This document shows, piece by piece, positions 1 to 64,000 of a DNA stretch of 64,000 nucleotides. The number at the start of each line of letters is the position of its first letter. Within the stretch, counting starts at the first letter, position 1. This stretch comes from a virus. Lineage: Duplodnaviria; Caudoviricetes. A model generated the notes under the pieces. That model was not told the DNA's origin, searched no databases, and worked only from the letters and a program-made list of their open reading frames with translations. Location: positions 72,916 through 136,915 of IMG/VR virus record IMGVR_UViG_3300021400_000128. One strand, written 5' to 3'. A program made the translations under genes and the position numbers.

Positions 1-286
1 CACCAAACATATCATTCACTAAGGCAGCGGTGATGGCGCATTGTCCGTAGGTCGGATCGCTTGCTTCCCAATCCTTCTGACAGTCAGGGTAAGCCGTATT
101 TGCTCTCCAACATTTGCGAAGCACAGCATATAGTTCATTCAGATTTGTGATTCCTGGAAATTGTGGAATTTCCTTGCATTTCAGTTCGCCGAGTTGTTCA
201 CCCTTGTAATGACCTCTGCGATCTTTGGATGTTTCACGAATATACTGCATATCTTCTAATGCTTTTGTTACGTTTGGGTTATTCAT
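1..286 (-). CDS. YunG-like protein (partial, runs off window)
   Basis: ATG at 286 with AAGGAG RBS; translation ends ...W.ASDPTYGQCAITAALVNDMFG, matching the YunG GQCxxTA motif. Confidence 0.55.
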   Translation of the reverse strand, partial: MNNPNVTKALEDMQYIRETSKDRRGHYKGEQLGELKCKEIPQFPGITNLNELYAVLRKCWRANTAYPDCQKDWEASDPTYGQCAITAALVNDMFG

Positions 287-299
287 AATACTCTCCTTT

Positions 300-443
300 T
301 TGACACTCCCCATGCCTAAAGGCAGGGGATTCTCTCTCGATGACGGTAACCCGCCAAGCATAAAAGAGCTATCTCCGTGTGCCCCACGGTTAGTTCGTCT
401 TTGACCCCATAGCTAAAGCAAGGGGATTGCAGACGGTTTTTTG
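300..443 (-). mobile_element. Non-autonomous IS605-type mini-element (left end + omegaRNA + right end, no ORF)
   Basis: Right end TTGACACTCCCCATGCCTAAAGGCAGGGGATTC identical to the TnpB elements; left-end hairpin CCCCATAGCTAAAGCAAGGGG; flanked by TTGAA (444-448, minus strand). Confidence 0.9.
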
Positions 444-450
444 TTCAAGT

Positions 451-909
451 TTAATTCCACGGGCTATCCAGTTTACCGCCGGGAGTCCACTGTTGTCTGA
501 TCGGGTTTCGTCTCATCCACGCATCAGCTCGTTTTTGTGCATCTGCGTGAATTTTCGCAAGAGCCTGCAATTTTTTCTGTCCTGCATCATCAAATACGCA
601 GGATGAAACATCATCCGGGAAAGTGGTGTGCCAGCTTACCGGGCCATCAGTCCAGATTTTAGCTCCGACAAAATTGCAATTGATAAGATCAGCACCAAAG
701 AAGCTAACACCCATCAAATCGCATCCCGTAAAATTACAGTCGGTAATTTTTGCATTCACAAAATTACTGTTGCGAATATCAAATTGACTAAAATCAATAC
801 CATTGATATCACTGTCTTTGAAAGATGCCGGGAAATCATCCTGAGACAAACGTGTATCAGTCGTTATAGTTTCTCGCCAGAAATTTGCTTTGAAGTCTGC
901 CATATTCAC
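451..909 (-). CDS. Pentapeptide-repeat protein
   Basis: Repeats such as ASFKD/IDFSQ/SNFVN/CNFTG/CDLMG/VSFFG/ADLIN. Confidence 0.8.
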   Translation of the reverse strand: MNMADFKANFWRETITTDTRLSQDDFPASFKDSDINGIDFSQFDIRNSNFVNAKITDCNFTGCDLMGVSFFGADLINCNFVGAKIWTDGPVSWHTTFPDDVSSCVFDDAGQKKLQALAKIHADAQKRADAWMRRNPIRQQWTPGGKLDSPWN

Positions 910-1193
910 CTCTGAACTTTAGAAACCCGATAGGTATTCATCATAGCGCCAAAATCATCTAACTGCTGCGACGATAAATCAACACCGCGAAGGTCAAATG
1001 GACAAATATAATCCACTGTGGTAATATCAATTGCCAAAGACGCAAGGCTCAAAGGCAGTACACCGATGACGTGCTTTCCACGAACATCATCAGGCGTTGC
1101 TTGAGAAATAACTTTTCCGGTAATTCCACGCATCGCGAGCCAATCAATAAGTCCAGAATGTCTGGTAACAATGATAGTGTTGTTGTCTGTCAT
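906..1193 (-). CDS. Csx16 (VVA1548)-like protein, putative cyclic-oligoadenylate ring nuclease
   Basis: IVTRHSGLIDWL...VIGVLPLSLA matches the Csx16 signature (SRHPGAxEW...VIGTLPxHLA). Confidence 0.7.
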   Translation of the reverse strand: MTDNNTIIVTRHSGLIDWLAMRGITGKVISQATPDDVRGKHVIGVLPLSLASLAIDITTVDYICPFDLRGVDLSSQQLDDFGAMMNTYRVSKVQR

Positions 1194-1213
1194 AGTATTC
1201 TTCTTACAGCTTC

Positions 1214-1477
1214 CTAATTAAATTTCACATCAAGTTGTGCAAAATTAGGTATGATACCATATTCGGCGAGAATTTCTTCTGCTTCACGAACTATTGTATG
1301 CAGTTCGTTAGGATAGGTTTCCCACGCAAAATCAGATGCCGCAATGGCATCATACCAGTGATGCTCCGCTTCGAGAATGCTGTTACTGACGTAATTCAGT
1401 TCAGCCTGTTCCCAATAAGTGGTCAAACCTTCAGTGCTGTCATTGGTGTTGGTATCGTAATCGAAATTGCCGTTCAT
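1214..1477 (-). CDS. Acidic hypothetical protein, first gene of an early cassette
   Basis: ORF with GGAGG RBS directly downstream of a consensus promoter. Confidence 0.7.
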   Translation of the reverse strand: MNGNFDYDTNTNDSTEGLTTYWEQAELNYVSNSILEAEHHWYDAIAASDFAWETYPNELHTIVREAEEILAEYGIIPNFAQLDVKFN

Positions 1478-1578
1478 GATTGCCTCCGTGATTCAAAATT
1501 TATTATTTAATCAACTTACATCTATTATTATATGCGTTAATATATATTTGTCAATGTCTTTATTTATTTTTATTACAT
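1478..1578 (-). promoter_or_regulatory. Early promoter cassette (TTGACA-16-TATAAT, leader TAAGTTGA, RBS GAATCACGGAGG)
   Basis: -35 at 1549-1554 and -10 at 1527-1532; module recurs about 10 times in the window. Confidence 0.85.
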
Positions 1579-2001
1579 TTACAATTTTTTCGCAATTTCT
1601 TCAAGAGACTTCGTAAGTTCATCGTCTTCAACATCTTCAGCCTTATTGATGGAAATGCTCTGATTATCACGCCATCCTAACTGTTTCAAACTAAAAATTG
1701 CCGCTCCGTGCTTAATAGTTCCATACAGCATGCCCTGTTCAAGCAATACTTCTTTCCATCCTAAAAGCTCTTGTGCTTTTTCGCTCAAGTCTGCATTGTC
1801 CCGCTGCAATTGCATAACGTAATCATAATTCCATCCATTTTTCAGGCAGCATTCTTTGAATACAGGGATCCGCAGCGGTTTCCGTTGTCCGGTTTTTGTA
1901 TATTGAGAACCGTCCACGTTGCACTCCTGCATGTATTTATCAATTTGGTTAATCATATATGGGATATCATATATTGGTTTTTTTGGTCTTCCTGCCGGCA
2001 T
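1579..2001 (-). CDS. Terminase small subunit / DNA-packaging gp3-like
   Basis: N-terminal GRPKK and C-terminal GAAIFSLKQLGWRD motifs. Confidence 0.7.
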   Translation of the reverse strand: MPAGRPKKPIYDIPYMINQIDKYMQECNVDGSQYTKTGQRKPLRIPVFKECCLKNGWNYDYVMQLQRDNADLSEKAQELLGWKEVLLEQGMLYGTIKHGAAIFSLKQLGWRDNQSISINKAEDVEDDELTKSLEEIAKKL

Positions 2002-2019
2002 AATATCACCTCTTTAAAA

Positions 2020-2072
2020 AAAATAAGAAAGTGCAATGAATACACTTTCTTAGAGTCTTTTGTTATTATACC
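2020..2072 (-). promoter_or_regulatory. CTAAGAA-leader element (-10 box, conserved motif, hairpin + U-tract)
   Basis: TATAAT-11nt-CTAAGAAAGTG...CACTTTCTTATTTTTT; one of nine copies. Confidence 0.7.
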
Positions 2073-2125
2073 AGTTTTTATTATTTGTCAATATTAGTAT
2101 TTGATTATTACTTTGTCAAACAGCT

Positions 2126-2344
2126 CTAAAAACCGCTTGTAGTCTTTTTTTTATTTTTTATGACATAACCAGGATTATGAAACAATTCAGGATTACTTAA
2201 AAGTTCATTCATTAGTTTGTCAAGCGTCTCATATGCTTCTTTCACATTTTCTGGTGCATCATTATTCAATTTTCCCGTCTCCTCATCATAATAAGGCTTA
2301 ATAATCTTTAACAATGCTTTTGCTGTTTTCATTTTATCTTCCAT
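2126..2344 (-). CDS. Small protein downstream of MGG metallopeptidase (possible immunity partner)
   Basis: Coupled to the upstream gene; function inferred from position only. Confidence 0.55.
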   Translation of the reverse strand: MEDKMKTAKALLKIIKPYYDEETGKLNNDAPENVKEAYETLDKLMNELLSNPELFHNPGYVIKNKKKTTSGF

Positions 2345-2346
2345 TT

Positions 2347-3249
2347 TTATCCTCCATATCCTAATCTGTCAATTTCATCTAATAATACCTTGACATATGC
2401 CTTTGAAACTTCACTGGCATTGTCTTTATTAGTATATATATCTGCAAATGCTTCCGCAAATGCTTCTTTTGTTGGGCTGCCGCCATATGACTTCGCATCA
2501 CTGGCATACCCCGAGATTTCATGTCGGAAAGATGGTAAGGCTTTTTTATATCCTATTGATTTTTTTGCTTCCTTTTCCAGACGTTGTAAAGTTTTACTTT
2601 TTCTGATATCATCCATCATATTATAAGTATCAAAAAAACCTTTTTTCTTTGCATCTTTCAACATTCTGCCTAATAAGTAATTATGTATCGCATGACCGAA
2701 TTCATGTGCAACCACAGATTCAGGTGTCATATTTGGGATATCAAATCCTCTTTCAGCTCCTGAAAACAATTTTGGATCATCTACCTTTGAAAAATGTACG
2801 CCTAACCCAAAGGTTTGACGTGTTTCACCAGTAGCCCCACTGAATGTAGATTTAATTTCTGCGGCAGTTGTACCACCAGGATCAACGATGTAATGGAATC
2901 CATTTATAGCCCCCTGCATAAAGGGATATCTTTCTTCAAGTTCAGAAATGGTATTCAACGCCCGTTTTATCATTTGTAAATCATGGTTCTCCGTAAAACC
3001 CTTTGCAACATTTGTTTCGCCATATTTTTCAATCAACACAGAACGCAGATCTTCTTTTGTCTGCGCATCATTTATTTTATCCCAAAAAGACTTTTCTTTT
3101 GGCTGCTTTGCGGTTAACCGTTTTTGCCGCTCCACTTCTTTCGCTGCCTGTCTCTGCTGTTCAAGTTCATCGATTTCACTTTGAGGAGCCCCGTTCTGCA
3201 ATGCTCTTGCTATCTTTTTTGCTAACCTGTAGCTTGCTGATCCACCCAT
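2347..3249 (-). CDS. MGG-leader protein with zincin metallopeptidase domain
   Basis: Starts MGGSASYRLAKKIA; HEFGH...ISGYA...EAFAEAF motif. Confidence 0.75.
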   Translation of the reverse strand: MGGSASYRLAKKIARALQNGAPQSEIDELEQQRQAAKEVERQKRLTAKQPKEKSFWDKINDAQTKEDLRSVLIEKYGETNVAKGFTENHDLQMIKRALNTISELEERYPFMQGAINGFHYIVDPGGTTAAEIKSTFSGATGETRQTFGLGVHFSKVDDPKLFSGAERGFDIPNMTPESVVAHEFGHAIHNYLLGRMLKDAKKKGFFDTYNMMDDIRKSKTLQRLEKEAKKSIGYKKALPSFRHEISGYASDAKSYGGSPTKEAFAEAFADIYTNKDNASEVSKAYVKVLLDEIDRLGYGG

Positions 3250-3368
3250 GTCAACCATCCTTTAAAGCAAAAGAAGACTGAACATTGATCGCTCAGTCTT
3301 CTTAGGAATCTCGCTGATTATAATTATATCATGAGCGGTGATATATTTTACAGTTTATCTCATCATCC

Positions 3369-3767
3369 TCATCCTAATTCCCAGACATCTTCATCTGAGT
3401 CTCGGTACTCGAACATATCATCCGTAGGTTGTGTTCTGAGCTCCGGATTTTCTTCGATCTGCTTTATCACACCCCAGGCAAGGTCATCCAGAACGTCTTC
3501 ATAGTCATACCATGCCCGTGACGTATCGAAAAGAGCATTAGCGATATAATTGACCGTCCTGTCACCCATCGCCATCAGATAGCGTGCAGCGGGATTGCAC
3601 GTTTCCTTTCCATATTCGATTCCGACACGATCACCATCGTTGTTATAACGATAGATGATCCTGGAAGTAGCACGAACCATCTCCCCGGCAACGCTTTCCG
3701 CTTTTCCCTCGAAAGGAACCAATTCATCAAACAGTTGATTTAATTGATCCTCGTAAATGCTCATCAT
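3369..3767 (-). CDS. Conserved phage hypothetical protein
   Basis: LVPFEGKAESVAGEMVRA..RIIYRYNNDGD, a recurrent phage motif. Confidence 0.7.
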   Translation of the reverse strand: MMSIYEDQLNQLFDELVPFEGKAESVAGEMVRATSRIIYRYNNDGDRVGIEYGKETCNPAARYLMAMGDRTVNYIANALFDTSRAWYDYEDVLDDLAWGVIKQIEENPELRTQPTDDMFEYRDSDEDVWELG

Positions 3768-4059
3768 TTTTGACCTTCCTTTACAATTTGCTGGCCTCGT
3801 TTTATTGCTTTGACACTCCCCATGCCTAAAGGCAGGGGATTCTTAAGAAGGTTGCTAAGATAGCCTTATTCTTAAAGGGCTTGCCAATAGCCCGCTATCC
3901 AGTCTTTCAAAATTGAAATTCTGTTTACATTTCCGTTACCGCCTTATATCCCCATAGTTGAAGCGAGGGGTTTTACGGCTGTTTTCTGATAAAATCACCG
4001 TACCAGTTTGTTTCGAATTGAAAATCAAAATTCTTCAGCATTTGCTGTCGAAGTGTCAT
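3764..4059 (-). pseudogene. 38-aa ORF interrupted by the mini-element
   Basis: Removing 3810-3988 restores MTLRQQMLKNFDFQFETNWYGDFIAIKRGQQIVKEGQK*. Confidence 0.65.
3810..3988 (-). mobile_element. Non-autonomous IS605-type mini-element with a third omegaRNA-like scaffold
   Basis: Same right-end hairpin; left end CCCCATAGTTGAAGCGAGGGG; TAM-like TTTAT at 3989-3993. Confidence 0.85.
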
Positions 4060-4239
4060 GTCATTCTCCTCTCAGCAAACCGCCATCATCTGCTGCCAAA
4101 TGCACATTTTTTCGTTATCATCATAATCGGCAGCGTCCAAATCGTCATATACTTCGATCATGGCGTACTATTTTTCTTCTAAAGTGCTGATGGTGGACAA
4201 CTTGTTAAGATAGTTGGCGAAAATTGTGTTTGCGTTCAT

Positions 4240-4376
4240 AGGTAACCTCCGTGATTCAAAATTTATTATTTAATCAACTTACATTTATTATTATATGCGT
4301 TATTATATATTTGTCAATGTCTTCTTTTATTTTTATTACAATTAATCGTAAAGAAAAAACCGGGATATCCGGTTGT
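4240..4376 (-). promoter_or_regulatory. Terminator + early promoter cassette
   Basis: AACCGGGATATCCGGTT hairpin with T-tract on minus, then TTGACA (4312-4317)-16-TATAAT. Confidence 0.85.
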
Positions 4377-4380
4377 AATA

Positions 4381-5280
4381 TTATTTTGAATTATCGTATG
4401 TTACTTTAAATCCCGCTGATTCGATTTGTTGAATTGTCGCCGCATGTGATGGATTATTTTTCCATGTCTTTGGTACAGAGAAATGATCTATATCATTGAG
4501 TGTTACATCACCGTGGAATTGTAATTCAGCGTATTGGTATCCATAGCTGCCGGTGTCATATAATTGTTTTGCTTGTTCGTAAAAATAACGAGCTTCACCT
4601 TCAGTAATTCTATCCGGTTCACCCCATTCTGCACTATATTTTGAAATGATACGGGGATTTGACACCCAACTCGGATATAAAACATCATACAACGAATCTC
4701 CAAGGGTCATTGTTGTACGGCTCACCATTGTATCTTTTTTGAAGACAATATCCAAATTACCGTAAGATGCAGCAGAAACAGAATCAGGACTTCCAAGATA
4801 GCCGTATTTTTCATAATCAGCGGGAGCTAAGACACCATCATATTCAAATGCTGTTCGCGAAAAATAATCTCTTGCGTCGAGATCTTCTGCACCCATTGAT
4901 GTACCCGTCTCGAACTGATTCATAATTCTTCCACTGGATAAAATCTTTGCAACTGTACTTTCTTTTATTCTTCGGCGAAATTCAAGTTTCTCAACTGCTT
5001 TGCGTAAATATTCTTCTCCACGATCGATTAGTTTCTGTGCGTCTACGGGCGAGTTATCCCGTAAGTTCTTTGACTTCTCAATATGCCCTGTGAAATTCTT
5101 TAATAATTTTGGTAATTCTGTATTTACAGGATTATTCTTTTCTCGTAAATATTGCTCATATGCTTCTTTTGCTTGCTGCCGTACATAATCTTCATCGAAT
5201 TCAAAAATTTCATTTTCGTATTCTTTTCTTTTCTTTTCGATAAATCTTTTAACAAATCTGAATTTTGCACTTCCACCCAT
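4381..5280 (-). CDS. MGG-leader protein with DUF3626-like putative ADP-ribosyltransferase domain
   Basis: MGGSAKFRF start; NQFETGTS.G, YGYL, YG, TMTLGDS and YAELQFHG motifs. Confidence 0.6.
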   Translation of the reverse strand: MGGSAKFRFVKRFIEKKRKEYENEIFEFDEDYVRQQAKEAYEQYLREKNNPVNTELPKLLKNFTGHIEKSKNLRDNSPVDAQKLIDRGEEYLRKAVEKLEFRRRIKESTVAKILSSGRIMNQFETGTSMGAEDLDARDYFSRTAFEYDGVLAPADYEKYGYLGSPDSVSAASYGNLDIVFKKDTMVSRTTMTLGDSLYDVLYPSWVSNPRIISKYSAEWGEPDRITEGEARYFYEQAKQLYDTGSYGYQYAELQFHGDVTLNDIDHFSVPKTWKNNPSHAATIQQIESAGFKVTYDNSK

Positions 5281-5359
5281 GTGTTACCACCTTAAATAAA
5301 AAAAGAAGACTAAACTTTTTTAGCTTAGCCTTCTTAGGGTCCTGTAGCTGATGATTTAC

Positions 5360-5677
5360 TTATTTTCTTATTCTCTGCTCGTAAATTTTCTCTTCACGAT
5401 CAATTAATTTTTTGATATGCGACTTTACTTTATCCGGTACTGGAACATTTTTGTCACGGAGATCCTCTAATCCTTCCGTTTCCCATCCATCATCATACAC
5501 TCTGGCAATGTTAAGGAATGAATCTAAAACTCCACTCTCACCATTTCCGTAATAAGTAGTATGTTTATGTAATTTATCTTTATAATCCGGGAATTGTACA
5601 AGGTAGAAGTCGGAATATTCTTCATCACCAACTTCTTTCTTTTCACGTCCAATTACTTTCATCTTGATTTCTGCCAT
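5360..5677 (-). CDS. Hypothetical protein
   Basis: ORF with GAGG RBS. Confidence 0.6.
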   Translation of the reverse strand: MAEIKMKVIGREKKEVGDEEYSDFYLVQFPDYKDKLHKHTTYYGNGESGVLDSFLNIARVYDDGWETEGLEDLRDKNVPVPDKVKSHIKKLIDREEKIYEQRIRK

Positions 5678-5696
5678 ATTTACCTCGCTGATTTAA

Positions 5697-6074
5697 TTAT
5701 ACATCATCTGATTTACGATGGTTTGATAATTCTGTGGAAAAACCTTCTGGATATCGAGCTTTGAGCTTATCCACATTCATTTGCATGATTTCGTCAAGCT
5801 TCCACCCAAAAGAATGTGCAATCATGGCACAATACCAAAGTGTGTCTCCAAGCTCTTTTTTTGCGTGTTCTCTGTCAAGTTTCGCGCTATGGAATATCCA
5901 CTTTTTTATCATGTCATTGAGCTCTCCTACTTCACCGGAAAGACCAAGGCAGCCATTCAGAATACCACCAACGTCCAAAGTCGTGTCATTACAGTCCATT
6001 CAGAAGTTTAACCGTTCTGTAGCCTTGCCATCGTTAGTTCTCATTGCTAATTCTTGATATTCGTTTCCAGTCAT
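5697..6074 (-). pseudogene. MazG-like nucleotide pyrophosphohydrolase with in-frame TGA at 6000-6002
   Basis: MTGNEYQELAMRTNDGKATERLNF*MDC...GLSGEVGEL..KK...KELGD; intact paralog at 50618-50989. Confidence 0.75.
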
Positions 6075-6084
6075 ACATCTCTCC

Positions 6085-6759
6085 TCACATATGAATATTA
6101 ACACAAGTCAAATAATAATCACCTGGAATGCTGTCAAGTATTTTGTTGTATTCATCATTCCATTGTGTATTAAATTTTCCTTCTTGTTCGATCCATTCTC
6201 CATCTGGTTTCAATACCGCCCACGGAGTCCATGTAAAAAGAAATTCTGCAAACGTCCGCTTTTCTGGTGACCAATTAGGATTCGAGGAGCAATCAAGAAC
6301 ATGCTGCACCCATCTGCGCCAAATCAAAGGGAACTGTTTTCTCAGCTTTTCTTCTGGTGCCGCAAGGTCAATTCGTGGAACATCTTTGATCTGAATATAA
6401 TTGTTGGGCTGTTCGTACAGGCCACAACCTTCTTTAATTATGTAATAGTCCCATTTCGCATCGGGATTATTTGCAGAAATAGCATTACCTTCTTTATCGA
6501 TATCTTCATACAATTCCATTTTTAAACTGTAATAGCGAATCGTGCCGATATCATCTTTATCCAGTGCTTCAAAAAGCTCTCTTTTTCCTTGTTCCGATAA
6601 TAAATCTGAATATTTTCTTAATCGTTTTTTTACCTCTGGATATTCAGCGCAAATATATGGATCCACTTCTAAATCCTGATCGAATGGTTCCATGCACTCT
6701 GCTATCATCTTCAGGGTTGGTTTTTTCTCTGTGATAACCGCAACTTCTAAATGTCCCAT
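6085..6759 (-). CDS. Phage hypothetical protein
   Basis: NPDAKWDYY and AVLKPDGEW motifs common in phage proteins. Confidence 0.7.
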   Translation of the reverse strand: MGHLEVAVITEKKPTLKMIAECMEPFDQDLEVDPYICAEYPEVKKRLRKYSDLLSEQGKRELFEALDKDDIGTIRYYSLKMELYEDIDKEGNAISANNPDAKWDYYIIKEGCGLYEQPNNYIQIKDVPRIDLAAPEEKLRKQFPLIWRRWVQHVLDCSSNPNWSPEKRTFAEFLFTWTPWAVLKPDGEWIEQEGKFNTQWNDEYNKILDSIPGDYYLTCVNIHM

Positions 6760-6762
6760 CTC

Positions 6763-7488
6763 TTAGCTTCCTTCCCTTATCTTTGGCTCATAGTTTTTTT
6801 CATTCTCGTCATATTCTTCACGATCAATGAACCTGGTTCCGCATCGTGGACACATCCGCCACTGCGAAGATTGAATGACTGCGCCGCAGTTGCAGAAACC
6901 ATTATTTTCTTGAATTTCTTTTTCTGTCATTGTCTCAGAAAAACCGAAGCCTCTTTTTATGATTTGTTCACACCAATTAAAAGATATTGGTTGACCGTCA
7001 TCAACTAACCAACTCGGATCTTCAAACATCTGATAATATGGTTCAGCATCCGTAATATTGTAGACATTATCATGACCTAATAAAAACCAGTTCCCGGTTA
7101 TACGAACGTTGATTTCCATGACCATTACTCGTTTCGCAAGTCTGCACAACCAGGTAATGAATGATTTCAGTCCTTCTTTAAATGACCGATCACGCAGATC
7201 GCCTTCTACCACCAGAAAATAGTTACTCTGCATTCGCATCCAGCCATGATTCCTATCCCTATATCCATCCCTATCAAATAGATTGTTTGTACGATTACCG
7301 AATTCGTCATGAGAACAGGAATCTGTGTTACCGCTTCTTTGAATGATATGAACTGTCATATCTCCTTCACTGCCGGATACGATAGGCAGATGATTCAGTA
7401 CGGTTTCTAAAACAAAGCGTTTTTCTGCTTGTGTTCTGCCAATCGGCGAAACGGTAATTAATCCGCGGATATGTGTCCAGTAACTCAT
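6763..7488 (-). CDS. Phage hypothetical protein with C-terminal zinc ribbon
   Basis: MSYWTHIRG start; CNCG...CPRCG. Confidence 0.7.
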   Translation of the reverse strand: MSYWTHIRGLITVSPIGRTQAEKRFVLETVLNHLPIVSGSEGDMTVHIIQRSGNTDSCSHDEFGNRTNNLFDRDGYRDRNHGWMRMQSNYFLVVEGDLRDRSFKEGLKSFITWLCRLAKRVMVMEINVRITGNWFLLGHDNVYNITDAEPYYQMFEDPSWLVDDGQPISFNWCEQIIKRGFGFSETMTEKEIQENNGFCNCGAVIQSSQWRMCPRCGTRFIDREEYDENEKNYEPKIREGS

Positions 7489-7937
7489 AAGTTATCCCCA
7501 CCAGTGACGATCTCTTTCATCAACTCGGCAATTTTCTCCAACTCACTTATTTGTTGCTGTTTCTTTTCGTACCGTGCGTACTTCTCAGGCTCAACAGCAT
7601 CCCAATCAATCGCCTGACCGCATCGTGAACAGTAATTCGATTTCTGCTGATTGTGCCTTCGCGGTACGTACTGCTCTCCGACGAACCATCCGCAAGTAGG
7701 GCAGCACCATTCAGCCCATTTGCTGATCCAGGTGTCTCCTGGTTTGTCAATATAATCAGTACCAATAAGTGATTCACCTGTCTTGAAAATAGGTTCTTTC
7801 GGTATCAATCTGTTATCATCTTGCAACACGTGATACTGATTATCTAATTTTGGCAAATCAACATAAATACAATCCATCTCATTGACTTCAGGATATTTAA
7901 TTGCTATTGCATTCGCGTCAATCAATCTGTAACTCAT
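7485..7937 (-). CDS. Zinc-ribbon hypothetical protein
   Basis: RLIDA start; CPTCG...CSRCGQAIDW. Confidence 0.7.
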   Translation of the reverse strand: MSYRLIDANAIAIKYPEVNEMDCIYVDLPKLDNQYHVLQDDNRLIPKEPIFKTGESLIGTDYIDKPGDTWISKWAEWCCPTCGWFVGEQYVPRRHNQQKSNYCSRCGQAIDWDAVEPEKYARYEKKQQQISELEKIAELMKEIVTGGDNL

Positions 7938-7986
7938 TACTTGTTTCCTTTTTTCTTACATAAAATAAAAATCCATTGCACTTGTC

Positions 7987-8316
7987 TTATTTTTCATTGT
8001 CAGCTCCGTTATAACTTCCGCAGTTCGGGCAGTACGAAAAATCTGTGAAGTAATACTGATACGGAGCGGTCATATACTTCCCACACACAGAACATCTTGC
8101 TGACTGCCAGACTGGAATTTCATAATCCGCATTGTCAAAAGTTTCCTTTTCCATCCACTTTCCTTTCTTCCGCTCTGGCTCTACGGATGGCAATGTTTGC
8201 ACCAGTTTTCTCACACCGCTGGCGGCACCCCCAAGGTCGCCATACAGGCCTCTTAATGTTTCTGCTCTCGAAGTCAATAAATTAATTATCGTTTGCCTAT
8301 CTATACAATCACTCAT
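7987..8316 (-). CDS. Zinc-ribbon hypothetical protein
   Basis: DCIDRQ...KGKW...CSVCG...YCPNCG. Confidence 0.7.
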   Translation of the reverse strand: MSDCIDRQTIINLLTSRAETLRGLYGDLGGAASGVRKLVQTLPSVEPERKKGKWMEKETFDNADYEIPVWQSARCSVCGKYMTAPYQYYFTDFSYCPNCGSYNGADNEK

Positions 8317-8491
8317 TCCAACTCCGATCTAACTTTGCACCGCAATGTGAACAATAAGAATCACAACTAAAAACTTTTTTCTTGCAATACTAAATTCTCT
8401 GGTATCTTCACTAATATATTCACCACACTCAAATAAATGTGTAAACATTATTTTTTTTTGCGCGTCTATTGCGTCCTGTCTGCCTATAAGG

Positions 8492-8851
8492 TCACTCATA
8501 ATTAGCTTTCTCTAAATCCATATATCCACATTTATCCATCATATCCGCTCCGCAGTGGTAACAATAGTAAAAATTGTGATTCCCGATATCTGAGTTTTCT
8601 AAAACTGCATGACATTCAGAGCACTCCCAACAATCTTCATCTTTTCGGCGTTGCCACCTTCCCTTCTTTCGATCTGCGGAAGCTAAATTATTAATTGCTT
8701 TTATCGCATCGTCCAGCCCTTTGTTGTACTGTGTGAACGGATTACCTTCACTAACATAACCGTTACTATTTCCTTTGTAGGCAGTCATGTAAACCTTCTC
8801 AAATTCGATTGCTTCAACAGCATCATTTCTATCAATCAAATCACTCATCAT
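8492..8851 (-). CDS. Zinc-ribbon hypothetical protein
   Basis: DLIDR...KGRW...CSECH...YCYHCGADM. Confidence 0.7.
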   Translation of the reverse strand: MMSDLIDRNDAVEAIEFEKVYMTAYKGNSNGYVSEGNPFTQYNKGLDDAIKAINNLASADRKKGRWQRRKDEDCWECSECHAVLENSDIGNHNFYYCYHCGADMMDKCGYMDLEKANYE

Positions 8852-9237
8852 TTACTTCTCCAAGGTTCTGGTAACGGCATCCATGCGAGTACATTCACAT
8901 TATGTGCGTCACAGTCACCATCATGCGCACACCACCATGCACTCTGATTCCAACTAATATACCCGACAGAGATAAATGAATTCTGGTTATATTTTTTATC
9001 TAATCTACGGATTGTCAACAGTACAAACTCTCCATCTTTCGGCAATGCTTCAGTAACAGAAATCCACTTCCGCTCCGGCTCTGCGGATGGCAAGGCTTTC
9101 AATGCTTCTACTGCTGGTTTTGCATCAAAACCTTCCGGGATGGAACAGCCATATGTTTCAATGTCTTCCGTTTCCAACCGATACATTGCATCTATCGCAT
9201 CCTGTCTCCGAATCAAATCACCATTCATACTGCACAT
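8848..9237 (-). CDS. DUF551-like protein
   Basis: WISVTEALP...VLAWMPLPEP. Confidence 0.7.
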   Translation of the reverse strand: MCSMNGDLIRRQDAIDAMYRLETEDIETYGCSIPEGFDAKPAVEALKALPSAEPERKWISVTEALPKDGEFVLLTIRRLDKKYNQNSFISVGYISWNQSAWWCAHDGDCDAHNVNVLAWMPLPEPWRSK

Positions 9238-9556
9238 CCTCCTTGCAAATATCGTCTACTCTGACGATCCAGACAGGAAACCAACCTTTACCATAATTCG
9301 GCTTTTCCTGACCGACTTCAGCCACATACCCTGAAGCTCTTTCGCCATCATACCACCCACAATAATATCGACACCAACCATCTTTGATTTCTGCTTTTGG
9401 ATTTATGTCCACATTAGGTATATTATTCAGACAATCTTCGCCTACGATATAACCAATCACAGCTCTTTTTTCACGGCAAACATCTTTAGAAACGACGTAA
9501 ATACTACCTTCATCAAAATCTACCAATACACCCCATGTGAATTTTCTGTTACTCAT
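9218..9556 (-). CDS. Hypothetical protein
   Basis: Tightly packed ORF in operon. Confidence 0.6.
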   Translation of the reverse strand: MSNRKFTWGVLVDFDEGSIYVVSKDVCREKRAVIGYIVGEDCLNNIPNVDINPKAEIKDGWCRYYCGWYDGERASGYVAEVGQEKPNYGKGWFPVWIVRVDDICKEDVQYEW

Positions 9557-9763
9557 TACTCACTCCAATAAAACCAAAAATTTCAGCACAAATGCATTTC
9601 GATGATGGACAAATATATTGGTAATGATTTTCTAAATCACATGAACCTATATGAGTACCAATTTCACTTCTATCTATTGTGTTTTTCCCACTAAAATATG
9701 GACAATTACAAATATATTCATCAATTTTTTTGTTATCCATACAGTCTTCCATCTCAGCATTCC

Positions 9764-10045
9764 TCAACCAGCGTCTTCATCGTCACTCCAATCCAGTTTT
9801 ACTCCGCACACCGGGCAAAAATTGACTTGAGCACCATCATAAAATCGTCTGAGATAAAATCCGCATTCGCATTTATACACTTGAAATCCAAGATAATTCG
9901 CTTTCACTGTTCGCTTTTCAGGGTCTATGGTAGGCGCGTTTTCAATCTCTCGCCATACGTCCTTATTAGAAAAATCTTGGTCATCGTGAACATTCCACAG
10001 TTCTTCCAATTCCTCTTTCAATGCGTCAGCGTCAATTAACCTCAT
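9764..10045 (-). CDS. Zinc-ribbon hypothetical protein
   Basis: MRLIDADAL...APTID...FCPVCGVKLDW. Confidence 0.7.
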   Translation of the reverse strand: MRLIDADALKEELEELWNVHDDQDFSNKDVWREIENAPTIDPEKRTVKANYLGFQVYKCECGFYLRRFYDGAQVNFCPVCGVKLDWSDDEDAG

Positions 10046-10215
10046 CTGACAGCTCCTTACTCTCTATTATTTCTTCTGGATCAGGATCCATAAGAGCGCC
10101 ACAATTAGGACAATACAGTGACTTTTCTTCTGGCGTGTCGTACTCAAATCCGCATTCCGAGCAACGGTTGTAACCGTAATCGTCTTCTATCCATTCGCCA
10201 AATTGAATATCCATC

Positions 10216-10857
10216 TCAGCACTCCTCAATCATCTCCGTCGTTTCGCTAAACTCGCCACCCGAATTTTCTATCTTTGCATAAATGTCGCAATAAGTACAA
10301 TCAAAGTAATCGTCCACTTTTTCAAGAAACCATGGTTGTTTTTCTAATTCTGGGCCACCGTAATAATTCCAATTCAAGCCTCCGATTCGTGCATGAATAT
10401 ACAGAACATCGTCGCGGCCACAGTATTTATTCCAAACATTCCACTGCGCTCTTACTCTTTTATCTGCTTTTTTAAAAGCATATCTAAACATTTTGCGTTT
10501 TCTGCCGTGAACAGATTTCCATTTAACGTCTACCGTTTCACCATCTCGGCGGAATAAATACTTTTTAATAATTCGATCAGTTCGACCTGATAATTCAAAA
10601 CCGTTAGGGTCCAGCGAAACAAAATCTGATTGACAAAAATCCTCACAAAACATTAAAGCACGATAGTTAATCAAATCTTGTATTTCTTTTTCTGTCAGAG
10701 GTTTTTCATTTGTCATAAGACGCAGACCGCGAAGTCTCGGAACATCAATATTGTTATTCGTCATTACTGGTTCGAGATCTTCAATTTGAGCATAAGCACC
10801 TAAATCCATAATCATTCCTCTTTCGATTCTAATATTTTTAGTGCGGATTTTGGCCAT
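10216..10857 (-). CDS. Conserved phage hypothetical protein (start probably MDLGAYAQ)
   Basis: MDLGAYAQI...HARIGG.NW...DCTYCDIYAKI. Confidence 0.65.
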   Translation of the reverse strand: MAKIRTKNIRIERGMIMDLGAYAQIEDLEPVMTNNNIDVPRLRGLRLMTNEKPLTEKEIQDLINYRALMFCEDFCQSDFVSLDPNGFELSGRTDRIIKKYLFRRDGETVDVKWKSVHGRKRKMFRYAFKKADKRVRAQWNVWNKYCGRDDVLYIHARIGGLNWNYYGGPELEKQPWFLEKVDDYFDCTYCDIYAKIENSGGEFSETTEMIEEC

Positions 10858-11150
10858 CTTGTATCCTCATTCCAACCGTGATACCCTTTTGGTTGATAGC
10901 ATTCGATTTCTTCACCATCAAAGTGAAGAACAGGTGTCGCCCAAGTGGAAGCAAGATAAGTGGCACTTTTTACTGGTCTACCATTTTCATAGATAGTTCC
11001 GCCAGTCCAAAACCAATCTTCAGCCAATCCGGCACTTGCCGTTTCCGGTTTTCTCTCTTTTATGATTTTCGCCGCTTTATCCCAATCAAAGACTTTCCCA
11101 TTTCCGTAAGGTGTTGATTGATTTATTTCAATCTCTTTTAATAAAGCCAT
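10812..11150 (-). CDS. Hypothetical protein
   Basis: VFDWDKAA...AGLAEDWFWTGG. Confidence 0.65.
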   Translation of the reverse strand: MALLKEIEINQSTPYGNGKVFDWDKAAKIIKERKPETASAGLAEDWFWTGGTIYENGRPVKSATYLASTWATPVLHFDGEEIECYQPKGYHGWNEDTRWPKSALKILESKEE

Positions 11151-11496
11151 TTTCCACTACCCTTTCTTTTTTATATGCAAGCCACGTTTTCCCGTAATTA
11201 GCAGCATAAAACAATCTTGGATCAGTCAAAATTCCTTCAATAAAAGATTGTCTGATAACTACCCAGCCGCAATGTTTCTTTCCGATACTTTGAGATTCTA
11301 TCCAGATAGGTTTTCCGACCATCTGTTGAAGTTCTTCATATTCAAGTGGCTCGTTTTCAACATTTTCAAGCATTTCTCGATACTCTGTCAGATAGTGGAT
11401 CGTATCTGACAGCTCATTTTCATGCAGCTTAATCATTTGGTCATCATCAGGCTGCAAATCAGACAACCATGTGATTATTTCAGTTAAAGATTTCAT
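11128..11496 (-). CDS. Hypothetical protein, PLxxEEL..M.GKP.W family
   Basis: Motif shared with 49971, 55361 and 56303. Confidence 0.65.
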   Translation of the reverse strand: MKSLTEIITWLSDLQPDDDQMIKLHENELSDTIHYLTEYREMLENVENEPLEYEELQQMVGKPIWIESQSIGKKHCGWVVIRQSFIEGILTDPRLFYAANYGKTWLAYKKERVVENGFIKRD

Positions 11497-11698
11497 TCAT
11501 GACCACCGTTCCGCTCTGCGTAATACTGTCGGAGCTCATTCGTTAGTCCCAATACCATGACGATCTCGTTCCATTCATTAGAGCGTTTTTTGAGTTTTCC
11601 ATATTCAGCATCATCAGAAGCGTTCTCAATAGCATCATTCGCTTTGACGGCCATCTTGAAAAGGCGTTTCTTTGCACCATCGCTAATCACTGCATAAG

Positions 11699-11944
11699 TC
11701 ATTTATTTTTTTCCTCATCGTCCACTTTCATCACGATATCCTCACCGAAAACGACGTTCAAACCGGAGCCATTATCCCAATGAACCAGGATTGAGCCGAT
11801 ATCGTCAACGCCATGTACCGTTCCTAATGTTCCCATCGGAGGAGCCTGTACATCATTCATGTGGATAAGCTTCACACGGCAGCCGACCGGATAGATTTTG
11901 CGCAGTGTCGCGATTACGTCAGGGTGAATATTATTGAATTTCAT
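11699..11944 (-). CDS. DUF4314 protein
   Basis: YPVGCRVKLIHMND..PP.GTLGTV..VDDIG..V.WDNGSGL. Confidence 0.85.
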   Translation of the reverse strand: MKFNNIHPDVIATLRKIYPVGCRVKLIHMNDVQAPPMGTLGTVHGVDDIGSILVHWDNGSGLNVVFGEDIVMKVDDEEKNK

Positions 11945-12010
11945 TTGAGATTCCTTTTTTTAAACAGGTCGGGCGGATTTTTTCACCGCCCAGACCTTTA
12001 TCAATCCTTA

Positions 12011-12934
12011 TTATGCTTCAGCGTTCACCATGGCATATACCTTATCCAGGAGCGGGTGACCGTTCGTTACCTTATCGAAAAGGTTTCCGAAGTAGGAATC
12101 TGTCATTCTCAATGGTTCTGTGTGGCTTACCATGTCACTGACCGCATTCACAACACCGAAAGCCGTACCCCTGAAGTTGGCAATATCATCAGCGTTATAA
12201 CAGCGTTTCAGCTGTTCCCGCTGATAAAAAGCGTTTCTCAGTTCTCGTTCACTTGCATCCTTACTGACCGGGAAAAGTTCTTCCCAGAATTTCTGGATCT
12301 TTTCGTTTGAGATTTTGATTCTGGCAAGGCGGACATAATCCTCATTTACTTCCGTGAAGTAATCCTCAGACAATTTCAGCGTTCTGTCAGCTTCTTTAAT
12401 CTTTCCCTCAATATCACCGGTGTGACGAATCGAGAAGGAGCGATACGCATCCTTCACAGCAAGATTCAGTGTATTCTGACAAATTACGCGGATCGGGGTC
12501 ACGCAAACCTTTACCGCACCTTTTCCATCAAAGGAATTTTTGAAAATCAGGTAATGATGATACCAATCTCCCATCACCTGTTTCGGTTCCAGACTTGCCT
12601 GCAGCCAGATGGTTTTCCAGTCATTGCAGCTTCCGGCATTTTCGTATGTACATCCACGACCGATCAACCCGTCAGTGAATGCAAACGCATCCGTATTTTG
12701 CACGATCTTGTACCGATCAGTGACCATTCCAAGAACTTTTCCATCATTGGATTTCCGATTAACCCGGTATCCTTTGATATGGTTCCCTTGAACATCAAAC
12801 ACAGGTTCCTGAAGCACCTCGAAATCAAGGTGAGCAGCTTTCAGCGCATCAGCAGAAGTCAGTGCGTCATTCACAATCGTCGCATTGGTGCGGGCGAAAA
12901 TACTCGGGCGGGTGGAATAAAAACTTGTAAACAT
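12011..12934 (-). CDS. DUF932 (LGT_TIGR03299) protein
   Basis: LGMVTDRYKIVQN.DAF.F.D; NSFDG; TPIRVICQNTL; IRHTG. Confidence 0.85.
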   Translation of the reverse strand: MFTSFYSTRPSIFARTNATIVNDALTSADALKAAHLDFEVLQEPVFDVQGNHIKGYRVNRKSNDGKVLGMVTDRYKIVQNTDAFAFTDGLIGRGCTYENAGSCNDWKTIWLQASLEPKQVMGDWYHHYLIFKNSFDGKGAVKVCVTPIRVICQNTLNLAVKDAYRSFSIRHTGDIEGKIKEADRTLKLSEDYFTEVNEDYVRLARIKISNEKIQKFWEELFPVSKDASERELRNAFYQREQLKRCYNADDIANFRGTAFGVVNAVSDMVSHTEPLRMTDSYFGNLFDKVTNGHPLLDKVYAMVNAEA

Positions 12935-13149
12935 GTCATTCTCCTTATATTTTTACTTCAGATTATTTGATTACGATATCTTGTACATGGATGGGAATAA
13001 TATTATTCCTTTTAAAAAATCTCAACGCTTGCATAATCGGCGACATCAATATCGCCGTCAGGATATTTCACCACAACACAAGGATCGCCGTTTTCGATAA
13101 TGTATTCCAGGATTGAAACTTTTTCACCGTCAAGATAAGTGCTCATTTG

Positions 13150-13485
13150 TTGCCTCCGTTATTTTTAGTCTTGCTTTTTTCAACTTACATTACTTATTAT
13201 ACGCGCTTTTATTTAATTGTCAATGTATTTAATCATTTTTATTACATTTCAACTTATTTTTTAACCGGGAATTTCACCCGGTTATTATTACATATGACGA
13301 ATTATGGTATCAATCACCAGATACAGAGCATACAAGGCAACCAGTGAAGCAATCGCACCGATAAATTCTGAAATAATCGTAAAAAACATTGTGACCTCCG
13401 TTGTTTTTTATTCAATCAACTTACATTATTTATTATATTCAGCATTATATATTTGTCAATGTTTATGTTTATTTTCATTACATTT
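13150..13485 (-). promoter_or_regulatory. Two tandem early promoter cassettes with an intervening terminator
   Basis: TTGACA at 13218-13223 and 13454-13459, each 16 nt from TATAAT; hairpin at 13263-13283. Confidence 0.75.
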
Positions 13486-13638
13486 AATAATTGTTTCTAT
13501 TTTACATTTAACAAAAAATGCGCCTTGAAAAATTAACATCAGGACGCATTTTGAAGGACATTTTGTGTTTGATATATTGTTTATTGGTTTTGATATTTCA
13601 ATAGCTTTATTTTTAATCCTGTGCGCTCCAGTTGGGTC

Positions 13639-14250
13639 TTAACCGATTATGTGGATACGTCCACACTTTGGGCACTTGCTGTAAACAGGCTGCTTAATCG
13701 GTGCCGATACATTCTCAGGATCGTTGGTCATCGGTTTGTTCATTTGTTGTGAAGTCTGCACAGTTCTTGCTTCATGTTCCTGGGCGGTTTCAGCTGGTGC
13801 ATCGTCATAGACTTCCGTCAGATATCCGGTATTGGTTGGAGCTGTTGTCTGCGGTTTGAAGGATGGCGCGAATCCGAACATTGCCATATCGAAGTTCATG
13901 CTTTCCAGTTCCCGTTTTTCTACTGCAAGTTTTTCGGCATCCCATGTAGCAAATTCTGCTGTCCGGTTATCAGCGATCCGGTATGCTCTGATCTGTTCAT
14001 CTGTCAGGTCATCCGCACGAACACAGGGAACGGTCTTCATATGGAGCTTTATCGCTGCCTTCAGTCGTGTATGTCCAGCAACGATCTCATTATTCGCGTC
14101 AATGACAATCGGCTGTTTGAATCCGAATTCTTTTATACTGTTTGCTACATAATTCACCGCAGCGTCATTTCTGCGTGGATTTTTGATATATCCGAACAAT
14201 TCATCTACCGGGATTTCTTCTATTTCCATCATTTCAGCCTCCGGAGCCAT
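13639..14250 (-). CDS. ParB-N/Srx domain protein
   Basis: NPRRND..V..VANSIKEFGFKQPIVID...IVAGHTRL...AYRIADN. Confidence 0.9.
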   Translation of the reverse strand: MAPEAEMMEIEEIPVDELFGYIKNPRRNDAAVNYVANSIKEFGFKQPIVIDANNEIVAGHTRLKAAIKLHMKTVPCVRADDLTDEQIRAYRIADNRTAEFATWDAEKLAVEKRELESMNFDMAMFGFAPSFKPQTTAPTNTGYLTEVYDDAPAETAQEHEARTVQTSQQMNKPMTNDPENVSAPIKQPVYSKCPKCGRIHIIG

Positions 14251-15326
14251 TGATCATATACTTGAGAGGATATCTGTGCCATCATGACAGGCGGAACGCT
14301 CATTCCGCAAATGTATTTTGGAGATTGGTTTAAGAAGTTATAATCTTCTGGAAATGTCTGCATGTGGATAATATCCGTATCACTGATATTTTTACCATCA
14401 TACATTCTCGCCATACTTCCTGAGGCTGCAAGTGTCGGAGCAACATCGTTATCCGCAATTACACCATATTGAAAGCTCGTTTCTTTTTGGTTATTGTTTT
14501 TCATAATAGAAGATATATCCTTATCGCCAGGTTTTCTAACCATCAGGCGCATTTTTGATATTGCGTTTTCATTAGCCCATTCTTTTCCCGATTCGCTCCG
14601 TATTTCTTTAAACAGGATCGGCGGTTCATTGAAGGATAATTTTAATTTCGGAAGGTCAATATCATTTCTATGAGCAATGAAGAACACTCTTTCACGTCTC
14701 TGCGGTACTCCCATTTTCGCGGCATTCAGTTTAAATAACTGCACTGTATATCCCGCTTCATGATAAGCTTTGATGATTTCATTTACGTATCCTTTGGCGT
14801 TTCCTGCAAGTAATCCTGTGACGTTCTCCGCAATACTGACCTTTGGCTTCAGCTGGTCGATCAGTTTGATAAACCAGAAGAATAGATCGTCTAACCGCTG
14901 CATTTTCTGACCTTCCCGGAATTGCTTTTCTACATTCCACCCTTCTTCACGTTTTCCCGCCTGACTGAAGACGCTGCAGGGCGGAGAACCGTCCAGAATG
15001 TCCAAATCATATAATTCAGCGGGCTTTTCTTTATCCAGAAAATCACGGATATCCATCAAAAACGGGTATTTTGGATGATGATTCACCTGATATACTTTCA
15101 TTACACTGGAATCGATCTCACAATTACCGAGTAATTCATATCCGGCTAATTTGTATCCCATAGAGCTCCCCCCCCCGCAAGAGAAACATGAAAAGACAGT
15201 ACAGCCGTTCTTTTTCACATTTGCAAGATCTGTAAGGTTCCATTTCCACGGAAATTTATGTTCAGTCATTGTACCGGAATCCGCAGTAAGGGCATTGCCG
15301 TTCAAATTGTTCGTCTGCATAGTCAT
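14229..15326 (-). CDS. DNA cytosine-C5 methyltransferase
   Basis: FSCGGGSSMG, GSPPC, ENV, PQRRERVF, GMSVPP. Confidence 0.9.
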   Translation of the reverse strand: MTMQTNNLNGNALTADSGTMTEHKFPWKWNLTDLANVKKNGCTVFSCFSCGGGSSMGYKLAGYELLGNCEIDSSVMKVYQVNHHPKYPFLMDIRDFLDKEKPAELYDLDILDGSPPCSVFSQAGKREEGWNVEKQFREGQKMQRLDDLFFWFIKLIDQLKPKVSIAENVTGLLAGNAKGYVNEIIKAYHEAGYTVQLFKLNAAKMGVPQRRERVFFIAHRNDIDLPKLKLSFNEPPILFKEIRSESGKEWANENAISKMRLMVRKPGDKDISSIMKNNNQKETSFQYGVIADNDVAPTLAASGSMARMYDGKNISDTDIIHMQTFPEDYNFLNQSPKYICGMSVPPVMMAQISSQVYDQWLRRLK

Positions 15327-15861
15327 CTAAGTCAATCTCCTCATTGTCGTTTATTTTACTGATTGGTTCTGTTGGTCTTGTATGGATCGGTATTTCTTCA
15401 TTGCTATCATATTCTGAATCATCGGAATATGTCTGATCGATTGGCAATGGTTCCGGGTCCTGAGTGATAATACCGAACCCAAAACTGTTCATATCAAAAC
15501 CAACGTTTTGAAGCTCTTTCATTTCGATACTGAGCTTTTCAAAGTCCCAACCGGATTGTTCCTTCACCTTGTTATCCGCTAATCTGTATGCTTTGATCTG
15601 CTCATCGGTAAGGTCATCTGCCATCACACATGGCACTGTAGTCAGTCCGAGTTTCTTTGCGGCAAGAAGACGGGTATGTCCTGCGACAATAACATAATCC
15701 TTATCTATTACGATAGGCTGCTTAAAACCAAATTCCTTGATTGACGCAGCAACATATTTCACCGCCGGAAGGTTGTTCCGTGGATTGTTTTCATACATTT
15801 TCAGTTTCTCAACCGGTATCTCTATTATTTCCATCAGCTTTTTCTCTTTCCATAAATCCAT
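15262..15861 (-). CDS. ParB-N/Srx domain protein
   Basis: NNPRNN...FGFKQPIVIDK..VIVAGHTR; C-terminal CPYCG. Confidence 0.9.
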   Translation of the reverse strand: MDLWKEKKLMEIIEIPVEKLKMYENNPRNNLPAVKYVAASIKEFGFKQPIVIDKDYVIVAGHTRLLAAKKLGLTTVPCVMADDLTDEQIKAYRLADNKVKEQSGWDFEKLSIEMKELQNVGFDMNSFGFGIITQDPEPLPIDQTYSDDSEYDSNEEIPIHTRPTEPISKINDNEEIDLDDYADEQFERQCPYCGFRYND

Positions 15862-16496
15862 GCAATAGGAATAAGCGTATAAGTGTCTTTTAGTGCTCTG
15901 ATACAGTTAACCATCGTCATTCCACTTGTACAAACATCATCAATAAAGATACAAACTGGTTTATTAGAGTGTCCGATTACCTGTATCACACCTCTGTCCT
16001 GTGTTACATCCGCGTATGTTGATCCTGATAAGTGTCTGTCTGCAAACATCTTGACGTATGGACAATTTAATTTCTCAGCAAGAACTTTCCCGACTTCGGA
16101 AATGAAATGTTTTTTTGTTTTGCTATGTCCTTGCGGAGCATTATAGACAAAGCAGTTATCGGTTTTATGAATCAATTGCCGGATCGTGAGTTCGAACTCA
16201 CTGGCAACCATATTCAGAGCTTCAGGTTCCTGTTCCGCTTTTACTCTCTTGAGCCATTTGACCTGTTCTTTTTCGCTGGTGTCCCAAGAGCGAATAGACA
16301 ACCAACGATAATCACCTTTTCTGTTAAATTTCGGAGCTAATGTTCCGATATTAACAGGCATGATTTTCAATTCATGGTCAACAGTATCAAATGCGCTGTA
16401 TGTACTGATTTTTTTCTTTGTACTTTCCGGAGATAACAAGCCATTATCAAATGAAAACACATCGAAGCTGAACCCAGCTCCTAAATCATTTCGCAT
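15834..16496 (-). CDS. Phosphoribosyltransferase-fold protein (ComF-like)
   Basis: IFIDDVCTSGMTM PRPP-binding loop. Confidence 0.7.
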   Translation of the reverse strand: MRNDLGAGFSFDVFSFDNGLLSPESTKKKISTYSAFDTVDHELKIMPVNIGTLAPKFNRKGDYRWLSIRSWDTSEKEQVKWLKRVKAEQEPEALNMVASEFELTIRQLIHKTDNCFVYNAPQGHSKTKKHFISEVGKVLAEKLNCPYVKMFADRHLSGSTYADVTQDRGVIQVIGHSNKPVCIFIDDVCTSGMTMVNCIRALKDTYTLIPIAWIYGKRKS

Positions 16497-17020
16497 TCGA
16501 TCCCCATGTTCGTTAACCGTTCGTAGGTTTCCCGCTGTTCATTTAGGCTCTTGCATTCAATCTGTACAATGAAGCGAGGATTACCTGATCCGGATGTTTC
16601 ATTATCATCCTCATCCTCTTCTTCATCGTCAGTATCATAATTCGGGAAAAACCCGAAGTCGGCGATGTCGAATTCCAACGGATCGAGAAGCATGAATTCT
16701 TGTTCCAGACGGTCATAATCCCAGGTGGACATTTCCGCTACTTTGTTATCTGCAAGACGAAAAGCGCGGATCTGGTCTTCTGAAAGGTCATCTGCCATGA
16801 TGCAAGGGACTTTTGCCATCTTTAACCGTCTGGCTGCCTTGTATCTGGTGTGCCCGCAGATGATCATGTTGTTCTTATCAATAATAATGGGTACTTTAAA
16901 ACCGAAATTCTGAATTGAATTTGCCACGTACTGGACTGCATCGGAGTTCTTTCGTGGGTTGTTTTCATACATTTGAAGGTCGTTGATGTCTTTATATACT
17001 ATCTGTAACTCATCTGCCAT
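16481..17020 (-). CDS. ParB-N/Srx domain protein
   Basis: NNPRKN...FGFKVPIIIDK..IICGHTRYKAA. Confidence 0.9.
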   Translation of the reverse strand: MADELQIVYKDINDLQMYENNPRKNSDAVQYVANSIQNFGFKVPIIIDKNNMIICGHTRYKAARRLKMAKVPCIMADDLSEDQIRAFRLADNKVAEMSTWDYDRLEQEFMLLDPLEFDIADFGFFPNYDTDDEEEDEDDNETSGSGNPRFIVQIECKSLNEQRETYERLTNMGIECEMI

Positions 17021-17265
17021 ATTCTCTCCTTACGTTTAAATAAAAAGTAGACACTTGTATGTACAAAGTGCCTTCTTAGGGTCTGATTATATTTTACCTT
17101 ATTTTATTATTCACATCGTTGTCATTTCATCCCATATATAGTGATATGGTATCCATCGTGTGGAAGTGTCGAATTCCGTCACAGGCTGAATCACGGGTAT
17201 CCGGTACTCACCTGTTCCAACGAACATCGCTTTTTCAAGATTTAATAATGGGAGCTGACTTTTCT

Positions 17266-17979
17266 TCATTTCTTCTTACCGAGCTTTTCCCGCTGTTTTC
17301 TTATCCGCTCATCATGTTTTTCCATATCTTCAACGTTGTATGTCTTTCCACCAAACAATTGATATCCTCGTTCTAACGGTATCACTTCATCCTTCAGCTC
17401 TTCTGGCACAATACCGTTAAACAATATCTGTGATGGGTTCAGTCGTTTCTTCATTTCTTCATAACCCATCCAGAAATTATCATAATAATCCTTCGTCTGC
17501 ATTGTCCCAACGGTTGACACACAGACCACCGAGTTTGTAGGTTCACCGTCGAAGCAGAATTGAAACGTCTGTGGCAATGCCCATGTGATCGTTGGGATAA
17601 TGTTCACCCCGTTCATTTGAAGATAGGCAGCTACCCAGTGTTTTCGGTAGTGATTCCACACCTGCATCGCCTTCGGCATATTGGTATATATCGAAAACTC
17701 AGGGGAACAGACATAGCGGTACTGTTTCAGACGATCAAGATACAGGTCAGGTGCACTCCAAAGACGTTCGAATTGATAATCATGAACGTGAAAATGGATA
17801 CCACGCTTAGATGGATCGTTCTTTTTGATATCACTTTGCATATAGTTGAATGGGATCCACTTTGTTGTTGTGTCGTATTCCTTCACTCTGCCTGCTATCA
17901 CAGGAATTCCATATTCACCGACACCATCAAACAGAGCTTTTTCCATATTTAGCAGTGGGACAATAAACTTTTTTGCCAT
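17266..17979 (-). CDS. DUF4417 protein
   Basis: GIHFHVHDYQFERLW..P..Y; SPEFS.Y..MP.A.Q.WNHYRKHW; IPTITW; CFDGEP. Confidence 0.85.
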   Translation of the reverse strand: MAKKFIVPLLNMEKALFDGVGEYGIPVIAGRVKEYDTTTKWIPFNYMQSDIKKNDPSKRGIHFHVHDYQFERLWSAPDLYLDRLKQYRYVCSPEFSIYTNMPKAMQVWNHYRKHWVAAYLQMNGVNIIPTITWALPQTFQFCFDGEPTNSVVCVSTVGTMQTKDYYDNFWMGYEEMKKRLNPSQILFNGIVPEELKDEVIPLERGYQLFGGKTYNVEDMEKHDERIRKQREKLGKKK

Positions 17980-17982
17980 GTG

Positions 17983-18549
17983 TCACCCCACGGAAGATTC
18001 ATAATCGTTCCTGACAGATGCGTCCCCCATCTCACATCTTGCCATTTTGTGAAATTCGTCTAATCCTTTGTCGCGGATACACTCCAGGAACTTGATAATC
18101 AGTGTATCAGTCTCCGGATGAAAATGTCTGCCTTTTCGCATTTTCTTATAGTGGATCATTGGTGATTCAGGTGTCCAGGCTTCTTTTTGATAGACCTTCC
18201 CGGCACCGATCCAGTCACAGATCATCTCTATGACATAGTGATATGGGATTTTGTTTGCAATCACACTTCCGTCTGCTTCAGTAAAATCTGTCCAAAATTC
18301 CCAATGATGAGGATTCGCTCCTTTGTGATGGAGCCATGCATAGCTGTAGCCGATGTCTTCCTTCTCTGCTTCAATCGGGCTTCGGTTCCCTTGAAAGTAT
18401 TTCGCCGAGGGTATGAACTCTGCAAAACTAAATTTTGAAAGATCATGTTTGATTCCCTGCCATGTGATACCACACGCTCTGCATTCCTTGAATACAACTT
18501 TTTTATGTCTGCAAACGGTTAGAAAATGTTTGATATAGGGATTGTTCAT
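17983..18549 (-). CDS. DUF5662 HD-like protein
   Basis: H...V..H; HDLSKFS; AWLHHKG.NPHHWE; EMICDW; start set to ATG 18549 after AGGAG. Confidence 0.8.
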   Translation of the reverse strand: MNNPYIKHFLTVCRHKKVVFKECRACGITWQGIKHDLSKFSFAEFIPSAKYFQGNRSPIEAEKEDIGYSYAWLHHKGANPHHWEFWTDFTEADGSVIANKIPYHYVIEMICDWIGAGKVYQKEAWTPESPMIHYKKMRKGRHFHPETDTLIIKFLECIRDKGLDEFHKMARCEMGDASVRNDYESSVG

Positions 18550-18628
18550 ATTACTCCTAATGTGTAAATAAGAAGGCACCTGTTAATTAAGGTGCCTTCT
18601 TAGGGTCTGTGTTTATTATAACAGAATA

Positions 18629-20923
18629 TTATTTAGCAAACTCCCGAATCTGGTTCAGCCCTATGTATTTCTTTCCACCACTAACCAAAACTGGAACGCT
18701 CTGGATATCGTATTTTTTGGCAAACTCAGTTGTAGCTTCATCCTTCACGACAATCTTTTGATAATCGATCCCAGCTTGCTTCAGTACATTCTCAGCCATG
18801 TTGCAATTTGGGCATGTCTCTGTTGAGAAAAGCATATTAACATCCTTCTTTTCCTTGTGAAAGTTAGGATCATATTCTTTTCGCTCTTTGAATTCCTGCA
18901 CCTTCCCATCATTCCAATTGCGCAGCGGACGATAATATCCCGTGATTCTGCTGTACACTTCGGTTTCTTTTCCACATTGTGGACATTGAGCAACTTCACC
19001 TGTCAAATATCCATGGTCAGGACAAATTGAATACGTCGGGGATAGTGTGTAATACGGGAGATGATAATTTTCCGCTATTTTCCTTACAAGCTGCGCCGCT
19101 GCTTTCCACCCGCTCAATCTCTCGCCGAGAAATACATGGAATACGGTTCCGGACGTGTAAAGCGTTTGCAGTTTATCCTGAATATCCAGTGCTTCGAACA
19201 CATCTTCAGTATAACCGACAGGAAGGTGAGATGAGTTTGTATAATAAGGTGTTCCGTCTGACGCTGTTATTATTTCCGGCCATCGTTCTTTATCATGCTT
19301 CGCAAGGCGATATGATGTTGATTCTGCTGGTGTCGCTTCAAGATTGAATAAATTTCCGTATTTTTCCTGATAATCTGAAAGACGTTCCCGCATATGATTT
19401 AGAACATTTTCTGCAAACTTCTGCGTTTCAGGATTTGTCAGATCTTTTTTCAACCACTTCGCATTCAGTCCCGCTTCATTCATACCAACCAAACCAATTG
19501 TAGAAAAATGATTGTTAAACGTTCCGAGATAGCGTTTTGCGTAAGGATAGAACCCTGCATCAAGATATTTTGTGAGGACTTTTCTCTTAATATCTAAAGA
19601 ACGGGCAGCAATATCCATCATTTTATCTAATCGCTTATAAAAGTCAGTTTCATCTTTCGCAAGAAAAGCGATGCGGGGAAGGTTGATGGTAACAACGCCG
19701 ATCGATCCAGTACTTTCTCCGGAGCCAAAGAATCCACCTGATTTTTTACGCAGTTCACGAAGATCAAGGCGCAACCGACAACACATCGACCTCACGTCTG
19801 TTGGTTCCATATCGCTGTTGATGTAATTAGAAAAATAAGGTGTTCCGTACTTGGCGGCCATTTCAAAAAGCAGACGATTGTTTTCAGACTCCGACCAATC
19901 AAAATCTTTCGTGATAGAGTACGTCGGAATTGGGTACTGTAATCCACGACCATTTGCATCACCTTCAATCATCACTTCGATGAATGCTTTGTTTACCATA
20001 TCAGCTTCTTTTTGGCAGTCGCCATATGTGAAATCCATCGGTTCCCCTCCGACCAAAGCAGGCTGGTCTTTCAGGTCAGTAGGAATTCTCCAGTCCAGCG
20101 TGATGTTAGTAAATGGAGCCTGTGAACCCCATCGGCTTGGCGTGTTTACCCCGAAGACAAAAGACTGAATGCAGTTTTTTACATCTTCATATTTCAGGTG
20201 ATCCGCTTTTACAAAAGGAGCTAAATATGTATCAAAAGAGGAAAATGCCTGTGCACCAGCCCATTCGTTTTGCATTATTCCAATAAAATTCACCATCTGA
20301 TTACATAGAGAGGATAGATGCCTCGCCGGAGCAGATGTGATTTTACCAGGAACACCGCCAAGTCCTTCCTGGATCAACTGTTTCAGCGACCATCCGGCAC
20401 AGTATGGAGCTAACATGGCAAGGTCGTGAATGTGAATATCAGCATTTCGGTGTGCATCACCGATTTCCTGATCGTAAATTTCACTCAGCCAGTAATTTGC
20501 CGTAATAGCTCCACTGTTGGAAAGAATCAGTCCGCCAATAGAATAAGTTATGGTCGAATTTTCTTTAACTCTCCAATCAGAACTATCAACATAACTGTTG
20601 ACCAATTCTTTGTAGTCAAGGAAAGTGCTTTTTAGATTTCGGATATTTTCTCGCTGTTTGCGATAAAGGATATAGGATTTCGCAACATCTGAATATCCGG
20701 CTTGACTAAGAATTGTTTCCACACTATCCTGAATATCTTCAACGTTAATCGTATTATTCTTCACCTTTGATTGGAAATCTGCCGTAACCTGTATTGCAAG
20801 CATTTCTAAAACATCTGGAAATACAGTTTTTTCTTCCGCAAGAAAGGCTTTTTCCATAGCGTGAATAACTTTTTGAATATCGAACTTAGCATGACTGCCA
20901 TTTCTCTTTATCACATCACACAT
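18629..20923 (-). CDS. nrdD: Anaerobic (class III) ribonucleoside-triphosphate reductase with ATP cone and C-terminal glutaredoxin-like domain
   Basis: VIKRNG ATP cone; IHIHDL; SMCCRL; YSRITGYYRP glycyl-radical motif; CPNC...IQSVP. Confidence 0.95.
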   Translation of the reverse strand: MCDVIKRNGSHAKFDIQKVIHAMEKAFLAEEKTVFPDVLEMLAIQVTADFQSKVKNNTINVEDIQDSVETILSQAGYSDVAKSYILYRKQRENIRNLKSTFLDYKELVNSYVDSSDWRVKENSTITYSIGGLILSNSGAITANYWLSEIYDQEIGDAHRNADIHIHDLAMLAPYCAGWSLKQLIQEGLGGVPGKITSAPARHLSSLCNQMVNFIGIMQNEWAGAQAFSSFDTYLAPFVKADHLKYEDVKNCIQSFVFGVNTPSRWGSQAPFTNITLDWRIPTDLKDQPALVGGEPMDFTYGDCQKEADMVNKAFIEVMIEGDANGRGLQYPIPTYSITKDFDWSESENNRLLFEMAAKYGTPYFSNYINSDMEPTDVRSMCCRLRLDLRELRKKSGGFFGSGESTGSIGVVTINLPRIAFLAKDETDFYKRLDKMMDIAARSLDIKRKVLTKYLDAGFYPYAKRYLGTFNNHFSTIGLVGMNEAGLNAKWLKKDLTNPETQKFAENVLNHMRERLSDYQEKYGNLFNLEATPAESTSYRLAKHDKERWPEIITASDGTPYYTNSSHLPVGYTEDVFEALDIQDKLQTLYTSGTVFHVFLGERLSGWKAAAQLVRKIAENYHLPYYTLSPTYSICPDHGYLTGEVAQCPQCGKETEVYSRITGYYRPLRNWNDGKVQEFKERKEYDPNFHKEKKDVNMLFSTETCPNCNMAENVLKQAGIDYQKIVVKDEATTEFAKKYDIQSVPVLVSGGKKYIGLNQIREFAK

Positions 20924-20939
20924 TTCTCTCTCCTCTTAT

Positions 20940-21614
20940 TTAACGCACCATTGTTTTTACATATTTATTTCCAATGGAACGATATTCTTTCATTTCCTCT
21001 GATGTCGGTGAATGCAGACCGCGTTGAAACACCTCCGTTGTATCCATGAAAGGCTGTAAATACCAGATAGTGGATCCTTGTAAATACCTTCCGGTTTCTT
21101 CGATATCCCTTTGGGAATGAAATTCTCTGACAACGGTCGTGCGAAATTCATAAGGAACACCACTACTACGGATAATTTCTATCGATTGCTGAATAAGATC
21201 GGTTTTCAGATTTTGGATTCCGGATGTTTTAGCGTATTTTTCAAAAGAGTTTTTTACATCCATTGCAATGTAATCAATGATATTTTGTGTTAGTATCTTT
21301 TGTAAAGTTTCAGGATTGCTTCCGTTCGTATCAAGTTTGATGGAATATCCAATCTGCTTGATTTCCTGCAAAAAAGGAATAATATCTTGATGTATTAAAG
21401 GTTCTCCACCTGTTACACATACACCATCTATTATTCCTTTGCGCTTTTGCAGATATTGAAAAACAGTTTCCGGATCAATTGATTCATCACCATTCACAAT
21501 CCCACTGTTATAACAAAATGGGCAGTGAAAATTACAACCTGTCGTAAATATTACGCAGGCTGTTTTATCCGGATAATTTAGCAAACTGAGCTTTTGGAAT
21601 CCGCCAATCTTCAT
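20940..21614 (-). CDS. nrdG: Anaerobic RNR activating radical-SAM enzyme
   Basis: CNFHCPFC, TGGEP, KLDTNGS, YEFRTT. Confidence 0.92.
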   Translation of the reverse strand: MKIGGFQKLSLLNYPDKTACVIFTTGCNFHCPFCYNSGIVNGDESIDPETVFQYLQKRKGIIDGVCVTGGEPLIHQDIIPFLQEIKQIGYSIKLDTNGSNPETLQKILTQNIIDYIAMDVKNSFEKYAKTSGIQNLKTDLIQQSIEIIRSSGVPYEFRTTVVREFHSQRDIEETGRYLQGSTIWYLQPFMDTTEVFQRGLHSPTSEEMKEYRSIGNKYVKTMVR

Positions 21615-21800
21615 TCTTTCGTCCTATAGCAAAAATAAAAGAAAGCACAATTCAATTACGAAATGTGCCTTCTTAGGGTCTGAGGTAATTATAACTGATT
21701 TTCTTTATGTGTTTTTTTTATTTTAATTGGCGATATCCTTGATGGAATATACTTATCATCTGTTTACTGAATTATCGCCGGATATATGAGCTTCGACATA

Positions 21801-22124
21801 TTACCTTTCCTGGTACTTCGGACATTTCTCATTATCGAAATATACCCCAGTGGGTTTTGTTTCATACTTTTCACATGATCCGGCAGTGTAGTCTGTTGTC
21901 TTACGACCGCTGAACATCTTTCCTGCAAATTTACACGTTCTGCAAGCCATGTTCTTTTGCTTTTCACGCTGACGCTCTGCTGATGCCGCCATAGCTTCAT
22001 CTTCTGAATAATAACGGAGCCATACGCTTTTCCTGCTGTCTGAAAGACTGTTAAATTCCTTCTTTTCTTCATCTGAAAGGTCATTCCAGATTTCATCCAA
22101 ATATTTTTTCTCACTATCTGTCAT
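21801..22124 (-). CDS. Small Cys-rich protein downstream of ART gene (possible immunity partner)
   Basis: CRTC...C..YE.KP..V.F....CPKY. Confidence 0.6.
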   Translation of the reverse strand: MTDSEKKYLDEIWNDLSDEEKKEFNSLSDSRKSVWLRYYSEDEAMAASAERQREKQKNMACRTCKFAGKMFSGRKTTDYTAGSCEKYETKPTGVYFDNEKCPKYQER

Positions 22125-22136
22125 TTTTCACCTTCT

Positions 22137-23033
22137 TTAAATTTTACTCCAATCAATTTCAGGGCGTTCAATAGTTTTTGCATCTTGTCCAACTATAGTA
22201 AACACGACTTGTGGAGTTCCATATCTACCACCAGTTCTGTTGATCGCAATCGGTTTCAGTTTATAACCTCTCTGTAAGATGATTTCAAATTCAGTTCCAT
22301 AATCAGATTGTTTTGAAACACCATCCCATCCTAAACCGCTTCCCATCCCATGAATACTAAAAGGTTCTGCGTAAATACCTTTTGATCCTTTCGGTACAAA
22401 AATCTTCATTTCCACGCCACTAAATCCACTTTCAGAAGTCGCACCTGTTGACATAAAGTTATTAACATCTATGATTTTACCTTGATCGATGGCTTCCTGA
22501 ACACCATCCAACATTGCTGGTATAGGCTGAGCAAGCATTAAACCAAACATTCTGTTCATATGTCGTGTTGATACTCCGCGCCGCACCCAGATATCTTCTG
22601 GAATCTCGGTTTTATCCAAAGCAGCTGTCAGCTGATTCACACGTTCCATTGTTCCATCGTAAAGGTATTCTGTAGGATCCAGTCTTCCACCTAATAATTT
22701 ATTCATTGAATCATAAGCACCACCGGTAAATTCATAAGCAGCATCTCTTTCATCATCTGTAAAGCTATTCCATGCTTTACCGGAGCTTTCCCGGAATTTA
22801 TCATCAACTTCTTGTTTGTCTTTAGTCCATATCGCATTATCTAATCGTTTTTGATCGTATGATTCACGGTATGGGCTTTGATTTTCTGAATTCTGCTGTC
22901 TTCTTTTTTCTCGTTCCGCTTCTTTTGCTGCTTGTCTCTTGCGTTCAAGATCATCAATTTCAGTCTGCGGAGCTCCATTCAGCCTTGCATTGGCTATTTT
23001 CTTTGCTAATCGATAACTTGCTGATCCACCCAT
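22137..23033 (-). CDS. MGG-leader protein with VIP2/Alt-like ADP-ribosyltransferase domain
   Basis: MGGSASYRLAKKIA start; R (VRRG), S-T (FMSTG) and E-x-E (TEFEIILQRG) catalytic motifs. Confidence 0.85.
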   Translation of the reverse strand: MGGSASYRLAKKIANARLNGAPQTEIDDLERKRQAAKEAEREKRRQQNSENQSPYRESYDQKRLDNAIWTKDKQEVDDKFRESSGKAWNSFTDDERDAAYEFTGGAYDSMNKLLGGRLDPTEYLYDGTMERVNQLTAALDKTEIPEDIWVRRGVSTRHMNRMFGLMLAQPIPAMLDGVQEAIDQGKIIDVNNFMSTGATSESGFSGVEMKIFVPKGSKGIYAEPFSIHGMGSGLGWDGVSKQSDYGTEFEIILQRGYKLKPIAINRTGGRYGTPQVVFTIVGQDAKTIERPEIDWSKI

Positions 23034-23118
23034 AGAAAAGACACCTCCTAATCAAGATGCCCTTTCTTAGAGCGCACATCTTTTTATTTGTTTACTATTA
23101 TTTTAACTCCGTACAATT

Positions 23119-23553
23119 TTATTTAGTTGTTTTTTTATATCCGGGCCATTCAGGAAGGTTTCCTAATTTCCTAATAAATCGTTCAGTTTTTTCATTCTGA
23201 ACTTTTAGATTATTTTCAATATCTTCATATTCTTTTTCATTGTAGCTAATACCATTATCACGAAGCAATTGAACAAATTCATTTACAGTCATGTTGTTTT
23301 CCTCTCGAACAGCTTTAATCTGTTCACCTGTCAGTAATCCGTGAAACAAGCGATTAGCAACAGTATATTTTCTATCTAAATCGCTACTGTCCACATTATA
23401 TCCGTCACCACATTCAGGACATTTCCAATAAATAACGGTTCCTGTTATAACATCGTTACCGATATAACCTTCTTGAATTTCAGAAACAAGTGTATGCATT
23501 GTGTATTCTTGACAATCTGAACAAAACATTTTTTTCTGTTCACCAATATTCAT
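23119..23553 (-). CDS. MqsA-like antitoxin (zinc ribbon + HTH)
   Basis: FCSDC...KCPECG...GLLTGEQIKAVRE. Confidence 0.7.
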   Translation of the reverse strand: MNIGEQKKMFCSDCQEYTMHTLVSEIQEGYIGNDVITGTVIYWKCPECGDGYNVDSSDLDRKYTVANRLFHGLLTGEQIKAVREENNMTVNEFVQLLRDNGISYNEKEYEDIENNLKVQNEKTERFIRKLGNLPEWPGYKKTTK

Positions 23554-23557
23554 CGTC

Positions 23558-24316
23558 TTATCCTCTCTGTTCATCTGTAGCACTGTTTCTCATCGGTGCT
23601 GTCCTGTGGAGACCGACTAAAACAGCATATGGCTTTCCATCGTTACTATGAAAAGGGTGCACTTTCACATAAGTCCTGATACTTTCACCGCTGTTATTTG
23701 TAACGAACGTCTCAAACTCCCATAAATAATCATTTTCTGGTATTCCATCTATTATAGGTGTCTGTCTTGCATCTAACACTCTCCTTAAATTTTCTGGAGT
23801 GAGTTGTGGCATTACCTGTTCTAATATTGCTTTATAATCTGGCATATCATTGTATTGTAAATAATTACGATTTTTTACTTTACCATCAAAAAACAAGAAT
23901 CCACCCTTTTCTGTTTCTATGTCTCCTGTAATTAGTCTGTTAACCGCATTGGTTTCAGGTGAGCCATTTCTATCTTCTGGAGACACTTTATCGTCATCAT
24001 TTAAATTATCAATTGCTAACATTCTTTGTAAGAATCCGACGACTTCCCTTCCGGTCTGTGGCAATGGAGTCATCGCTGCCCTGCCTGTAGCCGTCGGATT
24101 CTCGAATTTGTCTAATACACGGTTTTCCAGTGTCCGTAATATGTTTGTTCGCTGTTCTGCTATCGGCTCTGCCATATTTGCAAGAGCCATATGATCTTCA
24201 ATCGTTATATTGATATTATGAAAGCGATGATTGACAGGCTTCCCGTCTTTTCTGAAATAAATTCCGTTTCTTCTGTAATATCGTACCGCACCTGAATTGT
24301 CTCTGCCACCGCCCAT
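23558..24316 (-). CDS. MGG-leader protein with MqsR/RelE-like C-terminal domain
   Basis: MGGGRD start; KNRNYL...LTPEN...LWEF...TYVK...LVGLH; directly upstream of an MqsA-like gene. Confidence 0.55.
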   Translation of the reverse strand: MGGGRDNSGAVRYYRRNGIYFRKDGKPVNHRFHNINITIEDHMALANMAEPIAEQRTNILRTLENRVLDKFENPTATGRAAMTPLPQTGREVVGFLQRMLAIDNLNDDDKVSPEDRNGSPETNAVNRLITGDIETEKGGFLFFDGKVKNRNYLQYNDMPDYKAILEQVMPQLTPENLRRVLDARQTPIIDGIPENDYLWEFETFVTNNSGESIRTYVKVHPFHSNDGKPYAVLVGLHRTAPMRNSATDEQRG

Positions 24317-24386
24317 AGGGATGCCCTCCTTTTTCGATTAGGACACCCCTTCTTAGGGCGCATGTCACTCGATTTAATTATACAAC

Positions 24387-24502
24387 TTGACACTCCCCAT
24401 GCCTAAAGGCAGGGGATTCTTGCTTCACCCACCACAGCATGATTTTCATCACGTCTTACACGATGTCCACAAGCGTTGATTCCCGTGTGTCCCACGGTAT
24501 TT
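24387..24502 (-). ncRNA. TnpB omegaRNA (reRNA) scaffold overlapping the tnpB 3' end
   Basis: ACCGTGGGACACACGGG hairpin ... GTGAAGCAAGAATCCCC ... GTGTCAA. Confidence 0.8.
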
Positions 24503-25599
24503 TCTTTTAAAATTTCCAATCCTTTATTCAGAATGTTGATCGCTGCATTAGCATCACGATTATGATGAGTTCCACATTTTGGACAGTCCCATTCTCGGAT
24601 CGATAAATCCTTTACTTCAGGATTTTTATATCCGCATTGGTTACATGTCTGACTGCTTTCATAGAAGCGTGGTATTTTAACTAATATTCCTTTCCTGTCA
24701 CTCATCTTGTATTGCAGCATTCTGAAAAATTCACTCCAACTTACATCTGCGATTGATCGTGCTAATTTATGATTTTTCATCATTCCTTTGATGTTCAGAT
24801 CTTCAACACATACAACTTGATTCTCGTTTGCAAGTGTTGTTGTCACTTTATGAAGGAAATCTGTTCTGATATTAGTCACTTTTTCGTAAGCAATCGCAAC
24901 TTTTATTCTCTGCTTTTCTCTGTTGTTGCTCCCCTTTACTTTTTTTGACATTCTTCTTTGTGTTCTTGCAAGTTTTTTTGCGTATTTTTTATATGTTTTC
25001 GGATTCGGGATACTATTTTCATTACTGTCAACAAGAAAATCTTTGATCCCAACATCTATTCCAATAATGCCTCCGTTATTTGTCAATTCAGGTTCATCTG
25101 TCTCAACACAAAGCGAAACATAATACTTTCCACTCATCGATTTACTTATTGTTGCATTCAGGATTCGTCCATCGAAGTGTTTCAGTCCTTTATATCTGAC
25201 ATAACCGATTTTAGGTAGCTTGATTGTATTTGCGACAAGCCTAATTCCGTTACTCTGATTTCTTGTTCTGAAAGATTGTTTTCTTTTCTTTGAATGGAAC
25301 TTTGGGAATCCGGCATTCCTTTTGAAGAAATTTTGATAAGCCTTATCTAAATCCTTCAAAGTCTCTTGATATGCCATGCTGTCGGTCAGGTTTAGCCATT
25401 CTTGAGTTCCGTCTTTTTTTAGCTCCGTCAACAACCGCATCGTTTCATACATTGACACTGATTTCTTTTCTTCTTTGTATGACTTAATCCGAAGATCAAG
25501 AAAATGATTATATACATAGCGAACATTTCCAAATGTCTGCTCAATTTGGCTCTTTTGTTCTCTCGTTGGATATAATCTCGCCTTGTATCCTTTGTTCAT
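24403..25599 (-). CDS. tnpB: RNA-guided endonuclease TnpB
   Basis: YKARLYP HTH; RuvC GIDVG / VEDL / RDANAA; CNQC...CPKC. Confidence 0.95.
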   Translation of the reverse strand: MNKGYKARLYPTREQKSQIEQTFGNVRYVYNHFLDLRIKSYKEEKKSVSMYETMRLLTELKKDGTQEWLNLTDSMAYQETLKDLDKAYQNFFKRNAGFPKFHSKKRKQSFRTRNQSNGIRLVANTIKLPKIGYVRYKGLKHFDGRILNATISKSMSGKYYVSLCVETDEPELTNNGGIIGIDVGIKDFLVDSNENSIPNPKTYKKYAKKLARTQRRMSKKVKGSNNREKQRIKVAIAYEKVTNIRTDFLHKVTTTLANENQVVCVEDLNIKGMMKNHKLARSIADVSWSEFFRMLQYKMSDRKGILVKIPRFYESSQTCNQCGYKNPEVKDLSIREWDCPKCGTHHNRDANAAINILNKGLEILKENTVGHTGINACGHRVRRDENHAVVGEARIPCL

Positions 25600-25724
25600 A
25601 CAACACTCACTCGAATAATATTAATATTACCGTCTTTCATCCCCATAGCTAAAGCAAGGGGCTTTTCGGCGATTTTTGGTAATCGCCCAACTGTCCGCTC
25701 AGTTCCATTTGAAAACGTGTCATT

Positions 25725-25852
25725 GCCAACCTCCGTTCAAAATTCATTCAACTTACATTTATTATTATATTTATTATTATATATTTGTCAATGCGTTTAC
25801 TTATTTTTATTACATTGATTCACAAAAAGAAAACCGGATCAACTCCGGCTTT
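25725..25852 (-). promoter_or_regulatory. Terminator + early promoter cassette
   Basis: CCGGA..TCCGG hairpin; TTGACA at 25786-25791; TAAATGTAAGTTGA leader. Confidence 0.8.
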
Positions 25853-26349
25853 CGACAATTCAAAAAGTTTTCTTCGTTTATATTAATTAGTTTCATAATA
25901 TTTGCACGCTTTCAGATAATATTTAGAATTATCAGATTCATCATAATGTTTTAATCGTAAACGATCCAATTCTTTTTGTGCTGTTTCTTTGTTATCATAA
26001 ATGCCAACAATTTCATAACATAATTCTGTATTCAAAAAAGCCCAGAAAGAATAATACTTATGGACGATCGCATAACATTCTTTACTATTCATCATTTCAT
26101 GTCCCTCTCAAACCAGCAATTATAATAATTTATTACTTTGAATAGATGGGAGTCATTAACCGTTTTTCCGATATTTTCAACATCGTAATAATGTTTATGA
26201 TTCATGCAGATTCTATTGACACTGTGAAGATCAACTTTAGTTTTTGAACTTAACTTCACTTCAAAATATAAAGCATCCGCATCAGAATCATAATAAGAAC
26301 AATAATATGATACTCTGTCTGCGAATGAGTTAATCACATATCTCATGAT

Positions 26350-27138
26350 TTAACTGCCCTGGTACTTTGTTTCAAATCTCTTCACAATATCTAATAGACG
26401 ACTGTCAAGATATTTCTCGGCAAGTTCTCTTATTTCGTCAGGTACACCGTAATACGCCTCCGCCATGCCACCTGCCATACAGGCAATCGTGTCACTGTCT
26501 CCGCCGATGGATATTGCTGTCCGGATCGTGTCTTCAAATGAAATGGATTCAAGAAATGCTTCTATTGCCTGAGGTACGCTGTCCATACACGTTTCCACAT
26601 GTTTATACGTCGGACGGATTTCATCACAGGTGAAATTCAGCTTGTAGTATTTCCGGTTCACCATTTCCCGTATATCTGCCAGCGGAGCTTTTTCTTTTGC
26701 CATCATCATGACCTCAGTGACGGCCAACGCACCTTTAATCCCTTCAGGGTGATTGTGCGATACCTCTGTCACTGCTTTAGCTGTCTCCAGTGCTTCTGTA
26801 AGGTCATTACAGGCAAAAGCAACAGGGCTAATCCGCATCCCTGCACCATTACCCAGGCTGTTATAAGGTTCTGTCAGTCCATTCATGATCCAGGTATAGA
26901 AGAATCTGCCATATCCACAGTTTGGGTAATGTTTCCCGATTTCGTGCATGGTTCGTATCGCTGCCTGCTGCATGGTCTCATTTTCGCCTTTTGTCAGCAG
27001 TGCTTCCGCAATAGCACAAGTCATCACAGTATCATCTGTAAAGGTACATTCCGGAGCAATTAGCATAAATTTCTTTGATTTATGGTTGTGAAACTCGAAT
27101 CTGCTCCCGGCAATATCTCCAACAATAGCTCCAATCAT
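26350..27138 (-). CDS. ADP-ribosylglycohydrolase (DraG family)
   Basis: GAIVGDIAGS, FTDDT, GNGAGMR, SHNHPEG, GGDSDT. Confidence 0.92.
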   Translation of the reverse strand: MIGAIVGDIAGSRFEFHNHKSKKFMLIAPECTFTDDTVMTCAIAEALLTKGENETMQQAAIRTMHEIGKHYPNCGYGRFFYTWIMNGLTEPYNSLGNGAGMRISPVAFACNDLTEALETAKAVTEVSHNHPEGIKGALAVTEVMMMAKEKAPLADIREMVNRKYYKLNFTCDEIRPTYKHVETCMDSVPQAIEAFLESISFEDTIRTAISIGGDSDTIACMAGGMAEAYYGVPDEIRELAEKYLDSRLLDIVKRFETKYQGS

Positions 27139-27153
27139 TTTTTTATTCCTTGC

Positions 27154-27672
27154 TTAGTTTTTGGTTACACTGTAACTTATGATTTCATTTAGATATTCAT
27201 TCTTTGCTTGCCATTCAGCACTGTCTTCATCAAGATCGATCATTTCATTCATCATGGCGATTCCTGCTTCTGTCTCATAGCGGTAAATGGGTTTTAGCGT
27301 ATATTCTGCATCGCCATCGAGCATTTTTGTTTTTGTCAGGCATTCCCAGCAATGGCCATAGCTTTCACCATTCCATCCATTTAGAACATAATACTTTTTA
27401 CCGAGCTGAATGATTTCGTGTGCACCGTCATTCATCCAATAGCCCCGGTGATGATACTCAGGAAATTCACATTCACCACGAAGTTCATAAGCGTTCATTT
27501 CATTGTCTGCTAATGGTTCTGCATATTCTATCTCACCCCATGCCCAGAGCTTGCGACCGTCCGCAGTGGAGATCTGCTTTTTTCCTTCGGGATAATTCTC
27601 GATCCTTGTAGGCTTCCCCGGATATGTGCCGATACCAACCGGGCGCATTATTGAATAATATCTGTACGTCAT
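27154..27672 (-). CDS. Protein with DarA_C-like (defence against restriction A C-terminal) domain
   Basis: YRYYSIMRPVGIGTYP...AWGEIEYAEPL...AYEL. Confidence 0.6.
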   Translation of the reverse strand: MTYRYYSIMRPVGIGTYPGKPTRIENYPEGKKQISTADGRKLWAWGEIEYAEPLADNEMNAYELRGECEFPEYHHRGYWMNDGAHEIIQLGKKYYVLNGWNGESYGHCWECLTKTKMLDGDAEYTLKPIYRYETEAGIAMMNEMIDLDEDSAEWQAKNEYLNEIISYSVTKN

Positions 27673-28610
27673 TCTGTCTCCTTTACTCTTGGATGATTTC
27701 ACAATCTGTCACCTGTCTCCACCCGAATTTTCCTTTCCGCTTAATTTTGTATTCGTGCATATTATGCCTCCGTGACAGGCTCCCATTCGGTTACATCACG
27801 CTGCACAATGCGATATTTTTCAGGGTCTTGACCTTTAATACTGTTCTGAGCTTTCTCTAAATGGATATAGTAGCAATAATAAGGGTCGTCCATCACCCAA
27901 TATCCATCCTGCTTCCGTTGAACCCTATACTCCTTCATAATCTACTCCTTAGTATTCAAAAATCGGATTGTACAGATCCAGGTCGATACCTTTTTCTTCT
28001 GCCTGTCTGGCGATTTCTGCACTCAGGATTTCCCGTTCCTTATCCTCATCATCTAAAGGTGTTGTTTCTGCATACAGTTCAATACCTTTGATGTTAACAA
28101 ACATATAAGCAACACCGTAATCGCCATAGCGAGACTGTCCGTTTTCATATACCGCTTTTACGTCTTTGTCTTTGTTGCCTTTCCAGATTTTCATCACGAC
28201 CTCCTTACATTTCGTTGTACCAAAATTGATTCAGGCAAAAATTTCTCTCAGTATCGATTTCTGCGATCAATCCGTGTCCCTGGTTCAGAAGCATTTCCTT
28301 TGCTGTCTCAAAGTCGTTAGAGCCATAATCCCACGCATCCTCAGATGATTCCTGAACTGCGTACCAAATTCGATTTTCCATTTCAACCTCCTTTACGCAA
28401 TGATCCAAAGAATATCGGTGATAGCACGGGCATAGCCATCTTTCCAGTCCTGGTTATCCGTTTTCGGATATCCGCCGTTACCGTTTTTCTGCTGATAGCT
28501 TTCCAGCCGCTTTGCAAGTTCCTCGATTGTCATGCTGTATTTGGAATTTTCGTTATTCATAAATTAACCTTTCTTACCACAGTTTTTTTCTGGCGGGAAA
28601 CCCCGAAGCT

Positions 28611-29867
28611 TTAGCTTCGTGGGAGGAACGCCGAATTTCTTTTTTCAACAATGTAACTATTATTAGGTTGTATCAGTTTTAATTTCTTGTAACTGACTGA
28701 ACCATTATTTACCTTTGTTCCGTCCAAAGAACGGATGTCAAAATATCCACTATCTCGACGTCCAAATACAATATATGGCTTATCTTGATACACAACCATA
28801 TCGAACAACCGAAATCCCCTTACTTCGTGTGGAGCTTGATTTCTCTTTTTTGCCCCACCTTTCAAAAAATTACATTTGTGTATCTGCCTGTTGTGACAGC
28901 GAACTTTTCTGTAGAAAAAGACTTCACCGTTACTCTTCGCTGTAGGATTCCCGCTGATACACCGTGCATCGATGTAATGATCCTTTGGTAACCCATTCTC
29001 AATACGAGTATGTTTTGTGATATACCCATAAGTAAGATTCACGTTAAGATATGTCTGCTTCAGTTTTCCGTAAAATGCCCATCGCATGATTCCCATAAAA
29101 GCAGCATCTTTGAAACTCATACCGCGTTTAATTCTTTTCGGGAGATCAACTGTTCCGTTATGATATCCTTTATGACAGGTCTCACACAGCGTAATAAGAT
29201 TGTTCGGAGCATCTCCACCGGTTTTCCTTGATTCAATATGATGCACATTCAGAATCTTATCTTTTGACTTTCCTTTACAGCATTGACACTTATGACCATC
29301 CCTGTATAAAACATATTCACGCACATTCCAAAATCCTAACTGTTCACCCTGCTGATACTCTGCACCACTGATTTCAGGATTCTTGATTTTCTGAATATCA
29401 AATGAAGCAACCTCCACCATTATTTTTGAAACGGGTAGTATATTATGGATTCTCCGAATAAATGAAAGATGCGTGTCAACCTTCTGCTGTACTGAAGGTG
29501 CTAACCAGCCGTCTTTCCGCTTGCGGTTATCAAATCTTGCTTTGCGATAACGTAGTTTACGGTTCCGGCGAGAGCTTCTTTGTTCTCTCCGGGATGAAAG
29601 CAATTTCACGATATCGTTTCTTACTTCAACATTTGCTTCAAATAAGACTTTTTCTTTTGTTGTAGTAGAGATACCAATCACCTTTGATCCGGCATCGACG
29701 CCTAAAGTAACCTCCTGCGTATAATTTGTTGTTTCATACGCTAACTGTATTGTGAACGGACATTTCTTGATTACCTTTGCCTTATGCGACTTTAGGAGAA
29801 TACGCACTTTTGCATGGTTCTCTGTGGGCATTAAGGGCTGTCCGTTTGCGCTTATAACATAAACCAT
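28611..29867 (-). CDS. iscB: RNA-guided endonuclease IscB
   Basis: PLMP domain; LGVDAGS; Arg-rich bridge helix; VEVASFD; CQCC..VHHI..NLITLCETCH (HNH); HYIDA. Confidence 0.95.
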   Translation of the reverse strand: MVYVISANGQPLMPTENHAKVRILLKSHKAKVIKKCPFTIQLAYETTNYTQEVTLGVDAGSKVIGISTTTKEKVLFEANVEVRNDIVKLLSSRREQRSSRRNRKLRYRKARFDNRKRKDGWLAPSVQQKVDTHLSFIRRIHNILPVSKIMVEVASFDIQKIKNPEISGAEYQQGEQLGFWNVREYVLYRDGHKCQCCKGKSKDKILNVHHIESRKTGGDAPNNLITLCETCHKGYHNGTVDLPKRIKRGMSFKDAAFMGIMRWAFYGKLKQTYLNVNLTYGYITKHTRIENGLPKDHYIDARCISGNPTAKSNGEVFFYRKVRCHNRQIHKCNFLKGGAKKRNQAPHEVRGFRLFDMVVYQDKPYIVFGRRDSGYFDIRSLDGTKVNNGSVSYKKLKLIQPNNSYIVEKRNSAFLPRS

Positions 29868-29879
29868 ATTATCGTTTTC

Positions 29880-30159
29880 TCCTTTCCTAACTCTTTTCGA
29901 GTTAATAACTCACTCCGAAGAGCGGTAAGCATACCTTCGCCAATGTTATCCCAAGGTTTTGTATGTCTGCATCACTGTTCCTTCCTCACAGAACTGTTTA
30001 AACACAGACCGTAGTGTTCGGAATTAGGTATTACGTCCCGAAGTACCTATATATTCTCAGGTAACGTAGTGCTCATGGCACTTAGGCTATTCAATGTGAA
30101 TTGCTTTTCGGTTTTTGCCATCAGCAATCCCCGAAGCTTTAGCTTCGTGGGTCATTGAA
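29880..30159 (-). ncRNA. IscB omegaRNA (HEARO-type)
   Basis: TTCAA...TTGAATAGCCTAAG...ACTACGTT...TTTAAACAGTTCTG...AACATTGGCGAAGG upstream of iscB. Confidence 0.88.
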
Positions 30160-30234
30160 GATCCACTGTTCGTGACCGTTGGCGCAAGGTTCGCTGTTGA
30201 TGAATTCGATACCGATTTTTTTGAAGAAGTTCAT

Positions 30235-30372
30235 GAGTTGCCTCCGTTATTCAAATTGTTTGTTTAATCAACTTACATTATTTATTATATACGCTTTTAT
30301 ATATTTGTCAATGTATTTAATCATTTTTATTACATTGAATTATAAAGAAAAAACCGGGATATCCGGTTCTTC
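30235..30372 (-). promoter_or_regulatory. Terminator + early promoter cassette
   Basis: AACCGGGATATCCGGTT; TTGACA at 30306-30311; GAATAACGGAGG RBS. Confidence 0.85.
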
Positions 30373-30633
30373 TTATTTTTTATGGACAATTATTTAAATC
30401 AAATCTATTCTGTATTACATCACCGCTGTAAAATCAGCGATCCGCTTTCCTTCTGGTGAAAACAAAGCTCCTTTCGTCTCATCCAGGAAGTAACCTTGCC
30501 GTGTCAGTTTTTCTACTGCGTTTCCCTGAAAGTTTTTCGGCAGCAGCGCATCGATCCTTTTTTCATCACCGCTGCAGCTTGCCATCATGCCATTCATAAC
30601 GTAATATCGACCTCTCATTTTACACTCCTCTCG

Positions 30634-30936
30634 TTAGCCTTCATCTTCCGGCGGTTCCGGCACTTCGATCTTCATCCAATGCGTTATCTGTCCAGGCATC
30701 CCGTTATAGTACCAACCTGTAGACTTATATTCAACTTTGTCCCGATGAACTCTCGTACCATTATCATCAGTAAAATTGATTTCAGGTTCGATCATGACTT
30801 TCCCTATGTCATCTTTATTGTAAGAATCGACATCCACCTTTGTTGGATTATCAACAAGTATCACCCATACATCTTCACTTGTTTCCGGCAAATCAGCCGG
30901 ATTTTTCCGTAAATCATGCCATTTCTCTGTTATCAT
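30634..30936 (-). CDS. DUF551-like hypothetical protein
   Basis: KWHDLRKNPADLP...ITHWM. Confidence 0.6.
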   Translation of the reverse strand: MITEKWHDLRKNPADLPETSEDVWVILVDNPTKVDVDSYNKDDIGKVMIEPEINFTDDNGTRVHRDKVEYKSTGWYYNGMPGQITHWMKIEVPEPPEDEG

Positions 30937-30952
30937 TTTTTACTCCTTTTAA

Positions 30953-31738
30953 TTATGCGACTTTATTGTCAAGACGGTATTCTTCATAAAAATACAGCCT
31001 TGTTTCCCGACGACGTTTGTTATAGTTGTATGCGTTCTGAACAGATTCCAGTAAGCGATCAAAGCTTTGTGAATAGACAGTGTGCGGATCTGTGTTTTCC
31101 AGTGCTTCAATGATTTTGTCATGGTCGATTCCGTCATGTGTTTCACCGTATCGAATCAGATAGAAGATGACCTTGTTCTGAACACGAGCATGACCGCCGA
31201 ACTTTTTGAACACATTAATATATTTCTTGTGAATATTTAAACGAGCACAAACACGGATATAGTCTGCTTCCGTAAACTCCAGTTCACCATCACGGATTTT
31301 TTCGTATCCATCACCGGATGCCCCTTTTCCTTTGGCTGCCATGACAGTATCAAAGGTTACACCGAAATGTTTAATGATTTCCTGAACTCGCTGATAATCT
31401 TTTACTTTGGATTCTGCGTAGGATTTTACATAATCCATCGTGCTCCATCCCTTCAGGTTGCTGTTCATGGTTCGGCAGTCATTTAACCCTGCTGTATCAA
31501 CAATATGATATTCAACAGGTAGCCCGAGCCGTTTCAGTGCCTCCAAGCGTCCCTGACCGTCGATGACCTCAAATTGTTTATTAACGATGATAGGATTGGA
31601 AATCCATCCGATTTTTTCAATGGATTTAACAATATTCCTTACCCGTCTCTCTTCAACATCACGATTACCACGCATTTTATGAAATTTGTTATAGTCGTAT
31701 GTCTTGAAGATTTGATTATTTTCGACAACTGTATCCAT
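30953..31738 (-). CDS. ParB-like nuclease-domain protein
   Basis: TYDY.KF....GNR...PIIVN...VIDGQGRL; paralog of 33929-34780. Confidence 0.75.
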   Translation of the reverse strand: MDTVVENNQIFKTYDYNKFHKMRGNRDVEERRVRNIVKSIEKIGWISNPIIVNKQFEVIDGQGRLEALKRLGLPVEYHIVDTAGLNDCRTMNSNLKGWSTMDYVKSYAESKVKDYQRVQEIIKHFGVTFDTVMAAKGKGASGDGYEKIRDGELEFTEADYIRVCARLNIHKKYINVFKKFGGHARVQNKVIFYLIRYGETHDGIDHDKIIEALENTDPHTVYSQSFDRLLESVQNAYNYNKRRRETRLYFYEEYRLDNKVA

Positions 31739-32746
31739 CTGGTTTTCCTTTACTTTAAAATTGCTTTAAATTGGGCATTTTCAGGCGTTTTTCTTTTATA
31801 CCCTTATAACTTTACACTTGAACTATAAAACGCTCATATTTTTAATTCTGAGCTTAAATTTAGGCTTCTGTGATATATTTGAGCTTCCAGGATTGAAAAT
31901 GGTCTTCTTTGATATCATGCAAGAATCCATCTGAATCTAACAAGGTGATATATTCTTCTTTCATCTTGTCAAAACTGTAACCGTACACCAGGAACCAGCG
32001 ATCATCGTCAACGCCTTTTCCATAAACAGGTTTTCCAACCATTTCCTTCATTTCTTCAAAGGAGCCGATTTTCTTGAGCATTATTTTCCTTCCTTGTACG
32101 CGCCCCAACTGAATTTAACAAATCCATCTTTGAAGGCGATGTGCTTTCCGTATATACCCCATCCGTCTTTGTGATAGTGTGTTGGTTCTGTGTATCCTGC
32201 TGCAAGTGCATCCATTTGGCTGTTGAATACTTTATCAATAGTTACGCCCAAAAAACGTGGAGTTTTGACATAATCACCGACTTTCATAATCACCTCTCAA
32301 TTCCGATTGCATCCATGATTTCGCCAAGAATACCGAGCATCTCTGATGCTCTCTTGTGCTCATATTCCCAATAATGGGAATCATTCAAATCATCTTTATA
32401 TGAGCTGTATTTGTCTAATAACCATTGTTTTGTTTTTGCACTGATTTCGGTCATAATTCGATCTCCATTCCGAACACTGCCTTGTAGCCTTCTTCACTCA
32501 TTGGATAAACACGACCATCACGATGAAGCATTACAACACCTGGAAGCAATTCACCTTCGATGAAAATATCGCAAGCAAGGGCAATGGATTCGACTGCTTT
32601 ACAATGGTCAAAAGCTCTCATCGCCGTATCAAAATAACGCCAAGCTTTCCAGTTATAACCATTGATCCGGATATCTTTTTGCGCAATGCGCTCACAATTC
32701 TCAAGAAGTAATTCAAAATTGGTATCGTCCATGTCATTCTCCTTCT

Positions 32747-32774
32747 GCCGGGTACGAAGCCCCCGGCTTGGCTT
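32747..32774 (-). other. H-type RNA pseudoknot upstream of an RBS
   Basis: AAGCC-AA-GCCGGG-GGCTT-CGTA-CCCGGC. Confidence 0.6.
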
Positions 32775-33060
32775 TGGAAAAATGGTTATAATGCAGCAAG
32801 ATTTTTAGTCAACGAAGCACACGCTTCGGTAACACCGGCACCATCAGCAACCCATTGCCGATATTCAGCAGTCCATCCATAGGCATCCAGAATGCCATAC
32901 AGGATTTTGAGTTGAAGATTCAGCATGGAATCTTCTTCAGTGAAGTCCGCTGACACAAAAGTGTCATATACATAGTCGAAAAATTCGACCTTGCTCATCT
33001 TTTTTCCAAACATCGAAATCTGATTCATGACAACCTCCTAAACAGAAAAGAAAAGATTTG

Positions 33061-33088
33061 ACAACTGACCATGCCCGTCGTTGGGCAT
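33061..33088 (-). other. H-type RNA pseudoknot
   Basis: ATGCCC-A-ACGAC-GGGCAT-GGTCA-GTTGT. Confidence 0.55.
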
Positions 33089-33116
33089 TTTTCAAATTCA
33101 GTTGTCAAGGTTCACG

Positions 33117-33554
33117 TCAGGCAGTCACTTTGCGAAAGCTGACCGTCGGATTCCCGATCTTCTTGGCGATCCCGATTTCAGGGAATTGCTTTTCCAGCAC
33201 TTTAAGCGTTTTCCCGTCCCATGTCGTCTTACCGGACACCCAGCACGCCATCAGGGATTCACCCTTGACCGTCGCACCGCATTCAAGAACATCGTTCTTG
33301 ATTTCTGCTTCGAGCAGTCCGATCTGTTCGATCAGGTCGGCGTTCTTAGCTTCAAACTGTGCCATCAGTTCGTTATAGACGTTCCGAAGGTTGTTCAGGA
33401 CATCCAGCTTTTCTTCTGTTGTTACCTTTGTCGTTACGATTTGACATTCCTCATAATGGGGATTCTCTCTCGACAATGGCAATCCATTGAGCATAAAAGA
33501 GCTATCTCCGTGTGTCCCACGGTTCGTTTTTGTTACGATTTCGATGTTTTCCAT
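33117..33554 (-). CDS. Coiled-coil phage protein (Gam/Gp157-like) carrying an in-frame 99-bp omegaRNA insert
   Basis: C-terminal GKTTWDGK.L.....PEI...K.GNPTVSFR; roughly residues 9-38 derive from the omegaRNA. Confidence 0.6.
   Translation of the reverse strand: MENIEIVTKTNRGTHGDSSFMLNGLPLSRENPHYEECQIVTTKVTTEEKLDVLNNLRNVYNELMAQFEAKNADLIEQIGLLEAEIKNDVLECGATVKGESLMACWVSGKTTWDGKTLKVLEKQFPEIGIAKKIGNPTVSFRKVTA
33441..33524 (-). ncRNA. Immobilised TnpB omegaRNA copy inside a CDS
   Basis: 33458-33524 matches 52172-52238 at 66/67 nt; right-end hairpin shortened; no left end. Confidence 0.8.
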
Positions 33555-33714
33555 TGTTGCCTCCGTTATTCAAAATTCATCATTCAACTTACATTTATTA
33601 TTATACGAGTTTTTATATATTTGTCAATGTTTTTAATTATTTTTATTACATCTTTTTATTTATCGAAGTTATGACATTCCAGTTGAAAAATTAACCGGAT
33701 TATCTCCGGTTAAT
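33555..33714 (-). promoter_or_regulatory. Terminator + early promoter cassette
   Basis: TTAACCGGA..TCCGGTTAA hairpin; TTGACA at 33622-33627. Confidence 0.8.
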
Positions 33715-33928
33715 TCAATTTTCCTGATTTATGCGTTGTATTCAGCGTATTCGTTCATCAAGTCCAGATCGAGAATGGTTTCAAACACCCCGCAAAATTT
33801 GGTTTTGCATTCATTACCGATACTCGTATCTTCATTGATGATCCAGTTCCTGATAAAATAATCAGCCTTGTTGAAGAGAACGCTTTTTTCTGCTTCACTC
33901 ATAGAAATCAGCTCCATTCATTTTGAGA

Positions 33929-34780
33929 TTAGACACCTAACGCCATTTGTGCTGCCGTCATCGGGCTTAAATAGCTCTTATATCGTCCGAAACGTGTTTC
34001 TACCGCCTGGTTCCTGGGTGTCAGTTTGTAATCAGACCCGAATAGGATTTTCTCATTTCTTGCTCTGCCTTTGTTATAGATCCGTTCAAACGAATCCAGC
34101 AGGGATTGTGTATTCATCGTCGACAGATAGGTCGGTGTAGCTCGTTTGATAGCCGAACACAGCTTATTAACCACATCTTCATCGTAATGCTGCACAACAA
34201 ACAAGGATGCGGTTTCTTTTACGCTCTTATCACCCCTGAATCCGATTTCCGACATAGCGTCCCAGACTTCATAGACCATCGGGAGACGCTTATCTGCGCG
34301 ATCCTTGTGCTCTTTGGTGTAAATCAGTGTTCCATTCTGCATTGATGCTTTTGTGATGTCATTGGTGCTGATATTTGACGCACGCAGCACCAATTTATAA
34401 GAGGCAGAATATTTCTGCATGATTTCGTAAAGGCGGATGTAATTTTCATTTCCCCGCTCGATGTATGATAAGATGTAATCTGTCATCTTCCATTTCATGC
34501 TGTCATTCGCGTCTTGAACGTCATCAATTCCGCCTTTGATAACAAGGTAACGAACAGGAATGCCGACTGTCTGTGCTGCCTGAATCCGGTGTTGTCCATT
34601 GAGCACTTCAAGGTTCTCGTTGACAAATATCGGTCCAAGCCTCCAACCGTTTTTTGTCATATCTGCAACCAGTTCCTTCACACGGTTCGGGTTTACCTTC
34701 CGGTTTCCAACGATCCGCTTGAAGATCCCATAATTGTTAGTCTCATAAACTTCACCAACTTTTACATTCAAATTATCCAT
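33929..34780 (-). CDS. ParB-like nuclease-domain protein
   Basis: ETNNY..F....GNR...PIFVN...VLNGQHR. Confidence 0.75.
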   Translation of the reverse strand: MDNLNVKVGEVYETNNYGIFKRIVGNRKVNPNRVKELVADMTKNGWRLGPIFVNENLEVLNGQHRIQAAQTVGIPVRYLVIKGGIDDVQDANDSMKWKMTDYILSYIERGNENYIRLYEIMQKYSASYKLVLRASNISTNDITKASMQNGTLIYTKEHKDRADKRLPMVYEVWDAMSEIGFRGDKSVKETASLFVVQHYDEDVVNKLCSAIKRATPTYLSTMNTQSLLDSFERIYNKGRARNEKILFGSDYKLTPRNQAVETRFGRYKSYLSPMTAAQMALGV

Positions 34781-34803
34781 TATTCAAAATCCTTTCATTT
34801 TTT

Positions 34804-34830
34804 TCCGGGTTTATTCCCTCCGGATGGGAA
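34804..34830 (-). other. H-type RNA pseudoknot
   Basis: TTCCC-A-TCCGG-A-GGGAA-TAAAC-CCGGA. Confidence 0.6.
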
Positions 34831-35969
34831 AATTCACCTTATGCTGTTTTGCTGTTTGCTTTGATACTCAACAGCTCTTTTGCCCATTGCTCGCATTCTT
34901 TGCGGACACCATCGCGGTTCAGACCTTTTTCCCAGGAACAACCATCTGCGGAGTAGATGTTGTAGGTCTTCATCTGCTTGTTGGTCAGCGGATTCCACCA
35001 TTTTTCTTCAATTACGGTGATACCGTATTTTTCTTCAAGACCTTTGAATCCGTACATAATATCCTCCTTAAAACATCTCACAATCTGCAAACGAATCGTC
35101 TTGATCCGGTTCTGTATCTTGTTCGTCTTCTTCCGGTATCTCATCGAGCATATCCCAAATATCGCTTATCCTATTGAAGTAATAGTCATAGCTGATATCA
35201 CCGTTCATATATTCGTGTTTCAGTTCCGTCAATTCATCAAACCATTTCTGCTTATTGTCCATTATTTCAGCTCCAAGAAGTCAAAATCTTTTTTCTCAAC
35301 AAGACCAAGGATCTCCAAGGCGTTTTTCATTCCAAGGTAATATGACAGTTCACCGTCAAAATCGCTGAATGTACCGCCCTTTTCTTTGATGTCTCTGACA
35401 CGCTTCAAACTTTCATCTGCCAGGAAAAGGATTCTTTCCAGTGATTCAGTGTTGACCGTTGTGTTTCCGGTTGTTTCCATTTCCAGCTCCTTTCCTTTAC
35501 GCGTTCAGTCCGACACTGTAAGCGTTATTCTGAGCGAAGCGCAGACCCAGGTTATAAACTTTTCGCTGTGCACCGATTGTGCAGGGCATTTCTGACGTAA
35601 TCTGACGATCACCGTCATTGATGATGAAGTAATTATCGAAAACATCCGCACTGATGGATTTTTCGCCATCGGTAATCAGGAAATTCGCCATATAGCGATC
35701 AAAATTCTTGTTCGCAATCATCTGAGCATCGGTCATGCTTTTCAGAATTTCCTTTGCGGTTTTGAGCATATCTTCAAATGTCATCGTGTGCCTCCTCAAA
35801 ATAACTATCGCTGATTCAAAATGGTTGTTCGTTTTACCATCCGAGCCAGTCTTCAAATGCTCCGGCTGCTTCAATTTCTGCGTATTTCGCTTCGATGTAT
35901 TTTTCATATTCGTTATCAAATTCGTTATTCATTGTTGCCTCCGTGATTCAAATTAGCTCAAAAATGGTT

Positions 35970-35997
35970 CCCGGTGTTTTGCCCCACCGGGTAGGGC
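35970..35997 (-). other. H-type RNA pseudoknot
   Basis: GCCCT-A-CCCGGT-GGGGC-AAAAC-ACCGGG. Confidence 0.6.
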
Positions 35998-36031
35998 TGT
36001 CATTCTCAAATGAGCTTTCGCTCCGTGTGAA

Positions 36032-36268
36032 TTAGGCGATGCCCATGTATTCACGATCCCAACCAAGGGAAACAAGCTGCTTCAAGAGCTCACCGAATTT
36101 CCATTCGTATTCCTGAGCTTCTTCACGCCAACCTTCTGCAAGGCTGTTGTGTTCGGCTTCCAAGGTTTCAGCCATTTCATAGCATTCGCGGGCAGAGACC
36201 TGATAGAAATCAGCGTCCTGGAAAAGTTCGTTTTTGTTGATGGTGATGGTGTTGGTGTTGGTATTCAT
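36032..36268 (-). CDS. Acidic hypothetical early protein
   Basis: GAATCACGGAGG RBS. Confidence 0.65.
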   Translation of the reverse strand: MNTNTNTITINKNELFQDADFYQVSARECYEMAETLEAEHNSLAEGWREEAQEYEWKFGELLKQLVSLGWDREYMGIA

Positions 36269-36437
36269 AAGTGACCTCCGTGATTCAAAATGTTTGTTGT
36301 TTGTTTTCTTAACTATAATTATTTTATCACATGTACGGATACTTGCAATATGATAACATTCAAATTATGACATGACAAATACCATGTTTCCGTACTTGTA
36401 TTAATCATGTATAATTTTCTAAAAGGAATTAAGTGAT

Positions 36438-36776
36438 ATGAAAAAAAGAATTGGCTCCAAATTGTATGATACCGACACTGCGATACTTATCATTCCAGAG
36501 CAGAATTTATATCGCACTCAAAAAAATCAAACTTACTTTTTATTCGATGGTAATATCATCACTCCCTTAGATTTTGAAGAAGCTGAAAATATCATCAAAA
36601 AATATGGTTCAGCAGATTTGATAAATATGCTTAAGCGAAAACCTAATAAAAAAGGTCAGATTAGTGTTATGATTTCACCGTCATCCGCAGATCGCCTTTC
36701 CGCTTACTGCCGCCGTCACAAAACTTCCCAGAAAAAGGTAGTTGAAGAACTGATCGACACGCTGCCGGATGATTAA
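36438..36776 (+). CDS. YDT-motif protein with C-terminal ribbon-helix-helix
   Basis: MKKRIGSKLYDTDTA...QISVMIS...RL..YC....SQKKVVEELI; AAGGA RBS; paralog at 40484. Confidence 0.7.
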   Translation: MKKRIGSKLYDTDTAILIIPEQNLYRTQKNQTYFLFDGNIITPLDFEEAENIIKKYGSADLINMLKRKPNKKGQISVMISPSSADRLSAYCRRHKTSQKKVVEELIDTLPDD

Positions 36777-36832
36777 ATAGTCATTTGCAGCTAATTATTC
36801 TTATCAATAACAATTTATAATTATGGATAAAC

Positions 36833-37336
36833 ATGAATACACCATTATCAGGAATCGACATAGCAAGATATTTTCTTTTAAAAGACCCGACAAGAAAAGT
36901 ATTCAATAAAAGTGGGATCGAACACAGAGAGAATCGAATTTTCTATGCAGGAAATACGAGATTGAATGAATATCTGCATCTTGCTCAAAATTTATGGATC
37001 GCAAAAACCGGGCAAAAATTATTTTTTGATGATTTATACGCATTCGATAACGGAGCTATTGTGTACCCTGTCATGAATAAGTATTCGTTGATTCTTGAAC
37101 AAAATATTAAGCCTGAATTACCGGATAATGTTATTTCATTTCTCGATAAATTTTATGTAGCTTTTCAAAATGCTTCTTTAGATGAATTGATTGAATTATC
37201 TCATGAAGATAATGAATGGCAGATAAAACATCAAGGTCAAAAAATTCCGGATCAAAGAATGGATTCTTTAGCTCACATGGAAGAATATAAACAACAGTAT
37301 GCAGGTATTCTTGAAGTCTTGGAGCGTATGCCTTAA
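36833..37336 (+). CDS. Panacea/SocA (DUF4065) antitoxin-like protein
   Basis: DIARYFL...YLHLAQ......G..LF.DDLYAFDNGAIV..V...L.ELSHE..W. Confidence 0.75.
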   Translation: MNTPLSGIDIARYFLLKDPTRKVFNKSGIEHRENRIFYAGNTRLNEYLHLAQNLWIAKTGQKLFFDDLYAFDNGAIVYPVMNKYSLILEQNIKPELPDNVISFLDKFYVAFQNASLDELIELSHEDNEWQIKHQGQKIPDQRMDSLAHMEEYKQQYAGILEVLERMP

Positions 37337-37403
37337 ATTTTGCGTCAGAACGTTCAAATTTGAAGGGTTTTCCATCAGTATGTAAGTTTGTTCGCCCAGA
37401 TAA

Positions 37404-37438
37404 GAAAAAGCCCACAGTTTAACGCTGTGGGCTTAATT
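37404..37438. terminator. Bidirectional intrinsic terminator
   Basis: AAGCCCACAG..CTGTGGGCTT between convergent genes. Confidence 0.8.
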
Positions 37439-37454
37439 TTGATATTCTCGTGAA

Positions 37455-38612
37455 TTATCCAAGGAACATTTTGCAGCGGGTTAGAACGGTCTGCTTTTCA
37501 CCGTTGTATTCCTTATGATCCTTTACGATTCCGGTGATTTTCTTAGGAGCACCTTCGTAGTATTTACTTGCGAACCAAACAAGTGTGTTGTTATCGGTGG
37601 TGATGAATTTATATAATCTGCCAACACCAAAACGTGTCACAAATTCAGTTACAAGCTTTGCTTCCTTTATGTTTGCGGTGATTTTTTCACCGATATTGCC
37701 GATATAGCTGCTGTTTGCCTTTGCTTCATCCTGGAGCTGTTCTTGGAGCTGCTTTTCCTTCATTTGCTGATAAGCAATTGGCGCGAAAGCGATATAACCA
37801 AAAGCACGGCTCCTGATATATCCGCTCTGGATCATTGTCTTGACGTTACACAAGAAATCCGAAAGCTCATCATATTCCATAGCGGTCAGAACATCTTTCA
37901 TTTCGTTGGCCAGTTTCACGGATTCTTCTGACGGTTCGGATTTCCCGATTTCAATAAACAGCCGTGTTTTCGTACTGTTATCTTCACTTGACTTCACATA
38001 GCCATGTTCTTTGATAATATCATTAGCTGTTGCAATTGCTTTCAGTACATCGAAAGCGTATTCACCGCTGCCTTTGAAGTCATACTCGTCAATGTTGTAA
38101 TCATTTTCAATCAGGTCATGGATCTCCTGTGCTGCAACAATCATTTTCGGATCGATACCGCAGTAATCCTTCAGACAGGTTTTTCCCACCTGTTTGTACT
38201 GTCCTGATTCATCCTTCACAATGAAAGAAAAACGCTTTACATGGCGGCCATGGCAATGTTCGCAATACAGAGGCATTGTATACCAGGCAAGCTCGGCGGG
38301 GGATTCACCATCGAGCATCTTGACAATATTCTGCTCATGTCCAACTGCTTCGATCTGAGCAACAACCGTGTATCCTTCTTTACGGATGACATCGGATTCA
38401 ATATTGACTTCAATACCGAAAACCTTATCCTCACCGGTTTTCACCAGTGTATGAGTATCAGGGTTTACAGAGTAAAGGTTACGGGAAACCGTCACTTCTT
38501 CACCGAAGCTCCAACTGATCTGGTTGCCATAGGTCTTTGCCTTCTTGCTGAGTTTTTCGAGCTTCTTCTGAAGCTCATTCTTAACGATTGCGGGAATAAT
38601 GAATTTTGCCAT
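37455..38612 (-). CDS. Conserved large-phage protein (Zn motif + C-terminal OB-like domain)
   Basis: CEHC...KQVGKTCLKDY.G; YIGNIGEK...VKDHKEYNGEKQTVLTRC. Confidence 0.75.
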   Translation of the reverse strand: MAKFIIPAIVKNELQKKLEKLSKKAKTYGNQISWSFGEEVTVSRNLYSVNPDTHTLVKTGEDKVFGIEVNIESDVIRKEGYTVVAQIEAVGHEQNIVKMLDGESPAELAWYTMPLYCEHCHGRHVKRFSFIVKDESGQYKQVGKTCLKDYCGIDPKMIVAAQEIHDLIENDYNIDEYDFKGSGEYAFDVLKAIATANDIIKEHGYVKSSEDNSTKTRLFIEIGKSEPSEESVKLANEMKDVLTAMEYDELSDFLCNVKTMIQSGYIRSRAFGYIAFAPIAYQQMKEKQLQEQLQDEAKANSSYIGNIGEKITANIKEAKLVTEFVTRFGVGRLYKFITTDNNTLVWFASKYYEGAPKKITGIVKDHKEYNGEKQTVLTRCKMFLG

Positions 38613-38750
38613 GATTGCCTCCGTGATTCAAACTCAATTTCAACTTACATTTATTATTATATGCGTTATTTAATAATTGTCAATGTGTATCATTATTTTT
38701 ATTACATTTAATAATAATTAAAAAAGCCCGGTAAAAAAGTCGGGCTTTTC
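38613..38750 (-). promoter_or_regulatory. Terminator + early promoter cassette
   Basis: AAAAGCCCG..CGGGCTTTT hairpin; TTGACA at 38678-38683. Confidence 0.8.
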
Positions 38751-38769
38751 ACGTAAGGAGACTGATCTA

Positions 38770-39525
38770 TCAATCTGTTATTTTTCTGAGAATTTCTGTA
38801 CCAAAGCTGTCATATTCGGCAATGAGCAGATAATCGTCAGCAAATTTATGGTAAGGTAATCCGTTATATCGCACGATATCAGCGGATACAACGATCTTAG
38901 CTCCATAACTTAGCTGTCCGCAAATTCGCATTGTGTCCGCATCTCGGATGTTCGCCGCATCACAGACAACCATACACACTCCACCATCAATTTTCTGTTC
39001 GTAAGATACCGGATTTGTATAGATTTGTTGAGATGGCACAAACACCGGGTTCATGGGCGGCTGCTGCATCACTGGCATTTGCTGAGTGTCAGGTATGTAG
39101 TCGATCACGGATTGCATGACGGTTTTCGGATCAAAGACCGTGCTGATTTTTCCTGCGTCCCGTCTTGCTTCAAAATGCAGATGTGGGCCGCTCGAGTTTC
39201 CTGTGCTTCCGGAATATGCAATCAAGTCACCTTTTTTAACTGGTTGTCCTTTGATACAATTGACCTTGCTTAAATGAGCATACACCGTACCAGAGCCGTC
39301 TCCGTGCAGCAGGACAACGTAATTACCATATCCGCCGGGTTCATATCCAACAGTTTGCACCCAACCATCCGCAGCCGCAAGAATGGACGTTTCCATCGGG
39401 CATCCGTAATCAATTCCTTTGTGAGGATTGGATTTTGTGTAATACGGTTCCCAAATTGCGCCATAATCTAACGTAATGGGATATTCACCGCTGAAAGGCT
39501 GTCTCAGTTGAATCATATGCGCCAC
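38770..39525 (-). CDS. M23 peptidase endolysin
   Basis: HKGID, GYGNYV, YAHL, GNSSGPHLHFE. Confidence 0.9.
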   Translation of the reverse strand: MAHMIQLRQPFSGEYPITLDYGAIWEPYYTKSNPHKGIDYGCPMETSILAAADGWVQTVGYEPGGYGNYVVLLHGDGSGTVYAHLSKVNCIKGQPVKKGDLIAYSGSTGNSSGPHLHFEARRDAGKISTVFDPKTVMQSVIDYIPDTQQMPVMQQPPMNPVFVPSQQIYTNPVSYEQKIDGGVCMVVCDAANIRDADTMRICGQLSYGAKIVVSADIVRYNGLPYHKFADDYLLIAEYDSFGTEILRKITD

Positions 39526-39527
39526 CT

Positions 39528-39908
39528 TTAACTATCGATCTTTAAATTCCACTTACTGGCTTTGTTCAAAAGGTTTTCATTTGACAGTTTTCGGAATTCA
39601 TCCAGGTTCTTATTTGCAGTTTCAAGACCGCCGTTATGAGTGCCATTCATCACGCAATACACAAGTTCATGATCCAGTTCTGACATAACCTGCATACCCC
39701 GAAGGAGGATGTAGTTATCGTATTCCCGTTCCTTCCGACCTTCTAAATTCTCTCTCCGGATTTCTTCCTGTTGAATTCTGAAAGCCTGTTTCATTTGGTC
39801 ATTAACGTTATTTGAAAACATTTTGAAAAGCCAGATAACCACAACGATCGCTATCGCACCAATAGCGACCAAAACAGATGCGGGTACGACCTCAATGATC
39901 TTGTTCAT
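39528..39908 (-). CDS. Single-TM lysis-cassette protein (holin-like)
   Basis: N-terminal hydrophobic helix; located between holin and endolysin. Confidence 0.6.
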   Translation of the reverse strand: MNKIIEVVPASVLVAIGAIAIVVVIWLFKMFSNNVNDQMKQAFRIQQEEIRRENLEGRKEREYDNYILLRGMQVMSELDHELVYCVMNGTHNGGLETANKNLDEFRKLSNENLLNKASKWNLKIDS

Positions 39909-40384
39909 GATTTTGCTTTTCCTTTTACTGCTTTTTTCACAGGCTCCTGGATAACAATTGGCTCCTCGATAACCGGAACTTCTTCCGTTTTATCATCATC
40001 GCCATTATCATTATTGAGCATTTCGATCTGATATTCATACGGATTTCCGTAATCGTTCATATCCTTTACAGCAGCTTCGATGTAAGCAACAATGATTTCG
40101 ATATCGAGCTTAATTCCCTTGGCTGCAAGATACTTTTCCACGACATTGATAGCGTAATTGAGTTTTTCGTGTCCGTGTTCGCCTCCGTACACCTGTTCAG
40201 CAGCAGTTACTGCTTCGCGACAGACAACCTTCAGGATTTCATACAGCTCCGGATTCTTATCCTTGAGCTTTTTGAAGATCTCAATTGCTTTACCGATTGC
40301 CCAGCTTGCCAGTGCAGCAGCAAGAATAGGAAGAGCCGCTTCTAATACCGCTTGTAAAACTTTACTTAAGAGTTCCATATTCAC
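39905..40384 (-). CDS. Phage holin, LL-H-like
   Basis: TM helix followed by AVTAAEQ...G.EKL.YA...IEAAV. Confidence 0.8.
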   Translation of the reverse strand: MNMELLSKVLQAVLEAALPILAAALASWAIGKAIEIFKKLKDKNPELYEILKVVCREAVTAAEQVYGGEHGHEKLNYAINVVEKYLAAKGIKLDIEIIVAYIEAAVKDMNDYGNPYEYQIEMLNNDNGDDDKTEEVPVIEEPIVIQEPVKKAVKGKAKS

Positions 40385-40483
40385 CTCCGCTTAAAATAAA
40401 AAAGCGCATCTTTTGTAGACACGCTTTCTTAGAGACTTTATCTAATTTTTATTATAACAGTTGTTTTCTATGTAAATAATTTT

Positions 40484-40807
40484 TCAATGCAATGTTTCAT
40501 TAGCCCATTTTTTTACAAACTGAGAAATCGGTAATCCTTCTGCATCTGCTTTATCTGCTATCTTTTTATGCGTTTCCCGATCCACCCAGATTGTTGTCTT
40601 GTCGGATTCAGGTTCTTTGTCAACCCGTACATCTTCGCCGAGCAGTGCTTTTGCTTGTTTGTCATCTATCGGATCTATATAATCACCAATCAGCAAAAAC
40701 CATTCTCGTTTCCGTGTGCGCTTTCTGTAAAGGATTCCAACACCAACATCAGCAACCTTTTCACTGGTTTCCGTGTCGTACAATTTCGTTCCGATGCGTT
40801 TTTTCAT
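40484..40807 (-). CDS. YDT-motif protein with C-terminal RHH
   Basis: MKKRIGTKLYDTETS...TTIWVDRETH..I...A...G.PISQFV. Confidence 0.7.
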   Translation of the reverse strand: MKKRIGTKLYDTETSEKVADVGVGILYRKRTRKREWFLLIGDYIDPIDDKQAKALLGEDVRVDKEPESDKTTIWVDRETHKKIADKADAEGLPISQFVKKWANETLH

Positions 40808-41111
40808 AAGCCTCTTTCTTTGCGGTAATTTTGCCATGCTCTTTCAGCCAGCAAATGTAATTTAACGTTATTATCAGTGCGAAATGGTCAATCTGGATTA
40901 TTGCAATCAGGCGGTACCACACTTGCTTGCATCGGATAGTTGAGCCTTGTACATTTATCAGTATTCGAGACTGATAATATCGTTGGAACGGACATTACAG
41001 CTTCGATTGCATCTTCTTCTGTATAATTTTCCATTCCCATGAAGTAATTGTATTTTTCAGTGCTCTTTCTAATAGCTTCGATCGCATCCTGACGACTAAT
41101 CAAATCATCGT

Positions 41112-41453
41112 TCATGCGGGAACCTCCTTATAGTATGCTGATGGTGGCCAGAAGCTCATGATAACGACATGAGCTTTGGTTTTGGCATCGTCGGCATCGT
41201 CCGCCCAGACATATACATCAGTGGAACGGCTTCCGCCGTTGTCGCGGAGGCAGTCAACATAACCGCCCCAGCGACCAACAAAGCCATTGTCGATTTTGCA
41301 GTCAAAGTCACGGTCACGAACCGTGAACCGTGCCACGTTGCCGTCAATGGTGCAGGGATAGACGGAGCCGACATTCCATCCGCCATCCCAGCCGTAGGAC
41401 ATTGAATAGTGACCACTCAAGGTCACGCAGAAAAGTTTTTTGTTGTCAATCAT
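41112..41453 (-). CDS. Hypothetical protein (higher GC than flanks)
   Basis: ORF with AGGA RBS. Confidence 0.55.
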   Translation of the reverse strand: MIDNKKLFCVTLSGHYSMSYGWDGGWNVGSVYPCTIDGNVARFTVRDRDFDCKIDNGFVGRWGGYVDCLRDNGGSRSTDVYVWADDADDAKTKAHVVIMSFWPPSAYYKEVPA

Positions 41454-41694
41454 ATTTCCTTCTATGCTTCACCGTGATACGGCTTACCATCCTTAGAAAC
41501 GCCACACCAAACGGTCTTGCCCATGTTGGTTGCACGGAAGCTGAACATCTTGACGGCATCGGAATACCGTTCCGCCTCGAAAGTCATCAGGACTTCAAGA
41601 CCGCGGGCATTGTCACGAACGTTGACGGTATAACCGCCGTTGACAATATCTTTTTCTGCTACGAGATAGTAAGTTTTCATCATAGTTATCCTTT

Positions 41695-42042
41695 CTATTT
41701 CCAAGATTTCGGCTTTACTGCATCAGCCATTGCTTTCAAAACAGATGACGTATCATCAGTTTTTTCAATGCGATCATACACATCATTCAAAGGTGTCCGC
41801 TTGTAGGCAATCAGAGTAATGTCATTGTCTGATTTTTTCACGATCTGAATCAAAGATTCAATTGCGTTGATATAACGCACTTTTATAGTATCAATCAAAT
41901 TGAAATCTTTATCAAAGATCTCATACCAAACTTGTTGAATGGTTCGCGTTGTGAAAATCTTTTGATAGCAATAAACGGCACCTTCCGGTAATTCATCTGC
42001 GGTTTTAATGCTCCGCATATTTTCATAGTCTTTTTTGTTCAT
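41695..42042 (-). CDS. Hypothetical protein
   Basis: ORF with AAAGGA RBS. Confidence 0.6.
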   Translation of the reverse strand: MNKKDYENMRSIKTADELPEGAVYCYQKIFTTRTIQQVWYEIFDKDFNLIDTIKVRYINAIESLIQIVKKSDNDITLIAYKRTPLNDVYDRIEKTDDTSSVLKAMADAVKPKSWK

Positions 42043-42101
42043 GTCATTATTCCTTTCTGAAAGTGATATTCGTCGTTGTTGTTTACATTATAATATAAGT
42101 T

Positions 42102-42234
42102 GTCAAGGCACATGACTTGTAGTTCCCAGAATTTCTGGAATGGTATTTTCCCCGCGTAAGCGGGGGCTCCCGAGCGGAGCATTTTCCCCGCCCACGCGGG
42201 GGTGACTCGAATCAAGTGCCTTGTGGATTGAAAT
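42102..42234 (+). ncRNA. Putative CRISPR-repeat-mimic RNA (I-C, II-C and two I-E-like units)
   Basis: ATTTTCCCCGC....GCGGGGG twice; TTGTAGTTCCC...ATGGTAT; GTC-AAGGCAC...GTGCCTT-GTGGATTGAAAT; TATAAT at 42089-42094. Confidence 0.65.
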
Positions 42235-42510
42235 GCAATCAAAACCTGATATGAGCCTGATTTTCAGGCTCGTATCATTTAATCACAAACTCCGAAAAAC
42301 CCAGATTGTGGTACAAGCCCATCTTCCGACTGCGTTTCTATAATAGAAAAAGGTGTGTACAACCTAAACATTTTTTCATTGTCGAAAATATCATTTAACG
42401 CTTCGGCCTTCCAATAACCATCCAAGAAAAATCTTGCTTCGCTCTTAGTAATTTCAATAGGTTTTGAATTTTCACTTTTCAGCGTTTTTATGTATTTCAT
42501 CTCACCCTCC

Positions 42511-42927
42511 TTATGCTTTTTCAGTGATACTAACCATCACACCGTTGACAACATCCTCGATTGTGTAACGGGGATTCGAATTATTCCACTTGTAACCTGT
42601 TTCGACATCAGTGAGCCATGTACCGAGTGCTGAAACACCGTAAGTGATGCGGTGGATTTCCGCCGGACCGGTTTGCTTGAAAAGCATCTTCTGTCCTGGT
42701 TCCTCTCCTACCCATTCGTGAGGGACAATTAAACCGATACCTTTGACTGTCTGGCCGAGGTCATTGCGATCATTATCAAAAAGCCAAGGCAGAACTTCGA
42801 TATACTGCTCTGCGGTTACTCCGTATTGCTTCCAGTTCTCAAATGCGCTGTAAGCACGGTGCTGTTTGTTACCTGTCTTTATTGCGTTGGTTACACTCTG
42901 AAAAGTTTTTTCGCTATAACTGTTCAT
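42511..42927 (-). CDS. Hypothetical protein
   Basis: ORF in operon with AAAGGAGA RBS. Confidence 0.6.
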   Translation of the reverse strand: MNSYSEKTFQSVTNAIKTGNKQHRAYSAFENWKQYGVTAEQYIEVLPWLFDNDRNDLGQTVKGIGLIVPHEWVGEEPGQKMLFKQTGPAEIHRITYGVSALGTWLTDVETGYKWNNSNPRYTIEDVVNGVMVSITEKA

Positions 42928-43424
42928 CTCATTCTCCTTTCGCGAATCTTTTATCTAAAGGTTCAATATCGCATTTTGAAAATGCTATGTACTCATCAAG
43001 ATCATCATTGTACAAAGCATACGTATCAATATGTACTGCACCGCCATATTCTCTAATATCTGCTTCAGCGTAATTATCAACAAATGTCTGCACTGCATCT
43101 GACAGACTTGATGTTTCGTACTGAATATCTGACAGATACAGTTCATTGTTTTCAAATTCTTCTTCTACCCAAATTCTTTTGAATCCATCGGTTGCAATCG
43201 ATTCAGTCGGCTCAGTGTAATTTCTAACGATAATTTTGTACATCTCATTATCCTTTCACAATTGTCCAATCTTTCGGGTCAAATTCACTCACCGCCCACA
43301 TATCATGCTTTCCTGCAAGATATTTTTCTCCACGCCATTCGATGACCTCAAGTGTATCATCTCCGCATTTTACAACATCACCTTGTTTGATTTCAGACCA
43401 ATCTTTCATCTCATCCTCCTTTTT

Positions 43425-43994
43425 TTATTCACCAAGCAAAGCATTGATTTCTGCAAGTCGCGCAAGAAGTTTTTCTTTTTCTTCTTCCAGTGCTTTGCGA
43501 TCAATCTGCTCTCCGACAATTTCCATTGTTACTTCGTCAGGAAGTTCGCATTCATCAAGAGCGGTTTTCGGAAGGCTCATCAGCTTCACAACACAACCTT
43601 CAGGAACAATTGTGTGCCAGTTCTTCACAGAACCGCCGCTTTTTGGAGCACCTTCCAGAAACATAACATCTTCACCGATACGAGCACCGCTGTCACGTCC
43701 TGATGCTGATGCAATCGTGCGTCCAAGTATTGTTACCGGACCATGCCAGATTGAAATTTCTTTGTCGAATTTCAGAATTACTTCTACTGTTTCCGAAACA
43801 GGATTGTCATCCTGTCCGTAGATGTTGCGCATTGCAGAACGCACATCTTCAACAGCATTTTCATTCACTGTCCAGCATTTCTGTGTTGGATTCCAACGCC
43901 CGCCGAGAAGTTTAATCCTCGCCACGAAGTCTGCATTATAAGGTGTGTACACTTGTGCCTTACCATTTTCTATTTTGATTTCAAAGTTTGCCAT
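43425..43994 (-). CDS. Phage hypothetical protein
   Basis: TPYNADFV..IK.LGGRW....KCW; ASASGRDSGA. Confidence 0.7.
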   Translation of the reverse strand: MANFEIKIENGKAQVYTPYNADFVARIKLLGGRWNPTQKCWTVNENAVEDVRSAMRNIYGQDDNPVSETVEVILKFDKEISIWHGPVTILGRTIASASGRDSGARIGEDVMFLEGAPKSGGSVKNWHTIVPEGCVVKLMSLPKTALDECELPDEVTMEIVGEQIDRKALEEEKEKLLARLAEINALLGE

Positions 43995-44451
43995 CTCGTT
44001 CTCCTTTCAATTACCGTCGTAACCTCCGTGGCAGGTTTGGGTTGATTTACTTTAAGTAAACTCTCATCGCCTGTAATTCTTGTTCGTATTTCCAATGACC
44101 TTCAAGTTTTGCTCTCCGTGCAACGTCGGCGTGCATCAAACAAAGTGATAATGATTTGTATGAATCAAATGTCGCTCCCACGAATTCATCTCTGAACATT
44201 CCCGGGATTCCAATCATGATATCGTCAACGCTTTCTGTTTTGCCTTCAACTGTAAATGTTCTTTCGATTGCGATTGAGTTTTCCATCTTTGTCATCCCCT
44301 TTTTTGCCTTTCTTGATTATAATTATATGCAAATCTATAGATTTGTAAAGAGAATTTTTTATTTTTGTTACATGGTTTCTGAAATTAATACAACAGCTTT
44401 AATAAAAAAAATCGGTATGTCTTCTACCGATTTTTTAAATATATTTGTGTT

Positions 44452-46494
44452 TCATTCCATGTGAAGTATATTTATTATTTTATTGATTGGCATTTTAAAT
44501 AGCCAATCTCGTATATCAAACTCATCATCTTTTCGTTTCAAGAACAAATATGCACGGAGCGGATGGTTCTTTACTGCTTCAGCGAAATCCTTTTGAGTGG
44601 CATACTCATTTTCGCAAAATGTTTTCCACTCATTTTCTGCATAATCGCAAAATGTTTGTATTTTATTCAGCACTGCATCGACTTTTTCTTTTTGTTCCGG
44701 GGCATATGCAAGGAAATCATCCAATTGATCGCTGCGAATCAGTTTGAGGATACGCTTTTCGGTCACAGCTCCGTTCATTCTGATATGAGCAGCAAGCAGA
44801 TATTCCGGAGACTTGACTTTAATCCGGTTTCCGAATAAGTCATTGACCACAAAGCCCTCCTCATCTTTACTCATCATCTGCGCAGCAGTTACCACGTCAT
44901 GCAAATTGCTGATATGATACACTTTTGGATATTGGATCCTTGCTTCCGGTACAAATTCAGGGGTATCAAAATATTCGGTTCCTGTTGTGGTTTCCTTTCG
45001 TGAAAGATAATAAATTCCGTCCTGATACGGAATGACGACCTGTGTCTCCGGTGATGTCAGTTCAAACATGTACGTCAGGTTCTTATCGAGCGTGCTGCCG
45101 AATGTCTGAATATCCGTTCCTAATGCTCTGACAAAAATATCGCCGAAGAATAATTCATCATCCTCACCGACCGGGGCTTCAAAGGCATCGATCGTCCCGT
45201 TTGTAGACAGATGCCATTGTCCGTTGTCATACCAGACTTTACACAACGATCCATCGACTTTTTCAGTCACTCTTGCGGTTTTCCAGTCAATATCAGCAGC
45301 ATACTCTTCACCATAATTGAAAAACTTATCAAAAGGACGGCAGACATAAATATATTTACCGTTATCATTTTTCAGGATACAGCCGCGAGCTTCCCGTGAT
45401 GCCACATAGCTCATATCTGTTGCGAATTGGTTGTACTTTAAAAGAATATAATGATATTTTTCATTAATTGTTTCACGAATTGTCAATGAGAATGGTGGAT
45501 TCTTTAGCCGTTCACGCCAATCAGCAAATGTATTCATCAGATCAATTAAGTGCATTGATTTGTATTTCGTCATTGATATCTGTCCTGTTTCATCTGCTTT
45601 TCTGAGCATCACGAGTTTATCATATAGTTCCGCTCCGTAATACTCAATAAAATCCACCTTTTTAAAAAAATCTCTGTACACAGCATCGTGATAATGGATT
45701 AACCTTGCAATATTCTTTGTGCGCTCTGATATGTCATAGCCATGAACCTTATCGCATAAATACAGATATGCGCTCACGTTTTCATGCTGATTAAAATGGG
45801 CTCCTTTTTCGTCTTCTGACCGTGTATAGTTTTTTCCAAGGTCATGATACCAGGCAGCTTCTTTCACATCGTCAGGTGCATTCATTGCATCCGCAGCTTT
45901 GAATACTAAATCCGTATGATGACCGACATTTTCAACGTGCCATTTTCCGGTCTGATCGATACCGTATAATTTTGGATACAGCTCATCAAAAATCTGCGTG
46001 TCAGTATGATTGTATGGATTATAAAAGACGATTTTGTTAAAACCTTCATGAAGTTCCGGCATAAAGAACGCTGACATTTGACGATATATCACATCCTGTG
46101 GTGTTTGCCTTTCACGGCTTCGCTGATTCTCAATCGCCATATTTGGCGGAGCCAGTATCGCATAACATTCCTTGTTAATTACAACGCCACGAACACGGCA
46201 CTGATTCAGTACGTTCCTTCTTGCTTTCCGGGATAGGTTTGTAGCATCCAGGATCACATCTTTTCCTTCTGTCAGAAATCCTTTCACTCTGCGATACGCT
46301 TCCTGAAATACTTTTTCCGGGTCTCTCTGGATACTTTCGTCACCAAACATTTCTTCACGGATTGAATCGGAGGATACGACACGAACATCGGATTTAGCAT
46401 GGACATCAAGATATTGATTGAGTAATGTATGTTTTACAAAGGTGGATTTTCCGCTGCCGGATATTCCAACCATAATAATCAATTTTGGCATCAC
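44452..46494 (-). CDS. Polynucleotide kinase - HD phosphoesterase - T4 Rnl1-like RNA ligase fusion
   Basis: GISGSGKST, DATNL; H...HT...HDLGK..H; KFFN, EKVDGS, EGFVV, KVKSPEY. Confidence 0.88.
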   Translation of the reverse strand: MMPKLIIMVGISGSGKSTFVKHTLLNQYLDVHAKSDVRVVSSDSIREEMFGDESIQRDPEKVFQEAYRRVKGFLTEGKDVILDATNLSRKARRNVLNQCRVRGVVINKECYAILAPPNMAIENQRSRERQTPQDVIYRQMSAFFMPELHEGFNKIVFYNPYNHTDTQIFDELYPKLYGIDQTGKWHVENVGHHTDLVFKAADAMNAPDDVKEAAWYHDLGKNYTRSEDEKGAHFNQHENVSAYLYLCDKVHGYDISERTKNIARLIHYHDAVYRDFFKKVDFIEYYGAELYDKLVMLRKADETGQISMTKYKSMHLIDLMNTFADWRERLKNPPFSLTIRETINEKYHYILLKYNQFATDMSYVASREARGCILKNDNGKYIYVCRPFDKFFNYGEEYAADIDWKTARVTEKVDGSLCKVWYDNGQWHLSTNGTIDAFEAPVGEDDELFFGDIFVRALGTDIQTFGSTLDKNLTYMFELTSPETQVVIPYQDGIYYLSRKETTTGTEYFDTPEFVPEARIQYPKVYHISNLHDVVTAAQMMSKDEEGFVVNDLFGNRIKVKSPEYLLAAHIRMNGAVTEKRILKLIRSDQLDDFLAYAPEQKEKVDAVLNKIQTFCDYAENEWKTFCENEYATQKDFAEAVKNHPLRAYLFLKRKDDEFDIRDWLFKMPINKIINILHME

Positions 46495-46838
46495 TCTTCC
46501 TCCTCTTCAAAATCGTCATCGTCCAGTTCAGAATCATCGTCTATATGAATTGCGTCGTGAACGATATCATAAATCATTGCGATGGTTTCACTGCGCTCTG
46601 CGTTATCTCTGTCCCTAATGATATCAGCGACCAGATTCCTGAGTGTGGAAAATTGAACCTCATCGATAATTTCATCATTCTCATCGTCATGTACAAAGGT
46701 GTCTGTGCGAATGATATCATAATTATCACTTTCCATATAAACATAGACCCGGAGCTGATACTGGTCAACAATTTCCTCGATCAACGAAGAAACTGTAGCA
46801 TACTCGAATTGACCGTCTCCATATTCTTCATCATCATC
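46491..46838 (-). CDS. Highly acidic hypothetical protein
   Basis: Very D/E-rich ORF overlapping the RNA-repair gene start. Confidence 0.55.
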   Translation of the reverse strand, partial: DDDEEYGDGQFEYATVSSLIEEIVDQYQLRVYVYMESDNYDIIRTDTFVHDDENDEIIDEVQFSTLRNLVADIIRDRDNAERSETIAMIYDIVHDAIHIDDDSELDDDDFEEEEE

Positions 46839-47373
46839 CATTCTTATCCTCCGCAGGGTAATATACAGCCTTCTTTTTAACAAGGTCGATATACTGGTTT
46901 AGTTCTGACATGGCAAAAGCGAATTTCTGAACATCCTCACTAACATTAGCCATTGCTTGAATGAATTGCCGTAATGTTTTGTTTTCGTTTACTGTTCGTT
47001 TTGCCTGACGGTTTTCAAGTTCAAGCTGATAAACCGTTCTTTGCAAATCTTGTACTTGTTCTTCCAGTTCGTTAACCCGATCCCGCAATTGCTTTTTGGT
47101 CATTTCCGGCTGGCTTGCATCAAGAATTTTGATCGTTATGACTGGCTTATTAGGAAGATTGATTTCCAACCGATTTTCATAATCGACCACAAAGCCGTCA
47201 TTATAAGATTCTCCGCTTGAAAAATAATCATGACCAACATATTCATCGTAGGCATATGATAGGTAGCTGTCAAATTTTAACGGTTTACCGTAAATCGCTT
47301 TCGCTATTTTCCATGCCTGGAGACTATCTTTTGCCTGAATTTCCATTTTTTCTGTTTGTTCGTTTGTGTTCAT
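46834..47373 (-). CDS. Coiled-coil hypothetical protein
   Basis: ORF in operon. Confidence 0.6.
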   Translation of the reverse strand: MNTNEQTEKMEIQAKDSLQAWKIAKAIYGKPLKFDSYLSYAYDEYVGHDYFSSGESYNDGFVVDYENRLEINLPNKPVITIKILDASQPEMTKKQLRDRVNELEEQVQDLQRTVYQLELENRQAKRTVNENKTLRQFIQAMANVSEDVQKFAFAMSELNQYIDLVKKKAVYYPAEDKNG

Positions 47374-47823
47374 TTTTTATCGCATTCCATTTCTCAAAAT
47401 CATGTCCAAGTCTGGCTCCGCAAGAAGAACAATAATGTTCATCCCTGGAATCAATTCTGTGACCGCAACATTGACCGTCATGATATTCTTCATCATTTTC
47501 CATTCTCAACCTCCACCAGCATATTGAAGTGTTGTTCTTCCTGAATTTGACATTTTAGAAGCTCACGATAATCCTTTAAATATAAAATAGCCTGCTCTGC
47601 TGCTTCTGTTGCCCATCTTGGGCCGCCTAAAGATATATCAAATAATCGGTCAATCACGTCATTAAGTTCCATCGTATGCTCTTGACGATTACTGAATTTA
47701 TTTAGATAATATAGGACATTTGATAGAGTGCCAGAATCGTCATCTTCAGCCTTTACTGAGACCCGACTAATCACATCTGTTAGTGTGAGTGTTGGTTGAC
47801 CTAACATACCTTTTTTACCTTTA

Positions 47824-48189
47824 TCACCATTCTCTCTCATTTATTTTCTCTTTCCTGCAATGCTCGTTCCACAAATCGATAAATTTTTTATCCTTCTCTG
47901 CGTCCCATTTTATCTTCCTACCACATTTCGGGCAGAAATTTTCTAATCCGTCCAACGTGTTTCCGCAATTCTGACAGTATGTTACAAAATTATCGTAATC
48001 ATATTGGGCGGGTATCTTTTCTTTACTTTGTCTTAATTCCTTCAGATATTCGAGAGCATCATCGTTCCGGTGAACATTGCATATCATTGAATCTTTGTAT
48101 TCATACGGGCAATCTTTGCACTTTGAAAAATCGCCTGTTCTGCATATATAAAATGCTTCAATTACTTCGTCAAGACTTAGTTCTGCCAT
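47824..48189 (-). CDS. Zinc-ribbon hypothetical protein
   Basis: CKDCPY; CQNCG...FCPKCGRKIKW. Confidence 0.65.
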   Translation of the reverse strand: MAELSLDEVIEAFYICRTGDFSKCKDCPYEYKDSMICNVHRNDDALEYLKELRQSKEKIPAQYDYDNFVTYCQNCGNTLDGLENFCPKCGRKIKWDAEKDKKFIDLWNEHCRKEKINEREW

Positions 48190-48992
48190 GGAAACTCCTG
48201 CTTGAAATCATCTCCCATCTGCTTTTGTAAGCTGTCTTTCATAAACAGAGGAATGTTGGCATTCTCGCACACTTCAGCAATCTTTAAAATCCATTCCTTC
48301 TTTGGTCTGACCTTGCCGACACGGTTACCGGTCTCTGCACCGACAATGATCCACTCAATGGAATTACCGACCAGGTCTCTGTGTTCCCATCCGGTGAATA
48401 TGTTTTCCTGGATCGGTTCGATGGACAGGAAGCAGTGATAACCGTCTTTGAAATACGGAGCAAAAAATTCACCTGTTTTATTCGTGATCGTTGTCCCATA
48501 CCAGAAATTATCACGTTTCGGTAGTTTTCCGCTTTCCTTCAGATATGTGTATCGCATCGGATTCTTTGTCAGGAAGAAATATCTGTGCTGCGGAGCTTTG
48601 TCACAAGCGTCAAAAACTTTCTGGATCCATTCGTCAGGTGTCCAATTTCCGAACAAATCAGCCATTGAACAGACAAATATATCCTTCGGCTCCTTCCATA
48701 ACTGCGGTTCACTTAGTTTGTAGGGATAGAAGGTCGGCTCAAATCCGAATGGATAAACAGCAGTCTGAATCTCACCGCTCTTTGTCTGTTTGGTCATCGG
48801 TGATTCAACCGTATAGATGTTTGTTCCTTTATACCCTGTGATAGAATATCTATGAAGATTTACTTCATCCTGGACATATCCGGCAAATCGATCCGCTATC
48901 CGTTTAGCATAACAAAATACACATTCGTGTCGGCAGCCTGTAACCGGATTCCAGCTTGAATCAAATGTCTCGATGGTTGTTGTCTTTCCCAT
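48177..48992 (-). CDS. DUF5131 (Gp37/Gp68) radical-SAM-like protein
   Basis: WNPVTGC...CVFCYA; FVCSMADLF; LTKNP; WIIVGAETG. Confidence 0.9.
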   Translation of the reverse strand: MGKTTTIETFDSSWNPVTGCRHECVFCYAKRIADRFAGYVQDEVNLHRYSITGYKGTNIYTVESPMTKQTKSGEIQTAVYPFGFEPTFYPYKLSEPQLWKEPKDIFVCSMADLFGNWTPDEWIQKVFDACDKAPQHRYFFLTKNPMRYTYLKESGKLPKRDNFWYGTTITNKTGEFFAPYFKDGYHCFLSIEPIQENIFTGWEHRDLVGNSIEWIIVGAETGNRVGKVRPKKEWILKIAEVCENANIPLFMKDSLQKQMGDDFKQEFPWQN

Positions 48993-49006
48993 TTTTATCT
49001 TTCCTC

Positions 49007-49588
49007 TTACAAAATTCTTTCTTTGTCAATTACGTAATCTTTTCCGTTAGCACTATACCTTTTGTCAATAGGGTACATTCTGACTTTTGGTATCTTATTA
49101 TTAATTTTACTTAATTGATCGATCGGAGCAACGTTACCTTGTGAGAGAATGGATGCAAGTCCGATGATAAAAGCAGTATTGTCGTATTTTGTATCAACTT
49201 CAACAGAATTGACATACATCTGCGCCGTTCTTAGTGCATCCCGTGCTTCAGGTGTCTCACAATCGTTAATAGCCTTATAGAAGGATTGAATATATTGAAT
49301 CGTATCAGAATAATATTGATCTGCCTTCTTATTGACGGTTTCAAGGATTTCATTCATTTCCGCTTTATAAGCAGCTGCTTTTCCACTGTATTCAATGTAC
49401 ATTTGTTCCATTTTTGTCTTTCGGTCTTTCAAATCTTCAATTTCCTTTAAAATTTTGTCCATGTCGCTGTATTTTCCATCTGAGTTACTGAAGATTTCAA
49501 GGACACCGATAACGACTTTACTGTCAGCTTGCTGTTTTGTGTAGCCTCTTTGAATTAATTCTTCTTTTAAACATTCAAGTCCGGTCAT
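49007..49588 (-). CDS. Hypothetical protein
   Basis: ORF with AGGAGA RBS. Confidence 0.65.
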   Translation of the reverse strand: MTGLECLKEELIQRGYTKQQADSKVVIGVLEIFSNSDGKYSDMDKILKEIEDLKDRKTKMEQMYIEYSGKAAAYKAEMNEILETVNKKADQYYSDTIQYIQSFYKAINDCETPEARDALRTAQMYVNSVEVDTKYDNTAFIIGLASILSQGNVAPIDQLSKINNKIPKVRMYPIDKRYSANGKDYVIDKERIL

Positions 49589-49970
49589 TCTCTCTCCTTC
49601 AAGCCATGTGTCATTTGTATATATAGTCGTCTCTGATTCTCGATCAGCGTTTCGATGTTCTTTTCAACCCAATCCTGACAAGAAGCATCATCCTGTTTTA
49701 TCGGGCATTCATCACATTTATTGTTCAAACACGCAAGTGCAGCTTGTTTCAGCAAATCAAATGCGGCCATTGTCTGCTGGTTCGTCTCATCGATTAGCTG
49801 TTGCCATGCTTTCTGGTCGGTTTCCACTTTGCAATGGAATTCGCAGATGTCGCCCGGTTTGATTGCAATTTTTTTGTCATCTGGGCTTGGCTCACAAATT
49901 GGTTCTGTTACTCGTTTAATACCATCCCATTTGACAGGCTTCCCGTCTTTCGTCATAAGATACAGATCCA

Positions 49971-50411
49971 TCATACCCGCTCCTGTTTGTAGGCTTTCCA
50001 TATCGTGCCATACTCAGCCATTTCATACCTCATTTCGCTTTTTGTATAAACAATTTTCTCGTCACCGTAATCTACAGCATCAGAAACAACGTCCCAAAAA
50101 CCGTACCATCTTGAGCCATCCCTTAACTCTTCCAACCATACGGGCTTTCCGACCATTTGTCTGAGTTCCTCCCAAGATAACGGTTTGTTTTCCGTTTCTG
50201 AAAGGCTATCTGATTTGTTTATCGTTTTCTGCGATTTTTGGTAATTTAGATATTCTCTCAGATAAGAATACGCATCATCTTTGACAGGGCTGTATCTTTG
50301 AATGTATCCGGTACAGCATTTCCAATGTTTTGTATCGAAGTACGGACACAGTGAAGGATCGACTTTTCCGCAGATTTCAAGAGCTTTGACGACTTTTTCG
50401 AGCGGTTTCAT
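49971..50411 (-). CDS. Hypothetical protein, PLSWEEL..M.GKPVW family
   Basis: Shared motif; ends YGTIWKAYKQER. Confidence 0.65.
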   Translation of the reverse strand: MKPLEKVVKALEICGKVDPSLCPYFDTKHWKCCTGYIQRYSPVKDDAYSYLREYLNYQKSQKTINKSDSLSETENKPLSWEELRQMVGKPVWLEELRDGSRWYGFWDVVSDAVDYGDEKIVYTKSEMRYEMAEYGTIWKAYKQERV

Positions 50412-50617
50412 TTAACCTCCCATTATTGTTTCTATAATATCGACAAAAACAGCCGTTTCATACAATCCGCCGATTGGAATTCCACGATTGATGTTGTCGT
50501 ATTTTTCGAGAAATTCATCGACATATTCTGCTCCAAGGTTTTCTTTCACCCATTTTGCACCTTCAGTGCGCAAATCATACAAGCCTAACCATTTTTTGAT
50601 TTTGCGTATTATCAGTC

Positions 50618-50989
50618 TCACACATCACCTTCTTTTCGGTGATTCGACAGCTCTGTTGAAAAACCTTCCGGGTACCGGGCTTTCAGCTTATCGACATTCA
50701 TCCGCATGATTTCATCCAGATTCCAACCAAAGGAATGACAGATCATTGCGATATACCAGCAAACGTCTCCAGCCTCTTTCTTTGCGTGTTCTTCATCCAG
50801 CGGCTTATCATGGAATATCCATTTCTTTATCATGTCCAGAAATTCACCGGATTCCCCGGCCAGTCCAAGACAACCGTTCAAGATTCCGCCAATGTCAACT
50901 CGACCGTCATTTACGAATGCTTCCAATCGCTCTGTAGCCTTGCCGTCATTTGTTCTCATTGCATACTGCTGATATTCATTTCCTGTCAT
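50618..50989 (-). CDS. MazG-like nucleotide pyrophosphohydrolase
   Basis: GLAGESGE..D.IKK...KEAGDV.WY...N.DKLKARYPEGF. Confidence 0.85.
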   Translation of the reverse strand: MTGNEYQQYAMRTNDGKATERLEAFVNDGRVDIGGILNGCLGLAGESGEFLDMIKKWIFHDKPLDEEHAKKEAGDVCWYIAMICHSFGWNLDEIMRMNVDKLKARYPEGFSTELSNHRKEGDV

Positions 50990-51156
50990 TTAACACCTTC
51001 CCATTTCTTCTAAGTCCCAGCCAAGCCGTTGTCCGCAATTTCCACAGTATTTCTGGCATCGTTTTACTGTTTGATGACAAACAGGACATTCGTAATACGA
51101 ATCTCTTTGGTCCTCATGGTAATTTACTGGTATTTTTGTATCGCGATTTACGTTCA

Positions 51157-51411
51157 TTATTCTCTCCATTCTGCTAATAACATTGGTATCGGCATCCACA
51201 TATCTACGATTTCCTGACTGACAAATCCCCTGAACATTTCATCGGTTGTAGGCGAATCGGTATAAAACAGTTGCTGACTTTTTTCATACCATGCCACTTT
51301 AACATTGCCGAATTGCGGATACATCCAACCGAAATGTATAATCACCGACTGATGATCTTCCGGGACTCTTTTCTTGATGTCGATCCATCCGACTTTTTCA
51401 CTCTGCATCAC
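51157..51411 (-). CDS. DUF551-like protein (paralog of 51887-52138)
   Basis: GWIDIK...NVKVAWYEKSQ..FYTDSPT. Confidence 0.7.
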   Translation of the reverse strand: MMQSEKVGWIDIKKRVPEDHQSVIIHFGWMYPQFGNVKVAWYEKSQQLFYTDSPTTDEMFRGFVSQEIVDMWMPIPMLLAEWRE

Positions 51412-51886
51412 TTCTCCTTAGTCAATAGTTCTTTGAGATACTTTTTTCCTTCTTCCGTCTGAGCATAATTGCGAATGCCGAGGATCCACTGAACATAATC
51501 TTTACGGTTTGCGCAGCACTTTACTACCAGATTTGCGATTGTTTTGGTGGCAATCTCATATTCTTTATTTGGAAAAGAAGAATACACTCCTTCAATACCG
51601 CTCTCGATCATCAGCAGATTTAATTCCAAATTCTCCTGTAAAGAATCATCATCTTTCTGCGCTGTCCATGAGAAATGTTTCCCGGAAACAGGCTCTTTTC
51701 TTATAACAACTGATCCGGTGTAGCCGTACCTTTCGCACAGTGCTTCAAATTCGTCAGCGAAGTTATATTTGTTTTCCATTTCTGAAATTCCTTTCATTGC
51801 TTGTTTTTTTATCTCTCTATACATGTAAATACAAAACAGGCTATATTTTTGCACAGGCAAATGTCATATTTCAGCTATGACATTAA

Positions 51887-52138
51887 TCACTCTCGCCACT
51901 CCACTAAGAACATCGGTATCGGCATCCAACGCCTGACAAGCTCTTGTGGAACAAATCCTCTGTCTATTTCATCCATTGTCGGCGAATCTGTATAAAACAA
52001 ATGCTGGCTCTTTTCGTACCATGCTACTTTGACATTCTCGAAATTCGGATATACCCACCCGATATGGATAATTATCGCCTGATGATTTTCCGGCTGTTTA
52101 TCTTTGATATCGATCCATCCGACTTGTTCACTACGCAT
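51887..52138 (-). CDS. DUF551-like protein
   Basis: Near-duplicate of 51157-51411; start MRSEQ just outside the IS right end. Confidence 0.7.
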   Translation of the reverse strand: MRSEQVGWIDIKDKQPENHQAIIIHIGWVYPNFENVKVAWYEKSQHLFYTDSPTMDEIDRGFVPQELVRRWMPIPMFLVEWRE

Positions 52139-52146
52139 TTTCACGC

Positions 52147-52240
52147 TTGACACTCCCCATGCCTAAAGGCAGGGGATTCTCTCTCGACAATGGCAATCCA
52201 TTGAGCATAAAAGAGCTATCCCCGTGTGTCCCACGGTTTT
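52147..52240 (-). ncRNA. Right-end omegaRNA of the adjacent TnpB
   Basis: ACCGTGGGACACACGGGGATAGCTC...GAGAGAATCCCC...GTGTCAA. Confidence 0.85.
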
Positions 52241-52248
52241 TATCAATG

Positions 52249-53379
52249 CTATTGTGCATATAATAACAACCCTTGTTTTCTGATATTGATAGCAGCATTC
52301 AAGTCTCTGTTGTGAACTGTTCCGCACTCAGGACATATCCAACTCCTATCACCTAATTTCAATTCAGCATTTACATATCCGCACTGATTACACGTTTTTG
52401 AAGAAGGAAACCACTTGTCTATCGCGATGAGCTTCTTTCCACGCTCAATCAGTTTATAGGACAGAAATGTTCTAAATTGTCCGAAACCGTTATCAGTCGT
52501 TGCTTTGGCAAGGTGTAAACCCTGTGACATTGCCTTATAGTCAATATCTTCCACGGCAATAATATCATATTGATCCGCAAGTTTGGTGCTCAACTTGTGC
52601 TGCCAATCTTGCCGACAATTGCGTACTTTTTCAAACGCACGAGCAACCTTGATTCTCTGCTTTTCCCAATTTGAGCTTCCTTTTTGTTTTCTGGATAATC
52701 TCCGTTGTTCACGTGCCAATTTTCGTTCCGCTTCACGGTAGAAATGGGGCATATCTGCTTTATTTCCTTCGCTATCCACATAAAAATGTGGGGAACTGTA
52801 ATCAAGCCCGATTGAATTTTCAGTATTCAGTTCACGTTCAGGAATATCAAGCTCATACTCAAACCCGATGGATACAAAATACTTTCCACTCGGTTCCTGG
52901 GACACTGTAGCATTCAGGATTCTTGCTCCTTCCGGTAATTTTCGGCACAGCTTTGTTTTCACTATTCCTAATTTTGGAAGGCGCACATTCCCGTTCTCAA
53001 TCCGCGTAACATTGTCGCATCCGACCGTTTGATAGGATTTTTGATTATCCTTCTTGCGCTTGAATTTCGGGAATCCAGGAGTACCACCCTTTTTTACGTT
53101 CCTGAAGAAATTCTGATACGCAGTATTCAGGTTACGGAGCGCACATTGCAAGGCGTTTTTATCCGGTTCTTTCAGCCATTCGTATTCATTCTTCAAGTCA
53201 GTAAGCATCTTGTTCTGCTGAAAAAATGATCTGCTTTCACCGTTTTCTTTATAAGCGGTGATTCTATCAAAAAGGAAGTGATTATAAACAAAGCGAACAC
53301 ATCCGAAAGTCTTCTGAATCAGCTCTTCTTGCTGCTTATTTGGATAAATTCTGTATTTGTATGCTTTATTTGAAATCAT
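52249..53379 (-). CDS. tnpB: RNA-guided endonuclease TnpB (CRISPR-adjacent), RuvC D-E-D intact
   Basis: KAYKYRIYP; IGLDYS / VEDI / RDLNAA; CNQC...CPEC. Confidence 0.95.
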   Translation of the reverse strand: MISNKAYKYRIYPNKQQEELIQKTFGCVRFVYNHFLFDRITAYKENGESRSFFQQNKMLTDLKNEYEWLKEPDKNALQCALRNLNTAYQNFFRNVKKGGTPGFPKFKRKKDNQKSYQTVGCDNVTRIENGNVRLPKLGIVKTKLCRKLPEGARILNATVSQEPSGKYFVSIGFEYELDIPERELNTENSIGLDYSSPHFYVDSEGNKADMPHFYREAERKLAREQRRLSRKQKGSSNWEKQRIKVARAFEKVRNCRQDWQHKLSTKLADQYDIIAVEDIDYKAMSQGLHLAKATTDNGFGQFRTFLSYKLIERGKKLIAIDKWFPSSKTCNQCGYVNAELKLGDRSWICPECGTVHNRDLNAAINIRKQGLLLYAQ

Positions 53380-53396
53380 TTTTCTTCCTTTTTACG

Positions 53397-53546
53397 AATT
53401 TTGCAGTCGTCTATACCCTCTTTTGGTAGGGGCTATCATCGGTTGGTATATACGTACCTAATTTAACAGGTGTCTATACCTTGGCTGCTATGTAGTAACC
53501 GGGGTTCTTTGGTATATACGTACCTAATTTAACAGGTGTCTATACC
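53397..53546 (-). CRISPR. Mini CRISPR array: two identical 36-nt repeats + degenerate terminal repeat, spacers 30 and 27 nt
   Basis: GGTATAGACACCTGTTAAATTAGGTACGTATATACC at 53511-53546 and 53445-53480; 17/21 match at 53397-53417. Confidence 0.85.
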
Positions 53547-53547
53547 T

Positions 53548-53675
53548 GGTATATTATCTTGTAAAATAAGGTACGAACTTCTTGCTTCACCGACCGCTCA
53601 GTGCAATCTCCACAAGCGTTATGTTCCCGCATACCCTGCGGTACAGTTTTAACAGTGTTTCACTGTGTTGCACTT
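53548..53675 (-). ncRNA. omegaRNA-derived tracrRNA-like scaffold with anti-repeat
   Basis: Shares TTCTTGCTTCACC and TCCACAAGCGTT with the omegaRNA at 24417-24477; anti-repeat 53548-53575 (21/28); TATAAT at 53679-53684. Confidence 0.8.
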
Positions 53676-53709
53676 ATTATTATACTCAATATCCTTGTTT
53701 TGTACAGGT

Positions 53710-53736
53710 ATTAGTGTAAAATAGTGTTACACTAAT
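53710..53736. promoter_or_regulatory. Palindromic operator in a divergent promoter region
   Basis: ATTAGTGTAA-7nt-TTACACTAAT overlaps the TG-TAAAAT -10 of the RHH gene. Confidence 0.65.
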
Positions 53737-53752
53737 TTGAAAGGCGGTTGCT

Positions 53753-53905
53753 ATGGTTTCCGATAACAATACCCGTGTCATGGTCACTATCCCGAAAGAG
53801 TTGAAAGAACAGTTGTCTGTCATTGCAGAAAATGAAGGACGCTCCCTTTCTAACCTCATTGTCCAGATTCTAAAAAATTATGTAAATGAATCCTTGACCC
53901 CATAG
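53753..53905 (+). CDS. Ribbon-helix-helix (CopG/Arc-like) regulator, 50 aa (below ORF-track cutoff)
   Basis: MVSDNNTRVMVTIPKELKEQLSVIAENEGRSLSNLIVQILKNYVNESLTP; GAAAGG RBS. Confidence 0.85.
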   Translation: MVSDNNTRVMVTIPKELKEQLSVIAENEGRSLSNLIVQILKNYVNESLTP

Positions 53906-54116
53906 CTAAAGCAAGGGGATTGCAGACGCTTTCCCATTCAATGTTTTCCTCACGGCATTTGTTACATCCATCTTTTTCATTACAATAATTATTTCTCGTG
54001 ATAAAATAGCATAACGTCGCACCATTACATAACTGTTCTCTCTCAATTTCAGTACAAGTAATTTTCATCTCTAACTCCACATGTAACACCGTCGAATGTA
54101 GCATTCAGTCAGCTTT

Positions 54117-54665
54117 TCACTTCTTATCATGCCAATTTCCTTTCAGATCATAATGTCCTAAATCTTCCCATCGTAACCATTTATGACAACGTGGGCATGT
54201 TGGCTTCAAAAATTCCACTTCGACATGGCATTCTGAACATGAATACTGTATTCCTTCTTTTCCTTTACTCATGGCTATAGCAACTGATTGTCTATTTTTG
54301 TTTTCATCCTTTTCTAACTTTTCTAAAATTAGTTCCTGTTGTGATGATCTTTCACCCCATCCATATTTATCTTCATCAATGTTTTGCAAAACTGTACTAA
54401 TAATTTCCTCGGCATCAATATAATTAAAAAAATCTTCATCCACGTATTGTAAGAAATATTCAATTAACTGTTTATTTAGTTCATCCCATACATCCATATT
54501 AGGATCTCCGCCAAAACCATCTTCTGATGCTAAATAGTACCATTTGTATGGGTCGGTTTCTTCACAATACCCTGGCATTTCTCTATAGCGTATCCAATTT
54601 AAAACAGTACTTTCAACTAATTCTGCTACCGCTTTTCTTTCAGTTAATAATTCTGTAAATTTCAC
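54117..54665 (-). CDS. Hypothetical protein with C-terminal zinc ribbon
   Basis: CSECH...CPRCH; flanked by an imperfect ~60-bp direct repeat. Confidence 0.65.
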   Translation of the reverse strand: MKFTELLTERKAVAELVESTVLNWIRYREMPGYCEETDPYKWYYLASEDGFGGDPNMDVWDELNKQLIEYFLQYVDEDFFNYIDAEEIISTVLQNIDEDKYGWGERSSQQELILEKLEKDENKNRQSVAIAMSKGKEGIQYSCSECHVEVEFLKPTCPRCHKWLRWEDLGHYDLKGNWHDKK

Positions 54666-54744
54666 TTTTTAACTCCTTTCACCTTTTAGAATTCTGGCTT
54701 CATCTTCTGTTTCTTTTCATTTTCTGTACACGTAATTTTCATCT

Positions 54745-55161
54745 TCAACTCCAAATCATGTAACATTTTCGGTTGTAGCATTCAGTCAGCAACGCTTTAA
54801 AATCTGCCCCGGTCATCTGTTGCCCCTTTTCCCAACCGCCGTAACCATATTGAACAGTGTCATCCATGTTTTGGATCGTCTCCAGTAACACCTTGCATTT
54901 GTAAGGCGAATATTTTCCGGAACAGTCTGATAGGTAAAGGAATTCCACTGCCCACTTCTTAGGCTTCAGCTTTCCTAACATTTCCATTTCTAACAAATAC
55001 TGCGTGTTGTCATCGACAACGCTTGTGTAACCCTGGGCATACAATTCGCCGAATTCCGGTGATATCTGTTTTGCAATATCCATCCGCAACCGTCCGAAGG
55101 TGAGATATCCCATGAACCACTGAGGAGCTTCTGGATATTTTGCAGACAACATGACTCCCAT
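54745..55161 (-). CDS. Phage hypothetical protein
   Basis: MGY..F.RLR..IA...FLYLSDC.GK. Confidence 0.65.
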   Translation of the reverse strand: MGVMLSAKYPEAPQWFMGYLTFGRLRMDIAKQISPEFGELYAQGYTSVVDDNTQYLLEMEMLGKLKPKKWAVEFLYLSDCSGKYSPYKCKVLLETIQNMDDTVQYGYGGWEKGQQMTGADFKALLTECYNRKCYMIWS

Positions 55162-55360
55162 TAAATCCGTCCTTTTTTATAGTCTTTTGTCAGCTTTTTT
55201 CGCTCGTCTTGCATAGCATGTTTCCAAGCATCATTGAGCCCATTCATAACATTTTCATTCGCCGGACAGCTAATATAGGTCTTCCAACCCATAGGAATCT
55301 TGTATGTAATGGCATACGGCGCTTTCGTGAACCCCATCAGCCATCTAACTAATTTAATAA

Positions 55361-55774
55361 TCATCCCCTCTCCTTCCTGTAGGCTTGCCATATTATGCCA
55401 ATGTCTTCTTCACATAATTCCATTTCGTCTAAATAAGTCGCAAGAATAATATCGTCTTTCCTGACTTCGCCGATTACCCACCATTCTGAATCGACTCCAT
55501 GTGAAGGGTCATCCCACATATCATGATTCAGCAATTCGATCCAGATTGGCTTGCCTTCCATCTGTTTCAATTCATCCCAAGTAAGTGGAGAATTCGCTTC
55601 TTGACATTCATCAATTCGGTCTTGCATATAATACAATGCGTCATAGTGCATAATATCTATACAAGTATTTCCTATTTCCGTTGGATAAGAAACATTTTTA
55701 TATGGACACCCTCTACAATCAGGTTGTCGTCCGCACATACTCATAGCCTTTGTAATTTCATTAAATGTCTTCAT
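55361..55774 (-). CDS. Hypothetical protein, PLTWDEL..MEGKP.W family
   Basis: Shared motif. Confidence 0.65.
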   Translation of the reverse strand: MKTFNEITKAMSMCGRQPDCRGCPYKNVSYPTEIGNTCIDIMHYDALYYMQDRIDECQEANSPLTWDELKQMEGKPIWIELLNHDMWDDPSHGVDSEWWVIGEVRKDDIILATYLDEMELCEEDIGIIWQAYRKERG

Positions 55775-56302
55775 TCCAGAAATTCTCCCACCTGGGCCCT
55801 TTTTATTGCGCTGATAAGTTCATCTGCATCCACGGTATAATACTGATCTTTGATTTGCAGCTCAACTTTTTCACCATCGCACCATGAGTTATGCACTCTG
55901 ATGCATTGTTGTTTCGGCTGAGAATAGTCTTTGATTTCAACTGTTACTTTCATTTGTCTGCTCCTTTAGTATTCCCATGTAGTCTGCGACTTGTACCAAG
56001 GTGTCGCAAGCATCATCAAATGCTTTCAAGACAGTAATCGCAGCAGCCAGATCATCCTGGTTGACATAGCAAGTTCCTTTTCTCTTCGGTGTGTTTTTCA
56101 AATTACCGATCAATTCTTTTACCGTCTTCATTTACTCAATCTCCTAAATTTGTATCGTTTCAATCTCCGCTGAAACTCAGCCAGATAAAAAAGTACATCA
56201 GTCAGATCTTCGACCATGATTACTACGTCACCATACCGCAGACCAGGTTCTGCATGGCCCAAATCCTCAATCAGCACGTCCAGTGGTTTGTGATAATCAG
56301 GA

Positions 56303-56890
56303 TCATCTGGCTTTATTTCTCTCAGTGTGAATGTCTTCATCATTCTGTTCCTTCCGATAAGCTTGCCACGTCTTACCAAGGTCTGCCTTATAATAATCAT
56401 TATCTTGGACCGTCACCATAGCCTCACCAAAATCATCATAAGCAAAACCGCCGACAACATCCCAGCCTTTCCAATGGCCATTTCCCAACAACTCTATCCA
56501 GACCGGTTTCCCTTCCATGGCTTTGAGTTCGTCCCAGCTTAGCGGCGGATTCACCTGCTGTTCCGTCCACCATTGTTTCAAAGCAACATAATCCGTCAGA
56601 ATTTCATTGACTTCCTTTTCTTTGTGTTTTAGCTCAATGACAGCCGCCTGATGTTTGTCCCTTGATTTGATATAGCTGTCAACAAAACCCTGATAGCTTT
56701 TCCGGTCAGCCTCCCAATGCACCTTGTCAGATCGGTACTCCTTCAGGTAGTGGAGCGCATCAGGAATACTTTCCGCACCGTCGTATGGACAGCCATTTTC
56801 TTGACTCAGACACCCAGAACAATTCTCGCACCGCAGTTCTAAGTCACATGCCTTTTCAAAGTTGTCAATTACATCATCAAGCGTCAGCAT
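56303..56890 (-). CDS. Hypothetical protein, PLSWDEL..MEGKPVW family
   Basis: Shared motif. Confidence 0.65.
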   Translation of the reverse strand: MLTLDDVIDNFEKACDLELRCENCSGCLSQENGCPYDGAESIPDALHYLKEYRSDKVHWEADRKSYQGFVDSYIKSRDKHQAAVIELKHKEKEVNEILTDYVALKQWWTEQQVNPPLSWDELKAMEGKPVWIELLGNGHWKGWDVVGGFAYDDFGEAMVTVQDNDYYKADLGKTWQAYRKEQNDEDIHTERNKAR

Positions 56891-57162
56891 CTGTCATCCC
56901 CAACATCTTCTTAACCATATACAAAAGCATTTCGTCTTTTGTCTGCTTTTCCTTTTGTTCTTTCAACCAATCAGGACTAACAGTAATGTCCGAAATCTGT
57001 GCTGAAATTTCTTTCGCTGTTTCATGGACTTGAAAACATATGTTGTCTGTATAAACCTGACCGTCCTCATATGCAATAATTTTGTTAGCATCAATGTAAA
57101 GGGGTACATTGTCCGGGTCTTCGCTATTGTATGCTTTCCGATGCACTTCAATAATCTGGTAA

Positions 57163-57444
57163 TCATTCATTATCACCTCTCCATGGTTCTATCAACGGCA
57201 TCCATGCAAGAACCTCCTTATCCGTTTCATTCCATGTGTCTCCGTTGTCCATCATAAATAAACCCTTGTAATAATGTCCACTTCGGACTTGTTTCTCACC
57301 GTCTGGCCTGACAATTGTTGCTAATAACCTGTCCATGTCTTTCGGTAACGCTTCGCTGACGGGAATCCACTTGACTTCTTCCAAGACAACATCATTTTTC
57401 CTGCCGTACAAATGGAAGTACTTGTCAATTTTCATCGGCATCAT
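57163..57444 (-). CDS. DUF551-like protein
   Basis: WIPVSEALP...VLAWMPL. Confidence 0.65.
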   Translation of the reverse strand: MMPMKIDKYFHLYGRKNDVVLEEVKWIPVSEALPKDMDRLLATIVRPDGEKQVRSGHYYKGLFMMDNGDTWNETDKEVLAWMPLIEPWRGDNE

Positions 57445-57603
57445 CCTTATTTGGACTAAAAATTATGAACAAATCTTGGTCAAGCATTGCAATAGCGCGG
57501 TTGATATATTTGATTTCATCTCTGAGGAATTTCAGTTCAAGCGAAACTAATATGCCAAGAAACGCAATGGCTATCACCAACACAGCAACAATTTCTACTA
57601 TTA

Positions 57604-57987
57604 TCATTCCTCACCTCGCCACGGTTCAGGCAACGTCATCCACGCACATCCATCAAGTTCTGTGCCGCCATCTAAATAACAACCGTCACCATCATTTACG
57701 AATGTGTCACTCCAAACAAATTTACCGTTTGACACAAGAATTTCTTCGCCGTCATCAGGTAATTTACAGTCCATTATGTAATCCCATTCCGGATGTTCTT
57801 CTTTTTCCTCTGCCGTTACAACTCTCATCGTGAAAGGAATCCATTTCGGTAAAAGTTCATTGTGCTTGATCTCTATAGCTGTAATCATGCCGAGTAATTC
57901 CATCTTGCATTTTTTACTGATGTTCATCTCAGATACTTTACGGTTAAAAAAAGAAACCATTTCACCAAAATCACGCTTCTCCATCAC
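57604..57987 (-). CDS. DUF551-like protein
   Basis: KWIPF...CKLPDDGEEIL...AWMTLPEPW. Confidence 0.65.
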   Translation of the reverse strand: MMEKRDFGEMVSFFNRKVSEMNISKKCKMELLGMITAIEIKHNELLPKWIPFTMRVVTAEEKEEHPEWDYIMDCKLPDDGEEILVSNGKFVWSDTFVNDGDGCYLDGGTELDGCAWMTLPEPWRGEE

Positions 57988-58264
57988 TCACCTCTCCAGT
58001 ACCACCATTTTGAAAAGTCGAAATCCGTATAATCAGGGGCAATTCTCAATTCCCTGCACATCGTGTTGAATGCCCTTACACACGGTCTGCCGAAGCTGTT
58101 ATCCTCACAAAAATCGCAAAGGTCTCCATATCCACAGCAACCTTCTGGAGTAGTACCATCCATCGACATTTTATCTGACCACCGCTGAAAAGCATTCTCC
58201 CATTTGCGTTTCTGCTTTTTGTCTACGTCAACAACGACAGGTGGAAGTTCAAATAACGTTTCCA

Positions 58265-58654
58265 TCACTCACCTCTCCACGGTTCAGGCAACGGCATCCA
58301 TGCAAGAACGTTTTCAATGGTATAAAATGGTTTCCATGCATCAAACGTAACCCATTGCTTTCTATATTTGCCGTCAGCCTCCCTCATTTCATCGTGTTTT
58401 GCAAGTGCGAAATGAGTGCTTTGGGCATATACAAGCACTTGTCTGTTATCTTTCGGTAGACGATCAGTCACAGGAATCCATCTCCGCTCTGGCTCTGCGG
58501 ATGGCGTAGACTCAATTGATTCTGCACTTTCAACTATATTTTCAGCGATAATCAGTCCGACAGCCCAATCTTCACCAACATGTTGATAACCTGGTTCGCA
58601 TTCAATTTTTTGTATTTCTTCTAAAACTGCCTTTCGGCTAATCAGATCGCTCAT
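58265..58654 (-). CDS. DUF551-like protein
   Basis: MSDLISR...WIPVTDRLP...VLAWMPLPEPW. Confidence 0.7.
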   Translation of the reverse strand: MSDLISRKAVLEEIQKIECEPGYQHVGEDWAVGLIIAENIVESAESIESTPSAEPERRWIPVTDRLPKDNRQVLVYAQSTHFALAKHDEMREADGKYRKQWVTFDAWKPFYTIENVLAWMPLPEPWRGE

Positions 58655-59084
58655 TCTTCACCTCTTCAATATCCGACAACAAAACGTATCTTTTTGCGTT
58701 GTTCTTAAAATAAACAACTCCTACCTTTTCTGATTTCGTTTTTTTCGTAAGATGATAATATTCTCCACAATAAGGGTCATCATTATAATCAGTTCCGATT
58801 TCACCGGAAGTAACAATATTTGTGATACCAACCAAATATCCATCAAACTCAGCTTCAATTCTCATTCTGTATTGCTTTGAAACTGTTTCGCCACAAAATT
58901 CAGACAGATCAGCTATTTCTTCGGTTTTACTTTTTTCCGAATCATATTTCATTGCTTTGACGGTAATTTGCTCATCCCAACGACTTGCCTGAGTTGGCAT
59001 ATTATTTTGTTCGCAATAAAGACATACACCATCGGAATATTTCTCAAGGTAGGCTTTACAATGCACTTTTCGAAATATTTTCAT
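58638..59084 (-). CDS. Hypothetical protein
   Basis: ORF in operon. Confidence 0.6.
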   Translation of the reverse strand: MKIFRKVHCKAYLEKYSDGVCLYCEQNNMPTQASRWDEQITVKAMKYDSEKSKTEEIADLSEFCGETVSKQYRMRIEAEFDGYLVGITNIVTSGEIGTDYNDDPYCGEYYHLTKKTKSEKVGVVYFKNNAKRYVLLSDIEEVKNERSD

Positions 59085-59491
59085 TGCTTACTCCAATCCA
59101 GCTTGACTCCGCAATATGGACAAACTTTAAATTCATCACAAACGGCATTCCCGCAGTGTTCACAGTGTCCGCATATACAAACGCCGTGTGCCGAATAAAA
59201 ACCTTCTGACCGATTCAGGATCTTCGCCGTCCGCTCAGTGCAATGTGCATTTTCTGCATATTCCTGTACGTTATCTCTTTGTGGAATCGGAGGAATCTTC
59301 ATCCAGTAATCCACTGTTTCATGAAAGAGTACACCACTGCTCCAGGCATTCGCTACCACGCACCTTTGAGCACCATCAGAATATGTAGTTCCCATCCAAA
59401 TGATGTCATCATCTTTCATATGAAAAAGAATATCTTCATTCAGTTCCGGCACTGCTTCTTTACTGCTGATCCATTTTCCGTATTCTTCCAT
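59081..59491 (-). CDS. DUF551 + zinc-ribbon fusion
   Basis: KWIS...DYWMKIP; CEHCG...CPYCGVKLDW. Confidence 0.6.
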   Translation of the reverse strand: MEEYGKWISSKEAVPELNEDILFHMKDDDIIWMGTTYSDGAQRCVVANAWSSGVLFHETVDYWMKIPPIPQRDNVQEYAENAHCTERTAKILNRSEGFYSAHGVCICGHCEHCGNAVCDEFKVCPYCGVKLDWSKQ

Positions 59492-59752
59492 ATCATCTCC
59501 TTATAACCATGTGCTCAAAATGTAAAACGTGTCCCAGGAAGGTATTACCAATCTCCCCTTCCACCAAAACAGATCTGCATCCGAATGAGCTTTACTATAA
59601 AAGTCCTGCAAGTCCCAATAGGATTCAAATTCTTTATCGCAAAAACGTGTCATTTTCCCTTCAAGGGAATTTAATGGCTGTTCACGTTCTGCTTTCGTCA
59701 TTTTACGAAATGGACTGAACCATTGTCCGTTATAGGAGAATTGTTTACTCAT

Positions 59753-59878
59753 AACACCCTCCGTTATTCAATTCAACTTACATTATTATTATACATGTTA
59801 TTTATTATTTGTCAATGCAATTATTTATTTTTATTGCGTTTGATTAAAAAAATAAAACCGCCGAAATTGGCGGATTTA
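59753..59878 (-). promoter_or_regulatory. Terminator + early promoter cassette
   Basis: CCGCC..GGCGG hairpin; TTGACA at 59810-59815; GAATAACGGAGG RBS. Confidence 0.8.
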
Positions 59879-59894
59879 CTGATATTGGAGTGAG

Positions 59895-60365
59895 TTATTC
59901 GTACAAGGATTCAGCCCATGTTCGTACAATCTCGCTAATACTCTTGTTTTGCTCTCTTGCTTTTCTCTTCAGGTTGAGCCGTGCTTTTGGTGATAACGTT
60001 AATGACGTTACCTTTTGTTTATCGTCTTTATCTTCCATAAAAATTTCCTCCAGTTTTTCGGGACAATTGGAATGCACCCAATTCCTGGCGGAGTTGTAAT
60101 TTGATTGCAGCCAGATCTCATATCTGAATCCACCAACCTCTTTTCCATCTTCTATCTTGTTATAAGGTGAGTTTTTTCCACCTTGACCAAGTACAAAATA
60201 TTCTCCGCTCTTCTTTTTATATAAGGTCTCTGTCCAATCATCATCCGGGTTTTCACCGTATTTTTCTCCAAATGTCTTTTTTACCGTATATAATGGTGTT
60301 GCTTTTTCGATGTCATAAAATTTATTATCAAGCTTCCTTGCAACAACTTTTTCTATCATCTTCAA
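59895..60365 (-). CDS. YD(T)-motif protein with C-terminal RHH
   Basis: KFYDIEKA...ETLYKKKSGEYF..G.GG...TSLTLS...LKRKA....SISEIV. Confidence 0.7.
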   Translation of the reverse strand: MKMIEKVVARKLDNKFYDIEKATPLYTVKKTFGEKYGENPDDDWTETLYKKKSGEYFVLGQGGKNSPYNKIEDGKEVGGFRYEIWLQSNYNSARNWVHSNCPEKLEEIFMEDKDDKQKVTSLTLSPKARLNLKRKAREQNKSISEIVRTWAESLYE

Positions 60366-60378
60366 ACTCCTTGTTGTC

Positions 60379-60407
60379 TTGACAAAAATCTATCTCTGCC
60401 ATAAAAT
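60379..60407 (+). promoter_or_regulatory. Consensus sigma70 promoter of a putative sRNA
   Basis: TTGACA-17-TAAAAT. Confidence 0.85.
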
Positions 60408-60412
60408 ATTGA

Positions 60413-60520
60413 TTACATTTGAAATATGTCATTCTCAAATGTAGCCGAGGTCTCCGTTATTCATTCAACTTACATTTAACAAGCTTCGGCTGAAACAGCT
60501 CTGGACTCAGGGCTGTTTTA
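60413..60520 (+). ncRNA. Putative trans-acting antisense sRNA against early-gene leaders
   Basis: Three hairpins, the last a terminator; loops ATGTCATTCTC and CTCCGTTATTCATTCAACTTACATTTA complementary to repeated leaders/RBSs. Confidence 0.7.
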
Positions 60521-61114
60521 TTTTACAATACTAATCAGACGTTTCACTGCGTCCTTCAATTCATTCTGATCGTCAGAAATATTATTGTTGCAATATGTTT
60601 GGAAATCATCATAGTTTCCGATTTTTTCAGAAAATCCGTTTTTCTTATACCAACTTACAAATCTTTTTGCAACTCGAGCCTCACGATCTTTGATGATTTG
60701 TCTGCTCCGATCAAAATATTCCGCTATCTCTTCAAACGTTTTCAGATTCCATCTCATTGCTGAAATCGTTACATTGTTATAATTCAAAAATACTTTTTTT
60801 TGTAAATTCGCAATAATGGTTTCCGGTTTTGTTATATCTTCGTCTGCATTGATAACATAACCGTTTTCTTTCCACTTCGTCAGTAATTCTACAAGTTTCT
60901 CAAGCTTTACCGGGCCGAACAAGTTCTGATCTGTTAAATCAGCATCATCTAACTTCCGCAGATGGTCTGTTGTTGTAATTCCGTAACTGTTTAAAAGCGC
61001 AACAAGACGTTTTTGTTTAATATCGTCTTGTTCTATTATTTCTGACAAATATACACATGGTGCTTCTTGTAGTATGTTTTTTACTCTGGTTGTTTCGATC
61101 CGTTTTCGTCCCAT
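60518..61114 (-). CDS. RNAP alpha-CTD-like + sigma region-4-like HTH protein
   Basis: KRLVALLNSYGITT...L.....L....FG...LE; KTFEEIAEYFDRSRQII...E. Confidence 0.55.
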   Translation of the reverse strand: MGRKRIETTRVKNILQEAPCVYLSEIIEQDDIKQKRLVALLNSYGITTTDHLRKLDDADLTDQNLFGPVKLEKLVELLTKWKENGYVINADEDITKPETIIANLQKKVFLNYNNVTISAMRWNLKTFEEIAEYFDRSRQIIKDREARVAKRFVSWYKKNGFSEKIGNYDDFQTYCNNNISDDQNELKDAVKRLISIVK

Positions 61115-61409
61115 TAATATCCTCCTTCCCTTTCATTTTTTTAAATTATATTCATGTTTTATATATTTGTCAATGTAACTTATTATTCTTATGCTTATAT
61201 ATTTGTCAGTGCTGTATATTATTTTTGTACTTAGTATTTATCATCCTCAATGATTTTTCCGCCCTCTAACTTATATTTCGGAGCTTTTTGTATATTGATA
61301 AACTTCACATTTCCTTGCTCAACAGAAATCGAAATCACCCCCCATTTTCTTGTTGATTCACGTATTTCGGCAAGACAGCCTATTACATATTCCATTGCTT
61401 CTTGGTCGC

Positions 61410-61814
61410 TCATATAATCATTTCCTCCTCAGGTACACCATAATATCGCTGAATTTCTCTTACTGCATCTTCGTAGCCATAGCATACAACAGATCGGTAA
61501 CCCACAGAGGAGAGATACTGCAGCCACTCTTTTTGCTGTTCTGTCGGCTTGTTTGTGTGGTCAGGTCGTTTCATTTCGATAAACAAACCGTGATACCCAG
61601 ACAATGGGACAGGTAAAAACAGATCTGGCACTCCTGCTTTTACACCTTCAGCTTTAAAACGCTTTGCTTCGGTAATGGATCGCTGTCCACCATTTGGAAT
61701 ATGCCAAATTTTATCAACATTTGGCAGCCGCCATGACTGATATTGACAGTATGCGATAACTGCCATTTGTTCAGATGATTCACTGCCGATCTTCCTGCGC
61801 ATAATCCTGCGCAC
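61410..61814 (-). CDS. VRR-NUC nuclease
   Basis: HIPNGG.R...A.RFKAEGVKAGVPDL..P....HGLFIEMK. Confidence 0.9.
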   Translation of the reverse strand: MRRIMRRKIGSESSEQMAVIAYCQYQSWRLPNVDKIWHIPNGGQRSITEAKRFKAEGVKAGVPDLFLPVPLSGYHGLFIEMKRPDHTNKPTEQQKEWLQYLSSVGYRSVVCYGYEDAVREIQRYYGVPEEEMII

Positions 61815-62134
61815 CTTGCTTTAAGAAAACATCTGCTAATTGATTAATAAAAGACCCCATTGCCTCCACATTCATTCTGGTCATCTCATTCATGGACTCA
61901 TGCGCAGAATGAATATATTCCGTTTGCTTCTTTTGCATCTCTGTATTTTTCTTTAGCAATTCGTTGTAATTTTTGTACATAGCTGACATTCGGGTTATAG
62001 CAATGCACCACATGATTGTATTGATTCCGGTAATTATGATAAAAAGTGTTCTGTCTGTCATCTCTCTCCTTTACGTTTTGCAAACTTATTTTTGTTAATA
62101 TTCGCCAATTAGTACATTTTTAGTATTACTCTTG

Positions 62135-62437
62135 TTACCAATCGACCTTAGTTCCGCATTTTGGACATGTTTCAAATCCAAAATGAATTTCTGCATTGCA
62201 GTTCCCGCATCGGTACTTTGGTTTTGCGCTGAGCGGTTTGTTTAGCTCATTCCAATTCTTGACAGCCATTTCAATGTGCAGATACTTCCTGGATGTCATT
62301 CCACACTGGCATTTAATAAAAAATGGCTTCCGCAAATCCTCATCGCTGTAAAAAATGTACCCTTTTCCACCGCAATGTTTACATCTGATAATTTCAAACC
62401 GCTCTTCCATACATTTAATCACCTTCCCATATTCCAT
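62135..62437 (-). CDS. Lar-like zinc-binding protein
   Basis: CKHCGG...CQCG...AVKNWN; CGNC...CPKCG. Confidence 0.6.
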   Translation of the reverse strand: MEYGKVIKCMEERFEIIRCKHCGGKGYIFYSDEDLRKPFFIKCQCGMTSRKYLHIEMAVKNWNELNKPLSAKPKYRCGNCNAEIHFGFETCPKCGTKVDW

Positions 62438-63020
62438 CAGGACGCAGCTGTGCCATAGCGATCAGGTAATGCAGCGGTTTGATTGCGTTCCCGGCTGTAG
62501 CTTCCCAATAATCGGTATTCGGAGCTTCGCTTATTTGCACTGTGTATTCTTCTTTGCGGTAATCTCGTTTCCCTTCGATAACATCTTTGAATAAATCGAT
62601 TTCTCCCCCTGTATCAGCATCAATGTAACGGGTCTTTGTCCGCTCGGTGATGATCCATTCTCCGTCCTTCTGGTACTTTTCTGTAATGCGCCGAATCATA
62701 TCTTGAAGCATCGGGATGGATTCAGCTCCGCTTTTTCCGTAAATTCCTCGAATACCGAGGTTTCGTGGCTGTTCTTTTTCTCTTTCGTCATCATCTTCCA
62801 GATTTCCATAAAACCGCACATCCCTTTCCACAGCGTCATAGTAATAGTTGGAATAGTTGTACGTGATACCAAGATGAGCCTCAGATGTCGGTTTTGGTGC
62901 AAACCGTCCAGTGTTCGGATCATAATCAGCAGCGTATGTGCTGCCGGTCATCAAGTGTTTTACCGGAAGCTCGATTTCTTCCTTCGTCACAGGGTCTTTT
63001 AAAGAAATGTCGTATCCCAT
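62415..63020 (-). CDS. Phage hypothetical protein
   Basis: MGYDISL.DP...ITYNY...GIRGIYG..GAES...DYWEAT.GNA...RPDGIWEGD. Confidence 0.7.
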   Translation of the reverse strand: MGYDISLKDPVTKEEIELPVKHLMTGSTYAADYDPNTGRFAPKPTSEAHLGITYNYSNYYYDAVERDVRFYGNLEDDDEREKEQPRNLGIRGIYGKSGAESIPMLQDMIRRITEKYQKDGEWIITERTKTRYIDADTGGEIDLFKDVIEGKRDYRKEEYTVQISEAPNTDYWEATAGNAIKPLHYLIAMAQLRPDGIWEGD

Positions 63021-63436
63021 TATTTCTCCTCGTGTTTTGCCATAAGATATATTAGGTCTTGATTCATCCTTTTGATTTGTTCCTCGAATTTTTCGAACCT
63101 ATTAGATGTCATCTCATATATCTTTTCTTCGATTGCGTTATCAATTCCGAACCAAATAGCAAAAATAATGGCAGCTGCTCCGACACCTGATAAAATATAT
63201 AGCCAAATCATTTTGATTCCTCCTTCTCTTCTAACATTTCTACTTTTGCTTATATCCTCTGCATTAGTTTTATAATATCGTCATATAATTCTTTAACATC
63301 GAAACAAAAATCGTCACCACAGCTGAATGATGTGCATGGTACGTATTTTTTATCCTTGTAGCCGCTGCTCTCACAAAAATAATTGATACGGTCAATGTTG
63401 ACAGATATCTTAGAATCATCTCTTAGGTCATGCAAC

Positions 63437-64000
63437 TCAATAAACTTGGTCATCTTCTCTCCTTCTTGTTCCGTCAGCGTATTCTTCCAGCATCAAAGCG
63501 GCTTCTATCATTAAAACCTGGTTGCATAGAGTTGTGTATTTGTTCTCACCGTCTTCATCTTCATCGATAAATCTTGGACATTTCACGCAGTTTATTTCAG
63601 CGCAACAGCGAAGCGCATGAATCAAATCTTCAACATTGTTGTCAATGTCATTTTCCTTTTTAGGCTGAGATAATTCATCAGATTCATTTCTGATTGCGTT
63701 CTTAGCCAGTTTCTGCAGCTTCTCAAGTGTCTTTGCTAACAATTCATTTGATGGTCGTTTATCATTCAGTCTGATCATTTCTTCAAGGGCATTACGCAGA
63801 TCGTTATGAACGGTATATCCCATTTTCTCGACGTAATCATCCATAAGAGATTTGGCCATAGCGGCGAACATAACCATACCTCGCTTGTAATTGAATCTCT
63901 GACGGAGTTCAATTCCCTTATTGTTTTCACCTTCCGCAATGATAATAAACTGCTTATCTGTTGGCTTTAGAATTTCAGCTGCTTCATCTATTGGGTTCAT
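63437..64000 (-). CDS. Hypothetical protein (may extend beyond window)
   Basis: Long ORF at the window edge. Confidence 0.55.
   Translation of the reverse strand: MNPIDEAAEILKPTDKQFIIIAEGENNKGIELRQRFNYKRGMVMFAAMAKSLMDDYVEKMGYTVHNDLRNALEEMIRLNDKRPSNELLAKTLEKLQKLAKNAIRNESDELSQPKKENDIDNNVEDLIHALRCCAEINCVKCPRFIDEDEDGENKYTTLCNQVLMIEAALMLEEYADGTRRREDDQVY

Follow-up and report, generated by a model that had tools for sequence, protein, structure and literature searches.

The locus raises the question of why one short sequence stands, always in the same orientation, before genes of very different function. The window, a stretch of 64,000 nucleotides, is the right half of the 136,915-bp genome, with terminal repeats, of a temperate, siphovirus-like gut phage (137 kb). 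The repetition of the motif, which an earlier note had reported, was confirmed: CYTTCTTAG, the plus-strand form of a minus-strand CTAAGAARG, has eight exact matches in the window, all in a single orientation and always on the gene strand, against 0.79 expected (shuffle control: mean 0.79, maximum 4, at least eight in 0 of 100). A ninth site, at 3305, reads CTAAGAAGA and is not an exact match, and each of the nine lies 22-62 nt 5' of a minus-strand start codon. The figure of nine holds for the window but not for the genome, where a motif search, which the same note had envisaged, gave 17 copies, all on the gene strand: 14 of class A, each heading an operon, and three of class B, heading three further genes. 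The motif itself is real but was drawn too short, since the conserved box is AGACC-CTAAGAAGGC and a conserved TTTAAG after the T tract lies outside the motif as first noted. The leader is most likely a regulon-wide attenuation/antitermination element whose box is probably read as RNA.

Class-A leaders have a fixed order of parts, namely a TATAAT-type -10, the box, a hairpin of variable sequence and a T tract. The promoter is of the host sigma-A type, lacks a -35 and has a -10 that is either perfect or extended; a near-perfect TATAAT lies 6-26 nt upstream in 13 of the 14 copies, and no canonical -10 was found within 30 nt of the leaders at 5337 and 23070. The 11-nt spacing claimed previously is exact at 2053, 3305, 18603 and 21676, whereas at 17079 it holds for TAAAAT but not for TATAAT, which is 6 nt away. 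Both in this phage and in its 148-kb relative G001:C7 (C7 below), 7 of 17 copies have a distance of 11 nt from the end of the -10 to CTAAG and the others one of 14-26 nt, and therefore the entire hairpin would be transcribed. In every copy the motif provides the 5' foot of a hairpin, as had been stated, and the seven window copies described as terminator-like have dG values of -10 to -20 kcal/mol and T-rich tails. This arrangement is specific: TAnAAT occurs 8-25 nt before the stem in 13 of the 14 box terminators of the genome and within 50 nt of only 1 of its 18 ordinary intergenic terminators, while the box is present in all promoter-proximal terminators of the genome and in none of these 18. 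Ordinary terminators separate the upstream stop codon from the promoter at genome positions 60510/60383 and 55267/55200, and the leader at 46575 is preceded by an opposite-strand gene and a hairpin that the terminator scan missed; since ordinary terminators already precede the promoter, the leader hairpin does not appear to serve the upstream operon.

The seven class-A leaders of the window, all on the minus strand, illustrate how the constant and variable parts combine. That of the holin/lysis cassette (40387..40456; holin PF09682, ATG 40378) has its -10 hexamer TGTTATAAT at 40456-40451, 18 nt before CTAAG, the variant box AGTCT-CTAAGAAAG at 40437-40424 and a hairpin at 40431-40397 (dG -16.2) followed by a T tract and TTTTAAG (40396-40387); its orthologue in C7, at 92233, has the same variant box and a different stem. 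Upstream of nrdG-nrdD (21629..21693; ATG 21614), TATAAT at 21693-21688 lies 11 nt before CTAAG, with the box AGACC-CTAAGAAGG at 21681-21668 and a hairpin at 21674-21639 (dG -17.2) that leads into a T tract. The leader of DUF5662-DUF4417 (18560..18620; ATG 18549) shares the hexamer TGTTATAAT (18620-18615) at the 11-nt spacing, and its box (18608-18595) and hairpin (18602-18569, dG -20.2) are followed by TTTAC..., which is weaker than every other T tract in the set. At the ParB-like gene cluster (17035..17096; ATG 17020) the -10 is either TAAAAT at 17096-17091 (11 nt) or TATAAT at 17091-17086 (6 nt), and the box at 17084-17071 and a hairpin with one mismatch (17077-17045, dG -9.9) precede a T tract and TTTAAA. 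Two leaders stand before MGG proteins. The one at 5293..5342 (gene 4381-5280, ATG 5280) consists of the box GGACC-CTAAGAAGG (5342-5329) and a 14-bp hairpin (5335-5303) with T tract and TTTAAG, and was among the top terminator-like sites in a generic scan. The other, at 3261..3328 (gene 2347-3249/3258, MGG ATG 3249), has a tandem TATAAT, of which the copy at 3322-3317 is 11 nt before CTAAG, the box GATTC-CTAAGAAGA (3310-3297), in which a G-to-A change is matched by a compensating C-to-T in the 3' arm, and a hairpin (3303-3271, dG -17.7) followed by a T tract and TTTAAA. Finally, the leader of the putative small terminase gene (2016..2070; gene 1579-2001, ATG 2001) carries the hexamer TGGTATAAT at 2070-2065 with 11-nt spacing, the box AGACT-CTAAGAAAG at 2058-2045 and a 12-bp hairpin at 2052-2024 with a T8 tract.

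In class B (three copies in the genome, and only four examples known in all) only the core is shared; it lies at the base of a hairpin in which both the ribosome site and the start codon are buried (dG -21 to -29) and which has no T tract or terminator. Both window copies, at 23070 and 24356, thus bury the Shine-Dalgarno (SD) sequence, as described before, and the AUG in addition. The leader of the MGG protein encoded at 23558-24316 (24305..24382, minus strand) has TATAAT at 24382-24377, the flank GACATGCGCC with core CTAAGAAGG at 24361-24348, and a hairpin at 24350-24317 whose loop and 3' arm contain the SD (MFE -28.9); an outer helix pairs CGCCC (24360-24356) with GGGCG within the start region, and no T tract follows. 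That of the MGG ADP-ribosyltransferase (23027..23085, minus strand; gene 22137-23033, ATG 23033) has the flank GATGTGCGCT and core CTAAGAAAG at 23075-23062 and a hairpin of 13-14 bp at 23067-23034 in which AGAAAGGGCATC is paired with the SD region, while an outer helix GCGCU:GGGUG covers the start, again with no T tract. One type of cargo stands behind class B in one phage and behind class A in the other (this phage and C7), which together with the buried SD and AUG suits a factor acting on RNA. When the box is forced to be single-stranded in class-B RNAs, a 7-bp upper stem still covers part of the SD, and the translational effect is therefore uncertain.

The genes behind the nine window sites encode the holin, four MGG-start proteins including the ADP-ribosyltransferase, a radical-SAM NrdG-like protein followed by NrdD, DUF5662 followed by DUF4417, a ParB_N protein, and the product of 1579-2001, for which the label terS found no match in Pfam, PHROGs or NCBIfam. 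To call these late-type genes is too narrow, because nrdG/nrdD, ParB and DUF5662/DUF4417 also carry the leader. Operons for lysis, packaging, head, tail and nucleotide metabolism have these modules at their start, and the leader probably gates most non-early operons of the phage. A second leader class, TTGACA-N17-TATAAT ... GAATCACGGAGG, has eight copies interspersed in the same regions, so that the box leader is class-specific and not the generic intergenic module of this phage.

Comparison with relatives adds a further line of evidence. C7 has 88 proteins in common with this phage, the matching DNA segments of the two are only 65-80% identical, and its 17 class-A copies have an identical box with different, compensating stems; this persistence in a diverged relative indicates, at the level of sequence comparison, that the box is under purifying selection. 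Further copies of the element are present in several metagenome contigs (L310, L285, L145, L150, L151, L154 and L205). In an alignment of 40 copies, 94.2% of cells were paired, against 41-65% when the partner column was slid, and double changes amounted to 67 cells against 24.6 in shuffles (0/500), with the upper stem co-varying freely. Non-consensus letters numbered 8 of 320 in the 5' foot and 32 in the 3' foot, the latter mostly C-to-U changes that preserve G:U pairs, although part of the 5'-arm invariance is ascertainment, as the copies were collected by motif, a bias that the unbiased terminator scan softens without removing. The asymmetry between the two feet fits selection for RNA pairing with an added constraint on the sequence of the 5' strand. 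Between this phage and C7, MGG genes have been exchanged behind conserved leaders (the syntenic gene upstream shows 83% identity, but the cargo downstream is not the same), and the gene order near the leaders differs as well.

We consider it likely that the leader is a factor-dependent termination gate, a reading supported by the placement of a promoter 5' of a complete terminator, by the invariant box and co-varying stems, and by the restriction of the box to promoter-proximal terminators and its conservation in the diverged relative. In outline, the host sigma-A-type promoter would fire and, at the commonest spacing, start at the A of AGACC, so that the RNA would open with the invariant box AGACCCUAAGAAGGC over its first ~15 nt; the last 8 nt of the box would serve as 5' foot of a strong hairpin, with a U tract behind it. 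The default outcome would be a transcript that ends at ~45 nt and an operon that remains silent, for example in a lysogen. A trans-acting factor would bind the box in the nascent RNA and keep the 5' foot single-stranded before the 3' arm emerges, upon which the terminator would fail and the operon would be transcribed; in class B, where the hairpin hides the SD and AUG without a U tract, the same factor would turn on translation. This RNA-level version, in which terminator blocking follows from reading the nascent box, is proposed more tentatively than the gate as such. One box-reading factor probably switches the whole set on, and the ordinary terminators that end box-headed operons suggest that its action is local rather than processive.

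With respect to the factor, the idea of a regulon-wide switch fits the cis evidence, but no box-reading factor was recognised in the genome, in which lambda-Q, NusG paralogue, ArpU, CAT (CAT_RBD), ANTAR and cold-shock (CSD) proteins were sought and none was found to be encoded. Among the antiterminator options raised earlier, a protein site is the best reading, while a phage-encoded antisense sRNA is unlikely, as no RNA gene complementary to the box was found in this phage or C7. The candidate regulator pointed out previously, a 198-aa protein encoded at 60518..61114 (minus strand), is alpha-CTD-like and sigma-region-4-like. It has a weak Sigma70_r4 match (E 0.003, below cut-off), and PDB profile searches matched RNAP alpha-CTD at aa 27-73 (E 0.003-0.03), an archaeal regulator at aa 99-158 (E 9e-4) and, more weakly, sigma region 4 at aa 116-147 (E 0.4-0.7). 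Its AF2 model (pLDDT 87) gave weak alpha-CTD and sigma-4 fold matches, its ESM look-alikes contain RNA_pol_A_CTD plus Sigma70_r4, and in C7 it is 40% identical and adjoins the same neighbour. It is a plausible candidate transcription factor and, as reader of the box, a candidate only.

A rival view is that the box acts as DNA: a Q-like processive antiterminator, whose DNA-binding factor could be the 198-aa protein, would be loaded onto the early elongation complex via the double-stranded box just 3' of the promoter and override the adjacent terminator. The succession of promoter, conserved site and terminator is that of lambdoid PR'-qut-tR', and the box would occupy about +1 to +15, the stretch over which RNAP carrying a short nascent RNA is engaged by Q-type factors, the beta flap tip being bound by sigma region 4, which Q replaces (PMC4914094). 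A conserved early protein with a sigma-region-4-like HTH and an alpha-CTD-like domain is available, and a self-contained loading site could tolerate the variable box-promoter distance (11-26 nt). We regard this view as unlikely all the same, and likewise disfavour the Q-like sigma pause once suggested: the three Pfam Q families had no match in the genome, a -10-like pause hexamer is missing from the box (TAAGAA agrees at 3 of 6 positions and lacks the conserved last T), class B keeps the core without a terminator, a processively modified polymerase would ignore the ordinary terminators closing box-headed operons, and two phages with identical boxes show only 40% identity in the 198-aa protein. 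Also put forward earlier was a T4-style late promoter, with the box as element for a phage-modified RNAP that starts inside the 5' arm, so that late transcripts without the hairpin foot escape both termination and SD sequestration while transcripts from upstream are stopped or untranslatable. Such internal starts are used by some T4 late genes, and late promoters with a single short element exist (T4 gp55); the scheme would account both for the conserved sequence being always the 5' foot and for the interchangeability of classes A and B. Nevertheless, it leaves the near-perfect TATAAT upstream of nearly all class-A hairpins without a role, the box is not A/T-rich as known -10-type elements are, and only a sigma-4-like HTH, with no sigma-2-like or gp55-like protein, was recognised in the genome, which makes it very unlikely.

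In a further alternative there is no switch. The leader might be a constitutive promoter/terminator cassette in which the hairpin insulates operons, reduces the output of its own promoter by a constant fraction and gives read-through mRNAs a structured 5' end, the box being kept for promoter escape or RNA stability, or to supply homology patches in modular shuffling, as proposed for the promoter-early stem-loops (PeSLs), which are repeated promoter and stem-loop cassettes with proven promoter/terminator activity, implicated in gene shuffling in T4-like phages (PMC2839356, PMC4122927). The swapped MGG cargo and the unlike gene order in the two phages agree with this. On the other hand, PeSL transcripts escape their own stem-loop, whereas here the hairpin is wholly downstream of the start; a stabiliser or insulator does not need an invariant 15-nt sequence, homology for recombination does not predict invariance of the 5' arm only, three operons already have an upstream terminator of their own, and a strong hairpin and U tract right after the promoter would waste most transcripts. 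A cassette of this kind is accordingly rather improbable. Least probable of all would be that the ~45-nt terminated RNAs, with their common 5' seed AGACCCUAAGAAGG and terminator hairpin, are themselves the product and act as decoys or regulate a host target. Seed-type sRNAs are usually built from a single-stranded conserved 5' end and a terminator, the many copies would provide a high dosage, and the phage has another small RNA, a HEARO RNA; yet a ribosome site and a gene immediately follow every copy, half of the seed lies base-paired within the stem, class B offers no way to release a short RNA, and there is no known target.

If the leader is an attenuation gate, its closest counterpart is lambdoid late control (PR'/qut/tR'/Q of lambda, 82 and 21), which likewise combines a constitutive host-type promoter, a terminator close behind and a conserved site at the start of the transcription unit, yields only a short RNA until a phage factor acts (here proposed), and gates lysis and virion genes of temperate phages. 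In contrast to the single copy per lambdoid genome there are 14 plus 3 here, no Q-family protein is encoded and the box does not contain a -10-like pause element; the conserved sequence is itself part of the terminator stem, a translational variant exists, and the ordinary downstream terminators point to non-processive action. Protein-dependent attenuation in Firmicutes (BglG/SacY/LicT with RAT, ANTAR, HutP, PyrR and TRAP) offers an RNA-binding factor with a site overlapping the 5' arm of the leader terminator, whose formation the factor thereby controls, and one factor may serve several operons; there, however, the site is a RAT or dual-hexaloop hairpin and the target a metabolic operon, whereas the present box is linear and 5'-terminal, the regulon is phage-wide, and CAT_RBD and ANTAR are not encoded. 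The SAS/ESAS of cluster K mycobacteriophages are also short invariant motifs before many genes with inverted repeats alongside at variable spacing, but SAS overlaps with the ribosome site and does not belong to a terminator, and its sequence and host phylum are unrelated to those of the box leader; to our knowledge it has neither a function nor a factor assigned, and we know of no description of an adjacent -10 promoter. PeSLs resemble the box leaders as numerous modules of promoter, terminator-like stem-loop and SD before genes, linked to the shuffling of accessory genes (PMC2839356, PMC4122927). Their stem-loop either separates the -35 from the -10 or covers the -10, and it stops only upstream transcription (PMC2839356), unlike the leader hairpin, which is wholly inside the transcript of its own promoter. 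PeSLs have full -35/-10 promoters and precede early ORFans, whereas the present leaders, with a -10 only, precede the lysis, packaging, head, tail and nucleotide-metabolism operons.

The repeated motif that the earlier note described in front of late-type phage genes, here called the box, is borne out by its count: the window has eight occurrences of minus-strand CTAAGAARG where 0.79 would be expected, and no shuffle got to eight. Of the nine window sites then listed, eight are exact and the ninth reads CTAAGAAGA, and nine proved to be an undercount for the genome as a whole, which holds 17 copies. All 17 lie on the gene strand between positions 46,575 and 113,347 of the whole record (genome positions), a start codon follows 22-62 nt 3' of each window site, and the names given to the downstream genes (holin, ADP-ribosyltransferase, NrdG, DUF5662 and ParB_N) were confirmed; terS stays a putative label, for which Pfam, PHROGs and NCBIfam returned no match. 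The window takes up bases 72,916-136,915 of a 136,915-bp virus record that has direct terminal repeats and 40% G+C, the minus strand carries almost all genes, the tail genes are siphovirus-type and the large terminase is Firmicutes-type, and the encoded integrase, S24 repressor and antirepressor indicate a temperate phage. The phage has no cultured relative: a 10-kb stretch compared by megablast with the phage collection gave no match, and no record reaches 55% identity to TerL. Three metatranscriptome runs from the same sample contained next to none of the words from window 16400-25700.

A gapped pattern scan led to a 148,121-bp contig (JAFRIR010000042.1; loci L341-L348; hereafter C7) binned in a goat-jejunum 'Flexilinea' MAG, which is a related phage; its matching DNA segments are 65-80% identical to the present genome and 88 proteins are common to both. 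The rest of the 4-Mb bin holds only five motif matches, and nothing reliable on the host can be taken from the bin assignment. Between these two complete genomes, the only ones compared, the box is identical while the stems of orthologous leaders differ by compensating changes, and a covariance model built from the copies recovered 14 terminator-type leaders (class A) here and 17 in C7, with nothing further in either genome. Further box copies are found on other contigs, namely L310 (seven), L285 (three), L145, L150, L151, L154, L205 and others. A single-base variant of the box, CCCTGAGAAGG, is present in the region of C7 66219 and at L310:9607-9661 with otherwise normal promoter, hairpin and T tract, and could represent either a tolerated change or a leader with an altered response. 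Relatives reached through DUF5662 (L126-L144) have that gene alone in common and lack the box. Broader scans were discarded, a bare 14-mer search of viral contigs returning mostly single chance matches, a pattern scan for the second type of box leader (class B) chance matches only, and the bacterial matches to the gapped pattern being ordinary terminators. One box-like terminator (ACCCCTAAGAAGGCTC...; L167:2982-3036, Gracilibacter sp.) was seen in the long leader that precedes an operon for aromatic amino acids (DAHP synthase, prephenate dehydrogenase and EPSP synthase); this terminator most probably belongs to an unrelated riboregulator and matches the pattern by chance.

Class A comprises 14 copies in the genome, seven of them within the window, and shows a compact architecture. 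The promoter has no usable -35 element and consists of a TATAAT that is either perfect or TG-extended; from the end of the -10 hexamer to CTAAG there are 11 nt in 7 of the 17 copies and 14-26 nt in the remainder, and the stem starts 12-27 nt past the end of the hexamer. The box itself reads AGACC-CTAAGAAGGC, the lower 8 bp of the hairpin are formed by AAGAAGGC/GCCTTCTT with upper stem and loop free to vary, and a T tract, mostly closing in TTTAAG, precedes the ribosome site. Under the modal spacing transcription would be expected to start at the A of AGACC, which would make the box the extreme 5' end of the RNA. By sequence, class A fits the definition of an intrinsic terminator as a stable G+C hairpin followed by a U tract, with stems of 11-15 bp, dG of -10 to -22 and mostly at least five T in the next 8 nt across the two genomes and the fragments; a generic terminator scan likewise places 3303, 5335 and 2052 among its top sites. 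Rfam 15 yields no match to the element at gathering threshold over the window, nor at E<=5 over 16900-24500. In the minimum-energy folds of 9-10 of the 14 class-A copies, the unpaired CCCU of the box pairs across the terminator with the AGG of the downstream Shine-Dalgarno (SD) sequence (for example at window 21681-21620, 18608-18550 and 3310-3250). This helix has just 3-5 bp and could be due to chance; if real, it would damp translation of the read-through mRNAs as well.

The pairing was analysed in 40 class-A copies from the two genomes and five fragments, where 94.2% of cells are paired compared with 41-65% when the partner is slid, and where both sides have changed in 67 cells compared with 24.6 in shuffles, none of 500 of which reached the observed value. 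The four upper pairs take up to six pair types apiece. Non-consensus letters number 8 of 320 in the 5' foot versus 32 in the 3' foot, a 5' invariance that is partly a matter of ascertainment because the copies were gathered by the motif, and the 3'-foot changes are mostly C-to-U and preserve G:U pairs. Such one-strand tolerance of G:U points to an RNA structure in the gene-strand transcript, with an additional sequence constraint on the 5' strand. The concern over ascertainment is eased, though not removed, by a motif-blind scan of terminator-like hairpins in gene-strand intergenic regions, in which the 32 hairpins divide into 14 with the box and 18 lacking it; the scan also picked up the class-B hairpin at genome 95956. 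TAnAAT lies 8-25 nt 5' of the stem in 13 of the 14 box terminators and within 50 nt in a single one of the 18 others, so that the box is present at every promoter-proximal terminator and at no ordinary one, and no degenerate intermediates were seen. The leaders at genome 60383 and 55200 are each preceded by an ordinary terminator, placed between the upstream stop codon and the leader promoter, while at genome 46575 the upstream gene is on the opposite strand and a separate hairpin, absent from the terminator-scan list, is present. The box hairpin therefore does not serve to end the upstream operon and would act on the transcript of its own promoter.

Class B is represented at window 23070 and 24356, with a third copy 254 nt beyond the left end of the window. 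These leaders keep the core CTAAGAARGG in a different flank (GAYATGCGCY), and their hairpin has the SD within the loop and 3' arm, is enclosed by an outer helix of GCGCY with GGGYG over the start codon, and reaches a minimum free energy of -21 to -29 kcal/mol; lacking a U tract, it fails as an intrinsic terminator. A small alternative hairpin is possible in the nascent RNA, in which GAYRT pairs with AYRTC and the box is displayed in the loop, and compensating changes across four copies are in keeping with it, at modest energies and in a small sample. Between genome 72661 and C7 60302 the class-B leader and the upstream gene are syntenic (83% identity) and the cargo gene behind them, encoding a protein that starts with MGG, differs. 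There are about 10 such MGG-start proteins in this phage and 12 in C7, and their common MGGSxxYR N-terminus and the leader together resemble a junction at which cargo could be swapped.

A promoter that runs straight into a strong terminator implies regulated termination, a fixed leak that is wanted as such, or a short RNA as the product, and the one-sided invariance of the box calls for a sequence-specific reader. A reader acting on RNA is favoured by several features of the leaders: part of the box doubles as the 5' foot of the stem; class B keeps the core and has a translational output rather than a terminator; and a cargo of one type, such as the ADP-ribosyltransferase, is preceded by a class-B leader in one phage and by a class-A leader in the other. 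The closure of box-headed operons by ordinary terminators likewise favours an RNA reader and speaks against processive modification of the polymerase. The box as a Shine-Dalgarno mimic or STAB-SD was set aside as the main reading: GAAGG can make only about five pairs, a wobble among them, with the 3' end of 16S rRNA, and the invariant form falls short of an optimal SD. Control through a leader peptide finds no consistent start codon in the hairpins, and as antisense partner neither phage offers anything save the opposite strand of the elements themselves. As a whole it is possible, at rather low probability, that one factor of a new family would read CUAAGAARG in nascent RNA and gate termination at 14 leaders and translation at 3, thereby timing the lytic programme.

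The earlier note had suggested the 198-aa protein at 60518-61114 as a regulator, and it can reasonably be regarded as a plausible transcription factor, with an alpha-CTD-like helix-hairpin-helix and a sigma-region-4-like HTH; as the reader of the box it is a candidate only. Its family is small (eight representatives worldwide), viral contigs contain no relatives of it, and C7 encodes a version with 40% identity and the same adjoining neighbour. That neighbour, a 156-aa protein at window 59895-60365, shows in the alignment a C-terminal RHH-like motif (LSPKARLNLKRKAREQNKSISEIVR); it is 58% identical in C7, where it likewise adjoins the alpha-CTD/sigma-4-like gene. Together these proteins may form a regulatory pair, and this conserved early pair is one possibility for the proposed new-family reader, a host-encoded reader being equally possible. 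The 117-aa gene just 5' of the first box (40484-40837) is unlikely as a regulator given that it has no homologue in C7, and NCBIfam left ten unexplained proteins, among them six possible regulators, without a name. Further conserved unnamed early proteins are encoded at window 57604-57987 and 55161-55391. Six-frame searches of the whole phage genome gave no match at E<=1 to the Q families PF06530, PF03589 and PF06323, and none to NusG-NTD (PF02357), ArpU (TIGR01637, the model searched of the pair with TIGR01636), CAT_RBD and ANTAR (PF03123, PF03861) or CSD.

Late timing in lambdoid phages is known from one Q-controlled terminator, and in Gram-positive temperate phages the known cases are mainly single late promoters under RinA/ArpU-type activators. 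Like the lambdoid Q module, the leaders set a terminator between a constitutive promoter and late genes, but they occur in 14 copies instead of one, the genome lacks a Q-family protein, and the -10-like pause hexamer has no counterpart, TAAGAA matching TATAAT at three of six positions and lacking the last T. In N/nut a conserved boxB loop is recognized by an arginine-rich peptide, whereas loops and upper stems vary freely in the 40 copies and conservation is limited to the linear 5' box and the stem foot. Attenuation of the BglG/SacY (CAT-RAT) or ANTAR type and RfaH/LoaP regulons differ in that, over the phage genome searched, neither a CAT_RBD/ANTAR protein nor a NusG-NTD paralogue is encoded. 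RinA/ArpU systems have one late promoter before terS, with the family protein encoded upstream of it (PMC3152322), in contrast to the many gated promoters of this phage. The PeSL stem-loop lies between -35 and -10 or over the -10 and ends upstream transcription only (PMC2839356), while the present stem begins 12-27 nt past the -10 end. The logic would be shared with lambdoid PR'-tR'/Q and with Firmicutes attenuators, whose proteins, like the pause element of Q, were not found in the phage genome, and the element is filed as a promoter-proximal terminator fused to the box, present in many copies and accompanied by a translational sibling, with a predicted reader. A large gut phage would in this way silence about 17 dispersed promoters with one reusable leader rather than with many operators, the same box being tied to a translational hairpin too. 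Should the factor be found, it would represent a new family of antiterminators or RNA-binding proteins that recognizes a linear site of 9-15 nt, offer a compact and portable on-switch for Firmicutes, and account for how toxic cargo (holin, ADP-ribosyltransferase-type effectors) stays off in lysogens.

A second repeated cassette, in eight copies, is interspersed among the box-headed operons and even within virion genes, which indicates that the box leader is one of at least two promoter classes and not a generic spacer. Its leader differs from the box leader and has GAATCACGGAGG as its conserved end, the first base of which lies on the minus strand at window 38629, 36286, 35949, 4257 and 1494, and outside the window at genome 63172, 61012 and 53422. 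Six of the eight copies consist of a conserved AT-rich block, TTGACA-N17-TATAAT, GTAAGTTGA and a leader ending in TTTGAATCACGGAGG, followed by small genes; those at 36286 and 35949 have kept the leader alone. The sole Rfam match at gathering threshold in the window is a full-length HEARO RNA (RF02033, 130.7 bits) on the minus strand at 29925-30159, HEARO being the guide RNA of IscB-type nucleases.

Follow-up and report, generated by a model that had tools for sequence, protein, structure and literature searches.

The window analysed here comprises 64,000 nucleotides (64 kb) of the complete 137-kb genome of a gut or rumen tailed phage and holds, as the preliminary description claimed, four genes that start Met-Gly-Gly (MGG), all on the minus strand and all with an ATG-GGN-GGN start behind a good Shine-Dalgarno (SD) site. 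They encode a zincin-like protein of 300 residues (2347-3249; its ORF is extendable to 3258, which adds MVD); a 299-residue protein with a predicted SopF/DUF3626-fold, DarT-like domain of the ADP-ribosyltransferase (ART) superfamily (4381-5280); a 298-residue protein with a C3/VIP2-type ART (R-S-ExE; 22137-23033); and a 252-residue protein with a C-terminal domain of probable MqsR/RelE fold (23558-24316). The family is larger than the four genes first noticed: five more lie just upstream of the window, so that the genome carries nine MGG[S/G] genes; nine MGG starts compare with an expected 0.85 among 209 ORFs (P = 2.7e-7), and a related 148-kb phage (82% portal identity) has 11 MGG genes. The cargo of the nine comprises two zincin-like proteins, the C3-like ART, the SopF/DUF3626-fold ART, the MqsR-like protein and a small alarmone synthetase; the remaining three proteins are unassigned.

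Our searches support these assignments to different degrees. The R-S-E ART is clear: it matches PF03496 with E 1.6e-21 (77 bits; cut-off 23.4) and has the catalytic motifs R151/152, S195-T196 and E248-x-E250. The proposed HExxH zincin has its motif (HEFGH, residues 182-186, followed by an invariant E/D block; H185, E186, H189 and this block are invariant among 12 zincin sequences), but the zincins match Pfam ATLF (PF07737) only below the cut-off (E 8e-4 to 4e-3), and a PDB profile search reached lethal factor only at E 0.31. Although no Pfam family matches the proposed DUF3626-like protein at E <= 0.1, the best Foldseek match of its structural model (pLDDT 86) is SopF (7dn8; E 7.5e-7, probability 1.0, TM 0.5), followed by DarT; SopF is a DUF3626 protein (PMC6682159), and the domain, as modelled, shares the SopF/DUF3626 fold. 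For the domain described as MqsR-like, MqsR is indeed the top structural match among 48,161 chains (3hi2_D; Z 6.4, below 8; rmsd 2.8, 89/91 aa), with RelE, YafQ and CdiA toxins as lower matches, but Pfam gave none and Foldseek none at E <= 0.001. Residues 106-263 of MGG283 (genome 61241-62092) match SaSAS (8vx3; E 8.8e-12) and weakly Tas1; by this similarity MGG283 carries a RelA/SpoT-type synthetase domain (small alarmone synthetase).

A small coupled gene had been claimed for three of the four genes, and three were found; 4381-5280 is without one. A 72-residue candidate inhibitor or immunity protein (2126-2344, minus strand) begins 2 nt past the zincin stop and belongs to a family with an invariant D..APE..K..Y pattern, whose members accompany zincin-type MGG genes of both phages and in three cases follow them immediately. 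The ART gene is followed after 12 nt by a 107-residue Cys-rich gene, a candidate antidote or partner (21801-22124, minus strand), which was preferred to the overlapping frame 21764-22114; and the end of the MqsR-like gene is overlapped by a 154-residue candidate MqsA-like gene (23119-23583, minus strand), whose putative zinc ribbon and HTH, an MqsA-like architecture, come from sub-cut-off Pfam matches only (CpXC, HTH_19). Elsewhere, an ADP-ribosylglycohydrolase (26350-27138, minus strand) is a candidate for undoing the action of the ARTs that the phage itself encodes, and MGG283 has an HD_4 hydrolase gene 0.4 kb upstream.

Interchangeable leaders and upstream RNA elements

The zincin and the C3/VIP2-type ART share the N-terminus noted earlier (35/44 residues identical, E 5e-19), and the rest of the two proteins do not match. 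This class-1 leader is helical, spans 44-47 residues (about residues 1-47 in the zincin), is present in divergent form in 4381-5280, and precedes not only zincin, ART and Zeta kinase domains but also more than 20 further C-termini in metagenomes. The MqsR-like protein begins with a class-2 leader (MGGGRD..G..YRR.NG.Y.R.DGKP), a predicted β-hairpin. The leaders fall into at least three classes, among them a helical hairpin of 45 residues and a basic β-hairpin type of ~25-65 residues, and only M-G-G is invariant across all. Shuffling runs in both directions: zincins stand behind class-1, class-2 and MGGSKW leaders, and the SopF-like family behind class-1, MGGN and class-2 leaders. Independent sequences confirm a polymorphic family that joins a constant N-terminal module to swappable toxin-type C-termini. 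The leader match starts at the first residue in 35 of 37 cluster representatives (among 1.84 billion), the two exceptions being one apparent over-long start call and one weak internal repeat; no leader-like segment was found in scaffold, portal or any other protein of the phage. At the DNA level the leaders are 71-82% identical, the same codon is used for only 19 of the 35 conserved residues, and the Gly codons of the MGG starts vary; such frequent synonymous differences point to selection at the peptide level. Methionine is removed before glycine, and mature MGG proteins therefore probably begin Gly-Gly. The tags of this phage (MGGGRD, MGGSRD and MGGSAxYR) differ from the common MGGRG: they keep M-G-G and a nearby Arg, and the GRG core is absent.

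The CTAAGAA leader had been noted on all four genes and does lie 37-57 nt upstream of each, but it is a genome-wide element rather than one specific to the MGG family: it precedes ~18 phage genes, including those for tape-measure, scaffold, terminase and NrdG. This leader RNA element is common to virion genes, MGG genes and the DUF4417 operon described below; as it also precedes NrdG and ParB genes, it is no proof of "late" timing. Two types of leader occur at MGG genes. Type A (3250-3310, minus strand) consists of the CCUAAGAAG hairpin, a U-tract and the SD, and the same element precedes 5280; no pairing with the Gly codons occurs in this type. Type B (GCGCUCUAAGAAAGGG...; 23034-23075, minus strand, with a sister copy at 24317-24361) forms a hairpin that pairs with the SD and an outer stem in which upstream GCGCY pairs with the Gly codons.

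Head module and DUF4417 neighbourhood

Four MGG genes flank the portal gene, which belongs to the SPP1-like Firmicutes type. Upstream of it are MGG158 and MGG236; MGG365 lies directly downstream, in the place that MuF occupies in relatives, and MGG283 is more distant on that side; the other five of the nine are outside the head module. The earlier observation that MuF is missing was borne out over the complete genome, in which six-frame searches gave no PF04233 match at E <= 1 while control genomes did; nor did Pfam detect MuF in any of the nine MGG proteins. Head proteases of the S77, S78 and ClpP families (PF03420, PF04586, PF00574) gave no match at E <= 1, a divergent protease being possible; removal of the leader in T4 style is thus unsupported. 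Prp is represented only by a sub-threshold Prp-like match that is interrupted by stops. The suggestion of a conjugation tag finds no support in what is a complete tailed-phage genome.

A candidate partner of the Gly-Gly tag is the DUF4417 protein (PF14386; E 1.3e-51 to 3e-50) encoded at 17266-17979 on the minus strand, which has an invariant WNHYRKHW block and an invariant His/Asp/Glu-rich core, and of which the related phage has two copies. The operon begins with a DUF5662 gene (17983-18579, minus strand), itself preceded by a CTAAGAA hairpin leader at 18603, and beside DUF4417 lies a gene (16481-17020, minus strand) with a ParB_N domain, which other phages carry fused to DUF4417. Among 34 IMG/VR DUF4417 loci, many of them near-duplicates from one metagenome, an MGG ORF lies within 2.5 kb in 31, as compared with 0 on the opposite strand; the MGGRG-tagged gene beside DUF4417 usually comes before terminase. 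In those 31 loci the two genes are neighbours; in this genome, DUF4417 is separated by about 4.2 kb from the closest MGG gene (22137-23033). An MGGRG-tagged gene adjoins DUF4417 in two of four cultured phages: Dorea phage DO134P1, with the order DUF4417, MGGRG gene, TerS/TerL, and mycobacteriophage Gail, whose gp1, gp2 and gp3 follow the same order, gp3 being annotated as "immunity protein". The Tox-PL1-like motif of Gail gp2 also occurs at the end of the MuF protein of Acutalibacter phage Fontainebleau. In Streptococcus phage IPP48, gp29 follows ParB-DUF4417 and has an L27-like leader that ends just before GGGRG. Prp processes the N-termini of ribosomal protein L27 and of the capsid and scaffold proteins of S. 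aureus phage 80alpha; cleavage of the IPP48 leader would give the same Gly-Gly N-terminus as Met removal would here, whereas the phage studied here uses a direct MGG start. We obtained no fold or catalytic assignment for DUF4417 and found no paper on its pairing with the Gly-Gly tag.

A proposed effector system and its relation to known ones

Among the closest known counterparts are the MuF toxins of temperate phages (Jamet et al. 2017, PMC5576092; Zhang et al. 2012, PMC3482391), which likewise join a constant N-terminus to variable toxin C-termini with metallopeptidase, ART, RelA-like and RNase domains, have a small downstream ORF, are encoded next to portal and terminase, and are proposed to be delivered with DNA. 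The cargo classes of the MGG genes equal those fused to MuF (metallopeptidase, ART, RelA-like); the preliminary description, too, called such C-termini typical of MuF toxins. The MGG system differs in that its constant part is Met-Gly-Gly plus a swappable leader of 25-65 residues, in that each genome has 9-11 separate single-domain genes rather than one long fusion, and in the co-occurrence of a DUF4417 gene. T4 packs several unrelated proteins, an ADP-ribosyltransferase among them, into its head for injection; what they share is a short N-terminal capsid-targeting sequence, which the gp21 head protease removes at L/I-x-E. MGG leaders are also short N-terminal peptides on unrelated proteins including an ART, proteins that would likewise be packaged; however, they have no sequence similarity to the T4 peptide, and their invariant feature is the N-terminal Gly-Gly. 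SPP1 gp7 is a portal-bound minor head protein; the present phage resembles SPP1 in its portal, in that no head protease was found and in a cargo gene directly after the portal gene, but MGG365 has no similarity to gp7 or MuF. Polyvalent proteins of phages and conjugative elements, giant polypeptides of 2-15 domains thought to be cut by zincins (Iyer et al. 2017, PMC5512222, where T4 Alt packaging is cited and SPP1 gp7 is named as a head component), have the same range of predicted domains as the MGG family (lethal-factor-like zincin, ART, RelA/SpoT and RNase) and, like it, are predicted early-phase effectors delivered with DNA; each MGG domain, by contrast, has its own gene and its own tag.

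We propose a MuF-independent polymorphic effector system in which an exposed Gly-Gly tag directs virion loading or handling by DUF4417, a reading whose chances we consider even. Each effector would combine the invariant Met-Gly-Gly start with a leader drawn from at least three interchangeable modules and with a swappable enzyme domain, tag and leader together probably serving as an address label. The enzymes would attack the host as zincin protease, two kinds of ART, RelE/MqsR-type RNase and alarmone synthetase, with Zeta kinase in relatives. Effectors would be produced alongside virion proteins and kept harmless by co-encoded antidotes, putatively the ADP-ribosylglycohydrolase, the HD_4 alarmone hydrolase, the MqsA-like protein and the small inhibitor-like partners; their free Gly-Gly end would be recognised, probably with involvement of DUF4417, and they would enter the head close to the portal and reach the next host together with the DNA. 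MuF or the T4 peptide has this role elsewhere. We infer packaging, ejection, toxicity, immunity and DUF4417 chemistry alike; capsid loading is consistent with the portal-flanking genes, the MuF-like cargo, the absence of MuF and the leader RNA common with virion genes. That DUF4417 is an undescribed enzyme, in many cases fused to a ParB-type DNA clamp domain, which acts on the free N-terminal Gly-Gly and chemically modifies effectors or couples them to DNA or a head component, is a tentative idea that we think rather unlikely.

It is possible, if doubtful, that the tag labels enzyme substrates instead of signalling packaging: DUF4417 would modify, process or couple the free N-terminal Gly of toxins, which would thereby be activated, neutralised or anchored inside an infected or lysogenic cell, the whole forming a toxin/immunity or exclusion module. 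The tight and widespread adjacency to DUF4417 and the invariance of its His/Asp/Glu-rich core speak for this, as do the exposure of Gly by Met removal or, in IPP48, apparently by an L27/Prp-type leader, which suggests a need for free Gly, and the Type-B leaders, which sequester SD and start codon of three toxins and suggest tightly gated expression. However, DUF4417 lacks a fold or catalytic assignment, its fusion or adjacency to ParB_N suggests work on DNA rather than protein, and the phage pairs usually sit at terminase or portal, the site of packaged-protein genes; such labelling is also compatible with packaging.

Two further explanations are less likely still. The shared start, with its leader RNA, SD and first codons, might be a recombination handle plus expression cassette for swapping auxiliary genes, the leader being retained as a generic solubility or nucleic-acid-binding module without any trafficking. 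Conserved upstream RNA elements and sharp leader/domain junctions do resemble cassette borders, and the Type-B pairing involves the Gly codons themselves; but peptide-level conservation, the lack of this pairing in Type A, and the retention of MGG even though the leaders belong to three unrelated classes and the upstream DNA of distant phages is unrelated make this improbable. Export at lysis or by secretion has been proposed for some prophage MuF toxins, and the leader could analogously be an export or release signal for toxins that leave at lysis or through host secretion and hit neighbouring bacteria: the toxin and immunity-like pairs resemble interbacterial polymorphic toxins (PMC3482391), and integrase-like and repressor-like genes (N-termini only) suggest a temperate lifestyle. 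Yet the leaders are polar helices or basic hairpins with neither a hydrophobic signal peptide nor a WXG/LXG, Rhs or other secretion domain, and a receptor-binding or translocation module for target-cell entry is absent, so that we regard export as very improbable.

In conclusion, the tag, its leaders and the associated DUF4417 gene look like a hitherto undescribed means by which injected effectors are handled and probably loaded into virions. If DUF4417 were indeed an enzyme acting on the free Gly-Gly, as we think rather unlikely, any protein given the tag would travel with the phage genome, and loading by enzyme plus tag would be common to hundreds of phages; the left end of L5-type mycobacteriophage genomes, with its gene 1/2 region, would be one instance.

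A Gly-Gly start with swappable leaders and domains

We interpret the genes beginning with Met-Gly-Gly (MGG genes) as a polymorphic effector system, in which a Gly-Gly start and a swappable leader take the place of MuF. The four MGG genes named in the preliminary description (2347-3249, 4381-5280, 22137-23033 and 23558-24316) are real, with ATG-GGN-GGN starts and good ribosome-binding sites upstream, and the common leader claimed for two of them stands: 35 of the 44 N-terminal residues are identical, and the rest of the proteins show no similarity. Five more MGG genes lie just upstream of the window (starts at positions 62092, 64612, 67055, 67533 and 72622 of the whole record, hereafter "genome"); in total, nine of the 209 coding-strand ORFs encode MGG[S/G] proteins, where 0.85 would be expected (P = 2.7e-7).

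The leaders fall into three types: class 1, MGGSASYRLAKKIA..GA.Q.EIDELE..RQ.A, of which a divergent copy on 4381-5280 is predicted to form two helices; class 2, MGGGRD..G..YRR.NG.Y.R.DGKP, a beta-hairpin in a low-confidence model; and class 3, a longer, related form carried by two proteins downstream of the portal. The profile search proposed for cataloguing C-terminal diversity was run with class 1 over 1.84 billion representatives and returned the leader on many differing C-termini in 37 clusters, 35 of which match from residue 1; the two exceptions are a likely over-long start call and a weak internal repeat in protein P0084. In metagenomes the leader precedes ARTs, zincins, a Zeta toxin (1e-23), a choline-binding-repeat protein and about 20 C-termini without a Pfam family. 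Conversely, the domain of 4381-5280 occurs behind class-1, MGGN and class-2 leaders, with M1, G2 and G3 as the only N-terminal invariants, and three leader types are found ahead of zincin domains, the border falling sharply just before QPKEKSF. One leader on many domains and one domain behind several leaders bear out the proposal of a polymorphic family with swappable toxin-type C-termini.

Other origins of the leader were considered. That it is part of a longer MuF or polyvalent protein is essentially rejected, as none of the 37 matches lies inside such a protein; that it copies a scaffold or portal segment is rejected, as HMMs of both leader classes match only MGG proteins in this phage and in the second phage that carries them. 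An N-myristoylation-type reading of MGxxxS was dropped, since the motif is not matched by class-2 tags and bacteria are not known to have an N-myristoylation enzyme. P0084, a metagenomic protein of 352 aa with an N-terminal membrane helix, has two internal copies resembling the class-1 core (..Y.K.I.EA...GAS..EI..L..QR.AKI..), from which the core may be a more general two-helix module. A second paralogue set in the window, at least six small genes beginning M(x)SDLI(D/G/S)R(Q/N/K)... (e.g. 7987-9237, 40888-41115 and 58265-58654), likewise joins a common N-terminus to otherwise short, differing proteins.

The virus record (136,915 bp) is complete and has direct terminal repeats; the window covers its right-hand 64 kb, with nearly all genes on the minus strand. 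The phage encodes an anaerobic ribonucleotide reductase with its activase, a methyltransferase, ParB genes, TnpB elements and an SPP1-like portal, whose nearest cultured relatives have Firmicutes as hosts. Among 50,697 phage records, megablast with both gene clusters found no cultured phage close at the DNA level, and tblastn with the zincin found no match. The second phage, a 148-kb contig of a goat-jejunum MAG, has a portal 82% identical and eleven MGG proteins. The class-1 leader has few copies in the contig collections scanned: peptide patterns and an exact degenerate DNA pattern gave no confirmed match in IMG/VR, from which records near this genome may have been withheld, and the other collections yielded only three short contigs (JGI metagenomes) and this 148-kb contig (GTDB genomes). 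TnpB-type transposase genes lie at 24403-25599, directly upstream of the MqsR-like MGG gene, and at 52249-53379; a pentapeptide-repeat protein (PF00805, 2.8e-11), a fold that serves elsewhere as a DNA mimic, is encoded at 451-909.

Cargo domains, neighbouring genes and leader RNA

The protein of 22137-23033 is a C3/VIP2-type ART (PF03496, 1.6e-21) with R, S-T and E-x-E present; its coupled gene is 21801-22124, not the frame given in the first ORF list. The zincin-like proteins of 2347-3249 and its paralogue zincin-277 (genome 71789-72622) share an invariant HEF[G/A]H and an acidic block; their matches to the lethal-factor family are below cut-off. The label "DUF3626-like" for 4381-5280 holds at fold level: the protein has no Pfam match, and Salmonella SopF, the DUF3626 protein (PMC6682159), comes out as the best match of its model (pLDDT 86), ahead of DarT. 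For 23558-24316, called MqsR-like from the outset, MqsR is the top chain of 48,161 (Z 6.4; model pLDDT 79.5), followed by RelE-type toxins, and the overlapping gene resembles a zinc-ribbon and HTH protein; these comparisons give moderate support to an MqsR-like protein with a putative MqsA-like neighbour. Upstream of the window, MGG283 (genome 61241-62092) matches small alarmone synthetase (8vx3, 8.8e-12), and MGG158, MGG236 and MGG365 are without an assigned domain; an ART-PolyVal assignment of MGG365, with an atlas lead of 0.89 only and no HMM support, was not retained.

Candidate antidote-type neighbours are the MqsA-like gene, an ADP-ribosylglycohydrolase gene at 26350-27138 and an HD_4 hydrolase gene adjoining MGG283. 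In both phages, zincin genes are accompanied by members of a family of 63-72 aa (conserved D..APE..K..Y), which follow three of them directly. Just upstream of zincin-277, a weak Prp-peptidase-like match (genome 72679-72813; E 0.003, below cut-off) contains three TGA codons and is probably noise.

The CTAAGAA leader noted before the MGG genes is indeed shared by them but is not specific to them: it forms the 5' arm of a hairpin (AGACCCUAAGAAGGC-loop-GCCUUCUU followed by a U-tract) that is conserved and stands upstream of about 18 genes, including those for tape-measure, tail, scaffold, terminase, NrdG and ParB proteins and the DUF4417 operon. The hairpin marks a regulon rather than the MGG family. 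Three toxin genes—ART, MqsR-like and zincin-277—are preceded by a variant leader without the U-tract (23034-23075, 24317-24361 and, in the upstream genome stretch L001, L001:16624-16675). In its predicted fold (z = -3.5 to -5.2) the SD is taken up in the hairpin and the Gly codons are paired with GCGCY in an outer stem, which suggests translational gating of exactly these three genes. Rfam gave no match in positions 1-30000 of the window, and no link to the sRNA at 60379-60520 was seen.

DUF4417 and its tagged neighbours

In this phage the DUF4417 gene (17266-17979; E 1.3e-51) is flanked by a DUF5662 gene and a ParB_N gene; the second phage has two copies. Within 13639-18579 it clusters with three ParB_N-domain genes, a DNA methyltransferase, a PRTase-like gene and DUF5662, which may constitute a DNA-modification or anti-restriction block. 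Searching IMG/VR with this DUF4417 gave 34 loci (39-50% identity), many of them near-duplicates, with independent cases nearer a dozen. A same-strand MGG ORF of at least 80 aa lies within 2.5 kb, usually immediately downstream, in 31 of the 34, and 35 of the 39 MGG ORFs near DUF4417 begin MGGRG; no such ORF lies on the opposite strands.

DUF4417 homologues occur in 506 cultured phage records. Among the records read, Dorea phage DO134P1 has a MGGRGSASG gene directly 3' of DUF4417, before TerS/TerL; in mycobacteriophage Gail, gp1 is DUF4417, gp2 begins MGGRGSAGG and continues through a poly-Gly linker into a Tox-PL1-like domain, and the annotation of gp3 is "immunity protein". The MuF protein of Acutalibacter phage Fontainebleau ends in the same Tox-PL1-like motif as Gail gp2, so that the tag and MuF draw on one cargo pool. 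Streptococcus phage IPP48 has a ParB-DUF4417 fusion and then a protein whose L27/Prp-type leader ends just before GGGRG; this case points to a free Gly-Gly N-terminus as the feature that counts.

Two cases are less clear: Whirlwind gp116 begins MGRGR, and in L5 a clean MGG start was not found between genes 1 and 2, where the sequence is glycine-rich in another frame. That glycine-rich peptide lies between L5 gene 1 (DUF4417) and the annotated gene-2 start (L049:1101-1305; L049 is the L5 record), and the C-terminus of gp2 shows, by eye only, the T.T.GDSL and E.Q.HG motifs of the SopF-like family; the start assigned to gene 2 in 1993 may be incorrect, or there may be a frameshift in the old sequence. 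DUF4417, in which H62, D67, H110, H114 and E146 are invariant, lacks both a PDB sequence match and an atlas model. Four papers of the searchable literature name DUF4417, none of them dealing with tags, and MGGRG yields nothing relevant.

Probable virion loading and the alternatives

The head module runs terminase, MGG158, MGG236, portal, MGG365, four small genes including the HD hydrolase, MGG283, a scaffold-like gene and the major capsid protein. Phages with related portals encode a canonical MuF protein of 556-632 aa directly after the portal, whereas this phage does not; the preliminary description saw no MuF domain, and none is present in the genome. No head protease of the S77, S78 or ClpP type was found in this phage. 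Two ORFs for the terminase large subunit, of 223 aa and 439 aa, lie at genome 67649-71528; each matches the N-terminal ATPase part, and an IS200/605 TnpA and TnpB pair separates them. The gene is either split or duplicated.

Portal-flanking positions, MuF-type cargo, MuF absence, candidate antidote genes, a shared regulon and the location of DUF4417/tag pairs near terminase elsewhere make virion loading and ejection the best-supported function of the MGG family. We infer it with about even confidence, since five of the nine MGG genes lie outside the head module and DUF4417 is not adjacent to an MGG gene in this phage. The main rival, that the tag is a substrate label through which DUF4417 controls toxin activity, is possible but on balance unlikely; the two readings are compatible. 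That the MGG start is purely a recombination handle we consider improbable, because conservation at the peptide level weakens this reading: the leader DNAs share 71-82% identity, synonymous changes are numerous and the Gly codons vary, a pattern that argues for selection on the peptide rather than for a recently copied DNA block. An export signal is without support and very improbable, and the conjugation tag suggested earlier likewise found no support.

Phage-delivered effectors have so far been mainly MuF fusions, T4 internal proteins and giant polyvalent proteins. Compared with those systems, the address label here is only a Gly-Gly start and a short swappable leader, and a single phage carries 9-11 enzymes, each with a tag of its own. 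Should the tag direct virion loading, it would offer a small peptide with which to probe cargo loading into phage particles in laboratory strains and a simple rule for spotting injected host-takeover or anti-defence proteins in uncultured phage genomes. It would also account for a gene pair that is common but unannotated in cultured phages, in which an MGGRG protein is encoded after DUF4417 (DO134P1 and Gail, with variants in L5, Whirlwind and IPP48), and give DUF4417 its first functional context.

Follow-up and report, generated by a model that had tools for sequence, protein, structure and literature searches.

A TnpB omegaRNA scaffold carried in frame within a phage gene, probably as the relic of a mini-element

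A phage gene encoding a 145-residue protein contains a 99-bp insertion that derives from a TnpB omegaRNA, and its reading frame stays open through the insertion. The locus lies in a 64-kb stretch of DNA (hereafter the window), the final part of a virus record that is 136,915 bp long and bounded by direct terminal repeats. We put at slightly better than even (about 0.55) the probability that the insert is what remains of an omegaRNA mini-element, immobilised and in frame, persisting through ribosomal read-through and the lack of clean excision; its use as a weapon against phages with the uninterrupted gene is possible, if rather unlikely. An earlier sequence-only reading of this DNA had proposed the derivation from a TnpB omegaRNA, the in-frame position and probable immobility (there are no working transposase hairpins), and on all three points the present analysis agrees.

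RESULTS

The insertion and its host gene

The features of the locus, all on the minus strand, are as follows.

33117..33554 (-): host gene, 145 aa, annotated without function (no Pfam or PHROG family)
33600..33627 (-): consensus sigma-70 promoter (TTGACA, 16-nt spacer, TATAAT)
33441..33539 (-): 99-bp insertion relative to empty alleles, a 7-nt target copy (33533-33539) plus a 92-nt decayed mini-element
33532..33541 (-): left copy of a 10-bp direct repeat
33433..33442 (-): right copy of the repeat, overlapping the last 2 right-end bases and guide positions 1-8
33522..33532 (-): 11-nt left-end stub
33425..33440 (-): 16-nt guide equivalent, the 3' flank of the right end, equal to the empty-allele sequence after TCGAA

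The insertion point is 20 nt into the host gene. As had been reported, the two repeat copies are spaced 99 bp apart and the ORF reads through from one to the other, giving a peptide of the form IVT...IVT. Residues 9-41 are absent from 22/22 homologues of the host protein (102 to 118 aa long), and the nine mates in its 90% cluster comprise seven members of 112 aa and two of 145 aa; since most of these proteins lack the 33 codons, the insert is real and derived. The extra residues fall in the N-terminal stretch, the most variable part among homologues. Searches of Pfam and PHROGs matched no family to the host gene, and a BLAST comparison of the locus with deposited phage genomes found nothing similar. 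Empty alleles, as anticipated, do exist in close relatives: metagenome contigs contain DNA with one copy of the repeat and nothing between.

A strong Shine-Dalgarno sequence precedes the gene, and the strong promoter suggested nearby is present at 33627-33600(-), matching the consensus at 12/12 positions in the same orientation as the scaffold. It is kept in relatives L005, L007 and L167, and is predicted to drive the host gene together with the embedded scaffold.

Within the insert, 7 nt of duplicated target are followed by the stub, the scaffold, a shortened right-end hairpin and the terminal TGTCAA. Positions 33458-33524(-) match 52172-52238(-), directly behind the stop codon of a resident tnpB gene, at 66/67 nt, as noted earlier; a 35-mer from this match occurs at these two places only (0 expected by chance). 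The right-end hairpin is a net 8 nt shorter, its upper 4 bp missing, with the TGTCAA end retained, also as described. The insert shares that end with five right ends that are intact, and all similarity between the flanks stops right past it. The statement that there is no left end was correct for the hairpin and too strong for the remainder, as the stub agrees at 11/12 with the sequence that two mini-elements (window 300-443 and contig L167) carry immediately 3' of their left-end hairpin. The stub could equally be a fusion in which the opening 7 nt of the left end meet its closing 4 nt; under both readings the left-end hairpin is absent, and a genome-wide hairpin scan found no sub-terminal transposase hairpin at the locus. 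Because the left-end hairpin is lost and the right-end one lacks its upper 4 bp, the insert looks immobile. With a full right-end hairpin it would be 107 nt long and out of frame, with a stop codon right after; at 99 nt the frame is open.

The scaffold and the resident TnpB

The insert retains most of an omegaRNA scaffold, and its proposed partner is the TnpB encoded in the same window.

33441..33524 (-): omegaRNA scaffold of the insert, 84 nt (covariance model CM R1)
33518-33522/33508-33512 (-): stem 1
33513-33516/33443-33446 (-): putative pseudoknot strands
33495-33501/33465-33471 (-): stem 2
33484-33489/33474-33479 (-): stem 3
33448-33462 (-): stem 4, shortened
52249..53379 (-): tnpB, 376 aa, ISDra2-like RNA-guided nuclease with all three TnpB Pfam domains and an aligned RuvC D-E-D
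52147..52238 (-): cognate omegaRNA scaffold and right end of this tnpB, with the stem-3 variant shared with the insert

CM R1 scores the insert at 88.4 bits across model positions 1-92, and intact copies at 117-119 bits. In the alignment the guide-proximal hairpin (stem 4) is incomplete, missing its upper 4 bp on both arms and having one C-A mismatch in the lower stem; stem 1, the pseudoknot strands, stems 2 and 3 and the lower part of stem 4 remain. Across the five intact scaffolds 98% of cells are paired, versus 36-57% for slid partners. In stem 3, both partners have changed in three pairs, a covariation seen among five sequences only; the four pseudoknot pairs can form in every copy including the insert, with one A-U to G-U change as the sole variation.

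The resident protein aligns end to end with ISDra2 TnpB (PDB 8EXA/8BF8/8H1J; PMC10097598; E 5e-85), keeping the catalytic D-E-D and the residues that read the G and A of the TAM (equivalents of K76 and Q80). The scaffolds are also alike: the stem 1 loop can pair with positions -6 to -3 (the putative pseudoknot), stems 2 and 3 are nested, and a UUUA-capped hairpin precedes the guide. Unlike ISDra2, the resident protein has no C-terminal tail and the whole of its 92-nt scaffold is downstream of the stop codon; the inferred TAM is TTGAA rather than TTGAT, and the equivalents of Y52, S56, F77, T123 and N124, which contact the other three TAM positions, differ. In ISDra2 the hairpin overlapping the right end is reported to tolerate mutation (bioRxiv 10.1101/2025.02.11.637750) and its loop is disordered (PMC10097598), so binding of the shortened scaffold by TnpB is still plausible by analogy.

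In a relative, L155 (2404-2426), C-to-T changes in the right-end hairpin break the DNA hairpin and keep G-U pairs in the RNA. This is a single case of the pattern expected if the RNA, and not the transposase site, is maintained.

IS200/IS605 elements of the phage

The genome contains three TnpBs, one IscB, one TnpA and at least three gene-less mini-elements. Those not listed above are as follows.

300..443 (-): intact gene-less mini-element, 144 nt, of the insert's omegaRNA type, with both end hairpins, following TTGAA (444-448)
24403-25599 (-): second tnpB, 398 aa (element 24387-25661), sharing the right-end hairpin, with a different scaffold middle
3810-~3990 (-) and genome ~11194-11375 (-): two near-identical gene-less mini-elements with another middle part, both after TTATC
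28611-30159 (-): IscB, 418 aa (RRXRR and HNH), with HEARO RNA (Rfam RF02033, 130.7 bits, full-length)
Genome 68.3-70.0 kb, outside the window (L042 248-1896): tnpA-tnpB pair, Y1 transposase of 137 aa and a third tnpB of 412 aa

Most copies share one right-end hairpin and TGTCAA, and all IS200/IS605 ends found in the genome are on the minus strand. (The motif TTGAA is also commoner on that strand, 455 versus 294 across the whole genome.) The HEARO RNA directly upstream of IscB makes this a second class of RNA-guided nuclease in the phage. The tnpA-tnpB element has a left end that looks unlike the hairpin family of the other copies, and its Y1 transposase gene is the only one; the transposase that moves the hairpin-family copies may thus be absent from the phage.

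At four sites the left-end hairpin is preceded, at a distance of exactly 18 nt, by TTGAA; these are the mini-element at 300-443, L167, viral contig L104 and the hairpin that lies upstream of tnpB 52249-53379. In a sister subfamily TTAT(C) occurs 16-17 nt before the hairpin. Deriving the TAM from the left end of the tnpB element alone was judged unsafe, as L155, whose tnpB is 87% identical, differs on both sides of that hairpin.

Several further observations concern these elements. The left end of the second tnpB (24387-25661) interrupts a small ORF that follows a promoter of early type; in L167 the leader of that small-ORF cassette has instead a gene-less mini-element of the other scaffold type after TTGAA. 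Upstream of tnpB 52249-53379 an Arc/RHH gene lies on the opposite strand (53753-53905(+), in the region 53380-53945(-)), between the left-end hairpin (53898-53918) and tnpB, and the gap also holds a stretch resembling the RNA of the second tnpB and two tandem ~41-nt repeats; L155 has the same layout. Viral contigs L056, L058, L069, L083 and L088 carry ultra-short elements of ~50-60 nt, consisting of a TTATC site, 15-17 nt and a single hairpin with a right-end tip ending in TGTCAA, so that one hairpin apparently serves both ends.

Guide, target and alleles

The 16 nt that would serve as guide correspond, as predicted, to the uninterrupted allele: positions 33425-33440 match empty alleles at 16/16 (L172 and L181) or 15/16 (L005 and L006), and 14/16 is also seen. 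The phage genome contains no other TAM-flanked match to the guide. The agreement had been taken to indicate domestication, a step that does not follow, since any IS200/IS605 insertion by its nature carries a guide that matches its own empty allele (Meers et al., PMC10055086), and such a match does not point to domestication. The target follows TCGAA in 12/12 empty alleles and in all alleles at the site, so that the target is one base off the TTGAA of natural insertion sites; both halves of that earlier observation are borne out. The companion idea that one transcript serves as both mRNA and guide does not survive: if an omegaRNA matured from this mRNA, the ORF would be severed from its ribosome-binding site and start codon, and a single molecule could not do both.

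The window and four contigs carry the insert without a single base difference, on three flanking backgrounds. Contig L170 carries the flanking variants of empty alleles L005 and L006, with the window's variants and the insert from 33184 to 33605, and differs from the window within the host gene at three sites, all synonymous. This pattern fits short-tract transfer; small mosaic tracts are common in the region. The resident tnpB and the insert occur on one 47-kb metagenome contig, and insert (L174) and empty (L180) alleles were recovered in one assembly.

In the 12 empty alleles, variation within the opening ~130 nt of the gene is confined to the 16-nt target: guide position 10 shows two different changes and positions 7, 9 and 15 one each, forming six haplotypes. 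That number is reached in 10 of 324 sliding 16-nt windows, all of them overlapping the target (p roughly 0.03 for a window fixed in advance). By hand count, non-synonymous and synonymous changes stand at ~4:2 in the target versus 10:19 in the rest of the gene, too few for support. The variation fits escape from the guide, and it fits weak protein constraint at those residues too; the G-to-A change at position 9 could also arise by loss of the insert across the imperfect repeats.

These data bear directly on the strongest alternative, that the insert is a working stand-alone guide with which TnpB 52249-53379 cuts the uninterrupted allele of co-infecting relatives. Cutting would kill the relatives or convert them (non-restorative homing), and hairpin loss would shield the guide from excision. 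The scaffold is complete except for upper stem 4, the ISDra2 hairpin data cited above are compatible with its function, stand-alone omegaRNAs work in trans (PMC10691335), and the insert has its stem-3 variant in common only with the resident tnpB and the near-identical relative L030. The co-occurrence of L174 and L180, the empty-type background of L170 and the rank of the target as the top 16-nt window for haplotype number also speak for it. Against it, TCGAA is present in every allele where natural insertion sites have TTGAA, the perfectly matching alleles L172 and L181 persist, distant homologues vary as well in the part of the protein that contains the variable target, the L170 tract is of a kind common throughout the region, and some G-to-A variants could be revertants. 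We hold this alternative to be possible, at well short of even odds; its most specific form, in which an immobilised allele-killer guide sits in an mRNA and the substitutions at positions 7, 9 and 10 are escape mutations, is more doubtful still.

Origin of the insert and of the duplication

A derivation simply from the end of the 52-kb tnpB does not fit the two ends of the insert. The last 15 nt, at the right-end tip, equal metagenome copy L166 and are unlike the resident tnpB, and the left stub matches the mini-elements. The stem-3 variant, conversely, is limited to the resident tnpB, L030 and the insert. With a tip of L166 type and a stem 3 of resident type, the insert is a mosaic, most simply an older mini-element whose core was homogenised with the resident copy. 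L166 was also considered as a second copy without a left end and dropped, as its alignment shows a divergent left end. A 16-mer scan of viral contigs gave mostly chance matches, the real ones being L030 and L015/L155 only.

At the flanks 7-10 bp are duplicated. IS200/IS605 insertion makes no target duplication (PMC10055086), so simple insertion by TnpA does not account for the origin, and none of the other copies in the genome has such a duplication. The insert departs from the site rule of mobile PATE and mini-elements on two counts, having TCGAA for TTGAA and the 7-10-bp duplication. The duplication could have arisen by two TnpA events at pseudo-sites 7 nt apart, by recombination between adjacent insertions, or by templated repair.

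The last of these routes extends to an account of the whole insert, in which a break or a stalled fork in the gene was patched with sequence from an omegaRNA-bearing element, through template switching or microhomology-mediated repair. A duplication foreign to TnpA chemistry (PMC10055086), a copy that begins just 3' of the hairpin, and AA/AAC microhomology at both junctions are in keeping with such a patch. The right junction, however, is the exact canonical right-end cleavage point and the site follows a near-TAM, no other copy has a duplication for comparison, and TnpA events at two neighbouring sites or adjacent-insertion recombination give the same structure; we regard a templated patch as improbable.

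DISCUSSION

The reading that we favour, an immobilised in-frame relic, may be set out as a series of events. A gene-less PATE-type mini-element, carrying only the omegaRNA of an ISDra2-like TnpB, would have inserted 20 nt into the conserved host gene and then lost its whole left-end hairpin and the upper part of its right-end hairpin, both of which the Y1 transposase requires. Its final length, a multiple of three without a stop codon, would have yielded a protein with 33 extra N-terminal residues. An insert without hairpins would not be cleanly excised, and frame and immobility alone could explain its persistence. The central 67 nt may be near-identical to the resident scaffold through recent shared origin or gene conversion. 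The scaffold would be transcribed in the mRNA, where TnpB may bind or process it, and its guide would name the uninterrupted allele. Against this reading, the decay is very uneven, with one change in 67 nt of scaffold versus heavy loss in both transposase hairpins, a pattern that selection to keep a guide safe from excision would also produce, and the empty alleles vary most in the guide target. The duplication, too, speaks against a plain insertion.

TnpB matures omegaRNA from its own mRNA. In this gene the scaffold separates the conserved body of the ORF from its ribosome-binding site and start codon, so that TnpB binding or processing 20 nt past the start codon might lower translation of the host gene as TnpB accumulates; we think such regulatory capture very unlikely.

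Elements of this general kind are known. Stand-alone omegaRNAs have been described and their biological role is stated to be unknown (PMC10691335). In stand-alone omegaRNAs and PATE-like elements (Altae-Tran et al. via PMC10691335; Meers et al., PMC10055086), a scaffold occurs without an adjacent nuclease gene, with a compatible TnpB in the genome, as here. Again as here, the guide is the right-end flank and intact sister mini-elements are present in the same genome. Unlike those elements, the insert has lost both transposase hairpins, is probably not mobilisable, has a 7-10-bp duplication and lies in frame in a translated ORF. The proposed cutting of the insert-less allele matches the concept of 'transposon non-restorative homing' in a review of phage endonuclease homing and interference (PMC13565253); unlike that of homing endonucleases, the proposed specificity would come from an orphan, immobile RNA in the mRNA of another gene. 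What distinguishes this locus is the loss of hairpins with the scaffold kept, the read-through by ribosomes, the flanking duplication and the natural series of target alleles.

The locus is a natural test case, with one fixed guide, a defined target, both alleles and target variants in the same samples, and the TnpB nuclease on the same contig as the insert. If the guide works, it would represent use of TnpB by phage against phage and a route from a selfish transposon end to a fixed guide gene; if it is idle, the locus would be an example of a phage gene that has taken in a transposon scar, cut back to a length that keeps the frame open.

Follow-up and report, generated by a model that had tools for sequence, protein, structure and literature searches.

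A short intergenic stretch in the genome of a gut or rumen phage is, judging from its predicted structure, its conservation and its likeness to real CRISPR repeats, probably a gene for a polyvalent RNA anti-CRISPR, i.e. a non-coding, Racr-like RNA of ~180 nt. The window analysed here (64,000 nucleotides) corresponds to bases 72916-136915 of a phage contig of 136,915 bp with a GC content of 40%. The ends of this contig overlap and it is therefore circular or terminally redundant. It codes for terminase, capsid protein, anaerobic ribonucleotide reductase, a methylase and copies of TnpB, and its terminase and NrdD resemble those of Firmicute and gut phages. The RNA element is located between the minus-strand ORFs 41695-42042 (115 aa) and 42279-42500 (73 aa) of the window. 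It thus resides on a mobile element and, as a first-pass annotation made from the sequence alone had proposed, is intergenic and reads antisense to the flanking genes.

Architecture of the RNA element

The element begins with the -10 box TATAAT at 42089-42094, from which a transcription start is predicted 7 nt downstream, at ~42102. Here, GTC and a 7-nt stem arm (42102-42111) form the 5' half of a split type I-C repeat mimic, while its 3' half, the complementary arm followed by a 12-nt I-C tail, is found at 42216-42234. The resulting 7-bp stem (8 bp with a closing C-G pair) closes ~105 nt, and this very large loop houses one II-C-like unit and two I-E-like hairpins. The II-C-like unit, first listed at 42117-42146, spans 42116-42149 and contains an internal 5-bp hairpin (42126-42138). 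I-E mimic 1 (42145-42166) carries the loop GTAA and its 3' handle is replaced; in the handle position lies a 5-bp hairpin (42166-42180), followed by I-E mimic 2 (42181-42209) with the loop CCAC and an altered handle. A terminator hairpin of 14 bp (42247-42277) with a short A/U tail reaching to 42283 completes the predicted small RNA, which as the sum of these parts occupies 42102-42283 of the plus strand. The -10 box, both halves of the I-C mimic with their oversized loop, the II-C-like unit, the two I-E-like hairpins starting at 42145 and 42181, the small hairpin between them and the terminator-like hairpin had all been described in the first-pass annotation, and each of them was confirmed in place.

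The two I-E units start 36 nt apart, with units of the two other subtypes lying within the same 135 nt. Their hairpins are separated by 20 nt as compared to 45 nt in real arrays, which leaves, after an 8-nt handle and a 5-nt repeat start, a pseudo-spacer of 7 nt. Hence, the earlier statement that the units lack proper spacers was borne out.

This arrangement is not expected by chance. According to dinucleotide shuffles of the window, 0.00 occurrences of the I-E core pattern, 0.01 of the I-C 12-mer tail and 0.00 of the II-C pattern would be expected, whereas 2, 1 and 1 were found, respectively, all of them on the same strand of a 135-nt stretch. The rest of the 137-kb genome contains no repeat-like motifs in the form seen in the element, and the remaining GGATTGAAA sites of the genome lie inside coding DNA. 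An Rfam scan of 41000-43500 at a permissive E-value returned noise, with nothing near a gathering score. In 50,697 phage records no similar DNA was found except for a 24-nt match in MT835722.1, a faecal contig. This match lies in a real I-E array, which comprises at least 25 repeats at a period of 61 nt. Of note, the record that contains this array (at 12694-15717) was deposited as 'Bacteriophage sp.' and represents either bacterial DNA binned as viral or an element that carries an array.

The units resemble repeats of real CRISPR arrays

As standard for comparison we used fetched real CRISPR arrays, which were typed by their cas genes. The comparison yielded matches to such arrays for all three subtypes, and the repeat consensuses on which the first-pass annotation had relied turned out to be correct.

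A scan of one genome per species detected the I-E repeat core in at least 120 stretches, mostly arrays with a 61-nt period, and mostly in Oscillospiraceae, Ruminococcus, Faecalibacterium and Lachnospiraceae. One of the matching arrays adjoins genes for Cas1 and a Cas2(CT1978)-DnaQ fusion and shares their orientation. Real I-E repeats have the stem in common and vary in their 4-nt loop. The loop GTAA of unit 1 is present in five arrays (L055, L056, L066, L095 and L109), one of which is labelled Coprococcus eutactus, and the loop CCAC of unit 2 occurs in the array of L087. Therefore, unit 1 is identical to real repeats over 21 of 21 nt and unit 2 over 24 of 24 nt. Unlike in real I-E repeats, the 3' handle of unit 1 is replaced by a hairpin. 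For unit 2, an 8-nt handle had been claimed. A handle is indeed present, but it reads GTGACTC where real arrays mostly have GTGATCC, i.e. positions 5-6 differ from real handles. The exact pattern of unit 2 was absent from the viral contigs.

Among 91 sampled Clostridia genomes, several contained arrays with a ~67-nt period and the 12-nt I-C tail, which almost never occurred in the reverse reading. One array with this tail lies beside cas3-cas5d-csd1-cas7-cas4-cas1-cas2. Real I-C repeats consist of GTC, a G+C-rich stem of 6-7 bp, a loop of 4-5 nt, the second arm and then the tail. In the element, GTC, the stem length and the 12-nt tail are as in real repeats, the tail being identical, whereas ~105 nt take the place of the 4-5-nt loop. 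The sequence of the element's I-C stem had no match among the real arrays examined. Two lone repeats of this kind were observed elsewhere. In Ruminococcus sp. YE71 (L294, ~1500 of the reverse strand), a complete I-C repeat lies 6 nt after a TATAAT box, the promoter-to-GTC geometry being the same as in the element, which makes it a candidate for a classical solitary repeat. Another lone I-C-like repeat is present in L273.

When the ends of the II-C unit were used as pattern in a metagenome scan, dozens of arrays were retrieved whose 36-nt repeats recur with a period of 66 nt. One of these arrays is located beside genes for a 1093-aa Cas9, Cas1 and Cas2 and immediately adjoins cas2, and in many of the 66-nt-period loci a tracrRNA could be located upstream of cas9. 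The anti-repeats and terminators of these tracrRNAs fix the crRNA sense of the II-C repeat, which is the sense present in the element. The claim that the mimics are all in crRNA sense was substantiated, all of them lying on one strand. Compared with real repeats, the II-C unit lacks 2 nt, and it agrees with the best of them at 28 of 36 positions with two 1-nt gaps, but 18 of these positions were required by the search pattern; the evidence for II-C likeness is the existence of such arrays in numbers and not this identity figure. In computed pairings with 15 real anti-repeats, the II-C unit formed duplexes of full length and in full register with energies of -17 to -32 kcal/mol (z = -1.7 to -6.6 versus shuffles). 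This pairing is moderate: cognate repeat-anti-repeat duplexes reached -40 to -53 kcal/mol, and the unit attains about half of these values.

Nine related elements with conserved RNA structure

Eight homologous elements were found, two in metagenomes (L138, L249) and six in viral contigs (L257, L258, L260, L295, L296, L297). Together with the element of the window they constitute the nine members of alignment A2. The homologue contigs have other genes in common with the phage, e.g. those for an endolysin and for proteins of 80 aa and 117 aa. The element is always antisense and next to the start of a minus-strand gene, and this gene varies between contigs. The -10 box TAYAAT is invariant in all nine members, six of which have an extended TGn motif, and its distance to GTC is fixed at 7-8 nt.

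The stems of the I-E units are invariant across the nine members, and seven different loops are present. Members carry one or two I-E units; the hairpin following unit 1 is absent from those with a single unit and has an unrelated sequence in L295. The I-C tail is exact in five members and variant in the other four. In L249 and L260 the outer stem is kept and followed by a compact I-C-like unit with its own hairpin, whereas L296 and L297 have its distal half rewritten on both sides, providing three compensatory pairs. Overall, 95.8% of the cells of the outer I-C stem are paired in A2, and its covariation score was reached by none of 500 shuffles. Three compensatory pairs also support the terminator hairpin within the family. 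By contrast, a helix between the 5' end of the II-C unit and the handle of unit 2, which had been predicted from six sequences, was dropped because it is not kept in the nine. Eight matches to the 5'-arm pattern in viral contigs were in coding DNA and attributed to chance, and L259 was likewise dismissed as a chance match.

The family also bears on the question of whether the element could be a decayed or recombined remnant of CRISPR material acquired from hosts, for instance a collapsed mini-array or an old site of recombination with host arrays, with no function beyond terminating transcription. Phage and prophage mini-arrays with the same I-E repeat do exist (L264, L008, L070, L075 and L029), and the hairpin at 42247-42277 directly adjoins the stop codon of gene 42279-42500 on the minus strand and could be the terminator of that gene. 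We nevertheless regard such a remnant as rather improbable: a single fold nests units of three different subtypes, the I-E loops change on invariant stems, the outer stem underwent compensatory changes, the -10 box is kept at fixed spacing and the nine members differ by gain and loss of modules. Taken as a whole, these features show purifying selection on an RNA rather than decay.

A further locus, although not counted among the nine, deserves mention. On the minus strand of the viral contig IMGVR_UViG_3300021400_001848 (L263; ~6344-6666 of the reverse complement), a TATAAT box is followed by an I-E unit with a variant handle and then by another short repeat-like motif, which is present twice and ends in GTAGAAA. 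By its sequence, this locus may be another compound mimic directed against other CRISPR types.

The element appears to be transcribed from the plus strand

Several features indirectly support the plus strand as the predicted transcribed strand, namely the conserved -10 box and its spacing, the crRNA sense of the units, the G-U cells of the alignment and the T-tract terminators. In A2, 35 cells forming G-U pairs in a plus-strand RNA would be A-C mismatches in a minus-strand RNA, a count that is partly biased as the structure was predicted on the plus strand. One pair of the terminator is G-U, U-G or U-A in the various members, a pattern that is valid only in a plus-strand RNA. L296 and L297 possess two plus-strand hairpins with T tracts in place of the terminator seen in the window. 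A simple promoter scan did not call the element's promoter, and the -35 region is weak, as had been noted at the outset. However, the first-pass annotation gave this weakness too much weight: it matters less because six of the nine family members have the extended TGn -10 motif.

If the minus strand were the relevant one, the element could be a cis-acting structure of the minus-strand operon (a terminator, an insulator or the 5' UTR of gene 41695-42042) or a gene for a small protein (ORF 42039-42242, 67 aa), its likeness to CRISPR repeats being incidental. The minus strand does fold more strongly than the plus strand: for the same 190-nt stretch we obtained z = -7.3 on the plus strand, as compared to -91.4 kcal/mol and z = -9.8 on the minus strand. 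In addition, the end of the ORF overlaps the next gene by ATGA, and beside the element the divergent gene has a conserved start codon and ribosome-binding site. However, the lower folding energy of the minus strand arises because the two I-E units pair with each other. The ORF is broken in L138 and L249 and thus not conserved, and its match to a PHROG is weak (E = 0.006), so that it was rejected as a gene. The G-U pairs and the T-tract terminators are compatible with no strand but the plus strand, and a resemblance that includes exact matches to the repeats of three subtypes cannot be incidental. We therefore consider a cis-acting structure or a small protein gene highly improbable.

A possible decoy for three CRISPR-Cas subtypes

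The idea of a compound decoy, as put forward in the first-pass annotation, fits the resemblance of the units to real repeats, their crRNA sense, the lack of spacers, the presence of an own -10 box and terminator and the modular composition of the family. In the proposed mechanism, transcription would initiate at the G of GTC, ~7 nt downstream of the -10 box, would run antisense to the neighbouring genes and would stop at the hairpin 42247-42277. The RNA is predicted to fold into an outer stem of 8 bp flanked by GTC and the I-C tail, a structure supported by covariation and equivalent to an I-C repeat with a giant loop, and this loop would display the II-C look-alike and the two I-E repeat hairpins. 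By analogy with RacrIC1, RacrIE1/2 and RacrIF1, Cas5c would dock on the outer stem and tail and, again as for Racrs, Cas6e would bind each of the I-E hairpins. The fragments resulting from cleavage by Cas6e would have wrong or missing 5' handles and a 7-nt pseudo-spacer, and could therefore yield dead-end complexes. The II-C unit would pair with the tracrRNA and occupy Cas9 with a useless short 5' segment. As net effect, Cas proteins would be titrated away from real crRNAs. The three targets might be present in one host or in different host strains.

In its most far-reaching form, which we put forward tentatively, one RNA would disarm three CRISPR-Cas subtypes from both classes. The opened loop of the I-C repeat would accommodate a decoy crRNA repeat for Cas9 and one or two decoys for Cas6e, modules would be swapped between related phages and the I-E loops would track the repeat variants of hosts, making up an evolvable 'multi-plug' scaffold. 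The presence of two I-E loop variants in the element and the turnover of loops between phages suggest such tracking of host repeat variants.

Alternatively, the element could be a guide-bearing regulatory mimic of the Cracr or viral scaRNA type. In this case, the 5' segment would represent a truncated Cas9 guide, or a guide would follow the I-C tail or the handle of I-E unit 2, and host Cas proteins would be steered to cas or toxin promoters to silence them. Indeed, the 5' segment is placed like the spacer of a II-C crRNA, and the seven bases TGTCAAG are invariant in all nine members, even in L249 and L260, whose I-C unit has its own hairpin. The complement of the segment holds a -35-like hexamer, and viral scaRNAs target the -35 element of cas9 (10.64898/2026.06.01.729453); short spacers are in use in Cracrs (10.1101/2024.10.29.618823). 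However, in 754 kb of II-C loci, which perhaps do not include that of the true host, the 14-nt 5' segment had no consistent match, and no match to a cas9 promoter, the target expected for a viral scaRNA, was found. The repeat-proximal (seed) part of the segment differs in L258, L296 and L297, where it changes together with its pairing partner, which argues for selection on the stem and not on a target. The pseudo-spacer between the I-E units comprises only 7 nt. Finally, the stretch downstream is the element's own terminator, whose sequence is found only together with the element, and therefore a 'homing guide' derived from it was judged unlikely. On balance, a guide-bearing mimic seems unlikely to us, and we return to the decoy as the preferred reading.

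With regard to the hosts, repeats of the matching families are common among Clostridia of the gut and rumen as well as in gut metagenomes. No I-C or II-C arrays of these kinds were present in ten genomes that have matching I-E arrays, and no array with the II-C 5' motif was found in 401 sampled Clostridia genomes; hence, no single host with all three systems was found in these sets. Arrays of the three subtypes were not co-located in the fetched loci, and none of 1,417 spacer-like intervals extracted from these loci matched the phage over more than 23 nt. The lack of a longer spacer match and of a genome with all three systems speaks against the decoy reading, as do the unmatched stem sequence and the four variant tails of the I-C mimic, the shorter II-C unit with its weaker tracrRNA duplex, the weak -35 and the absence of Acr or Aca matches among the neighbouring proteins.

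If the decoy role holds true, a single RNA of 180 nt would be a compact, protein-free and broad-spectrum inhibitor of CRISPR systems, and repeat mimicry would be combinable in a modular manner across subtypes and classes. It would also follow that Cas5c tolerates a large insertion in the repeat loop, and the element would suggest that compound forms escape the searches for solitary repeats now in use. The family provides a natural series for dissecting the capture of Cas6e, Cas5c and tracrRNA-Cas9, since it offers a choice of I-E unit number (one or two) and of loops (seven variants), handles that are altered, and I-C units that are either split or intact. The element may further offer a template for small multiplex CRISPR off-switches.

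Gene neighbourhood of the element

No cas genes were present among the scanned neighbours of the RNA element. ORFs 41695-42042 and 42279-42500 as well as the other small neighbours had no matches in Pfam, PHROGs and PDB sequences, no neighbouring protein corresponded to a known Acr or Aca, and no relatives of the 115-aa neighbour (41695-42042) were detected in viral contigs. At a distance of 2.2 kb from the element, the minus strand encodes a 680-aa polynucleotide kinase-RNA ligase fusion of the tRNA-repair type (44452-46494). PNK-RNA ligases are usually read as tRNA-repair counter-defence genes, and this gene is likely a counter-defence gene as well. Its vicinity to the element speaks in favour of the decoy reading.

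Five of the homologues (L257, L258, L260, L296 and L297) have an inverted repeat, GTGAC and GTCAC separated by 5-7 nt, just upstream of the element's -10 box, with the ribosome-binding site of the divergent gene on its other side. This inverted repeat, which is degenerate in the window (42064-42079), could be an operator. The 117-aa protein (40484-40837), whose gene is often adjacent, exhibits a weak ribbon-helix-helix-like match (NikA-like, E = 0.02) and might be an Aca-like regulator.

Further repeated features were noticed in the window. A cassette of 90-130 nt is present in eight or nine copies (1496-1624, 4259-4387, 13165-13293, 13404-13495, 25733-25861, 30253-30381, 33569-33697, 38625-38753 and 59757-59885). 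Read on the minus strand, it comprises a consensus -35/-10 promoter and a conserved leader, and these cassettes appear to be repeated early promoters of the phage. Repeated hairpin-bearing ends are found at 299-391, 3809-3843, 24386-24502, 33433-33527 and 52146-52241. The TnpB (IS605 OrfB) genes, of which there are several, include 24403-25599 of the window and L001:13347-14585.

Comparison with known systems

Anti-CRISPR activity has been proven for solitary repeats of the subtypes I-C, I-E, I-F and V-A (Camara-Wilpert et al. 2023, PMC10651486). In the case of RacrIF1, Cas6f binds and cleaves the RNA, and a filament of Cas7f forms on it that is devoid of Cas5f and Cas8f; these are missing because the RNA has no proper 5' handle (PMC10651486). 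Racrs including RacrIC1 and RacrIE1/2 share with the element a location on phages, an intergenic position and an own promoter, which in the element is predicted. Further common traits are repeat mimicry in crRNA sense, the lack of a guide and an altered or missing 5' handle, and I-C and I-E are among the validated subtypes. However, the published Racrs are single units of one subtype, whereas three subtypes are united in the element, which in addition has two different I-E variants and an I-C repeat split around other units. SRUFinder, which requires high coverage, discards candidates with a second full or partial repeat within 100 bp (PMC10651486). In the element, further repeat units do lie within this distance. 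It is therefore no strict operational member of the Racrs or viral solitary repeat units, although it could work like one, and going by the published filter rules SRUFinder would probably have missed such a compound design.

Viral scaRNAs and sgRNAs (10.64898/2026.06.01.729453) and rAcrIIA1 (10.64898/2026.06.03.729762) are likewise phage RNAs that mimic the crRNA repeat toward Cas9 and have a short 5' segment, the engagement of Cas9 being predicted in case of the element. The published viral sgRNAs belong to II-A and II-C and stand alone, while the II-C mimic of the element is joined to mimics of type I repeats. Neither an anti-repeat nor a nexus segment is present in the element, the I-E units following directly after the II-C unit; without a tracrRNA part it is not an sgRNA.

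Cracr arrays (10.1101/2024.10.29.618823) also combine several repeat-derived units in one viral transcript. However, their spacers pair with cas or creT promoters and their units belong to one subtype, as opposed to the 7-nt pseudo-spacer and the mixed subtypes of the element. With 7 nt, the element stays below the spacer with at least 9 PAM-proximal bp that defines Cracrs and mini-arrays. The viral mini-arrays (PMC11656645; L264, L008, L070, L029) resemble the element in their I-E repeat family, promoter and terminator, and some have flanking outer stems, but they contain spacers of 31-33 nt between the repeats, of which the element has none. We observed promoter-driven I-E mini-arrays in L008, L070, L075, L029 (a Ruminococcus flavefaciens MAG), L005 and L264. 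They are composed of a variant-handle repeat, a 31-33-nt spacer and a second repeat, either truncated or full. Several have a complementary outer stem around them and a terminator at the end, and they look like mini-arrays or Cracr-like RNAs.

In the literature searched, no RNA combining mimics of several CRISPR subtypes and no split repeat was found, and a search with the sequence string of the element returned primers only. Taken together, the element is a more elaborate design than the single-repeat RNA anti-CRISPRs in this literature, and it probably serves, like these, as a decoy.
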